A program made the translations under genes and the position numbers. DNA of 28,782 nucleotides, from the NCBI GenBank assembly GCA_039934015.1, contig JBDTMY010000055.1, forward strand, positions 1-28,782, given 5' to 3'. The notes beneath the pieces are model-generated. The model saw only the letters and a list, made by a program, of their open reading frames with translations, made no database searches and was not told the origin of the DNA. This document shows, piece after piece, positions 1 to 28,782 of this stretch (positions are counted from its first letter, which is position 1; every line of letters begins with the position of its first letter). This stretch comes from Chloroflexota bacterium. GTDB taxonomy: Bacteria > Chloroflexota > Limnocylindria > P2-11E.

Positions 1-2
1 CG

Positions 3-65
3 GAGGACGGTACGCGCGTCGCACGCGTACACGTCCGCGTCACGTCCGCGTGCGAGCAGCTCTAA
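3..65 (+). CDS. 3' end of a gene truncated by the window edge (...EDGTRVARVHVRVTSACEQL*)
   Basis: Open frame from position 3 to TAA 63-65, converging on the RDD gene stop; too short to assign. Confidence 0.35.
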   Translation, partial: EDGTRVARVHVRVTSACEQL

Positions 66-68
66 GAG

Positions 69-503
69 CTACTTCGCCCGTACGACATAGGTGCTCGCGA
101 TCTTGTCGTGCCAGCCCTGCTTGTCGGCGTCGAACGCGACCCAGATGACGCCGATGGCGAAGCAGATGAAGGACACGAAGAGGCCGAGGTAGCGGATGAC
201 CGCCTGAGTCAGCGTGAGCGTCGATCCATCGGTGCGGATCACCTTGAGATCGAGGACGCGCATCCCGAGCGTTTGACCGCCACCCTGTGCCGACCAGAAG
301 TAACAGAAGTACGCGAGACCGATCAGAAAGCTGAGACCGTTCGACGTGGCGCCTGTCGGCCCACCACCCCCGATGATCGAGGCGACGATTCCCGAGACGA
401 TTCCGATACCGATCGCGTCGATGATGTACGCGAACGTCCGGACCCAGAAACCCGCCTTGTTCGTGGTTACCGCTACCGCGGTAGCTTCAGCCGCCATAGA
501 CAT
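69..503 (-). CDS. RDD family membrane protein
   Basis: GFWVRTFAYIID (R..D), GQTLGMRVLDLKV and KQGWHDKIASTYVV (HD) motifs; SD-like AAGGGGG upstream of ATG. Confidence 0.9.
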   Translation of the reverse strand: MSMAAEATAVAVTTNKAGFWVRTFAYIIDAIGIGIVSGIVASIIGGGGPTGATSNGLSFLIGLAYFCYFWSAQGGGQTLGMRVLDLKVIRTDGSTLTLTQAVIRYLGLFVSFICFAIGVIWVAFDADKQGWHDKIASTYVVRAK

Positions 504-560
504 TGACCCCCTTCTTCCGGCCCGAAGTCTAGATTCGTTAGCGAAGTGCTCCTAGTACGA

Positions 561-624
561 CCTTCCTACTGGCTGGCATGCCCTCATGGCAGGCACACTC
601 ACGCCAGCCAAGCAACGAGAAAGG
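561..624 (+). promoter_or_regulatory. Structured 5' leader of flp, partly overlapping the RBS
   Basis: TGGCTGGC 570-577 pairs with GCCAGCCA 603-610; inner TGCC/GGCA hairpin; CCTTCCT 561-567 can pair (1 mismatch) with AGAAAGG 618-624. Confidence 0.35.
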
Positions 625-634
625 GGGAACGTAA

Positions 635-787
635 ATGCTCGCATTCTTCCGCGAAGACGAAGGACAAGGCCTCGTTGAGTACGCGCTCATCATCGCAGTC
701 ATCGCCATCGCCGTCATCGTCGCGATGGTCTTCCTGCGGGGCCAGATCCAGAACATCTTCAGCAACATCGGCAACAACCTCACCTAG
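635..787 (+). CDS. flp: Flp family type IVb pilin (50 aa; absent from the ORF track)
   Basis: MLAFFREDEGQG|LVEYALIIAVIAIAVIVAMVFLRGQIQNIFSNIGNNLT: G|xxEY class III signal plus hydrophobic helix; SD AAGGGGGA upstream. Confidence 0.96.
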   Translation: MLAFFREDEGQGLVEYALIIAVIAIAVIVAMVFLRGQIQNIFSNIGNNLT

Positions 788-808
788 CTCGCACGAAGCT
801 GTCGATGC

Positions 809-840
809 GATGAGCGGCGCCCTAACCGGCGCCGCTCATC
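809..840 (+). terminator. Hairpin after flp (partial terminator or mRNA stabiliser)
   Basis: Perfect 13-bp stem GATGAGCGGCGCC/GGCGCCGCTCATC, 6-nt loop, followed by a weak ATCTTT tract. Confidence 0.7.
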
Positions 841-868
841 ATCTTTAGAGAGGGAGCACAGTTAGCAC

Positions 869-1393
869 GTGAGTCTTGAGGTCCTGCGGGTCATAGAGAA
901 CGTCACGCTCACCGCGCTCCTCATCACCGTCATGTACACGGACTGGCGCTTCCTCCGCATCCCCAATGTTTTCACCTATCCCGCGATGCTCGTTGGCATC
1001 GTCTTCGGCGTGCTCGAAGGCGTGCCAGGTGAGCTGTTCGTCAGCGGACTGGCGGACCACGTCGCTGCGCTCATCCTCGCTTTCGCGATCTCGTATCCGT
1101 TCTATGCCGCAGGCGGCCTCAAGGCCGGCGACGCCAAGCTCCTCATGGCGATCGGCGCGCTGCGCGGCATCAACTTCCTCCTCTATGCGGCGGTCTACGG
1201 TGCTCTGATCGGCGGCGTCCTTGCCGTCGGATTCATCCTGCGACGTAAGCTCGCCCGACCGGTCGCTGGCGCGGCTCCGAACACGCTCGCGGGGATCATG
1301 AAGTCTTCGATCCCGTACGGCGTCGCGCTTGGTATAGGCGGGCTGCTCGCGCTGGCCCTCGAGGCGACGGGCTACATACAGGTGACCGTTTAG
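869..1393 (+). CDS. cpaA: A24 family prepilin peptidase (CpaA/TadV)
   Basis: TDWRFLRIPN and GGLKAGDAKLL aspartate motifs; hydrophobic; directly after flp; GTG start. Confidence 0.93.
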   Translation: MSLEVLRVIENVTLTALLITVMYTDWRFLRIPNVFTYPAMLVGIVFGVLEGVPGELFVSGLADHVAALILAFAISYPFYAAGGLKAGDAKLLMAIGALRGINFLLYAAVYGALIGGVLAVGFILRRKLARPVAGAAPNTLAGIMKSSIPYGVALGIGGLLALALEATGYIQVTV

Positions 1394-1428
1394 ACTCGCG
1401 CGAACACCGCAAAGGGGAGCGATGACGG

Positions 1429-2694
1429 TTGGCTGACGGCGAAAAGATCCGCATCCTCATTGTCGACGACATCGCCGACACGCGAGAGAACCTCGCGAAA
1501 CTGATCGGGTTCGAGCCCGACATGGAGGTCGTCGCCACCGCGGGCGGCGGGCAGGAAGCCGTCAACATGGCCAAGCAGCACCGGCCTCACGTGATCCTCA
1601 TGGACATCAACATGCCGGACATGGACGGGATCACGGCCACCGAGATCATCTCGAACACCGTTCCCGAGTCGCCGATCATCATGATGAGCGTCCAGGGCGA
1701 GCAGGACTACCTCCGCCGCTCGATGCTCGCCGGCGCGCGCGAGTTCCTGGTGAAGCCGTTCTCCGCCGACGAGCTGATCAATTCGATCCGCCACGTCCAC
1801 GAGCTCGAGAAGGTGCGCCGGGCGCGCTATGCGCCGGTGGCGCCAGTCGCCCCGGTCGGCGGTCCGGCCGCCGCCGCGGCTGCGGGTCGCGATTACGGCA
1901 AGATCATCACGTTCTTCTCGCCCAAGGGCGGCGTTGGCCGCACCACGATCGCGACGAACCTCGCGGTCGCGCTGCACCAGATCACGAACAAGCCGGTGGT
2001 CCTCGTCGACGGCAGCCTGCCGTTCGGCGACATCGCCGTGATCCTCAACATGAGTCCGAAGGCGAAGACGATCGCGGACCTCATCGGGTCGTTCGAGACG
2101 GCCGACTCCGACGTCGTCGAGTCGATCCTCGTGCAGCACTCCACCGGCATCAAGGTGTTGCTCGCGCCGCCCACGCCCGAGTCGACCGAGCTCATCACCG
2201 GCGCCAACATGAAGCACGTCCTCGAGCTCCTGCGCGAGCGCTACGCCTACATCGTCGTGGACACCTGGCCGTCGTTCCAGGAGCAGGTCATCACGATGCT
2301 CGACGTCGCCGATGTGATCCTGACGCTCATGACCCTCGAGATCACCAGCCTCAAGAACGTCCGCGTCTTCATGGAGGTCGTCGAGAAGCTCGGCTACGAC
2401 GAGACGAAGGTGCAGCTGGTCGCCAACCGCAACGACAGCTCGGGCGGCATCAAGGCTTCGGACGTCGAGGCGAGCCTGGGCCGCAAGATCCCGCACACGA
2501 TCGTTTCCGACGGCCGGACGCTCGTCCTGGCCGTCAACCGCGGCGTCCCCTTTGTCATCAGCCACCGGGACAGCCAGGTCGCCAAGGACATCTTCGCGCT
2601 CGCTCAAAAGGTGGCCACTTCCGAAACGGCCCCGGCAGCGGCGGGCAAGCAGGCGCCCTCGCGCGGCGGACTCAAGCTTTTCGGAGCGCGTTAG
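1429..2694 (+). CDS. cpaE: Receiver domain plus ParA/MinD-like ATPase (CpaE/TadZ)
   Basis: REC motifs ILIVDD, LMDINMPDMDG, KPF; deviant Walker A SPKGGVGRTT; TTG start with GGGGAG SD. Confidence 0.92.
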   Translation: MADGEKIRILIVDDIADTRENLAKLIGFEPDMEVVATAGGGQEAVNMAKQHRPHVILMDINMPDMDGITATEIISNTVPESPIIMMSVQGEQDYLRRSMLAGAREFLVKPFSADELINSIRHVHELEKVRRARYAPVAPVAPVGGPAAAAAAGRDYGKIITFFSPKGGVGRTTIATNLAVALHQITNKPVVLVDGSLPFGDIAVILNMSPKAKTIADLIGSFETADSDVVESILVQHSTGIKVLLAPPTPESTELITGANMKHVLELLRERYAYIVVDTWPSFQEQVITMLDVADVILTLMTLEITSLKNVRVFMEVVEKLGYDETKVQLVANRNDSSGGIKASDVEASLGRKIPHTIVSDGRTLVLAVNRGVPFVISHRDSQVAKDIFALAQKVATSETAPAAAGKQAPSRGGLKLFGAR

Positions 2695-2696
2695 GC

Positions 2697-2810
2697 CCGA
2701 GAGGCTCGGCATTCGTCACCGCTCTGATCCCCCAAAAGAGCGGTCGGAATCCACTTAGGTGGACGTAGACTCAATCGCCGAGGGAGCAGGCGCCCGCCAT
2801 AACGGGAGCC
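2697..2810 (+). promoter_or_regulatory. Multi-hairpin intergenic region before cpaF (candidate cis-regulatory RNA)
   Basis: Stems ACCGCTCT/AGAGCGGT (2718-2744) and TCCAC/GTGGA (2750-2763), closed by CTCGGC/GCCGAG (2705-2710 with 2777-2782). Confidence 0.35.
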
Positions 2811-2814
2811 GGAG

Positions 2815-2829
2815 ATGAGGGTTTCTTAG
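2815..2829 (+). CDS. Candidate tetrapeptide uORF MRVS
   Basis: GGGAG (2804-2808), 6 nt, then ATG AGG GTT TCT TAG TAG ATG, in frame with and abutting cpaF. Confidence 0.35.
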   Translation: MRVS

Positions 2830-2832
2830 TAG

Positions 2833-4251
2833 ATGTCATTGCTTCGCCGCATCGAAGGTCAGCGTCCCGCCGGGCAGCAGCCCGCGGCTCCCCAAGCACC
2901 CGGCACGCCCCCGCCTCCGGGCGGCGGCCCGCCCAAGCCACCGTCCGAAGGACCCCTCACCCAGACCAGCTCGCCCGCGCGCGACGCCAACCGCGATGTC
3001 CGCATCAAGCTCCAGACACGGATCATCAACAACCTCGACCCTCGCCTCGACCTCGCGGACGCGAAAGCGGTCCGCTCGAGCATCGAGGAGATGTTCAACA
3101 AGTTCATCGACGAGGAAGGCGTGGTCGTCACGCGCGTCGAGCGCCAGAAGATGCTCGAGTCGATCCTCGACGAGATCCTCGGATTCGGTCCGATCGAGCC
3201 GCTCCTCAAGGACGACACGATCACTGAGGTCATGGTCAACGGCCCGTTCCGCTGCTACGTCGAGCGCAAGGGCAAGCTGCAGCTTTCCGACGTGACCTTT
3301 CAGAGCGACGAGCACGTCATGCGGATCGTCGAGCGCATCATCGCTCCGATCGGCCGGCGCGTTGACGAGTCGAAGCCTTACGAGGACGCGCGTCTCCCGG
3401 ATGGCTCGCGCGTGAACATCATCATCCCGCCGCTGGCGCTGAACGGTCCCGTCGTGACGATCCGAAAGTTCCCCAAGTACCGGATCACCGTCGAGGACTA
3501 CATCAAGTTCGGCACCGCGACCGCCGAGATGATGGAGTTCATGCGAGCCTGCGTCGAAGCCCGCCTGAACATGTTCATCTCCGGTGGCACGGGCTCCGGT
3601 AAGACGACCCTCCTCAACATCATGTCCGGCTTCATTCCCGAGGACGAGCGCATCATCACCATCGAGGACGCCGCCGAGCTTCGTCTCGTGCAGGACCATG
3701 TGGTCCGCCTCGAGTCGCGCGCGGCGAACATCGAAGGCAAGGGTCAGGTCTCGATCATGGATCTCGTCAAGAACTCCCTCCGTATGCGCCCAGAGCGCAT
3801 CGTCGTCGGTGAGATCCGTGGTGGCGAGGCGCTCTCGATGCTCCAGGCCATGAACACCGGTCACGACGGCTCGCTGTCGACCGGTCACGCCAACTCACCC
3901 CGCGACATGCTGGCCCGACTCGAGACGATGTGCCTCATGGCCGGTGTCGACCTGCCCGCGCGCGCCATCAAGGAGCAGATCGCGAGCGCACTCGATGTCA
4001 TCGTGCAGATCTCGCGCCTCAAGGACGGCTCGCGCAAGATCACGAACATCACCGAGGTCCAGGGCATGGAGGGCGAGCAGATCGTTCTCCAGGACGTCTT
4101 CGTCTTCGAGCAGACCGGTTATGTCGAGGGCAAGGTCCAGGGTCGACTGCGCCCGACCGGCATCCGACCGAAGTTCAGCGAGAAGTTCGAGGCGGCCGGC
4201 ATCAAGCTCCCGCAGGGCGTCTTCGGCGACATGTCCGTCGGACTCAGGTAG
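2833..4251 (+). CDS. cpaF: Tad pilus assembly ATPase CpaF/TadA
   Basis: Walker [47 protein letters not shown]; Pro-rich N-terminus. Confidence 0.97.
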
Positions 4252-5217
4252 GTGGAGTACGCCCTTCCCGCCGGGATGTTCGCCGGAGTCCTGTTCTTCT
4301 TCTGGGGCATCTCGACGATGCTCTCCGGCGGCGGCGCCGGCTCGGTCGAAGAGCGCATGGCGCGCTACGCCGGCGGCAAGACCGAGGTCAAGACCTCAGG
4401 CGGCGGGCGTCAGGCGCGTCAGCGCAACGTCGTAGACCCGTTCGCGACGCTGTCGAGCGACGTCCAGGACAAGCGCTTCCAGATCCGCGTCCAGCGCGAC
4501 CTCGCGCGCGCGAACCTCAAGCTGCGTGTCAGTGAGTACTACTCGATCCGCATCGGCCTGGCGGTCGGGCTCGGCCTGCTGCTGGGCGTGCTGCGCGACC
4601 CGCTTTCCGGTCTCGTCGGCGCGCTCCTTGGGTACTTCCTGCCGCGGTTCTGGGTGGGGCGGCGCATCGGCGGCCGGCTCTCCGCATTCAACAAGCAGCT
4701 CGCCGACACCATCACGCTCCTTTCGAACTCTCTGCGCGCCGGCTCGAGCTTCCTTCAGTCGATCGAGCTCGTGTCGCGCGAGACGCCCGATCCGATGGGT
4801 GAGGAGATGGGTCGCGTCGTTCGTGAGGTCAACCTCGGTCTCGGTATGGAAGAGGCGCTCTCCAACCTCGTTCGCCGCATCCGGAGCGACGACCTCGATC
4901 TGATGGTCACCGCCATCGGCGTGCAGCAGCAGGTCGGTGGCAACCTCGCGGAGATCCTCGACACGATCGCCTTCACGATCCGCGAGCGTGTCCGCATCAA
5001 GGGTGAGATCAACACGCTGACCGCGCAGGGACGCTATTCGGGCTACCTCGTGGCGTTCCTGCCGATCGGCATCATGATCACCCTGAACTTCATCAACCCT
5101 GAATTCATGCAGCCGCTCTTCACGCAGCTCATCGGTCAGATCCTGCTCGGTGTGGGCGGCGTGATGATGGTCATCGGCTTCATCGCGATCCAGAAGATCA
5201 CGAATATCAAGGTGTAA
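4252..5217 (+). CDS. tadB: Tad inner-membrane platform protein TadB (T2SSF domain)
   Basis: LSNSLRAGSSF, QQQVGGNLAEILD, RERVRIKGEINTLTAQGR; GTG immediately after the cpaF TAG. Confidence 0.95.
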   Translation: MEYALPAGMFAGVLFFFWGISTMLSGGGAGSVEERMARYAGGKTEVKTSGGGRQARQRNVVDPFATLSSDVQDKRFQIRVQRDLARANLKLRVSEYYSIRIGLAVGLGLLLGVLRDPLSGLVGALLGYFLPRFWVGRRIGGRLSAFNKQLADTITLLSNSLRAGSSFLQSIELVSRETPDPMGEEMGRVVREVNLGLGMEEALSNLVRRIRSDDLDLMVTAIGVQQQVGGNLAEILDTIAFTIRERVRIKGEINTLTAQGRYSGYLVAFLPIGIMITLNFINPEFMQPLFTQLIGQILLGVGGVMMVIGFIAIQKITNIKV

Positions 5218-5219
5218 GC

Positions 5220-6134
5220 GTGGAACCACTCGTCTTCGCCGGCCTCATGTTCTTCGGTGTCCTGGTCGTCTTCGTGTCGATGATCATCGGCGCCCAGCTC
5301 GATCCGGTGCAGGCGCGCCTCCAGCAGATCGCGGTCCGCCCGAGGACGCTGGAAGAGCTCGAGCTGCAGCGCCCGCTCTCAGAGCGGATGCTCAAGCCGA
5401 TCATCGCCGGGTTCTCTGGTCTGGTCGGCCGCTTCTATCCGCAGAACACGGTCCGCGGCCTCTCGCTGCGCCTGAAGCGCGCGGGCATGGAGACGACGAG
5501 CACGGAATTCTTCCTCGGCGTCAAGGGCTTCTCTTCGATCGTCGGCGGCGTGCTCATCTCCGGGCTGGTCAATGCCATCACCGGCGATCCGCTGCAGACG
5601 CTGATCGCGCTCATCGTCGGCATCATCCTCGGATTCATGGCGCCCGACTTCTATCTCTCGAGCAAAGCGGGCGGCCGCGCGAACGCGATCATCGAGCAGC
5701 TTCCCGACGCGCTCGACCTGCTCACGATCTCGGTGGAGGCGGGGCTCGGCTTCGATGCCGCGCTCGTCAAGGTCACCGAGAAAATGAAGGGCCCGCTGAC
5801 GGAAGAGTTCAAGCGCGCCTCGGGCGAGCAGCGCGTGGGCAAGTCGCGTCAGGAAGCCCTGCGCGGGATCAACGAGCGCGTCGAGGTCAAGGAGCTGCAG
5901 AACTTCATCTCGGCGATCATCCAGGCCGACCAGCTCGGTGTGTCGATGTCGAAGGTGCTGCGGATCCAGTCCGAGCAGCTTCGCCAGGACCGTCGCCAGC
6001 GCGCCGAGGCGAAGGCCGCACGCGCGCCGATCCTCATCATGCTGCCGACCGTCGGCTGCATCTTTCCGTCGCTGTTCATCGTCATCCTCGCGCCAGCCGC
6101 TCTGTCCGCGCTGTCCTCCTGCGGGTCCTTCTAA
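5220..6134 (+). CDS. tadC: Tad inner-membrane platform protein TadC
   Basis: LPDALDLLTISVEAGLGFDAAL, IIQADQLGVSMSKVLRIQSEQLR, RAEAKAARAP. Confidence 0.95.
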   Translation: MEPLVFAGLMFFGVLVVFVSMIIGAQLDPVQARLQQIAVRPRTLEELELQRPLSERMLKPIIAGFSGLVGRFYPQNTVRGLSLRLKRAGMETTSTEFFLGVKGFSSIVGGVLISGLVNAITGDPLQTLIALIVGIILGFMAPDFYLSSKAGGRANAIIEQLPDALDLLTISVEAGLGFDAALVKVTEKMKGPLTEEFKRASGEQRVGKSRQEALRGINERVEVKELQNFISAIIQADQLGVSMSKVLRIQSEQLRQDRRQRAEAKAARAPILIMLPTVGCIFPSLFIVILAPAALSALSSCGSF

Positions 6135-6497
6135 GTCCAGCCCCCGCGGCTTCGCGTCCTGAACAGCACCAAGGGCACTGTCCTCGCCTCCGACTGCCGC
6201 GTCGCTGATTCGTTCCTGTCGCGCGCCCTCGGCCTGCTCCCGCGCTCGAGCCTTCGGGCGGGTGAGGGCCTGCGCATCACCAAGACGTCATCCATCACGA
6301 TGTGGCTCATGCGCTTCGCGATCGACGCCGTGTTCGTGGACCGCGCCGGGCGTGTCGTCCGCGTCGCGGAGCGGCTTCCGCCATGGCGCATGGCCGTCTT
6401 CGCGCGCGGCGCCGCCGAGGTCATCGAGCTGCCCGCCGGCACCGCTTCCGCGACGCGCACGCAAGCCGGCGACGAACTCGTCTTCGAGCCCGCGTGA
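6135..6497 (+). CDS. DUF192 family protein (about 120 aa); start codon uncertain and apparently non-canonical
   Basis: LRVLNSTKGTVLASDCRVADSFLSRALGLL...EGL...MRFAIDAVFVDRAGRVV...VIELPAG...GDEL; resemblance begins about 50 codons before the first ATG (6300). Confidence 0.85.
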   Translation, partial: VQPPRLRVLNSTKGTVLASDCRVADSFLSRALGLLPRSSLRAGEGLRITKTSSITMWLMRFAIDAVFVDRAGRVVRVAERLPPWRMAVFARGAAEVIELPAGTASATRTQAGDELVFEPA

Positions 6498-7114
6498 TCT
6501 CCAAAGCGGCCGCGGACGCCGCGCTCGACCTGCTCCTCGCTCCGCGGTGCGCCGGTTGCGGCGTCGCGGGTAGCTGGCTGTGCCTGGAATGCCGTGACCT
6601 GTGCGAGCCGGTCCGCACCGGGCGCGTCACCGCGGCCGGGACGTACGGCGGGCCGCTGCGCGAAGCCATCCACCGCTTCAAGTACGGCGGCGAGCGCGCA
6701 CTCGCGAACGAGCTCGGGGAGCTCGTCGCCGCATGCCTCGCGAGCGACATCGCGACCGGCACGGCGCTGGATGTCGTCGTGCCCGCGGTGCTGCACCCGG
6801 ATCGGGCGCGCTCGCGTGGCTACGACCAGGCCTGGCTGCTCGCCGCCGTCGTCGCCGAGCGCACGGCGTTGCCGCTGCGCGTGCCGCTCCGCAGGATCCG
6901 TCCCGCCGTGCCGCAGATCACGCTCGACCGTGCCGCGCGCGCGGAGAACCTGCGCGGCGCGTACGTCGCGGAGGCCGGTGCGCTTCGTGGCGCTAGGGTC
7001 GCGCTGGTGGACGACGTCGCAACGACCGGGGCAACACTCGCGGCGGCGAGCGGCGCATTGCGGGCGGCGGGAGCGCGCGCCGTGCGCTCGTACGTCGTCG
7101 CGCTGGACGTATGA
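6494..7114 (+). CDS. comF: ComF family competence protein (zinc ribbon plus PRT domain)
   Basis: GTG overlapping the DUF192 TGA; CAGC...CLEC, FKYGG, RGYDQA, LVDDVATTGATL. Confidence 0.93.
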   Translation: MISKAAADAALDLLLAPRCAGCGVAGSWLCLECRDLCEPVRTGRVTAAGTYGGPLREAIHRFKYGGERALANELGELVAACLASDIATGTALDVVVPAVLHPDRARSRGYDQAWLLAAVVAERTALPLRVPLRRIRPAVPQITLDRAARAENLRGAYVAEAGALRGARVALVDDVATTGATLAAASGALRAAGARAVRSYVVALDV

Positions 7115-8571
7115 GCGAGCGCGTTGGCCTCGCGCGGTGGCAGATGCGTGGCCTCCTGCTCTTCGTCCTCGCGTTCGCCAACCTCAACGACATCTGGTCA
7201 CCCGACGTGCTGCCGAACGCGCTCTTCGCGTGGACCGTCGTGAATGAGCGCGATGTCGATTACGACGAGTTCGTCTTCCGGCCCGCGGAGCGCGACATCC
7301 TCGCGAACGCCACGCCGGCTGGGACCGCGCTGACCAACAAGCTCGACTCGGAGGCGTATTTCTTCCGCGCCTGCGGCGAGTCGACCGCCGTGGATGCTCC
7401 GGGGACGACCCGCAGTCCCGGCGGCCCACCGGCGCCGGGCCCGAACGACCACGTGTGCTCCATCTTCCCGCCCGGCATCGCATTCCTCGCGTTCCCGTTC
7501 TTCCTGCCCTTCGTGGCTGCCGGCGCGGAGCCACTGAACCTGGGACTGCTGGTGCGCGTCGGTCACGTCGCCGCGGCCACGATCGAGGTCATTGCCACGC
7601 TCCTGCTCTGGTCGGTGATGCGTCGCTTCGCGAGCGCTCGCTGGGCGCTCGCGCTCGTGCTGCTGTATTTCCTCGGCACCAGCGTGCGCACGATCGCCGC
7701 GCAGGCGCTCTGGCAGCACGCCGGCGTGCATCTCGCCATCGCGATCGCGCTGTGGCTGGTCTTCCTGCCGAGACCGGTCGCCCTCTGGCGTGAATTCGCC
7801 GCAGGCGTCGCGCTCGGCTTCGGCGCCGTGGTGCGTCAGACGACCGGCGCGCTCGTGCCGTTCGTGCCGGCGGCGCGCATCCGCGCGACGATCCTCGCGA
7901 TCGTCGGGGCCGCGATCGGGGTGGTCCCGCTGGTCGTGTACAACGCGGTGGCGTTCGGCAACCCGCTCGAGCAGGGGTACGGCACGAAGCCCTTCGACGC
8001 GTCACCGCTCGTCGGCCTGTATGGCCTGCTGCTCTCGCCGAGCCGCGGCCTCTTCGTCTACGAGCCATACATCCTCTTCGCCTTCGCGGCGATCGTCCTG
8101 TTGAAGCCGGGTCGGGATCACCTCGAGCTACGGCTGCTCTCGCTCACCTACGCCTGGGCGGCGACGGCCATCCTCTATGCGACCTACGCGGAGTGGTGGG
8201 GCGGGCGTGTGTTCGGCCCGCGCTTTCTCGACGACCTCGCCCCGGCGCTGTTCGTGCTCCTGGCGTGGGGTATCGGACACGGCCTGCTCGCGCGATGGCC
8301 CGCGCGCGCCGCGTTCTGGGTCTGCGCCGCGTGGTCCCTGCTCATCTTTCAGGCCGCCGCATTCGTGTACGACCAGAGCACCTGGGACCTGCACCCGACC
8401 AACATCAACGTCGATCCGTCGCGCCTCTTCGACTGGAGCGACCCGCAGTGGCTGTTCGTCCTGCGCAGCCTGCCCGAGGGCGGGGTCGGCGTGATCGTGG
8501 CTGCCGGCCTCACGGCCCTCGCGCTTCTCTTCCTGCTGCGCGTGGAGTCGGTGCTACCGTCCCGTCGGTGA
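7111..8571 (+). CDS. Polytopic membrane protein, GT-C/PMT-like glycosyltransferase
   Basis: Many TM helices; acidic first loop (SPDVLPN...DVDYDEF); FPPG, LWQH, LLSPSRGLFVYEP, WWGGRVFGPRFL; ATGA overlap with comF. Confidence 0.65.
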   Translation: MSERVGLARWQMRGLLLFVLAFANLNDIWSPDVLPNALFAWTVVNERDVDYDEFVFRPAERDILANATPAGTALTNKLDSEAYFFRACGESTAVDAPGTTRSPGGPPAPGPNDHVCSIFPPGIAFLAFPFFLPFVAAGAEPLNLGLLVRVGHVAAATIEVIATLLLWSVMRRFASARWALALVLLYFLGTSVRTIAAQALWQHAGVHLAIAIALWLVFLPRPVALWREFAAGVALGFGAVVRQTTGALVPFVPAARIRATILAIVGAAIGVVPLVVYNAVAFGNPLEQGYGTKPFDASPLVGLYGLLLSPSRGLFVYEPYILFAFAAIVLLKPGRDHLELRLLSLTYAWAATAILYATYAEWWGGRVFGPRFLDDLAPALFVLLAWGIGHGLLARWPARAAFWVCAAWSLLIFQAAAFVYDQSTWDLHPTNINVDPSRLFDWSDPQWLFVLRSLPEGGVGVIVAAGLTALALLFLLRVESVLPSRR

Positions 8572-9674
8572 CGACGGCCTTCAGTGTCTTCTTCGGTCGC
8601 AGCGGTCCATCCGAGATCGAGCGGCGGCTCGATTCCATCAAGATCGCGATCGGCGCGCTGGTCGTCACGCGCGCGGGCGCCGCCGGATTCGACCCCTTGA
8701 TCGCGGTGACCGCGGATGAGGAGGCCCGCGCAGCGTTCGCACGCGGCGGTGCGGACGTGGTCGCCCCCCGCACCGACCCCTTCCACTTCGGCGAGGAGCT
8801 GCTCGCGCTGTCTCGCGAACGCCGGCTCGATCGGATGGCGACGATCGGGGCCGGCGCCGGCGCGCTGATGAGCATCGCCGAGCTCACACGGCTCCGCGAG
8901 GAGATCGACGCGGCTGAGGCGCTGGTCCTCTCGAACAACTACTACTCCGCCGACCTCGTCGCGTTCACGCCGGCGTCCGCGCTCACCGTCATCGACCTGC
9001 CGGCGACTGACAACCCGCTGCCGCGCCGGCTGCACCAACAGGGCGGTCTCTCGTCACGGCAGCTCGATCGCTCCGCGGCGACGCTCCTCGACGTCGACAC
9101 GCCGGCCGACGCCGCCGTTCTGAAACGACATCCCGCGTGCCCGCCGGAGCTGCGCACGCTCGACACCTGGGACGACGAGCTCGGCGAGCGCATCGACGCG
9201 CTCATGCGCCTGGTGACGACCCCGGAGCGGGAGCTCATCGTCGCGGGTCGCGTCGGCGCGCCGGTGTGGTCGTATCTCGAGTCCCAGACCGCGTGCCGGG
9301 TGCGCATGCTGGCCGAAGAGCGCGGCATGCAGGCCGCCGGGCGCGACAGCTTGGGCGCGGCGCGCACGGTCCTTGGCTTCCTCTATCGCGAGATCGGCCC
9401 CGAGTCGTTCTTCGCGCGCCTCGGCGAGCTTGGGAACGGGATGCTCTTCGATACGCGGGTGCTGTTCGCGCATCTCGGATGGCAGCTCTCGGCGCAGGAA
9501 CGTTTCGGTTCGGACCTGTTCCGCGCGGATTCGCTGGCGCATCCCGAGCTGCGTGCCTTCACCGAGGCGGCGCGTGCTGCCGCGTTCCCCCTGCTGCTCG
9601 GCGGGCACACCCTCGTATCGGGTGTGCTGTGGACGCTCGTCGAGGCGGCGTGGTCCGGGCACCCCGAGCCTTGA
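8568..9674 (+). CDS. Hypothetical protein (368 aa) with a CofC/NTP-transferase-like N-terminal half
   Basis: GTG overlapping the upstream TGA; LDVDTPAD resembles the C-terminal motif of CofC/MobA-type GT-A folds; C-terminal half unassigned. Confidence 0.6.
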   Translation: MTTAFSVFFGRSGPSEIERRLDSIKIAIGALVVTRAGAAGFDPLIAVTADEEARAAFARGGADVVAPRTDPFHFGEELLALSRERRLDRMATIGAGAGALMSIAELTRLREEIDAAEALVLSNNYYSADLVAFTPASALTVIDLPATDNPLPRRLHQQGGLSSRQLDRSAATLLDVDTPADAAVLKRHPACPPELRTLDTWDDELGERIDALMRLVTTPERELIVAGRVGAPVWSYLESQTACRVRMLAEERGMQAAGRDSLGAARTVLGFLYREIGPESFFARLGELGNGMLFDTRVLFAHLGWQLSAQERFGSDLFRADSLAHPELRAFTEAARAAAFPLLLGGHTLVSGVLWTLVEAAWSGHPEP

Positions 9675-10435
9675 CCCTGCGCCTTTTCGACCACCACATC
9701 CACACCGAGCGCTCCGACGGCACCGTCTCCCTCGCGGAGCGCGCGAGCACCGTGTCCGTGCGTCCGCACGGCGTCTCGGATCACTTCCCATGGCCGGGAA
9801 AGATGCGTGACGACGACGACGTGCTGCGGTATCTCGACGACGCCGCGCGGCTCGGGTTGCGCGTCGGTCTTGAGTACGACCTCGGCGTCGCGCCGCCGCT
9901 GCGTGCGACGACGCGCGCGTCTCTGCACTACATGATCGGCGCGCTGCACCAGCTGGACGTCGATGGCGTGCGCATCCCATTCGACGAGGCGGGCGCGTTC
10001 CTGAAGCGGAAGATCCCGTCGTTCACGGACCGCGCACGCTTCGGCGACAGCACGCTCGCGCGGCGCATCCGCGAGCGCATGCTCGAGGTCGTGCGCGAGG
10101 GCTTCGAACGTGACGGGATCGACATCCTCGGCCACGGCACGCTGTCGCCGCTCGCGGCCCGCGGGGATCCCGAACGCGACTACCCGGCCGAGTGGCAGGA
10201 GCAGCTCATCCAGCTGTGCATCGACGCGGACGTCGCGGTCGAGGTCAACGAGGCCTACGGAGTGCCACACCGCGAATTCCTCGAACGAGCACAGCGGATG
10301 GGAGCGCGGTTTTCGGTCGGCTCGGATACGCACGGGCCGCTCGCGCCGCTCGATAAGACGGCCGCGATGATCCTGGCCGCGTCACTCCCGCACGGGCGAT
10401 TCCTCGCGGGCGAACGGGTGCGCGAGGCGCGCTAG
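9671..10435 (+). CDS. PHP domain metal-dependent phosphoesterase
   Basis: TTG overlapping the upstream TGA; DHHIHTERSDG, SDH, GLE, GALH, LGH, EVN, GSDTH metal-ligand motifs. Confidence 0.9.
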   Translation: MTLRLFDHHIHTERSDGTVSLAERASTVSVRPHGVSDHFPWPGKMRDDDDVLRYLDDAARLGLRVGLEYDLGVAPPLRATTRASLHYMIGALHQLDVDGVRIPFDEAGAFLKRKIPSFTDRARFGDSTLARRIRERMLEVVREGFERDGIDILGHGTLSPLAARGDPERDYPAEWQEQLIQLCIDADVAVEVNEAYGVPHREFLERAQRMGARFSVGSDTHGPLAPLDKTAAMILAASLPHGRFLAGERVREAR

Positions 10436-10602
10436 ACGGGCGCGTCCTCCACCAGGAGCTCGTACACGAGAATGCCGATCGCGCCGAGCAGCATCAGGTG
10501 CACGAGGTTCCCGGCGATGTTCAGCGCAAGGGCCACGAACCATGCCGCCATGAGCAGCCAGACCGCCGTCCAGCGGATGCGGTGGCCTGTCGCGGTGCTC
10601 AT
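10432..10602 (-). CDS. Small membrane protein (56 aa), lmo0937/DUF5670-like
   Basis: WTAVWLLMAAWFVALALNIAGNLVHLMLLGAIGILV; TACCCT-N6-ATG leaderless arrangement. Confidence 0.7.
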   Translation of the reverse strand: MSTATGHRIRWTAVWLLMAAWFVALALNIAGNLVHLMLLGAIGILVYELLVEDAPV

Positions 10603-10608
10603 GAGGGG

Positions 10609-10627
10609 AGGGTATCGTCCGTATACT
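10609..10627. promoter_or_regulatory. Divergent -10 elements
   Basis: TACCCT on minus (10614-10609) 6 nt before ATG 10602; TATACT on plus (10622-10627) upstream of prs. Confidence 0.5.
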
Positions 10628-10678
10628 TTCAATGCAGGGGGGCGCGCTCCTGCTACTCAAAACAGCGGGAGGGGTGCC

Positions 10679-11668
10679 GTGTACGGGGGCCTGTCCGTCT
10701 ACACCGGCAACGCTCATCCGACGTTCGCGCGCGACATCTGCCGCACGCTGGAGATCCCGCTCGGACCGATCGAGGTCTTCAAGTTCGCGAACGACAACAT
10801 CTTCGTGAAGGTCAACCAGAACGTCCGCGAGCACGATGTCTACGTGGTCCAGTCCCTCACCGGTCCCTCGGTGAGCGACGCGATCATGGAGCTGCTGATC
10901 ATGATCGACGCCATCCGGCGGGCGTCGGCCGCGCGCATCACCGCGGTGATGCCCTATTACGCGTATGGCCGCAGCGATAAGAAGGACCAGCCACGCGTGC
11001 CCATCACTGCGCGGCTGCTGGCCGACCTCATCAGCGTCGCCGGCGCCACGCGCTTCCTGACGATGGACATGCATCAGATGCAGATCCAGGGTTTCTTCAG
11101 CATCCCCGGCGACGAGCTGTCGGGGAGGAACATGCTGGTCGAGTACCTGCGCACGATCGTCGACCCGTCGCCTGACGACTGCGCCCTCGTCGTGCCCGAC
11201 CTCGGCTACGCCAACCAGGCGCGCCGTATCGCGGAGATGCTGGACATCCCGCTGGTGTTCATGCAGAAGACGCATCGTGACAACAGCGGCCGGAGCGACG
11301 TCGTCGGCGTCATCGGCGACATCGACCGGAAGCGAACGATCGTGATCGACGACGAGATCGACCGCGGCACCACGATGCTCAACACCATCAAGGTCCTGCA
11401 GGAGCGCGGCGTCAACGAGATCTGGGCCGCGTGCACGCACGGCGTGTTCAGCGACAACGCCGCCGAGCGCCTCACCGCGAGCGGTATCGTGGAGCTCATC
11501 ACCACGGATACCTGCCCGATGCCGCCATCTGTGCGCAACAACGAGAAGGTGCGCGTCCTGACCGTCGCCCCGCTCTTCGCGGAGGCCATTCGCCGGATCC
11601 ACGGGGGCGAGTCCGTGGGCGCGCTCTTCAATCCGCCCGGATCGCAGATGCCGCTTCCGGTCACCTAG
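10679..11668 (+). CDS. prs: Ribose-phosphate pyrophosphokinase
   Basis: GTG with GGGAGG SD; FANDNIFV, ELLIMIDA, PYYAYGRSDKK, QIQGFF, IVIDDEID, HGVFS. Confidence 0.93.
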   Translation: MYGGLSVYTGNAHPTFARDICRTLEIPLGPIEVFKFANDNIFVKVNQNVREHDVYVVQSLTGPSVSDAIMELLIMIDAIRRASAARITAVMPYYAYGRSDKKDQPRVPITARLLADLISVAGATRFLTMDMHQMQIQGFFSIPGDELSGRNMLVEYLRTIVDPSPDDCALVVPDLGYANQARRIAEMLDIPLVFMQKTHRDNSGRSDVVGVIGDIDRKRTIVIDDEIDRGTTMLNTIKVLQERGVNEIWAACTHGVFSDNAAERLTASGIVELITTDTCPMPPSVRNNEKVRVLTVAPLFAEAIRRIHGGESVGALFNPPGSQMPLPVT

Positions 11669-11678
11669 CGATCGCCGC

Positions 11679-14291
11679 TTGAGCGTCCTAGGGCGCCTCT
11701 TCGACTCCAACGAGGGCGAGCTCCGGCGGCTGAAGAAGGTCGTCCAGCAGATCAACGCGCTCGAAGGCGGGACGAAGGCGCTGTCGGACGACGCGCTGCG
11801 CGCGCGGACCACGGAGTTCCGCGAACGCCTCGCGAAAGGCGAGACGCTCGACGGCATCCTGCCGGAGGCGTTCGCGACCGTGCGCGAGGCGGCGAGCCGC
11901 AGGCTCGGCCAGCGCCACTTCGACGAGCAGCTCATGGGCGCCATGGCGCTCCACAAGGGGCACATCGCGGAGATGAAGACCGGCGAGGGTAAGACCCTGG
12001 TCGCCTCCGCGGCGCTCTATCTCAACGCGCTGGCCGGAAAGGGCGCGCACCTCGTCACGACGAACGACTACCTCGCGAAGACGGGCGCCGGCTGGATGGC
12101 GCCGATCTACGACCTTCTCGGGATGAGCGTGGCGTACATCGCTCACGAGAAGTCGGCGCTCTACGACACCAGCGTGGTGCTCGAAGCCGTTGACGAGCGT
12201 CACCGCCACTGGCGAGACGCCACCCGGCGGGAGGCGTACATCGCCGATATCACCTACGGGCAGAACAGCGAATTCGGCTTCGACTATCTGCGCGACAACA
12301 TGGTCGACGATCTCGCGCGCATGGTGCAGCGGGACCTCTACTTCGCGATCGTCGACGAAGCGGACTCGATCCTCATCGACGAGGCGCGGACCCCGCTGAT
12401 CATCAGCTCGCCTGCGGAGGATGTCTCCGAGCAGTACTACCGCTTCGCTTCGGCCGCCAAGAAGCTGCAGCCGGAGACCGACTACATCGTCGAGGAGAAG
12501 CACCATGCGGTCTCGCTGACCGAAGAGGGCATCGCCAAGACCGAAAAGATGCTCGGCGTTCCCAACATGTACGAGGGCGACATCAGCGCGGTGCACTTCA
12601 TGGACAACGCCCTGAAGGCGCACGCCCTCTACCGCAAGGACAAGGAGTACGTCGTCAAGGACGGCGAGGTCGTCATCGTCGACGAGTTCACCGGCCGGCT
12701 GATGCCGGGTCGCCGCTGGAGCGACGGCCTGCACCAGGCGGTCGAGGCGAAGGAATCGGTCAAGATCCAGCGCGAGACGCGCACCTTCGCGACGATCACG
12801 ATCCAGAACTACTTCCGCATGTACGCCAAGCTGGCCGGCATGACCGGTACCGCCGCGACCGAGGCCGAGGAGCTCTTCAAGGTGTACAAGCTCGAGGTCA
12901 CGCAGCTCCCGACGCACCGGCCGATGGTCCGGAGGGATGACCCCGACCTCGTGTACGCGACCGAGCAGGGCAAGTGGAACGCGCTTATCGAGGACGTCAA
13001 GGAGCGGAACACGCGCGGCCAGCCCGTGCTCATCGGCACCACCTCGGTGGAGAAGAGCCAGCGGTTGTCCGACGAGCTGCGCCGGAATGGCATCAAGCAC
13101 GAGGTGCTGAACGCCAAGAACCACGAGCGCGAGGCGCTGATCATCGCCGACGCCGGCCAGCAGGGCGCCGTGACCCTCTCGACGAACATGGCCGGCCGCG
13201 GCGTCGACATCCTGCTGGGCGACGGTGTGGTGGGTCTCGGCGGGCTGCACGTCATCGGCACCGAGCGGCACGAGGCGCGTCGCATCGACAATCAGCTCCG
13301 CGGCCGCGCCGGGCGGCAGGGGGACCCGGGATCGACGCGCTTCTTCAACTCGCTCGAGGACGACCTGATCCGGATCTTCGCGTCCGAGCGCGTCGCCGGG
13401 CTCCTCGGGCGGATGGGCATGAACGACGAGGCCCCCATCGAGTCCGGGATGGTCACCGGTGCGATCACCCAGGCGCAGATCAAGGTCGAGACCCGGAACT
13501 TCGATATGCGCAAACGTGCGCTCGAGTTCGACGACGTGCTCAACAACCAGCGCAACGAGATCTACAAGGACCGCCGCAAGATCCTCGAGAAGGGCGACGT
13601 CCGTGAGACCGTCCTCGACTTCCTCCACGACGAAGCCGAGGCGATGGTCGACGCCGAGGCGGCTTCACCGGATCCGGAGGACTGGGACCTCGACAAGCTC
13701 GCCGCCGCGCTGGGAGCGCTGGTGGGTCGCGAACTCACTGCGGCGTCGTTCGGGCAGCCGGGCGGGCCCCCGGAGCTCAAAGAGAACGTCGCGCAGATCG
13801 TCGACGACACGTACGAGGCCAAGGCAGCGGATCTCGGGGATCCTGAGGTGATGCGAGCCGTGGAGCGCTGGGTGATGCTGCGAACGATCGACACGCACTG
13901 GATCGAGCACCTCACCGCGATGGAGGAGCTCCGCGAAGGGATCTACCTGCGCGGCTATGGCCAGCAGGATCCCCTCGTCGCGTACAAGAAGGAAGCGCAC
14001 GACTACTTCGAGCAGATGCAGACCCGCGTGGCCGCGGGCGTCGCTCAGACCGTGCTGCGCGTGTCGGTGCGAACCGCCGAGCAGGCCGAGCAAGATGAAC
14101 AGCAACAGGGCAGTGCGCCGCAGCAGACCTCGACGTCCGGGAACGGGACAAGTTCGACGGGGCGCAGCGACATGCGGACGAATCGGGACGAACAGATGCC
14201 GACGACAGCCAGCGGACGAGCGAAGCTGGGCCGAAACGATCCCTGCTGGTGTGGATCGGGCAAGAAATTCAAGAAGTGCCATGGGCGGTAG
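11679..14291 (+). CDS. secA: Preprotein translocase ATPase SecA
   Basis: MKTGEGKT, VDEADSILIDEARTPLIIS, QLRGRAGRQGDPG, C-terminal GRNDPCWCGSGKKFKKCHG. Confidence 0.98.
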   Translation: MSVLGRLFDSNEGELRRLKKVVQQINALEGGTKALSDDALRARTTEFRERLAKGETLDGILPEAFATVREAASRRLGQRHFDEQLMGAMALHKGHIAEMKTGEGKTLVASAALYLNALAGKGAHLVTTNDYLAKTGAGWMAPIYDLLGMSVAYIAHEKSALYDTSVVLEAVDERHRHWRDATRREAYIADITYGQNSEFGFDYLRDNMVDDLARMVQRDLYFAIVDEADSILIDEARTPLIISSPAEDVSEQYYRFASAAKKLQPETDYIVEEKHHAVSLTEEGIAKTEKMLGVPNMYEGDISAVHFMDNALKAHALYRKDKEYVVKDGEVVIVDEFTGRLMPGRRWSDGLHQAVEAKESVKIQRETRTFATITIQNYFRMYAKLAGMTGTAATEAEELFKVYKLEVTQLPTHRPMVRRDDPDLVYATEQGKWNALIEDVKERNTRGQPVLIGTTSVEKSQRLSDELRRNGIKHEVLNAKNHEREALIIADAGQQGAVTLSTNMAGRGVDILLGDGVVGLGGLHVIGTERHEARRIDNQLRGRAGRQGDPGSTRFFNSLEDDLIRIFASERVAGLLGRMGMNDEAPIESGMVTGAITQAQIKVETRNFDMRKRALEFDDVLNNQRNEIYKDRRKILEKGDVRETVLDFLHDEAEAMVDAEAASPDPEDWDLDKLAAALGALVGRELTAASFGQPGGPPELKENVAQIVDDTYEAKAADLGDPEVMRAVERWVMLRTIDTHWIEHLTAMEELREGIYLRGYGQQDPLVAYKKEAHDYFEQMQTRVAAGVAQTVLRVSVRTAEQAEQDEQQQGSAPQQTSTSGNGTSSTGRSDMRTNRDEQMPTTASGRAKLGRNDPCWCGSGKKFKKCHGR

Positions 14292-14303
14292 GGCCATGCG
14301 GCA

Positions 14304-14325
14304 CGCTGCCGGCGCAGAGGCAGCG
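14304..14325 (+). other. Hairpin between secA and lgt1
   Basis: CGCTGCC/GGCAGCG 7-bp stem, no U tract. Confidence 0.4.
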
Positions 14326-14339
14326 GGCGCCGACCGTCT

Positions 14340-15128
14340 GTGATCACCATCCCGTTCGATCCGAACATCCACCTTGGTCCGTTCACGATCGCGTGGCACG
14401 GGATCTTCACCGCGGTCGGCATCCTCTGCGGGGTGTGGCTCCCACTCCGTCTCATTCGTGCGCGCATCTCTGAGGACGACGCGACCGCCGTCGCCACGTG
14501 GGGTGTGGTCGCCGGCATCGTCGGCGCGCGACTCGTTCACGTCATCGACGCCTGGCAGTACTACGTCGCGAACCCGCTGCAGATCCTCCTGATCTGGACG
14601 GGTGGTATCGCTGTGTGGGGTGCAGCGATCTTCGGAACACTTGGCGGTGTGTTCGTCGCGATCCGGCGAGGCTTGCCCATCGGTTTTGGGGCTGATGCGG
14701 CCGCGCCAGGGATCCTTCTGGGCTTCGCGCTCGGCCGGATCGGCGACATCATCAACGGCGAGCATCACGCCACTCCGTGCGAAGCGCCCGTCGGTCTGTG
14801 CGTGGGATTCACGCACCCGGACACGCTCGGCCAGCCTGGGCCCGTGCACCTGGTCGTCGCGTACGACATGGCGTGGAACCTGATCGGGGTCGCCGGATCG
14901 CTGGCCCTCCGCGGCCGTGGTCTGCCTGAGGGACTGATCTTCTGGCTCGCGGGCGCCTGGTACGCGGTGGGCCGCTTCTTCCTCGGCTTCCTGCGCACCG
15001 TCGACCCCACGTACGCCTTCGGCCTGCGCGAGGACCAGGTCATCGCGATCCTCGTTCTCGCGGCGGCGATCCCCATGATCGCCCGCCTCACCATGTTCGG
15101 TCGCGCGCCGGAGCCGGTAGCGATCTGA
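14340..15128 (+). CDS. lgt: Prolipoprotein diacylglyceryl transferase-like protein, paralog 1 (divergent)
   Basis: IAWHG, GIVGARL, IWTGG, LGRIGDIINGE, GRFFLGFLR. Confidence 0.85.
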   Translation: MITIPFDPNIHLGPFTIAWHGIFTAVGILCGVWLPLRLIRARISEDDATAVATWGVVAGIVGARLVHVIDAWQYYVANPLQILLIWTGGIAVWGAAIFGTLGGVFVAIRRGLPIGFGADAAAPGILLGFALGRIGDIINGEHHATPCEAPVGLCVGFTHPDTLGQPGPVHLVVAYDMAWNLIGVAGSLALRGRGLPEGLIFWLAGAWYAVGRFFLGFLRTVDPTYAFGLREDQVIAILVLAAAIPMIARLTMFGRAPEPVAI

Positions 15129-15961
15129 TCGAGCTGCCGTTCGACCCGGATCTGGTGATCGGATCATTTCGCATCGCGTGGCACTCGGTCTTCGCCTTCG
15201 TGGGCCTGGCGGTCGGCAGCATCGTCTCGATCCGCTGCGCGCGCTACCTGATACGCGACGAGCGGGTCTATCCCTTCGCCATTGCCGTCGTTCTGGGCGG
15301 ACTCATCGGCGCGCGGATCGCTCACGTCACGGATAACTGGGCGCTCTATGCGAACGATCCGCTGCGCGCGCTTCAGTTCTGGAGCGGGGGCATCGGCACG
15401 ATGGGCGCGCCGATCGGCTCGACGGTCTCGGGCTATCTCGCCGCGCGCTGGCTTCGCCTGCCGGTCGGCTTCATGTTCGACGTCACGGTCATCGGCATCG
15501 CGCTCGGTGAGGCGATCGGCCGCATCGGCGACATCGTCAACGGCGAGCATCACTCCGTGCCATGCGCGGACCTGCCGTGGTGCGTCCGCTACACGCACCC
15601 GGACACCCTGGGACAGGCGACGTCGGTCCATCCGATCGGTGTCTACGACGGCCTGCTGATGCTTGCGATCTTCGCCGTGGTCTACCTGTACTGGCGGCGC
15701 ATCCGGGGGCGCCCGCCCGAGGCCCGCGTTTGGTTTGCCTACCTGCTGCTCCTCGGCGGGGGCCGGTTCCTCCTGTCCTTCCTGCGGACCGACCCGCTGT
15801 TCTTCGGGGGGCTCCAGCAGGCCCAGCTTCTCGGGCTCCTCTATTTGGGCGCTGGAGCGGTCACTTTGCCTCTGCTGGAGCGCCGAGCAGCCTGGTTAGC
15901 GAACGTGCCGCAAGCACAAAATGGGGAAAAACCCCTTCTCAAACCGGTGTCAGACCGGTAA
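15125..15961 (+). CDS. lgt: Lgt-like protein, paralog 2 (probable CTG start)
   Basis: GGLIGARI, FWSGG, IGRIGDIVNGE, GRFLLSFLR; N-terminus aligns with paralog 1 from CTG 15125; the ORF track starts at GTG 15155. Confidence 0.85.
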   Translation: MIELPFDPDLVIGSFRIAWHSVFAFVGLAVGSIVSIRCARYLIRDERVYPFAIAVVLGGLIGARIAHVTDNWALYANDPLRALQFWSGGIGTMGAPIGSTVSGYLAARWLRLPVGFMFDVTVIGIALGEAIGRIGDIVNGEHHSVPCADLPWCVRYTHPDTLGQATSVHPIGVYDGLLMLAIFAVVYLYWRRIRGRPPEARVWFAYLLLLGGGRFLLSFLRTDPLFFGGLQQAQLLGLLYLGAGAVTLPLLERRAAWLANVPQAQNGEKPLLKPVSDR

Positions 15962-16006
15962 ACTCGCGTCCGGAAAGCGGCACAAAAGCCGCCTGTGGGG
16001 AGCGTC

Positions 16007-16204
16007 ATGAAAGAGTGGATCGTCTGCGAGGACAACTGCCTTAAGTGTTCCTACGGGGCGACCCTCGACTGCGACGGAGACTGCCCTCGCTGCCCTCGTA
16101 ACACCTATTGCCCCTGCGTGACCTTTGTCAGCTTCGCCGCAGGCAAGCTGGCACCAGTCGCTCAGCCCCTCACGACCACTTTCGAACGACCCCGCAAGCG
16201 CTGA
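16007..16204 (+). CDS. Small Cys-rich protein (65 aa, 8 Cys)
   Basis: GGGGAG SD before ATG; MKEWIVCEDNCLKCSYGATLDCDGDCPRCPRNTYCPC...; fills the gap between lgt2 and prfB. Confidence 0.7.
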   Translation: MKEWIVCEDNCLKCSYGATLDCDGDCPRCPRNTYCPCVTFVSFAAGKLAPVAQPLTTTFERPRKR

Positions 16205-16210
16205 ACCGTC

Positions 16211-17315
16211 GTGACGGTGGACCTGGCGGCGCTCGCCGCTCTGCGCGAGCGCATCGACCGCATGGCGGTGTTCCTTTGACCTCCCCACTCTTCGCCGCGA
16301 GGTCGCGCGTCTAGACGCGGAGTCCTCCGCGCCCGACCTCTGGAACGATCGCAAGCACGCGCAGCAGGTCATGAAGCGACTGGGCCTCATCCGTGCGCGT
16401 GTCGACCGCTGGGAGTCCTTTCGCCAGCGTGCGGCTGACCTCACGGAGCTGGCCTCGCTGGCCGATGACCCCGCGCTCAGCGCCGATCTCGAGCGCGAGC
16501 TGCAGCAGCTCGTGGCCGATGTCGACAAGGCGAGCCTCGAGGCGCAGCTGGGCGGTCCGTACGACGAGCGCGACGCGGTCGTCGCGATCTCGGCCGGCGT
16601 CGGTGGGACGGACGCCGCGGACTGGGCCCAGACGCTCGTGCGCATGTATCTGCGGTGGGCCGAGCGGCACGGTTTCAAAGCGGAGATCGTCGAGTCGACG
16701 CCCGGCGACGAGGCGGGCATCCGCAGCGCGACGATCACGGTCGAGGGTCCCTACGCGTACGGATATCTCAAGACCGAGCGCGGCACGCATCGGCTGGTGC
16801 GCATTTCCCCGTTCGATTTCCAGAAGCGGCGACAGACGTCATTCGCGCTGGTCGATCCGACCCCGCAGGTCGAGGACGACGCCGAGATCGAGATCCGCCC
16901 AGAGGAGCTCAAGATCGACACCTACCGCGCCACCGGTGCCGGTGGCCAGAACGTCAACAAGACGGAGACCGCTATACGCATCACGCATCTGCCGAGCGGC
17001 ATCGTCGTCTCTTGCCAGAATGAGCGCTCGCAGCTGCAGAACCGTGAGACCGCGATGCGCATCCTCAAAGCGAGACTCCTGGAGAAGCGCGTTCTGGAGC
17101 AGGAGGCCGAGCAGGCACGCGAGCGTGGCGAGATGCGCTCCGCCGACTGGGGCAGCCAGATCCGCTCGTACGTCCTCCACCCCTACACCCTGGTCAAGGA
17201 TCACCGGACCGGCGTCGAGGTCGGAGACCCAACGCGAGTCCTCGATGGGGACATCGACGTGTTCATCGAGGCTGCCCTGTCTAGGCCAACCGCCGGTGGC
17301 ACACCGCCTGCTTAG
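16211..17315 (+). CDS. prfB: Peptide chain release factor 2 with programmed +1 frameshift (about 367 aa)
   Basis: GTG 16211, 22 codons to CTT TGA C (16274-16280), continuing DLPTLRREV...DLWND; SPF and GGQ motifs. Confidence 0.97.
16264..16280 (+). promoter_or_regulatory. prfB +1 frameshift cassette
   Basis: GGCGGTG-TTC-CTTTGAC. Confidence 0.92.
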
Positions 17316-17369
17316 TAACGACCCGTAAACGCCATGGGCGCCGAGGGCGCACCCGCGGGAGGTTGTTTT

Positions 17370-17750
17370 ATGGTCAGCGCAAAGGATCTGAGGGATGTCT
17401 TCGAGGACATCCGCAGCGAAGCGGGCAAGCGGGCATCTGACTTCATGAGTGACGCCAAGATGCCCGACATCAGCAAGATGCCGGACATCGGTCGGCGCAA
17501 CGAGCCTTCCGGGATCGTCTGGCTGAGTCTTGGCCTGGTGCTCGGAGCGGTCGTCGGTATGGCGATCGCGCTCATCGCGGCGCCGTATCCGGGCGTCGAG
17601 ACCCGTCGGCGTCTTGGCCAGCAGGTGGACAAGATGAAGCGACAGGGCGAGGACCAGATCGAGCAGATCCGCACCTCGAGCGCGTCGAAGAGTGACAACG
17701 GCGGAACGCCGGGCTACACCACTCCCACCACCGCGTACGAGCGTAGCTAG
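17370..17750 (+). CDS. YtxH domain protein
   Basis: GGGAGG SD before ATG 17370; GLVLGAVVGMAIALIAAPYPGVETRRRL; tandem MPDISK/MPDIGR. Confidence 0.75.
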   Translation: MVSAKDLRDVFEDIRSEAGKRASDFMSDAKMPDISKMPDIGRRNEPSGIVWLSLGLVLGAVVGMAIALIAAPYPGVETRRRLGQQVDKMKRQGEDQIEQIRTSSASKSDNGGTPGYTTPTTAYERS

Positions 17751-19090
17751 GGTCGCATTGCCTTCGCGAGCTCGATGAGCTTCTCGCTCGTGTTGAGCGA
17801 GGGCTCGTCGAGCACGCGTTCGAACAGCGCGTTAAGGATCTGGCCGACCTTCGGACCGCGTGGGATGTCGAGCTCACGCATGATGTCGTTCCCGTCGATC
17901 TTGAGATCGCGAAGCGAGAACGCATTCGCCGCCGCGATCTCGTTCTCCACGCGCTGCCAGAGCGCCTCGAGCGCGTACATGCGCGGCGAGCGCGCGCCAC
18001 TGCCGATGTTGTCGGCCCGCCGGAGCGCGAAAAGCGCAGGGATGTAGTCCAGCCCGATCTTGCGGATGAAGCGGCGGACCGCCGAGTCGGTCCAGTGGGT
18101 CTCGTACCAGAACATGTGATTCCTGATGAGGTGCGTGACCTCGGCCACGGTCTCCTTGTCGAACTTCCAGCGCCGCAGGATCTGGCGGGCCTTGAACTCG
18201 CCAACGAACTCGTGCTGGTGGAAGTGGCCGTCGGCCATCGTTTCGGGCTTGCCGATGTCGTGAAAGAGGCCCGCGAGGCGCAGCACGAGGTCATTCGCCG
18301 GCGTCGCGTCGACCGTCGCGAGTGAGTGCTCGAAGACGTCCTGGGCGGCGACCTTGTCCTGCGGCGTCTTTTTGCACTCCTCGAGCTCGGGGCAGATGAC
18401 CTCGAGCAAGCCGACATCCGAAAGCATGCGGAAGGCGACCGCGGGGCGCGGCGCGCCCAGGATCTTCGTGAGCTCCTGATTGATGCGTTCCCCGGAGAGC
18501 GTTGTCGCGAGAGGCGCGTTCCGGCGGATGGCGGTGACGGTCGGTCCATCGATGCGCATCTCCAGGAGCGTCGCGAAGCGCACCGCGCGCAGCATGCGCA
18601 GCGCGTCCTCGCGGAAACGCGCGTCCGGCTCGCCGACCGCGCGCAGGACGCGCGACTCGAGATCGCCCTGCCCGCCGAACGGATCCACGAGCTCGCCCGG
18701 CATGCCGTTCTGGCCGGGCCGCCAGGCCATGGCGTTCATCGTGAAGTCGCGCCGCGAGAGGTCCTCGTGGAGCGAGTCGGTGAAGGCGACGTGATCGGGA
18801 CGCCGATGGTCGGTGTAGCCGGCCTCGACCCGATAGGTCGTGACCTCGATCTCGTGGTCTCCGGACCGGACGACCACGGTGCCGAAGCGATTCGTATACA
18901 GCGACTTCGCGAAGAGCTTCTGGATCTGATCCGGGGTGGCGTCGGTCGCGACATCCCAGTCCTGCGGATCGACCCCGCGGATCGCGTCGCGGACGCAGCC
19001 ACCCACCACGAACGCTTCGTGGCCGGCGTCGGTGAGCTTCGCCACGACACGCTCGACGTCCTTGGGGACCCGCAGCTCGGTGATGGTCAT
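17747..19090 (-). CDS. cca: CCA tRNA nucleotidyltransferase with HD domain
   Basis: VGGCVRD, DWD, DLSRRDFTMNAMA, FREDALRMLRAVRF, HDIGKP; GATACT-N6-ATG upstream. Confidence 0.92.
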   Translation of the reverse strand: MTITELRVPKDVERVVAKLTDAGHEAFVVGGCVRDAIRGVDPQDWDVATDATPDQIQKLFAKSLYTNRFGTVVVRSGDHEIEVTTYRVEAGYTDHRRPDHVAFTDSLHEDLSRRDFTMNAMAWRPGQNGMPGELVDPFGGQGDLESRVLRAVGEPDARFREDALRMLRAVRFATLLEMRIDGPTVTAIRRNAPLATTLSGERINQELTKILGAPRPAVAFRMLSDVGLLEVICPELEECKKTPQDKVAAQDVFEHSLATVDATPANDLVLRLAGLFHDIGKPETMADGHFHQHEFVGEFKARQILRRWKFDKETVAEVTHLIRNHMFWYETHWTDSAVRRFIRKIGLDYIPALFALRRADNIGSGARSPRMYALEALWQRVENEIAAANAFSLRDLKIDGNDIMRELDIPRGPKVGQILNALFERVLDEPSLNTSEKLIELAKAMRP

Positions 19091-19111
19091 CGGCTGAGTA
19101 TCGGGCCCTGG

Positions 19112-19827
<716 letters not shown>

Positions 19828-19828
<1 letters not shown>

Positions 19829-20604
19829 CAGGCGACCTTCGCCTTCCCCAGATACGCCTCGATCACGCGCGGATCGCGCTGCACGGCCTCGGGCGCGCCT
19901 TCGGCGATCTTCGTGCCGTGGTCGAGCACGGTGACTCGGTCCGAGATGCCCATGACGACCTTCATGTCGTGCTCGATCAGCAGGATCGTGATCTTGCGCT
20001 CGTCACGCAGCCGCCTGATGAACTGGGTCATGCGTGCCGTCTCGTTCGGGTCCATTCCGGCGGTCGGCTCGTCGAGGAGCAGCAGCTTCGGCTCCGTGGC
20101 CAGAGCGCGCGCCATCTCGAGCCGGCGCTGGTCGCCGTAGGGGAGGTTCTTCGCGGTCACGAGGTCGCGGCCCTCGAGACCCACATATTTCAGCAGCCCG
20201 ACGCACAGCTCGCGCGTCGCGCGCTCCTCACGTCGCTCGCGCGGCAGGCGCAGGATCGCCTCGAACGGCGTGGCCTTCATACGCGAGTGGTGGCCGACCA
20301 TGACGTTCTCGATCGCGCTCATGTTGTGGAAGAGCCGGATGTTCTGGAACGTCCGCGCGATGCCGAGCCGCGTGATCTTGTGCGGTGGCAGACCCGAGAT
20401 GTTGTGGGCGCCGAACGCGATCGTACCGCTGGTCGGGCGGTACAGACCGGCGATGACGTTGAAGAACGTGGTCTTCCCAGCGCCGTTCGGGCCGATGAGG
20501 CTCACGATCGAGCCCTCGGGGATGAGGAAGTCGACGCCGCCGACGGCGACCAGGCCCCCGAACTGCTTGGTGACCGCGCGTGCCTCGAGGATGTTCCCGC
20601 TCAT
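19828..20604 (-). CDS. livG: Branched-chain amino acid ABC transporter ATPase
   Basis: GPNGAGKTT, RTFQNIRLF, LPYGDQRRLEMARAL, IEHDM, AYLG. Confidence 0.95.
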
Positions 20605-21782
20605 CGCTCGACGTCCACCACGGTCGCCCGTTCTTGTGCGACGGCGCCCTCGTCATCTTCGGCGGCGTGCAGCTCCGCTTTGACGCGCGCGCTCGGGAAC
20701 AGGCCCTCAGGTCGCACGAGCATCATGACCACCAGCGCGATGCCGAAGATGAGCTGGCGCGAGCGGCTCACGTCCATGAACTGGAGATCCTGGTTGTTTA
20801 TCGCCGCACCGATGCCGTGGATGAACCCCGATATCCAATCGAAGAGCACCCGGTCGACGAAACCAAGCAACAGCCCGCCGGCGATCACGCCGCCGATGTT
20901 GCCCAGGCCCCCCAGGATGATCATGCAGAGCACGAAGATGGAGACCGAGAAGTCGAACTGCTCCGGTGCGATGACCTGCAGGTAGCTGGCCCAGATCGAG
21001 CCGGCGAAGCCGGAGAAGCTCGCGCCGAGCGCGAAGGCGAACAGCTTCGTGGTCACGAGGTTGACGCCCATCGAGGCGGCCGCGACCTCGTCTTCCCGCA
21101 TCGCCGCCCACGCGCGGCCGACCCGCGACGTGCGTAACCGGGCCGTGATCAGGACCGATAGCAGCAGGACCGCGACGATGAGGTAGTACCAGGGGACGGG
21201 GTCGACGGCGAACTGCAGGCCGGGGATCTCGGGATAGCCGATCGGGTTCATTCCCTGGGTGCCCTTGGTGATCTCCGGCGTGTTCTTGATGACGAGCGGC
21301 ACGATCTCGCCGAATCCGAGCGTCACGATCGCGAGATAGTCGCCGCGCAGGCGCAGCGTCGGCGCGCCGAGGAGCACCCCGAATATCGCCGCGACGGCCG
21401 CGCTGATGAACATGGCGAGAAAGAAGTTCACGTGGTTGCCTTCGCGCACGAAGCCGATCGGGCTGACGGTGGAGGTCAGGAAGGCCATGGTGTACGCGCC
21501 GATCGCGAAGAACGCCGCATACCCGAGGTCGAGCAGTCCCGCGAAGCCGACGACGACGTTGAGGCCGAGCGCCAGGACGATGAACAACGTGATCGGGATG
21601 GCCTTGGCCTCCCACCCGAGGCCGAGCAGGTTGTTTACGAGCGGGAACAGCAGCGCAGCGCCGATGCCGAGGATCGTTCCGAACATCTTCCGCTCGCGCG
21701 CCTTGCCGGTCGCCGTGTACCACCAGCCCAGCGTCGAGCGCGTGCGCGACGACGGCTTGGGCGCCGGCGGCGCGGGCTTCAC
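20601..21782 (-). CDS. livM: Branched-chain amino acid ABC permease
   Basis: GTG 21782 overlapping the livH TGA; LGLNVVVGFAGLLDLGYAAF, LRLRGDYLAIVTLGFGEI. Confidence 0.93.
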   Translation of the reverse strand: MKPAPPAPKPSSRTRSTLGWWYTATGKARERKMFGTILGIGAALLFPLVNNLLGLGWEAKAIPITLFIVLALGLNVVVGFAGLLDLGYAAFFAIGAYTMAFLTSTVSPIGFVREGNHVNFFLAMFISAAVAAIFGVLLGAPTLRLRGDYLAIVTLGFGEIVPLVIKNTPEITKGTQGMNPIGYPEIPGLQFAVDPVPWYYLIVAVLLLSVLITARLRTSRVGRAWAAMREDEVAAASMGVNLVTTKLFAFALGASFSGFAGSIWASYLQVIAPEQFDFSVSIFVLCMIILGGLGNIGGVIAGGLLLGFVDRVLFDWISGFIHGIGAAINNQDLQFMDVSRSRQLIFGIALVVMMLVRPEGLFPSARVKAELHAAEDDEGAVAQERATVVDVER

Positions 21783-22711
21783 GCCTTCTCTCCGGTCTCC
21801 TGGCCCATCAGACCGGTCGGCCTGAACACGAGGATGATCACGAGGAGCGAGAACACTCCGACGTTCTCCCACTGTCCGCCGAAGTACGTCACGGTAAGGG
21901 CGGACAGCAGGCCGAGAACGAAGCCCCCCAGCGCCGCCCCGTTCACGTTACCGATGCCGCCGAGCACCGCCGCGGTGAAGGCCTTGAGACCCGCGGTGAA
22001 GCCCAGCGTGAACACCGTGTTGTTGTTGTAGAGGCCGTACATGAGCGAGGCAGCCCCCGCGAGCACGCCGCCGAGAAGGAACGTGAAGGCGATGACGCGG
22101 TTCACGTCGATGCCCATCTGCTGGGCCATCTCGCTGTCCTGCGCCACGGCGCGCATCGCTTTGCCCATGCGCGTGCTCCGGATGACCCAGGCCAGACCGA
22201 GCATCAACGGGATGGCGAGCGCAAGCACGAACAGATCCTTGAACGTGAACCGGATGAGCGACTCGAAGCCGAGCAGCTCACTGACGAAGTCGTATTGGGG
22301 GAGGAGATCGGGGAAACGGCGCGGGGTCGGACCCTGCCAGAAGAGCCCGATGTTGACGAACACGAACGAGACGCCGATCGCGGAGATGAGCGGGGCGAGT
22401 CGCGGCGCGCGTCGCAGCGGTCGATACGCGATCCGTTCCGCCAGGACATTGAGCAGGCCGCAGAAGATCATCGCCGCGAGCATCGCGAGCAGCAGCGCCA
22501 CCCAGGGCGTCCCCGTGATCCCGACTTCGGTGCTGAAGCCGAGCAGCGTCAGGGTGCTGAGGCAGACGAAGGTGCCGAGCATGAACAGGTCGCCGTGCGC
22601 GAAGTTGATCAGCTCGATGATCCCGTAGACGAGCGTGTAGCCAAGCGCGATGAGCGCGATGAACGCGCCATTGGTGATCCCGATCATCACGGCGGCCAGG
22701 AAGAGGTCTAT
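21779..22711 (-). CDS. livH: Branched-chain amino acid ABC permease (start ATA 22711 or GTG 22726)
   Basis: ALIALGYTLVYGIIELINFAHGDLFM, GLKAFTAAVLGGIG, FRPTGL. Confidence 0.93.
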   Translation of the reverse strand: MDLFLAAVMIGITNGAFIALIALGYTLVYGIIELINFAHGDLFMLGTFVCLSTLTLLGFSTEVGITGTPWVALLLAMLAAMIFCGLLNVLAERIAYRPLRRAPRLAPLISAIGVSFVFVNIGLFWQGPTPRRFPDLLPQYDFVSELLGFESLIRFTFKDLFVLALAIPLMLGLAWVIRSTRMGKAMRAVAQDSEMAQQMGIDVNRVIAFTFLLGGVLAGAASLMYGLYNNNTVFTLGFTAGLKAFTAAVLGGIGNVNGAALGGFVLGLLSALTVTYFGGQWENVGVFSLLVIILVFRPTGLMGQETGEKA

Positions 22712-22730
22712 CTGCCACCCTCCCACACAC

Positions 22731-22773
22731 GAAAACGGGGCGGGAGACCGGATCCCTCCGGCTTCCCGCCCCG
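22731..22773 (-). terminator. Hairpin between livJ and livH (partial terminator or stabiliser)
   Basis: CGGGGCGGGA/TCCCGCCCCG outer stem plus CCGGA/TCCGG inner stem; TTTT follows on the minus strand. Confidence 0.75.
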
Positions 22774-22798
22774 ATTCTGCACTACGGCGTCTGGTTGG

Positions 22799-24034
22799 CT
22801 ACTTGGCGGCAAGCTCCTTGACGAAGGACCATGCGCCGCTCTTGCTGATGGAGCCCGAGAACTGCGTCAGCGTGGTGTCGCCGCCCGCGTCGAACGACCA
22901 CTTGCCGAGGACGCCGTCGTAGTCCTTGGTGCCCATGACGTTGGCCTGGACCGTCGCGCGGTCATCGGCCTTGTCGCCGGCTTTCGCGATCGCCGCGAGA
23001 ACGACCTTCGCCGCCTCGTAGCCGTAGATCGCGTACGGGTTCGGGTTGTTGTTGTTGTACTTGGCGTTGTAGCTCTTGAGCCACTCGGAGGCCTTGCCGG
23101 TGTACTTCTCCGGCGGCACGCCACCGAACGTCGAGTACGTGTCCGTGTTCGCGGACGGGCCGGCCTGCTTCAGGAACTCCGAGCAGTTGATGCCGTCGGG
23201 GCCCATGAACTTGATGGTCGGGATGACCGCGCGCAGGTCCTTGAGCAGGACCGCGGGGTTGTTGTCCACGATGCCGCCGTAGTAGACGAGGTCGGCACCG
23301 GCGTCCTTGACCTTGTTCGCCAGGGCACGGTAGTTGTCAGCCTTCTGCGCGCCTTCGTAACCGGCCTCGGCGAGCCCGAGCGCCTTTGCCTTTGCGCGGA
23401 AGACGTCCGCGATGCCCTTTCCGTAGAGCTCGGTGTCGTGGACGATGTAGACCTTCTTCGCGCCGAGCTCCTGTGCCCAGGTCGCGCCCACTGCGCCCTG
23501 GATGTCGTCGGCGGGAACGACGCGCGCGTAGTTGCGCTTGCCGTTCGGGTAGTACTTGCCCGGCTCGTCCGGCTCGGCGCCCTTCTCAGGACCCTTCGTC
23601 AGACCCGGGTAGGTGTTGGCCGGCGACACCATCACGAGACCCGCCTGGTTGAGGAGCGGGATCGAGATCTTCGCCGCGCCGGAGTTGTACGTCCCGATGT
23701 AGGCCACGACCGATTTGTCGTTGATGGCCTTGCGGGCGTTCTCGGCTTCCTGCGCCGCGTCCCACGAGCCCTTCGCCGCCGTGGCGTCGTCGAGTGCCTC
23801 GAAGTTCACGGTCACGTTCGGGATCTTGGTCTCCGCGATCGCCAGCTGGATCGAGTTCACGATCTCAACTGTCTGTGTGCGCGACGCCCCGGTCATCGGC
23901 AGGCTGGAAATGATCTTGACCGTCTTGGCTGTCGACGCGCCTGTTGTGCCGCCCGTGCCGGCACCGCCACACGCGCCCATGACGAGCGCGAGAGCGGTGA
24001 TGGCTGCGGCGGCGGTTGTCCATCGTCTCTGCAT
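22799..24034 (-). CDS. livJ: Branched-chain amino acid ABC substrate-binding lipoprotein
   Basis: GGGAGG SD before ATG 24034; lipobox LVMGAC; YIGTYNSG, SPANTYPGLT, PYAIYGYEA. Confidence 0.9.
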   Translation of the reverse strand: MQRRWTTAAAAITALALVMGACGGAGTGGTTGASTAKTVKIISSLPMTGASRTQTVEIVNSIQLAIAETKIPNVTVNFEALDDATAAKGSWDAAQEAENARKAINDKSVVAYIGTYNSGAAKISIPLLNQAGLVMVSPANTYPGLTKGPEKGAEPDEPGKYYPNGKRNYARVVPADDIQGAVGATWAQELGAKKVYIVHDTELYGKGIADVFRAKAKALGLAEAGYEGAQKADNYRALANKVKDAGADLVYYGGIVDNNPAVLLKDLRAVIPTIKFMGPDGINCSEFLKQAGPSANTDTYSTFGGVPPEKYTGKASEWLKSYNAKYNNNNPNPYAIYGYEAAKVVLAAIAKAGDKADDRATVQANVMGTKDYDGVLGKWSFDAGGDTTLTQFSGSISKSGAWSFVKELAAK

Positions 24035-24181
24035 GCGAACCTCCCTAGCGGTCTGGTCGGATAATGGCTCGACCCTGGCGGGCCGCTCTCCCTGCGCCGA
24101 CAGCCGCGTGATCGGGTGAGTCTGGCGTCGGGCGCCCCGTGCGTCAACGAAGACGAAGGACCACCCTTGTACGCTCGGTGG

Positions 24182-25363
24182 GTGCCACGTCGCGGCGCTA
24201 CCGGCCTGCTCGCGCTCCTGTTCATCGCCGCGGGGTGCTCGGCGCAACCTCCGGTGGTCTCGCGGCCGACCCCGCTTTCGACCACACCGCCGGATCGCGC
24301 CCCGGCGGGCCTTCCCTCAGGTCGAGTCCTATTTAGTAAGGGGGGTCTGGACCTCTGGAGCGCCGGCCCGGACGGGAGCGGCCGCGCCCCGGTCACCACC
24401 GACGGCGCCGCCTCCGGCGGCTACCTCGGCGCTCGCTGGTCCCCGGACGGGACGCTTGTCGCCGCCGAGCGCGCGGCGCCGGGTGAGGGCGGGAGCTCGC
24501 TGTTCCTCGTCCGTCCGGGGATGGTGCCGCTGCGCCTCTCACGACCCGACACGTTCCTCGACGGATACGTCTGGTCCCCGGACGGTCGATACCTCGCGTA
24601 CGGCGAGGTGATCTCGGGCGGCACCGCCGCGTCCGGCGGATCGCTCGCGGGCGCCGTAGGGGACGTCCACCTTTATGACGTCACCACGGCGACCGACATG
24701 GTCGTCGGGCCCGGCACGCATCCCGCGTTCACGCCTGACGGCACTCGTCTCGGATACGCGCACGTCTCCGGCGCCATCGCGCTGGCCGACATGCGCGTGC
24801 TCGCGTCCGGCAGACCAAAGGAGCTCCCGACGCAGCTGCTCGTGACGCTCGCCGATCTCACGCGCTACTCGACGGTCAGCGCATCCCGAGGCATGGGCCT
24901 CATCGGCGGTCCGCAGTTCTCAGCCGACGGCAAGCTGGTCGCGTACGCCGCGATCGAGAAGGGTCCGATCCTCGACGCCGTGCAGATCGTGTACACGCAG
25001 GAGCTCGTCGCGGGCGCGCCGCCGAAGCTGTGGGTGATAGGGAAGACCGGCGCCATCCACCATGTCGCGGAGCTGCGCTGGTCGCCAACGGCACCGTTGC
25101 TCGCGTACTCGATCATCAACGCGCAGCCGCATCACCACTGGCTCAGCGTCATCGATCCGGGAAGCGGTCAGCGCCGCGAGCTGTACGACTCGGCGAAGCA
25201 CTTTCTCGACTTCACCTGGTCACCTGACGGCGCGGTCCTCCTCGTCCAGGTCGACGACGGTGACGAGTGGCTGTACTTCCGGCCCGACCGCGCCGGCCCG
25301 ATCGGACGGGTCGCGCCGGGTGGTTGGCGGCCGGAGTGGTGTCGCTGTGTCTCCCGCGCGTAG
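24182..25363 (+). CDS. TolB/PD40-like beta-propeller lipoprotein
   Basis: Signal RRGATGLLALLFIAAG|C; repeats RWSPDG, VWSPDG, AFTPDG, QFSADG, RWSPTA, TWSPDG; start uncertain. Confidence 0.8.
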   Translation: MPRRGATGLLALLFIAAGCSAQPPVVSRPTPLSTTPPDRAPAGLPSGRVLFSKGGLDLWSAGPDGSGRAPVTTDGAASGGYLGARWSPDGTLVAAERAAPGEGGSSLFLVRPGMVPLRLSRPDTFLDGYVWSPDGRYLAYGEVISGGTAASGGSLAGAVGDVHLYDVTTATDMVVGPGTHPAFTPDGTRLGYAHVSGAIALADMRVLASGRPKELPTQLLVTLADLTRYSTVSASRGMGLIGGPQFSADGKLVAYAAIEKGPILDAVQIVYTQELVAGAPPKLWVIGKTGAIHHVAELRWSPTAPLLAYSIINAQPHHHWLSVIDPGSGQRRELYDSAKHFLDFTWSPDGAVLLVQVDDGDEWLYFRPDRAGPIGRVAPGGWRPEWCRCVSRA

Positions 25364-26093
25364 GGCCCCGGCCGTTCGCACCGCGCCGAGGGCGCGCGAG
25401 GATCCGGCGGTGCGACGCCGCCGGGCGCGGGCGATCCTGACGCGACTCGCCAAGGCGAATCCCGACTGGGGGCCGACGCTCGAGTTCGGCAGCCCCTTCG
25501 AGCTTCTCGTCGCGACGATCCTTGCCGCGCAGGCACAGGACGAGCACATCAACCAGGTCACACGCGCGCTGTTCGTGAAATACCGCGGACCCGCCGATTA
25601 CGTGAAGGTCCCAGTCGAGGAGCTTGAGCGCGACGTTCACGCCACGGGCTTCTTCAGGATGAAGGCGAAGGCGATCCGCGGCGCCTCGGAGCAGATCCTC
25701 ACCGAGTTCGGCGGCGAGGTCCCGGGCGATATGGATTCGCTCGTGCGGCTCCGCGGCGTCGGTCGCAAGACCGCATCGATCGTGCTTGGGAACGCTTTCA
25801 GCGTGCCGGCGATCGCCGTCGACCGGCACGTCGAGCGCGTCGCCACCCGGCTCGGCTTCACCCGGAAGGGAGCCGACGGCATCGAGGAGGAGCTGCGCTC
25901 TCTCTATCCCAAGCGGGACTGGGTGAAGGCGACATGGAATCTCGTGCTGCACGGCCGGCGCATCTGCACCCCGACGCCGAAATGTCCGATCTGTCCGATC
26001 ATCGAGCTCTGCCCGTATCCGAAGAAGACCAGAGCCGCGCGCACCACGCGCCAAGCACCGCGACCGCGATCAGCAGCGCGTCAGAGAGGATGA
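25347..26093 (+). CDS. nth: Endonuclease III (HhH-GPD, 4Fe-4S)
   Basis: PFELLVATILAAQ, LRGVGRKTA, AVDRHV, C-x5-C-x2-C-x5-C; GTG 25347. Confidence 0.93.
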   Translation: MSPARRAPAVRTAPRAREDPAVRRRRARAILTRLAKANPDWGPTLEFGSPFELLVATILAAQAQDEHINQVTRALFVKYRGPADYVKVPVEELERDVHATGFFRMKAKAIRGASEQILTEFGGEVPGDMDSLVRLRGVGRKTASIVLGNAFSVPAIAVDRHVERVATRLGFTRKGADGIEEELRSLYPKRDWVKATWNLVLHGRRICTPTPKCPICPIIELCPYPKKTRAARTTRQAPRPRSAARQRG

Positions 26094-26379
26094 CCACAGC
26101 CGTGTCGGTGAGCTGATCGGCCAGGTACACGGCCGGCAGGACGCCCAGCGCCGCACAGATCACATAGCCCGCACCCACAAGCGCCCCGTGATAGACGGGG
26201 GCTTCGGAAGCCCGTTTTCCGGCCAAAATGCCAGAAACGAAGAGACCGAAAACGGATGCTAGCGCTGCCGGGATCGGGGGCAGCACAGCGCGACCCAGGA
26301 GTGTTACCGCGACGGCAAGCACGACACCCGCGAGGATCGCGGGCCACTCGAGGCGGGGTACCTGTCGCTGCGAGTTGAT
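25999..26379 (-). CDS. Small 4-TM membrane protein (TIGR04086-like); start ATC 26379 or GTG 26322
   Basis: LEWPAILAGVVLAVAV...GILAGKRASEAPVYHGALVG; the first TM helix begins upstream of GTG 26322. Confidence 0.65.
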   Translation of the reverse strand: MNSQRQVPRLEWPAILAGVVLAVAVTLLGRAVLPPIPAALASVFGLFVSGILAGKRASEAPVYHGALVGAGYVICAALGVLPAVYLADQLTDTAVVILSDALLIAVAVLGAWCARLWSSSDTGRAR

Positions 26380-26405
26380 GACGCGACTCTAAGACGTGGA
26401 TCCTT

Positions 26406-26444
26406 CTAAAAAGAAACCGATCCGCGAGGCCTACGCGGATCGGT
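26406..26444 (-). terminator. Intrinsic terminator
   Basis: Perfect 11-bp stem ACCGATCCGCG/CGCGGATCGGT, followed by TTCTTTTT on minus. Confidence 0.85.
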
Positions 26445-26469
26445 GGGTTCGCGAAAGGTGCCAGATGAG

Positions 26470-26501
26470 AATTAACAAGCGCGACGATCGCTCGCCGCGC
26501 T
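26470..26501 (-). terminator. Intrinsic terminator directly after the Lys-rich peptide gene
   Basis: 10-bp stem (one G-U), GCGA tetraloop, then TGTTAATT. Confidence 0.7.
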
Positions 26502-26507
26502 CAAGAC

Positions 26508-26561
26508 TTACTTCTTCTTCGCTTTCTTGGACTTCTTTGCAGCCTTCTTCTTTGCTGGCAT
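26508..26561 (-). CDS. 17-aa lysine-rich peptide MPAKKKAAKKSKKAKKK (absent from the ORF track)
   Basis: AGGAGGTGA SD, 7 nt, ATG; TAA stop; own promoter and terminators. Confidence 0.85.
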   Translation of the reverse strand: MPAKKKAAKKSKKAKKK

Positions 26562-26596
26562 TTGTGAATCACCTCCTCTTGGCCACGCATTGTCGT

Positions 26597-26627
26597 TATA
26601 TAGACACATTCACGTCGCAAATGTCAA
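26597..26627 (-). promoter_or_regulatory. Sigma70-type promoter of the Lys-rich peptide gene, with internal dyad
   Basis: TTGACA (26627-26622)-N19-TATATA (26602-26597); ACATT-N9-AATGT dyad 26606-26624. Confidence 0.65.
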
Positions 26628-26640
26628 CACATGAGCGGTC

Positions 26641-26889
26641 TCAGGTCGTCGGCGTCGTCGGCGGACTCGCTCCTCGGAGTTTCAGGATCACGCGCTCGCG
26701 GAGCTGCGCGGGAGCGCCCTCTGAGGTGGCGCAGTCGCGAAGACGGTCGAGGAAGCGGGCCTCGAGGCCCAACTCGTCACCGCACTCGTCGCATCCGCTG
26801 ACGTGCGCGCGGACCGCGGCGAGTTCCTTCTCGTCGAGCTCGAGGTCGAGGAAGGCGTAGAGCCGTTCGACGCAGTCGTTGCAGTCCAC
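26641..26889 (-). CDS. rsrA: ZAS zinc-binding anti-sigma factor (RsrA/RshA-like)
   Basis: N-terminal CNDC, HVSGCDEC (HxxxCxxC), APAQLRERV; GGAGG SD; follows the ECF sigma gene. Confidence 0.9.
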   Translation of the reverse strand: MDCNDCVERLYAFLDLELDEKELAAVRAHVSGCDECGDELGLEARFLDRLRDCATSEGAPAQLRERVILKLRGASPPTTPTT

Positions 26890-26899
26890 TCGCGCCTCC

Positions 26900-27475
26900 C
26901 TAACTCTTCTGCGGCGTCCGCACGGCGGCGATGCCGCGCTCGCGAGCGAGGTCGTACAGGCGCTTCTGAAGGAACTTCCGGCCTCGGTGGAGCCGCGACA
27001 TCACGGTCCCGATCGGGATGCCGAGCATCTCGGCGATCTCCTTATAGGAGAAGCCCTCGACATCGAGGAGGACGGTGGTGCGGAACTTCTCCGGAAGCTC
27101 TTCGAGCGCATCTGTCACTTCGGTATCGACCACGCTCTTGAGCAGCTCCGCCTCCGGATCGGGCGAAGAAGAAGCAGCACGGTCGCCGGCCATCCGGCGG
27201 TACAGGGAGAACTCGTCGACGCCATCGAGGTCCGTTACCTCCGGCTGCGCCGCCTTGCGCCGGTACATGTTGATGAACGTGTTGGTGAGGATCCGGAAGA
27301 GCCAGGCCTTCATGTTCGTGCCGAGCGTGAACTGTTCGCGGAATCGGAACGCCCGGATGTAGGTCTCCTGCACGAGGTCCTCCGCATCGGCCTCCGACCG
27401 CGTCATGCGCAGCGCGGTCCGGTAGAGCGCATCCAGATGGCGGAGCGCCTCGGCTTCGAACTCGTCGCCTGCCAC
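26900..27475 (-). CDS. sigR: ECF sigma factor, SigR/SigH-like
   Basis: [63 protein letters not shown]; GTG 27475. Confidence 0.9.
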
Positions 27476-27481
27476 CTGCCC

Positions 27482-27517
27482 ACTGTATCGAACGTATCCG
27501 CACACGGGCCGCATTCC
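27482..27517 (-). promoter_or_regulatory. Nested sigR promoters (SigR/SigH-type and housekeeping leaderless)
   Basis: GGAAT (27517-27513)-N19-GTT (27493-27491); TACAGT (27487-27482)-N6-GTG. Confidence 0.7.
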
Positions 27518-27553
27518 CAGCCGTCCCCCGTTCATACCCGGTAGGCTCGGACC

Positions 27554-27994
27554 ATGAGCACCGCCGCGATCAGCGCCGAACAGGTAAGGGCCTTCCTCAC
27601 GTCGTACGCGGCCGCTTTCCAGCGATCGGACAAGGATGGCGTCGCGGACTGTTACAGCTACCCGGCGCACGTCCTGACGTACAACGGCGGTGTTCGCCTT
27701 CTGCCGGTCGCCTCGCGTGAGGCGTGGACGGTCGTCATCGAGCGCATCCTCCAGATGTACGGCGCGATGGGTGTTCGCACCGCCGCGATGCGCGAGCTCC
27801 GCGTCACCGACGTGTCACCGCAGGTGGCGCAGGCACATGTGGTGTGGTCGCTTCAAAGCGACGGCGATCGGCCGCTCTACGATTTCGCGGCGACCTACAC
27901 GCTGGCGCTCATCGACGGTGCGCTGAAGATCGTTCAGGTCGTCAGCGAGAACGAGCAGCCGAAGTTCCAAGGAGTGATGCGCGGGCGCGGGTGA
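27554..27994 (+). CDS. NTF2/SnoaL-like protein
   Basis: [13 protein letters not shown]...[24 protein letters not shown]; TAGGCT-N6-ATG leaderless arrangement. Confidence 0.75.
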
Positions 27995-28659
27995 GCGTGC
28001 GGCAACGGCTTCGCACCATCGCACTTCGTCTGCGGAAGGTCTACGGCCCCCCACCGGCGCCACGCCGCATACCGCCGCTCGACGAGCTCATCCTGACCGT
28101 GCTGTCGCAGCACACCAGCGACACCAACCGCGACCGCGCGTACGCCGACCTGCGCTCGCGCTTTCTGACGTGGGACGACGTCGCGGCTGCCCCGCTGCCG
28201 GCCATCGCGCGCGCGATCCACCGCGGCGGCCTCGGCCCGACGAAAGCGGTCCGCATCCGCGGGATCCTCCGCGGGCTGCGCGACCGCGGCATCGCGCTCG
28301 ACGAGCACGCGCTTTCGAGCATGCGTTCGAAGGCGCTTTGGGATCTGCTCGTGTCGCTGACCGGCGTGGGTCCGAAGACCGCCGCGTGCGTCCTCCTCTT
28401 TTCGCTCGGTCGCCCGTACTTCCCGGTCGACACCCACGTGCACCGCGTGAGTCGCCGGCTCGGACTCGTCGACGAGCGCGCCGATGCGGTCGTCGCGCAG
28501 GAGGTGCTTCAAGAGGCCGTGCCGCCGACCGAGATGTACGCGCTGCACATGCATCTCATCCGCCACGGTCGCGAGGTGTGCATCGCGCGCGGACCGCACT
28601 GCTCGCAGTGCGTGCTTTCGACGCTGTGCCCGCGTATCGGCGTCGTCGACCCTCGGTGA
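27991..28659 (+). CDS. nth: Endonuclease III-like HhH-GPD glycosylase, second paralog
   Basis: LILTVLSQHTSD, LTGVGPKTAACVLLF, PVDTHVHR, C-x6-C-x2-C-x5-C; GTGA overlap. Confidence 0.9.
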   Translation: MSVRQRLRTIALRLRKVYGPPPAPRRIPPLDELILTVLSQHTSDTNRDRAYADLRSRFLTWDDVAAAPLPAIARAIHRGGLGPTKAVRIRGILRGLRDRGIALDEHALSSMRSKALWDLLVSLTGVGPKTAACVLLFSLGRPYFPVDTHVHRVSRRLGLVDERADAVVAQEVLQEAVPPTEMYALHMHLIRHGREVCIARGPHCSQCVLSTLCPRIGVVDPR

Positions 28660-28675
28660 GCCTAGGATTCCAACG

Positions 28676-28782
28676 ATGAAGTTCTTCGAGAACCTCAGGC
28701 GCCTGCTCGACCGACCGCCCCCGGCATCCGCGCCAGCGCCGTCTCCGCCAGAACCGGCGTTGCCTCCAGAGCCGGCGCCGCA
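28676..28782 (+). CDS. 5' end of a Pro-rich protein truncated by the window edge (MKFFENLRRLLDRPPPASAPAP...)
   Basis: ATG 28676 with TAGGAT 7 nt upstream; open to the window end. Confidence 0.55.
   Translation, partial: MKFFENLRRLLDRPPPASAPAPSPPEPALPPEPAP

Follow-up and report, generated by a model that had tools for sequence, protein, structure and literature searches.

The 28,782-nt stretch of DNA analysed here (the window) comes from an uncultured soil bacterium of the Chloroflexota, Candidatus Limnocylindria, whose metagenome-assembled genome (MAG) is 68% complete and divided into 241 contigs. It raises the question of whether four of its genes start at codons other than ATG, GTG or TTG, and whether such starts are a habit of the lineage. 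The initial annotation had placed these starts at GTC 6135, CTG 15125, ATA 22711 and ATC 26379, and the sequence confirms the four codons at exactly these positions. Genomes of 18-25 species from its genus, outgroups and two further genera, g2 and g4, served for comparison. From this comparison it is probable that the four genes, along with approximately 2-4% of the genes in the genus, start at near-cognate codons with an ordinary initiator tRNA; CTG, ATC/ATA, ACG and GTC appear to stand in place of ATG/GTG/TTG.

Four proposed near-cognate starts

The proposed starts have in common that the N-terminus offers no usable canonical codon, that the odd codon is conserved, and that in some species it is exchanged for ATG, GTG or TTG. 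The lack of a canonical codon is clear for the DUF192 gene and lgt2; for livH and the small membrane gene it holds across the genus, not strictly within the window. Exchange in the same alignment column was found for lgt2 (CTG/TTG/GTG), accC (CTG/GTG/TTG) and the DUF192 gene (GTC versus ATG/GTG in outgroups). Alignment of the orthologs reveals that the odd codons are kept across the genus more than expected by chance. All four sites carry a ribosome-positioning signal at the right distance, be it a Shine-Dalgarno (SD) sequence, an overlap or abutment of stop and start, or a -10-like box, and the segments between the odd codon and the first canonical codon evolve in a coding-like manner, as their high GC3 and their changes at third positions show.

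lgt2, the second of two tandem prolipoprotein diacylglyceryl transferase genes (positions 15125-15961, forward strand; Pfam LGT), has its proposed start CTG (15125-15127) overlapping the TGA stop of lgt1 (15126-15128) in the tetranucleotide CTGA. The open frame extends back to 14930, with no canonical codon upstream within it. Of 18 genus genomes, 16 have CTG in the start column, G003 has TTG and G012 has GTG. In three relatives an in-frame TGA lies 4 codons upstream, and a stretch of more than 25 codons lacks any canonical one.

The DUF192 gene (6135-6497, forward strand; a 120-codon frame with Pfam DUF192 at residues 21-116) has its proposed GTC start (6135-6137) abutting the TAA stop (6132-6134, same strand) of a tadC-like (T2SSF) gene, with which it is in frame. 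GTC was found in 13 species of the genus, and TAA or TAG followed by GTC in 11 genus genomes; in G014 and G003 the GTC is kept though the tadC stop is in another frame. The same position is occupied by GTT in G011, by ATC in genus g2 and by ATG or GTG in outgroups, where these codons lie at the same distance (8-9 codons) from a conserved Asn as the GTC. Two observations count against this case: in G008 there is no obvious near-cognate codon after the tadC stop, and the GTC has no SD sequence, so that translation is presumably coupled to tadC. The exact start codon (GTC or another near-cognate codon among the first nine) is less certain than in the other three genes.

The gene for a livH-type branched-chain amino acid permease (21779-22711, reverse strand; Pfam BPD_transp_2) has its proposed ATA start (22711-22709) 7 nt behind the SD sequence GGAGG (22719-22723, within GGGAGGG, same strand). 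The start is ATA in the window and in nine relatives, one of which has it displaced by a 6-nt duplication, and ATC in G002 and G014; GGAGG is kept in all close relatives, 6-8 nt from the ATA or ATC. Among Ile codons ATA makes up 1.7%, and of the conserved Ile columns only 4.6% retain it in G002. The initial annotation does not mention a GTG in frame at 22726, five codons upstream; this GTG overlaps the SD sequence and is present in only 3 of 10 genomes, and in three relatives a stop in frame separates its position from the ATA.

The fourth gene encodes a small membrane protein of 126 codons with a weak likeness to DUF5518 (25999-26379, reverse strand). Its proposed ATC start (26379-26377) follows the -10-like hexamer TAGAGT (26386-26391, same strand) at a distance of 6 nt, and the TAG of this hexamer is an in-frame stop. 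ATC was found in all 18 genus genomes that possess the gene, the codon before it being GTG in three species. TACAGT, TAGAGT or TACTCT (i.e. TANNNT) is kept genus-wide 6-8 nt from the ATC; the TANNNT-N5-8 geometry is also found, in both of the genomes compared, in front of 46 of 310 canonical ATG/GTG starts.

Translation could instead begin further downstream, at the nearest canonical codon (GTG 15155 in lgt2, ATG at about 22687 in livH, GTG 26322 in the small membrane gene and ATG 6300 in the DUF192 gene), the odd codons then belonging to an untranslated leader kept for other reasons. A start at GTG 15155 would leave the Pfam LGT domain intact, and a start at codon 9 of livH the BPD_transp_2 domain; in the window livH has GTG/ATG at codons 8-9, and the ATG at codon 9 is kept in the ten closest genomes. 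Likewise, codon 7 of the small membrane gene is ATG or GTG in 9 of 11 close relatives. These features count against CTG, ATA and ATC, respectively, but we regard the downstream starts as unlikely. GTG 15155, the first canonical codon of lgt2 and 10 codons downstream of the CTG, is not conserved (GTC, GCG or CTG in relatives). livH of G002 lacks a canonical codon over a length of 67 codons, and the SD sequence lies 7 nt from the ATA versus approximately 30 nt from the ATG. In the small membrane gene codon 7 is GTA in the window, where the first canonical codon is codon 20 (GTG 26322), inside the first transmembrane helix, and the distant half of the genus likewise has neither ATG nor GTG near codon 7. 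In the DUF192 gene the first ATG/GTG/TTG is codon 56 (ATG 6300), within the DUF192 domain, and a start there would cost the domain approximately 35 residues. The coding-like evolution of the upstream segments argues in the same direction.

Less probable still is that ribosomes read through the tadC TAA and the DUF192 protein arises fused to TadC, with no initiation of its own. The two genes are in frame across a single TAA or TAG in 11 genus genomes, as expected of such a fusion, but the tadC stop is in another frame in G002, G003 and G014, genus g2 has a TAATC overlap, the N-terminus of the DUF192 protein is kept despite the changed frame relation, and outgroups start the gene separately at ATG or GTG. 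We also rejected a programmed stop read-through or frameshift fusion, because the frame relation between the two ORFs is not conserved. Errors of assembly or sequencing, the alternative named in the initial annotation, would have made one-base variants of canonical starts; each odd codon is one base from such a start, and the MAG is fragmented. Conservation leaves practically no room for this explanation: identical codons recur in 10-22 independently assembled species genomes, and near-identical DNA is present in at least six soil runs from four studies. The retention of the same odd codons in up to 25 related species thus reflects biology, not sequencing error. There was no RNA run among the runs listed with near-identical sequence, and a search of Rfam gave no match within the window.

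Estimated frequency of probable near-cognate starts in the genus

A strict census, based on comparison with a same-genus genome and requiring coding-like substitution and GC3 patterns, returned automated matches for 17 of 616 genes in G000 and 20 of 667 in G002. Curation yielded approximately 12 near-cognate starts per genome (about 12/616, or 1.9%), and with a census sensitivity of 0.41-0.50 the corrected rate is approximately 4%; the prfB frameshift and the selD selenocysteine (Sec) codon were recovered as positive controls. The count supports a lineage-wide habit that reaches beyond the four genes of the window. The curated cases include accC (CTG), miaA (ACG) and birA (ATA), as well as ATC behind a -10 box in acs and in the genes for PBP1A and an M16 peptidase. 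In accC the start follows AGGAGG, and its CTG/GTG/TTG interchange runs across genus-level MAGs; for both accC and the DUF192 gene the outgroups have ATG or GTG, i.e. the non-canonical state is derived. In the PBP1A gene TAGCAT or TACGAT is followed after 6 nt by ATC in 22 of 22 genomes, with in-frame stops directly upstream. Regarding canonical starts, the initial annotation had TTG and GTG dominating; in 310 confident start columns GTG is indeed common (46%), but ATG equals it (46%) and TTG reaches only 8%.

A naive census that accepted homology of any kind ahead of the first canonical codon flagged 188 of 603 genes and was discarded, as it picked up conserved non-coding DNA, a tRNA gene and the end of the upstream gene in another frame. 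Stop-codon reassignment or an alternative code was rejected as well: many alignments began immediately after a stop, but these stops (TGA 31, TAG 12, TAA 12) are near the background in their proportions (323/145/70 overall), the apparent extensions are conserved non-coding or overlapping-frame DNA, and the only true read-through is the selD TGA, which encodes Sec. A within-genome test for enrichment of SD or -10 motifs, with GGAG/GAGG at a background of 8%, failed to mark out near-cognate codons, nor did a two-genome motif test single out CTG or ATC, one-codon indels misaligning the known cases. In the sister genus g4, taken as a control, a census of 400 kb from each of G022 and G024 returned 9 and 3 automated matches, respectively, most of them frameshifted fragments and 1-2 of them plausible CTG starts; this rate, 1-2 of 277 in a small sample, does not differ significantly from 12 of 616. 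We count the motif tests and the g4 rate against the near-cognate reading.

IF3, initiator tRNA and the proposed mechanism

The initial annotation had ascribed the odd starts to relaxed or regulated start-codon selection, for example through an altered IF3. infC is missing from the 68%-complete MAG of the window. The IF3 of 17 out of 18 relatives in the genus gives a normal alignment with solved IF3s (E 1e-45), and the genus protein keeps Y75, R131, R133, E134 and R168 of E. coli IF3, which we take to be the residues struck by classical fidelity mutants. Across the class, infC has ATA as its own start codon, at 7 nt from GGAGG; this is the arrangement of classical IF3 autoregulation, which works only if IF3 still discriminates. 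All genomes checked have a canonical initiator tRNA, with C1 and three G-C pairs, and no initiator-like tRNA with another anticodon was found in the searched, incomplete data. These findings do not support an altered IF3 as the cause. Of the two kinds of selection proposed, the regulated (or weak) one fits better than the relaxed one. Taken together, the canonical initiator tRNA, the ordinary IF3 core and the ATA of infC suggest weak starts policed by IF3, not a broken fidelity system.

Near-cognate codons would be used in three contexts. Some would lie behind a strong SD sequence (ATA in livH and infC, CTG in accC, ACG in miaA), others directly at the preceding gene's stop codon or overlapping it, where terminating ribosomes may re-initiate (CTGA in lgt2, TAA|GTC in the DUF192 gene), and still others, namely the ATC codons of the small membrane gene, the PBP1A gene, acs and the M16 peptidase gene, 6-8 nt behind a -10 box, in the position of a leaderless start. 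In all three contexts the codons may act as weak starts that set low expression under discrimination by IF3; we infer this because infC keeps its own ATA start.

A change in the initiation apparatus that relaxes start proofreading and lets near-cognate starts accumulate seems to us doubtful, if slightly less so than the downstream starts discussed above. The candidates are a Pro/Ala-rich C-terminal tail of IF3, the replacements R99T and R147Q in the same protein, and loss of the 16S rRNA methyltransferases RsmB/RsmF. Such a change would agree with the derived state of the DUF192 and accC starts, with the genus-specific tail (40-106 residues) and the two replaced arginines, and with the finding that neither TIGR00563 nor PF01189 was detected over the cut-off in five 91-98%-complete genomes (among 14 control genomes PF01189 was over the cut-off in 13, whereas TIGR00563 reached it in only 5). 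However, the infC start implies working discrimination, the residues of the classical fidelity mutants are conserved, the initiator tRNA has C1 and the three G-C pairs, RsmD and KsgA are present, and the IF3 of Geobacillus has Ser at position 99. Moreover, RsmB is missing in genus g4 too, where few odd starts were found, and its loss barely affects initiation in E. coli (PMC3643588). The absence of RsmB/RsmF is only a weak lead to the cause.

Relation to known systems and consequences

The nearest precedents are infC, sigR of Streptomyces (GTC) and dnaA/rpsL of Deinococcus. infC starts at AUU, AUA or AUC under IF3 autoregulation in E. coli and most bacteria (PMC5472188, PMC2830850). Shared with it is a conserved near-cognate Ile codon behind a good SD sequence: infC of the lineage has this arrangement (GGAGG, 7 nt, ATA), and livH copies its geometry. 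The difference is that the proposed starts described here belong to many unrelated housekeeping and envelope genes, for which control by IF3 is our suggestion. The GTC start of Streptomyces sigR is repressed by IF3 (Feeney et al. 2017, PMC5472188), and of 34 sigR starts across that genus 32 are GTC and 2 are GTT (PMC5472188). The DUF192 gene likewise has a genus-conserved GTC with an occasional GTT (13 GTC and 1 GTT), but the GTC of sigR follows a strong AGGAGGTG ribosome-binding site, whereas that of the DUF192 gene lacks an SD sequence and directly follows a stop, so that termination-coupled re-initiation is the likelier, putative route.

In Deinococcus deserti and its relatives (Deinococcus-Thermus) dnaA starts at ATC, rpsL and Deide_03051 at CTG, and infC at ATA (Baudet et al. 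2010, PMC2830850). In both lineages housekeeping genes have ATC and CTG as conserved starts, proposed ones in the present case, and the Deinococcus lineage is rich in leaderless mRNAs; the difference is that four D. deserti genes have non-canonical starts proven by N-terminal proteomics (PMC2830850), while the dozens estimated here come from genome comparison. The ATC and CTG genes of D. deserti are also leadered, its leaderless genes using only ATG/GTG (PMC4007540), whereas here ATC occurs at the leaderless position. Leaderless genes of Mycobacterium tuberculosis start at RUG (PMC9094748). Leaderless mRNAs with non-AUG starts are described for mammalian mitochondria (PMC11775629); AUN-type starts at the 5' end would be shared, but mitochondria have another genetic code, a specialised tRNA-Met and IF3mt, and we saw no sign of such changes here.

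The small membrane gene and the PBP1A gene display the -10-like box geometry expected of leaderless mRNAs, but the codon that would form the 5' end is ATC and not AUG or GUG. To our knowledge, leaderless mRNAs require a 5'-terminal AUG or GUG in all bacteria studied, among them E. coli, mycobacteria and Deinococcus, and we found no precedent in the literature for ATC in this position. The ATC-behind-promoter cases would bear on this rule. It is possible, though we put it forward tentatively, that soil Limnocylindria run a widened start-codon repertoire as part of normal expression, including AUC at the 5' end of leaderless mRNAs; if so, either leaderless starts would be recognised differently, or a sizeable set of envelope and housekeeping genes would form a regulon tuned by IF3.

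Standard gene callers allow only ATG, GTG and TTG, so that, if the rate of 2-4% holds, dozens of proteins per genome would be cut or mis-extended, and in a widespread soil lineage such N-terminal errors would pass into protein databases. The affected genes (accC, miaA, birA, those for PBP1A and acs, livH, lgt and the accessory genes of the Tad pilus) may represent an expression class tied to the level of IF3. Baudet et al. (2010, PMC2830850) asked whether some phyla use non-canonical starts more often than others, a question on which the near-cognate habit proposed here bears.

Conservation of the four proposed unusual start codons

Contig C55 of a 1.78-Mb MAG (241 contigs, 68% complete, ~66% G+C; hereafter G000) makes up the window, which we compared with up to 25 further species genomes of its genus, g1, and with same-class outgroups. 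Between 50 and 89% of the sampled words of a 10-kb stretch are present in each of six or more soil runs, drawn from four studies. [quoted passage not shown] Because they are conserved across the genomes of the genus, assembly error, which had been raised as the alternative, is excluded.

The lgt2 gene opens at CTG 15125 (+), in a CTGA overlap with the stop of lgt1. Its open frame extends back to 14930, with no ATG, GTG or TTG until GTG 15155, and in an alignment with lgt1 the CTG falls on that gene's GTG start. Of 18 g1 genomes, 16 have CTG as the first codon; the same column holds TTG in G003 and GTG in G012, while the position of the downstream GTG is occupied in other genomes by GTC, GCG or CTG. 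In three genomes an in-frame TGA lies four codons upstream, and a canonical codon is lacking over a stretch of more than 25 codons. CTG accounts for 34% of Leu codons; of the Leu columns conserved between G000 and G002, another species of the genus, 44% retain it. The tandem paralogues (14340-15961, +) are 43% identical, and the pair is kept in all 18 g1 genomes sampled.

For livH, the annotated ATA site (22711, -; 7 nt after GGAGG) stands, but the annotation overlooked an in-frame GTG (22726), which lies within the SD, and GTG/ATG at codons 8-9. ATA is present in the window and nine relatives, in every case 6-8 nt after a GGGAGG-like sequence, and is replaced by ATC in G002 and G014. The upstream GTG occurs in just 3 of 10, three relatives have an in-frame stop immediately upstream, and in G002 67 codons pass without any canonical codon. 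ATA is a rare Ile codon (1.7%), and 4.6% of conserved Ile columns retain it. A caveat is that the codon-9 ATG is kept in the ten closest genomes, and that a start there would spare the Pfam domain.

In the small membrane gene, ATC 26379 (-) follows TAGAGT after 6 nt; the TAG of this box is an in-frame stop, and no canonical codon occurs before GTG 26322, which falls within the first TM helix. ATC is found in 18/18 genomes, 6-8 nt after TACAGT, TAGAGT or TACTCT, preceded by a GTG codon in three of them. Codon 7 is ATG or GTG in 9 of 11 close relatives, GTA in the window and GCG in G005 (another relative), with no ATG/GTG there among the more distant half of g1. An ATC at a leaderless position, a status that is predicted from the sequence, is the most unusual element of the set. 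Just upstream of the -10 box lies a hairpin with a T-run (26405-26445, -), nearly invariant in sequence throughout the genus, which terminates a minus-strand unit described earlier as a gene for a Lys-rich peptide of 17 codons; an Rfam search at this hairpin matched no family.

The DUF192 gene (6135-6497, +; 120 codons, Pfam DUF192 at residues 21-116) has a proposed GTC start adjoining the TAA of a T2SSF/TadC-like gene in the same frame; its first canonical codon, ATG 6300 (codon 56), falls within the Pfam match. TAA or TAG followed by GTC is found in 11 genomes, and G014 and G003 also have GTC, with their tadC stop in a different frame. A read-through TadC-DUF192 fusion is unlikely, since this frame relation varies among genomes. 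G011 has GTT, candidates in G013, G017 and G002 are CTG or ATC, and none is obvious in G008; genus g2 has ATC overlapping TAA, and in outgroups the aligned place holds ATG or GTG, 8-9 codons ahead of a conserved Asn. The exact start codon here is uncertain.

Census of putative non-canonical starts

To count such starts, stop-to-stop ORFs of G000 were matched by BLASTP with 1.44 Mb of G002 (median amino-acid identity 71%). A naive count of 188/603 was rejected as arising from conserved DNA that is non-coding or lies in an overlapping frame. A strict test then set four requirements: six or more aligned codons ahead of the first canonical one, identity of 40% or higher, periodic GC3, and mismatches in excess at third positions. 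It left 17/616 in G000 and 20/667 in G002, nine in common. By our own reading of the pairwise alignments, ~12 candidate odd starts per genome survive in G000 and G002. Positive controls were recovered: prfB (16215-17315, +), flagged as a "start-less" frame and therefore usable as a control, has the classical +1 programmed frameshift site CTT TGA C at 16274-16280, conserved in G002, and selD (G000 contig C191, ~2293, +) contains an in-frame Sec TGA, its motif C-A-G-TGA-G-A-K-L-G-P-G being identical in G002. When the starts of 310 confidently canonical genes were masked and the strict test rerun, its sensitivity was just 41-50%, so that the true rate is nearer 4%.

The curated cases in G000 (Pfam-based names) include accC (C178; GGAGGAGG, 6 nt, CTG), miaA (C110; GGAGG, 7 nt, ACG), a TadE-like gene (C169; SD, then CTG) and a class A PBP (C214; TAGCAT, 6 nt, ATC), all four the same in G002. 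Others have a canonical codon in G002: birA (C178; ATA, GTG in G002), a FemAB-like gene (C7; CTG, ATG in G002), an unnamed gene (C152; ATC, GTG in G002) and acetyl-CoA synthetase (C177; TACGAT, 6 nt, ATC, with ATG in G002). TldD/PmbA (C152; SD, then ATC) and an M16 peptidase (C97; TAAACT, 6 nt, ATC) are further cases, and candidates confined to G002 include dtd (CTG; GTG in G000) and a GT2 gene (CTG).

Across species, the proposed accC start behind AGGAGG is CTG in five genomes at genus level and GTG and TTG in one each; in more distant Limnocylindrales it is ATG, one codon further on. In PBP1A, TAGCAT, TACGAT or TACCAT is followed after 6 nt by ATC in 22/22 genomes (a set that includes the unpublished G032, row L360, on which the claim does not depend), with in-frame stops directly upstream and an N-terminus showing coding-like evolution.

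At the 310 confident start columns of G000 and G002, ATG (46%), GTG (46%) and TTG (8%) are used; 35% show an NTGA overlap with the preceding stop, and 15% have TANNNT 5-8 nt upstream in both genomes, every one of these being ATG or GTG. The lineage appears, from these motifs, to be rich in coupled as well as leaderless genes, and by this survey the odd starts occupy the three ordinary initiation contexts of the genome. They are confirmed, at the level of sequence conservation, as real and as reaching genome-wide and genus-wide.

In the sister genus g4, used as control, 277 pairs (G022:C2:420001-820000 vs G024:C7:630001-1030000) gave 12 automated matches, mostly frameshift fragments, leaving 1-2 plausible CTG starts (0.4-0.7% vs 1.9%, a difference not significant at these numbers). 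Several genes of the near-closed G022 are frameshift-split relative to G024, reflecting assembly indels or pseudogenes.

Known systems and the initiation apparatus

Near-cognate starts of this kind extend one already known. The infC AUU/AUA and sigR GTC starts are repressed by IF3, and sigR carries GTC in 32 of 34 Streptomyces and GTT in the other two (PMC5472188). Deinococcus deserti uses ATC for dnaA, CTG for rpsL and ATA for infC, and its authors raised the question whether non-canonical starts are commoner in certain phyla (PMC2830850); its leaderless genes have ATG/GTG only (PMC4007540). By Ribo-RET in M. tuberculosis, CTG, ATT and ATC are not enriched, and leaderless mRNAs start with RUG (PMC9094748). 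A literature search for Chloroflexi found no paper.

The infC gene is absent from the 68%-complete MAG and present in 17/18 genus relatives. Its start is ATA, 7 nt after GGAGG, in g1, and ATA also in g4; ATA stands behind GGAGG in every locus compared (L072-L095; e.g. G005 infC, L082:1249-2025, +).

The initial annotation had interpreted the odd starts as relaxed or regulated start selection, e.g. through an altered IF3. Their lineage-wide use is borne out, while an altered IF3 is not shown to be the cause. The initiator tRNA is canonical in all genomes checked (C1, three G-C pairs, CAU anticodon), and RsmD and KsgA were found. No RsmB/RsmF m5C 16S rRNA methyltransferase (TIGR00563, PF01189) scored over cut-off in five g1/g4 Limnocylindria genomes of 91-98% completeness (G002, G003, G005, G022, G024), with PF01189 over cut-off in 13/14 controls; loss of RsmB in E. 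coli hardly alters initiation (PMC3643588). The IF3 core of the genus aligns to solved IF3s (E 1e-45). In what we take to be E. coli numbering, as a lead only, it retains Y75, R131, R133, E134 and R168, and in g1 R99 is presumably replaced by Thr and R147 by Gln. On these comparisons, weak starts sensitive to IF3 are a better fit than disabled proofreading, and a modest lineage-specific relaxation of start selection may also be considered. The g1 IF3 carries an appended Pro/Ala-rich C-terminal tail of 40-106 residues, often ending in PRKRTN; the tail is acidic and ~60 residues long in g4, and just 12-17 residues in g2.

Follow-up and report, generated by a model that had tools for sequence, protein, structure and literature searches.

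Synthesis of release factor 2 (RF2) is the textbook case of autoregulation by programmed frameshifting. RF2 is also recruited to stalled ribosomes by the lineage-specific small proteins ArfA and BrfA; to our knowledge, the known rescue factors contain no Cys cluster. In coupled cistrons with ATGA, TGATG, or GTGA junctions, the upstream stop codon lies near a weak downstream start that often lacks a Shine-Dalgarno (SD) sequence. Among metal sites with C/H-x3-C-x2-C spacing, the HxxxCxxC of the ZAS anti-sigma factors and the zinc loop of Rpb3 (C-x-C-x3-C-x2-C) ligate Zn, the spacing providing three ligands and the fourth coming from elsewhere. Dense Cys residues, Cys-Pro pairs, and an acidic domain are traits shared by small Fe-S proteins. 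A small product encoded at prfB is already known in the form of the ORF0 peptide, e.g., the 26-aa peptide of Synechocystis (bioRxiv 10.64898/2025.12.20.695498). Our literature search found no paper on a conserved protein-coding cistron coupled ahead of prfB and none describing the protein analyzed here.

In the window, i.e., the whole analyzed stretch of 28,782 nucleotides, a 65-aa protein with eight Cys residues, termed Cys8, is encoded directly upstream of prfB (gene order on the + strand: secA, lgt, lgt, Cys8 ORF, prfB, YtxH-like gene). As in other coupled cistrons, its stop codon is close to a weak, SD-less start; unlike in these, the downstream gene is already autoregulated by a +1 frameshift. 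Cys8 resembles ArfA and BrfA in being small, taxonomically restricted, and linked genetically or perhaps functionally to RF2, but has no sequence similarity to them and shows no sign of regulation via a non-stop mRNA. The x3/x2 Cys spacing is that of Rpb3 and the ZAS proteins; however, no homology to Rpb3 or zf-HC2 was detected, the triad occurs twice in Cys8 with a C-P-C pair closing the arrangement, and no sigma gene is adjacent. Cys8 shares with the 2[4Fe-4S] ferredoxins its small size, its acidic character, the number of eight Cys, and the Cys-Pro pairs, whereas its C-x3-C-x2-C spacing differs from their C-x2-C-x2-C-x3-C-P, all eight Cys fall within 31 residues, and no Fer4 match was obtained. 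The probable overall explanation is that Cys8 is a genuine gene whose product carries a metal center and that forms a two-cistron unit with prfB.

The Cys8 gene and its conservation

The features of the gene and of its junction with prfB are as follows.

15997-16002, + strand: Shine-Dalgarno sequence GGGGAG, 4 nt 5' of the ATG (like motif in homologues)
16007-16204, + strand: Cys8 mini-protein gene, 65 aa, ATG to TGA (translation, homologues)
16025-16117, + strand: Cys8 core from C7 to C37, C-x3-C-x2-C-x7-C-x3-C-x2-C-x5-C-x-C (invariant columns of alignment A1)
16205-16210, + strand: 6-nt spacer ACCGTC separating the Cys8 stop from the prfB start (not constant in sequence within the genus)
16211-16279, + strand: prfB ORF0, GTG start at 16211, 22 codons, then TGA (in frame with the Cys8 ORF here)
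16274-16280, + strand: +1 frameshift site CTT TGA C of the classical RF2 type (read from the DNA)
16278-17315, + strand: main (+1) frame of prfB, encoding RF2 (tblastn across relatives, whole-phylum search)

Translation of 16007-16204 on the + strand gave MKEWIVCEDNCLKCSYGATLDCDGDCPRCPRNTYCPCVTFVSFAAGKLAPVAQPLTTTFERPRKR, followed by the stop codon. Its length, the Cys residues at positions 7, 11, 14, 22, 26, 29, 35, and 37, and the tail RPRKR agreed exactly with a preliminary description of the locus; of the span given there (16007-16210), the start was retained, whereas the ORF including its stop ends at 16204 and the remainder is the 6-nt spacer. The Cys domain extends from residue 7 to residue 37, whereas the remaining 28 residues up to the C terminus are free of Cys. 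With 12.3%, the Cys content greatly differs from that of the neighboring proteins (0.3-1.1%). The lower GC content reported for this stretch was real but mild (0.615 for the Cys8 ORF versus 0.667 for the window, with a GC3 of still 0.75), and is due to the amino acid composition. The gene has its own SD, as previously described, and a GGGAG/GAGGAG SD-like motif at comparable spacing was present in nearly all homologues.

Gene callers assign a longer ORF of 85-106 aa to relatives; this version was rejected because the N-terminal extensions are mutually unrelated, and the sequence is constant from M/V-K-E-W onward. In close relatives, in-frame stops occur 5-6 codons 5' of the Cys8 start, and a 1-nt indel in an upstream hairpin loop causes the frame to differ between genus members. 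Thus, with extensions that are not conserved, in-frame stops upstream, and a frame-shifting indel, ATG 16007 is the start codon.

Sixteen full-length sequences spanning the subgroups of the family were aligned (alignment A1). Invariant positions were I5, C7, E8, C11, C14, S15, Y16, L20, C22, D23, G24, C26, C29, Y34, C35, P36, C37, V38, and R61, and the family signature reads I-x-C-E-x-[DN]-C-x2-C-S-Y-x3-L-x-C-D-G-[ND]-C-x2-C-[PT]-x3-Y-C-P-C-V. Since all eight Cys are invariant across these sequences, the pattern is not due to chance. In 11 genomes of the same order, dN/dS was 0.027 for the entire Cys8 ORF, with values of 0.006 in codons 2-40 and 0.06 in the tail; pairwise differences amounted to 14-32 synonymous versus 1-10 nonsynonymous changes, and the Ser15 codon had changed from TCC to AGC in one lineage. 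Amino acid sequence identity of Cys8 homologues was 91-98% within the order, and 39-45% (full length) or 47-61% (Cys domain) to other families of the class. Cys8 was more strongly conserved than RF2 of the same genomes, with 98 versus 86-93% identity within the genus and, in other comparisons, 95 versus 77% and 91 versus 67%.

A scan of metagenome contigs revealed at least 407 Cys8 relatives among the 600 pattern matches listed. Among these listed matches, the 65-codon gene occurred in soil metagenomes as 65 distinct alleles, which encoded 18 proteins; residues 2-51 were invariant in the 65 alleles save for two singletons (D23N and T33S), with two to five synonymous forms at almost every codon. 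Also among the matches listed, W4, Y16, Y34, F40, and F43 were conserved in this order, and the tail was frozen within it. The Cys8 ORF is a genuine coding gene under extreme purifying selection at the protein level, which bears out the initial assignment as a real small protein with a conserved Cys pattern.

The gene was present in 39 of 41 sampled relatives, a tally that takes in one unpublished genome (G022) on which no conclusion depends; of the two genomes without the gene, G004 has a contig end immediately 5' of prfB, which accounts for the miss. A profile search of a 401-genome sample of the phylum detected Cys8 in every sampled member of three families within the class (2/2, 23/23, and 16/16) and in none of the four genomes, 1.1-1.4 Mb in size, of a small-genome family; outside the class, a single weak match was obtained. 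A fifth family was represented by two genomes, solely in the search of relatives; one gave a clear match, and the other, with a completeness of 64%, a match at chance level (E 0.08). In other families, the protein has a length of 74 aa or, where a Pro-rich linker is present at the N terminus, of 97-110 aa. It begins with V/M-K-Q, preceded by an SD of the GAGGAG type, and its tail lacks Cys but differs in sequence, ending in ...GRN or ...RGRS; the basic tail is confined to the order represented here.

Among 1.84 billion representative proteins, profile searching yielded 57 matches, all with the signatures of these subgroups, and the long sequences among them were frameshifted or misassembled read-throughs. 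In a collection of 5.8 billion proteins, 32 close homologues were found, every named one being a 'hypothetical protein' and the sole taxon label being 'Candidatus Limnocylindria'. One member of the cluster of another subgroup is filed as 'Candidatus Saccharimonadales', probably owing to a binning or labeling error. Cys8 is a previously undescribed small-protein family essentially confined to one class of Chloroflexota. A 2026 paper divides that class into four clades, of which the freshwater Limnocylindraceae are genome-reduced (PMC13212565); the small-genome family without the Cys8 gene fits this description and may represent that clade. The family is new, easily recognized, and abundant in soil metagenomes, and with 65 residues Cys8 lends itself to direct biochemistry.

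The junction of Cys8 with prfB

The TGA stop of the Cys8 ORF at 16202-16204 is followed by ACCGTC and the GTG start of prfB at 16211, and no SD-like sequence was found ahead of this GTG, just as the preliminary description had it. The assignment of the GTG is supported by a relative (L002) that has an ATG at the equivalent position. Synteny, proposed earlier as a check, proved complete: prfB directly followed the Cys8 ORF in 24 of 24 genome loci, with secA further upstream. In all 36 tabulated loci, a candidate start of prfB fell within −11 to +9 nt, counted from the initial base of the Cys8 stop. The junctions are of many types, TGA-N6-GTG in this genus and TGAATG, TGA-N3-TTG, TAG-N2-GTG, TAGTG, TAGGTG, or a TTG that precedes a TAA or TAG stop by 11 nt elsewhere. 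Among the metagenome matches listed, the Cys8 stop preceded CTT TGA by 59-88 nt in 78 of 79 loci, and the stop codons of 79 close relatives were TAG (47), TGA (25), and TAA (7), most junctions being out of frame. In other classes of Chloroflexota, where frameshifted prfB is present, no comparable Cys-rich ORF preceded prfB in any of 24 loci. The persistent juxtaposition of the Cys8 stop and the prfB start is firmly established, and the fact that the junction was reshaped repeatedly while the stop was kept beside the prfB start argues that the arrangement is under selection and not simply inherited.

A role of the UGA stop as a conserved signal was considered and rejected, because the RF2-specific UGA and the frame shared with prfB are traits of a subclade only. 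In this order, where the prfB start lacks an SD, one hidden in the RPRKR tail was likewise dismissed, since the codons of the tail vary synonymously. RNA folding at the junction was no better than that of shuffled sequences (z = 0.04).

From this comparison we infer that prfB probably depends on the Cys8 ORF for translation initiation, which extends the tentative proposal of translational coupling to RF2 made initially to the 36 loci and their junction turnover. Such dependence is suggested by the missing SD ahead of the GTG in this genus. The Cys8 ORF would head a translational unit of two cistrons, and ribosomes terminating at its stop would re-initiate at the adjacent weak start of prfB (GTG, TTG, or ATG; SD-less in this genus). 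Synthesis of RF2 would then be gated first by translation of Cys8 and second by the RF2-dependent +1 frameshift. Against this reading counts that close gene spacing is common in operons; moreover, a possible SD (GAGG) precedes the prfB start in one other family, so coupling need not be obligatory everywhere. If entry via Cys8 were obligatory, it would represent a second layer of control above the frameshift autoregulation of RF2. In the subclade with the RF2-specific UGA and the shared ORF0 frame, low RF2 could in addition allow read-through to Cys8-RF2 fusions.

Such read-through products would resemble those encoded constitutively by natural stop-loss variants. In two contigs from independent assemblies (L074:189-458 and L075:104-373), which differ upstream and in their start codon, TGT replaces the Cys8 stop, and Cys8 reads in frame via CGG-ATG into prfB ORF0 to end at the TGA of the frameshift site; a +1 shift there would yield a Cys8-RF2 fusion. 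A third contig of low coverage (L076:112-339) carries TTA at the stop position and an internal deletion of approximately residues 10-27, with loss of five Cys; it could represent either a copy in decay or an assembly error.

The small-genome family (L039-L042) illustrates the locus without the gene, with secA followed after ~80 nt by prfB with CTT TGA C. As this family keeps frameshifted prfB, RF2 expression does not strictly need the Cys8 gene. In three of its four genomes, GAGGG precedes the prfB GTG. Short open frames (16-18 codons) either terminate 3 nt ahead of this GTG or overlap it (GTGA); they were rejected as remnants of Cys8, their similarity being no better than that of shuffled controls. 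A loss of the prfB frameshift in this family was also rejected, because the DNA shows that CTT TGA C is retained.

Upstream of the frameshift site in the window, GGCGGTG precedes CTT TGA C after a 3-nt spacer (16257-16280), at the place that the stimulatory SD-like element occupies in E. coli. GGCGGTG was also found before the frameshift site in one other family, and GGGG at the same place in two others.

Nature and possible role of the Cys8 protein

Scans of Cys8 against Pfam and NCBIfam (both E ≤ 10) and against PHROGs (permissive threshold) gave no match, and a profile search of PDB sequences gave nothing significant. A clear hit to a known zinc-finger family, named beforehand as an observation that would speak against the initial reading, was thus found in none of these collections. 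The top PDB match was the zinc loop of yeast Rpb3, in which CEDHCDKCS resembles CEDNCLKCS of Cys8 in one triad; at an E value of 0.33, this match only shows that x3/x2 Cys spacing can bind zinc. The ESM Atlas contained only the unnamed Chloroflexota clusters of Cys8 itself, the nearest named entry (Ral, score 0.76) being at chance level. Structure prediction, also suggested at the outset, was run with AlphaFold2 on 16 and 41 sequences, but the models, computed with no metal, reached a pLDDT of only 47 and 50; a metal-dependent fold would explain these low values, while the failure itself proves nothing. Membership in the SmtA-type bacterial metallothioneins is contradicted by the lack of a Pfam match and by the five conserved aromatic residues, and membership in the ZAS anti-sigma factors by the lack of a zf-HC2 match in Pfam and by neighbors (lgt and prfB) that include no sigma gene.

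The eight invariant Cys most likely form a compact metal center. By analogy of Cys spacing, two Zn(Cys)4 sites are somewhat favored over Fe-S, each site consisting of one C-x3-C-x2-C triad and one Cys of the C-P-C pair; alternatively, one or two Fe-S clusters would be bound. CxxxCxxC, pointed out early on as the spacing of radical-SAM ligands, is not diagnostic of clusters of that type.

The sole match outside the class was the N terminus of a 321-aa protein with ParB_N and helix-turn-helix domains from another Chloroflexota family.

L037:313-1275, − strand: ParB_N + helix-turn-helix protein P0082 (context in L043)

In an hhalign comparison of Cys8 with this N terminus (probability 96%, E 4.8e-9), all eight Cys aligned, as did the flanking segments Y-x-D-L-[IV]-x-C and N-P...R-L-x-E. 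The gene is a singleton in databases, and its unannotated neighbors look like a mobile element or prophage. The alignment points to the Cys8 unit as a separate module, one that can be joined to a nucleic acid-binding protein.

Several explanations rival the overall one given above. Cys8 could be a small Fe-S protein, ferredoxin-like or redox-sensing and unrelated to termination, that was fixed early in the class as an operon passenger. We regard this as unlikely on balance, though with some weight: eight Cys within 31 residues, the pairs C29-P30 and C35-P36, and the acidic Cys domain would all suit such a protein, whereas its spacing is CxxxCxxC instead of the canonical CxxCxxCxxxCP, no Fe-S family of Pfam, Fer4 included, matched at E ≤ 10, and the repeatedly reshaped junction with the stop always beside the prfB start is not expected of a passenger. 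RF2 and the reduced-genome family lend the passenger reading further support. No column or indel of RF2 separates lineages with the Cys8 gene from those without, so co-evolution lends no support to a physical partnership, and this lack of a signature, together with loss of the gene but not of prfB in the reduced-genome family, argues that the Cys8 protein is at least dispensable. Even as an unrelated metalloprotein, Cys8 would represent a clean, conserved coupled cistron, albeit of modest interest.

The stop-loss fusions and the apparent coupling hint at an action of the Cys8 protein on RF2 or the ribosome. In its fullest form, Cys8 would respond to metal or redox state and serve, specifically in this class, as a partner of RF2 or the terminating ribosome, with its ORF as the obligatory entry to prfB; taken jointly, these assumptions make a doubtful proposition. 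A near-frozen gene in front of prfB in a whole bacterial class points to either an added layer of control or an as-yet undescribed accessory factor of termination.

An RF2 adaptor analogous, not homologous, to ArfA and BrfA, or a modulator of RF2 activity made in proportion to it, appears improbable. Small size, restriction to one lineage, synthesis tied to RF2, the basic C-terminal tail in this order, and the natural in-frame fusions to prfB ORF0 would fit; however, no Pfam match was obtained, the basic tail is not conserved in other families, the gene ends with an ordinary stop codon in contrast to the non-stop-mRNA arrangement of arfA and brfA, and RF2 lacks a co-varying feature. Very improbable is a purely regulatory upstream ORF, such as a leader peptide sensing cysteine supply, whose translation rather than product would matter. 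Eight Cys codons in 65 and the tight coupling to the downstream gene recall such leaders, but I5, E8, S15, Y16, L20, D23, G24, Y34, P36, and V38 are as invariant as the Cys, the tail is frozen in the order, and the Cys8 domain is also fused to the ParB-like protein; constraint at the protein level with free synonymous change makes a leader peptide unexpected. Finally, a ranthipeptide- or SCIFF-like RiPP precursor, suggested by a Cys-rich small peptide, is the least likely reading, already called less likely in the preliminary description, because NCBIfam, which presumably includes the SCIFF model, gave nothing at E ≤ 10, no radical SAM maturase (PF04055) was detected on the contig or in the conserved secA/prfB neighborhood (with lgt in this order), and the Cys-rich part is N-terminal, not a C-terminal core, in a protein conserved over its whole length. 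The 68%-complete assembly contains three radical SAM domains, all on other contigs.

Upstream block and neighboring genes

Three features were noted upstream of the Cys8 start codon, where the second lgt gene (lgt2) ends.

15913-16006, + strand: upstream block, nearly invariant nucleotides in eight genomes of the genus (alignment)
15936-15941 and 15959-15964, + strand: candidate promoter TTCTCA-N17-TAAACT, overlapping the lgt2 stop (our reading)
15977-15981 and 15988-15992, + strand: small hairpin GCGGC/GCCGC with loop ACAAAA

The block overlaps the last codons of lgt2 and contains other small hairpins (GGGG-AAAAA-CCCC and ACCGGT-GTCAG-ACCGGT). It had no Rfam match, and a covariation check of 15913-16006 revealed no covariation. 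Its interpretation as an N-terminal extension of Cys8 was rejected because of the frame shift caused by the 1-nt indel in the hairpin loop. A promoter scan tool found none at its threshold upstream of the Cys8 ORF. Soil RNA runs contain contigs of relatives that span the Cys8 ORF and the 5' end of prfB; these fall short of proving transcription, since sequence conservation and possible DNA carry-over are confounding factors.

The tandem lgt paralogues (14340-15961), which share ~42% identity, separate secA from Cys8 in this order alone; one other family of the class has the Cys8 ORF ~110 nt behind secA. The gene after prfB (17334-17747) encodes a YtxH-like protein (PF12732, E 1e-11).

Follow-up and report, generated by a model that had tools for sequence, protein, structure and literature searches.

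Lysine repeats of the KPAA type, as found in AlgP and PhaF, bind DNA and associate with polyphosphate granules (PMC9239181), and RNA binding by repeats of this type is lysine dependent (PMC12818456); in Hc2 the number of repeats is variable (PMC2848022). The micro-gene described here, P1, encodes a peptide that shares with the histone H1-like proteins (AlgP, PhaF, chlamydial Hc2, which is PF07382, and the HupB tail) a Lys/Ala composition with some Pro, Ser, or Thr. Like the H1-like tails, it has no acidic or hydrophobic residues and is expected to be disordered. The H1-like proteins or domains comprise 100 to 350 residues and usually stand on a folded domain, whereas P1 is a free-standing gene of 17 codons with its own promoter and terminator. 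The cut-offs for HC2 (PF07382) and for the H1-like models (NF038053 and NF038052) are not reached by longer members of the class to which P1 belongs, and the P1 peptide itself is too short for scanning. Charge-based binding has been demonstrated for proteins of the AlgP/PhaF type and is a proposed property of the P1 peptide.

The tiny ribosomal proteins bTHX, bS22, bL37, and eL41 have fixed lengths, conserved Arg-rich, nonrepetitive sequences, and defined sites on rRNA. P1 resembles them in size (17 aa, with an upper bound of 35 aa for the comparison), extreme basicity, strong expression signals, and omission by gene finders; its peptide, in contrast, is a Lys/Ala low-complexity sequence of variable length, with no position-specific conservation. 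Small RNAs that also encode a peptide include SgrS (SgrT), RNAIII (delta-haemolysin), and SR1 (SR1P). P1 shares with these a short transcript, a small and presumably translated ORF, and a separate single-stranded segment that is complementary to another mRNA, although the predicted partner of P1 is a 3′UTR, where a ribosome-binding site is the partner in SgrS/RNAIII/SR1-type systems. With attenuator leader peptides, P1 has in common a short ORF rich in one residue near a terminator, but a downstream operon of the cognate pathway is absent.

The window analyzed, a stretch of 28,782 nucleotides, belongs to an assembly of 1.78 Mb with 68.5% GC and a completeness of 67.7% by marker genes. P1 was read directly on the minus strand (26508..26561), with an ATG at 26561-26559, 17 codons (MPAKKKAAKKSKKAKKK), and a TAA at 26510-26508. 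After the Met, the peptide (PAKKKAAKKSKKAKKK) consists of 10 Lys, 4 Ala, 1 Pro, and 1 Ser; it contains no Asp or Glu and has a net charge of about +10. The ATG, the 17 codons with 10 Lys and no acidic residue, and the TAA had been reported in a preliminary description of the locus, which rested on the letters of the window, and all are present. Of the complete ORFs of 8 to 60 codons in the whole assembly, P1 alone is free of acidic residues and reaches 40% Lys, and it is far beyond what chance would give. A search of NCBIfam and Pfam profiles with a 33-aa read containing the P1 peptide gave no match, and a 20-aa close relative from a P2-type locus (see below) matched no PDB chain at E values up to 10, a weak test given the low complexity of the query. 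Rfam, searched at gathering thresholds for the window and at permissive thresholds for related loci, returned tRNAs and one chance-level match only. No curated protein or RNA family was thus matched in NCBIfam, Pfam, or Rfam, the NCBIfam and PDB searches being weak tests for low-complexity queries; in the preliminary description, too, the peptide was not recognized as a named family. Literature queries, whether with strings of residues or by subject, turned up no account of such micro-genes; their coverage is incomplete, and an earlier account may exist.

P1 stands in an AT-rich island, as had been noted: the GC content is 0.45 to 0.51 across the unit, against 0.65 to 0.72 in the flanks. Its own promoter has a −35 hexamer, TTGACA (26622..26627, minus strand, by direct reading). 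In an alignment of P1 loci that covers several genera, 35 of 36 have this hexamer unchanged; TTGCAA stands in its place in the other family of the order. A conserved block in the −10 region, TGTGTCTATATAAC (26595..26607, minus strand), is seen in the same alignment, and the combined block TTGACA...TGTGTCTATATA is kept in 35/36 related loci. Candidate −10 hexamers are TATATA (26602-26597, with a 19-nt spacer) and TCTATA (with a 17-nt spacer). A scan by consensus and spacing called no canonical promoter at P1, because the best −10 candidates are imperfect and lie 19 or 17 nt from the −35 hexamer; the exact −10 hexamer and the start site, placed at about 26590, are putative. The promoter claimed in the preliminary description therefore stands as far as a conserved TTGACA at 26627-26622 is concerned, but not as a canonical promoter by consensus. 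A SigR-type promoter (GGAAT-N18-GTT) was sought by inspection upstream of the ORF and is absent.

A short conserved 5′ leader (AATGCGTGGCCA..., 26562..26590, minus strand), identified by direct reading and by alignment of P1 loci, includes the SD. The core of the SD, AGGAGGTGA, occupies 26577-26569 on the minus strand, and an extended form, AGGAGGTGAT, occupies 26577-26568; the spacer to the ATG is 7 nt, so the perfect SD first reported is there, and in an extended version. It is invariant in all P1 loci, and the extended form has ten-base complementarity to the 3′ end of the 16S rRNA.

Two hairpins follow the ORF, in agreement with the two terminators of the preliminary description, and the second is a clean terminator. 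Hairpin 1 (26476..26503, minus strand, from a structure scan) begins 4 nt past the stop codon. Its U-tail is weak in this genus and strong (TTTTTTGATTT) in a sister genus, and its stem has undergone compensatory changes between genera. Terminator 2 (26407..26444, minus strand, from the same kind of scan) consists of a hairpin at 26444-26416, with an 11-bp stem and the loop TAGGCCT, and a tail, TTTCTTTTT. It is nearly invariant across genera. Genus g16 and the other family of the order both have compensatory changes in the stem, which show it to be an RNA structure. Folds of the P1 unit, from single sequences and by consensus, contain the two hairpins and a possible pairing of the SD with the linker that precedes terminator 2.

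Upstream of P1 and on the same strand lie genes for a ZAS-type, RsrA-like anti-sigma factor (26641..26889, minus strand; NCBIfam TIGR03988, scoring 65 bits where the cut-off is 62.5; Pfam zf-HC2) and a SigH/SigR-like ECF sigma factor (26900..27670, minus strand; TIGR02947, E = 1.8e-63, which is below the model cut-off; Pfam Sigma70_r2 and r4_2). The downstream gene (25999..26322, minus strand) encodes a DUF3792/TIGR04086-like membrane protein by profile matches. Beyond it, about 400 nt from P1, the endonuclease III gene (nth) is encoded on the plus strand, convergent with the DUF3792 gene. The closest named records are a soil Chloroflexi metagenome-assembled genome (MAG) (84% identity over 3.1 kb, with an identical peptide) and several Candidatus Limnocylindria MAGs. 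The rsrA-like gene is therefore no sign of an actinobacterium; the host is an uncultured soil member of the Chloroflexota, of Limnocylindria type, and no actinobacterium.

Public RNA data contain the unit as a discrete species. In 14 runs filed as RNA-seq (eight of them as metatranscriptomic, from eight studies), 29 to 53% of the sampled words of the 231-nt unit were present, whereas RNA runs contained only 9 to 13% of the words of the 701-nt stretch around it, rsrA included. Contigs of four RNA runs were aligned to 1.8 kb around P1. A 168-nt contig with a depth of 49.8 covers 26408-26572, and a 165-nt contig covers 26414-26578; both are 95.8 to 96.4% identical to the window, and thus come from close relatives. 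The contigs span the region from the SD to the tail of terminator 2 and read through hairpin 1. They end inside the tail, at 26408 and 26414, and their other ends, at 26572 and 26578, fall a few bases short of the putative start at ∼26590. The depth is zero over 25900-26387, and over the membrane-protein gene and nth, in all four runs, and over rsrA in two. These data fit an RNA of about 180 nt from the minus strand that continues past hairpin 1; its direction is deduced from the fit of the ends to the promoter and terminator, since the contigs carry no strand information.

The RNA of the soil metatranscriptomes therefore bears out the first part of the earlier claim, that P1 has a transcription unit of its own, the strand again following from the fit of the ends. 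That the unit is standalone holds less strictly. The distance from the rsrA stop to the −35 hexamer is 13 nt, and no terminator was found between that stop (26641) and the P1 promoter, so read-through from sigH-rsrA into the P1 unit is possible and the standalone status is not absolute. In one run with an ambiguous label (X25; strategy RNA-Seq, source METAGENOMIC), a contig joins rsrA to the unit, which may represent either DNA or read-through.

The preliminary description had proposed looking for the SD and the frame behind rsrA in related genomes. When a DNA stretch of 501 bases, reaching from rsrA through terminator 2, served as the query, the P1 locus turned up in 24 of 24 sampled genomes of the genus, and in every recovered genus locus the ATG frame encodes a Lys-rich peptide of 13 to 19 residues. 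Circularity was avoided by gathering 30 P1 loci by synteny or by a conserved 3′ motif, with the peptide unused; all 30 have the SD and an in-frame Lys-rich ORF of 13 to 19 codons. Indels in the ORF among relatives are always of whole codons, and the phase of the start codon, which is ATG or GTG, relative to the AAG periodicity is never lost. At codons 2 and 3 all four third bases are used, and the residues M-[P/A]-A-K-K-K are fixed. As judged from these alignments, whole-codon indels, a kept phase, free third positions, and fixed residues mark selection on a translated product. P1 is thus a genuine conserved small gene, as proposed, with its frame, SD, and Lys-rich composition kept in relatives.

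On a wider scale, 79 of the family's 91 genomes contain the pattern ATGCCNGCNAARAARAAR, as a rule in two copies; of 207 genomes from the remaining three families of the class, 3 contain it. A reversed control of the pattern gave 1 match in 301 genomes. Members that escape the pattern carry Ala as the second residue or start with GTG. Four unpublished genomes (G022, G112, G127, and G239) are included in the conservation tallies, and no claim depends on these alone. At P1 the genes are always arranged as sigH-rsrA-[ORF]-DUF3792, with nth convergent, whichever genus is considered, and the second family of the order shares this arrangement.

The same genome carries a paralog, P2 (MPAKKKAAKKAKKGKKK), at the end of another contig, which cuts its stop codon. 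A UDG-family glycosylase gene on one side and a CAP-domain gene on the other always enclose P2, which is syntenic across the order. It is preceded by a small gene of about 73 to 86 aa with a Pfam HTH_17 domain (E = 2.9e-11), the stop codon of which lies ∼35 nt before the P2 micro-ORF; the UDG-family gene is the next one upstream of the HTH_17 gene. The HTH_17-P2 pair is kept across the order, including the genome of the window, and pairing of HTH_17 genes with micro-genes was not found in the sample of genomes from outside Limnocylindria. An invariant hairpin behind P2 was considered as a candidate for a twinned element, like the linker described below, and was rejected, as it is single copy in each genome.

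P1 is one member of a very widespread class missed by gene finders. We scanned one genome per species for GGAGGTGA, followed after 4 to 8 bases by RTG-SCN-GCN-AAR-AAR-AAR, which gave at least 119 loci. Among the matches listed, 101 of 120 are ORFs of ≤40 codons, made almost wholly of K, A, T, P, V, S, G, and R, and the phyla represented include Patescibacteria, Eisenbacteria, Limnocylindria, Verrucomicrobiota, Nitrospirota, NC10, Dormibacterota, Zixibacteria, Omnitrophota, Ignavibacteria, and others. The composition was determined for the 111 ORFs of ≤60 codons among the matches listed: lysine accounts for 55% and alanine for 26%, with no acidic residues; the median length is 21 aa (range, 11 to 59), and the last residue is Lys in 96 of 111. 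The stop codon is TAA in 61, TAG in 49, and TGA in 1 of these listed ORFs, a bias of the kind that would arise from AAA or AAG by single-base changes. A terminator-like site was found within 110 nt for 77/111, compared with 48/333 random positions, and in most of the listed members the ORF is followed at once by one terminator. The same residue is encoded by AAA in low-GC lineages and by AAG in high-GC lineages among the matches listed.

Gene finders discard such short ORFs and filters discard low-complexity sequence, which is why the class escaped annotation. Class members of 32 to 59 aa gave no Pfam or NCBIfam match at cut-off (HC2 scored 8.5 bits against 40), and ten members in this size range were absent from a collection of 15 billion proteins. 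The ESM Atlas contains look-alike clusters of 31 to 39 aa, without names; in the named cluster nearest to a 33-aa class member, 17% of members are HC2.

On balance we lean, though not strongly, toward a translated micro-gene whose peptide is a cytoplasmic polycation acting by charge on polyanions, a reading that draws on the likeness to H1-type tails. In this account, the conserved sigma-70-like promoter would drive the transcript of about 180 nt, and an SD of maximal strength would load ribosomes onto the 17-codon frame. The first Met is probably removed, given the Pro at position 2, to leave a peptide of 16 residues with 10 Lys and no acidic residue. It has neither a hydrophobic core nor a signal sequence. 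Its most likely place is the cytoplasm, where it may coat or condense polyanions: DNA or the nucleoid first, then RNA or ribosomes, or polyphosphate. The nucleoid, ribosomes, and polyphosphate are also the targets that the preliminary description had proposed. A peptide of 16 residues would bind polyanions weakly and nonspecifically unless very abundant. The two copies are under different control, P1 behind sigH-rsrA with its own promoter, and P2 behind the HTH_17 gene.

A purely peptide-centered account, that of the preliminary description included, does not explain why conservation in the transcript is higher in the 3′ half than in the ORF. When 36 P1 loci are aligned, the most conserved stretch is the 3′ end, which comprises the linker GGCACCTTTCGCGAACCC[A/G]CCGA and terminator 2 and is nearly invariant across genera in which the flanking proteins are only 40 to 70% identical. 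The linker, GGCACCTTTCGCGAACCCACCGA (26440..26462, minus strand, from the P1 alignment), is an invariant single-stranded segment, complementary to the 3′UTR of the rplJ-rplL operon in related genomes. Its motif is present in 38 of 38 genomes of the family and in the one genome from the other family of the order (1/1), compared with none of 161 other genomes of the class, and it usually occurs twice per genome. In its second copy, which is inverted, the motif sits ∼115 nt past rplJ-rplL, directly before the terminator of that operon; the P1 transcript is therefore complementary to the rplJL 3′UTR over 23 to 24 nt. In favor of real pairing, the P1/rplJL duplex would be perfect in the second family of the order, with 22 Watson-Crick and 2 G-U pairs; all three T/C differences between the linker copies are G-U compatible; and one position has changed in both copies. 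A central mismatch in three genera speaks against it. We regard the complementarity as real at the level of sequence; that the P1 3′ segment is complementary to the rplJ-rplL 3′UTR across the order is new here.

These features raise the tentative and rather doubtful possibility that the P1 RNA has two functions, encoding the polylysine peptide and also pairing through its 3′ segment, over ∼24 nt, with the rplJ-rplL 3′UTR. The duplex would be long enough for RNase III, and the supply of polycation could be coupled to ribosome synthesis. Translation, which ends 4 nt before hairpin 1, might decide between a stop at hairpin 1 and extension into the pairing segment. In the broader form of this proposal, polylysine micro-genes would be an undescribed and near-universal class of bacterial genes.

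Other roles for the linker were considered. RNAalifold pairs it (CACCUUU) with the SD of the same unit (GGAGGUG) in 22/22 sequences, without covariation. A clamp of the SD by a 3′ anti-SD-like segment was rejected as a feature of the class, with duplex energies of −12.8 kcal/mol compared with −12.5 kcal/mol for the control (p = 0.33) and no enrichment of anti-SD 5-mers (18% versus 21%); at the P1 locus alone, an SD-linker clamp is a weak local possibility. A sigma-54 promoter was rejected by inspection, as the linker contains TGGCAC but its spacing to any GC element is wrong by 2 nt. A dimeric operator was rejected as well: the palindrome is confined to TTCGCGAA and is not kept in the twin copy.

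The complementarity to rplJ-rplL also ties the unit to ribosome synthesis, and so bears on the alternative that the peptide is a specific ribosome component or factor, like bTHX, bS22, bL37, or eL41, seated in a defined rRNA pocket. A peptide that is very short, very basic, strongly SD driven, and apparently abundant would suit such a role, as would the distribution of P1, which behaves like a core gene and is missing from few genomes of the family. The lengths drift, however, from 13 to 19 aa within the genus and from 11 to 59 aa in the class among the matches listed, with exchanges among K, A, S, and T, and there are two paralogs per genome. The searches of PDB (with the 20-aa P2-type relative) and NCBIfam (with the 33-aa read), weak tests for sequences of low complexity, also gave this alternative no match. 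Because of the drift in length and sequence we regard a ribosomal component as unlikely, and it is the rplJL link that keeps this reading alive.

The ORF could instead be a Lys-rich leader peptide of an attenuator, in which the speed of the ribosome over ten Lys codons would set hairpin 1, and with it the read-through into the sequence beyond, and so sense charged tRNA-Lys. Lys makes up 10 of 17 codons; hairpin 1 starts only 4 nt past the stop, such that a terminating ribosome would melt it; two hairpins succeed one another after the ORF; and the first has a full U-tail in the sister genus. Terminator 2 is nevertheless strong and invariant, the RNA ends in its tail, and the depth over the downstream membrane-protein gene is zero. 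No alternative antiterminator pairing is predicted in single-sequence or consensus folds of the P1 unit. The downstream genes differ from case to case (DUF3792 at P1, CAP domain at P2, and exonuclease or UvrA in other phyla), and none belongs to a lysine pathway. Attenuation is improbable given that the unit ends in a strong terminator, that the genes downstream are unrelated, and that most class members among the matches listed have a single-terminator design. Least credible of all is a noncoding small RNA in which the Lys-rich frame is an incidental purine-rich stretch with no functional product: the RNA is short and discrete, and its 3′ segment and terminator outdo the ORF in conservation and have a complementary partner at rplJL, but this reading is contradicted by the coding signature, in which no locus has lost the start codon, SD, phase, or Lys identity even as synonymous sites and length vary, by the recurrence of the same type of peptide in many phyla where the flanking RNA is entirely different and AAA codons replace AAG, and by the lack of a match to an Rfam family.

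If the favored polycation is indeed made, then bacteria of many phyla would carry an encoded polycation that is the smallest counterpart of a histone H1 tail or protamine. Such peptides could influence nucleoid compaction, the stability of RNA and ribosomes, or the handling of polyphosphate, as well as the intracellular charge balance that is usually credited to polyamines and magnesium. The P1 locus offers a good entry point to the class, with two conserved paralogs in different contexts (a stress sigma/anti-sigma pair versus a DNA-binding protein), direct support from soil RNA, and a conserved antisense link, predicted from the complementarity, to the ribosomal stalk operon.

The neighbors of the micro-genes may bear on the choice of polyanion. 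At P2, the HTH_17 gene directly upstream is a context that points to DNA. In Limnocylindria, base-excision repair genes are found near both copies, nth at P1 and the UDG-family gene at P2. A micro-gene of Verrucomicrobiota has a PolB-type 3′-5′ exonuclease gene downstream of it, with a clean terminator between the two, and in Eisenbacteria uvrA lies downstream of the micro-gene within a few hundred bases. A small sample that was grouped post hoc, these repair-type neighbors (four genes in three lineages) are suggestive of a DNA-related role.

The transcript of P1, the 17-codon lysine-rich micro-ORF unit behind sigH-rsrA, includes an invariant linker 5′ of its second terminator (window 26440-26462, minus strand). 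In relatives (e.g., loci L189, L204, L206, L210, and L228), a twin of this linker lies in reversed orientation ∼115 nt 3′ of rplJ-rplL, and the rplJ-rplL terminator follows directly after it. The linker and its rplJ-rplL twin are kept as a pair throughout the order; a search of 161 further Limnocylindria genomes did not detect such a pair. Over 23 to 24 nt, the P1 RNA and the rplJ-rplL RNA would be complementary.

The stretch from the rsrA stop codon to the micro-gene promoter (window 26628-26643) contains no terminator, and a 502-nt contig from sequencing run X25, the library label of which is ambiguous (RNA-Seq strategy, METAGENOMIC source), spans both rsrA and the P1 unit. It is therefore possible that transcription of the sigH-rsrA stress operon runs into the P1 unit. 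On the minus strand, a DUF3792-like gene runs toward nth, which is encoded on the plus strand, and the two frames share ∼95 bases (window 25999-26093).

The second polylysine paralog, P2, starts ∼35 nt past the end of a small HTH_17 (excisionase/BldC-type) DNA-binding gene, which is located outside the window on contig C90 of the same genome (C90:91-312, minus strand) and has a TTGACA-type promoter of its own upstream; a relative's copy of this gene lies at L026:2704-2964. The pairing of the HTH_17 gene with P2 is kept throughout the order. A hairpin, GGCGCCGCGGGCGGGCGGCGCC, is found ∼20 to 45 nt past the P2 stop codon at loci L023-L034, identical between genera even in its loop; it occurs as one copy per genome and has no U-tail.

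Repair genes adjoin micro-ORFs of this class in three lineages: uvrA lies shortly downstream in Eisenbacteria (L073-L174), a PolB-type 3′-5′ exonuclease gene shortly downstream in Verrucomicrobiota (L075-L173), and the neighbors in Limnocylindria are nth and a UDG-family gene. A conserved element, GGACCTGGCACGTCC, separates the Eisenbacteria micro-ORF from its terminator hairpin, 10 to 30 nt past the stop codon (L077, L078, L107, L115, L140, and others), and a sigma-54 activator gene lies upstream.

Among the matches listed for the class sample (L065-L183; 111 ORFs of ≤60 codons), 61 micro-ORFs end in TAA, 49 in TAG, and 1 in TGA, the last being nearly absent in high-GC genomes too. Such a bias is consistent with micro-ORF length evolving through single-base changes of Lys codons. 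Two loci labeled Bifidobacterium/Bifidobacteriaceae (L087 and L126) resemble Verrucomicrobiota loci, and one labeled Acidiferrales (L138) resembles Limnocylindria loci, at 70 to 80% identity (protein or DNA level), which suggests that these contigs were misbinned in public metagenome-assembled genomes.
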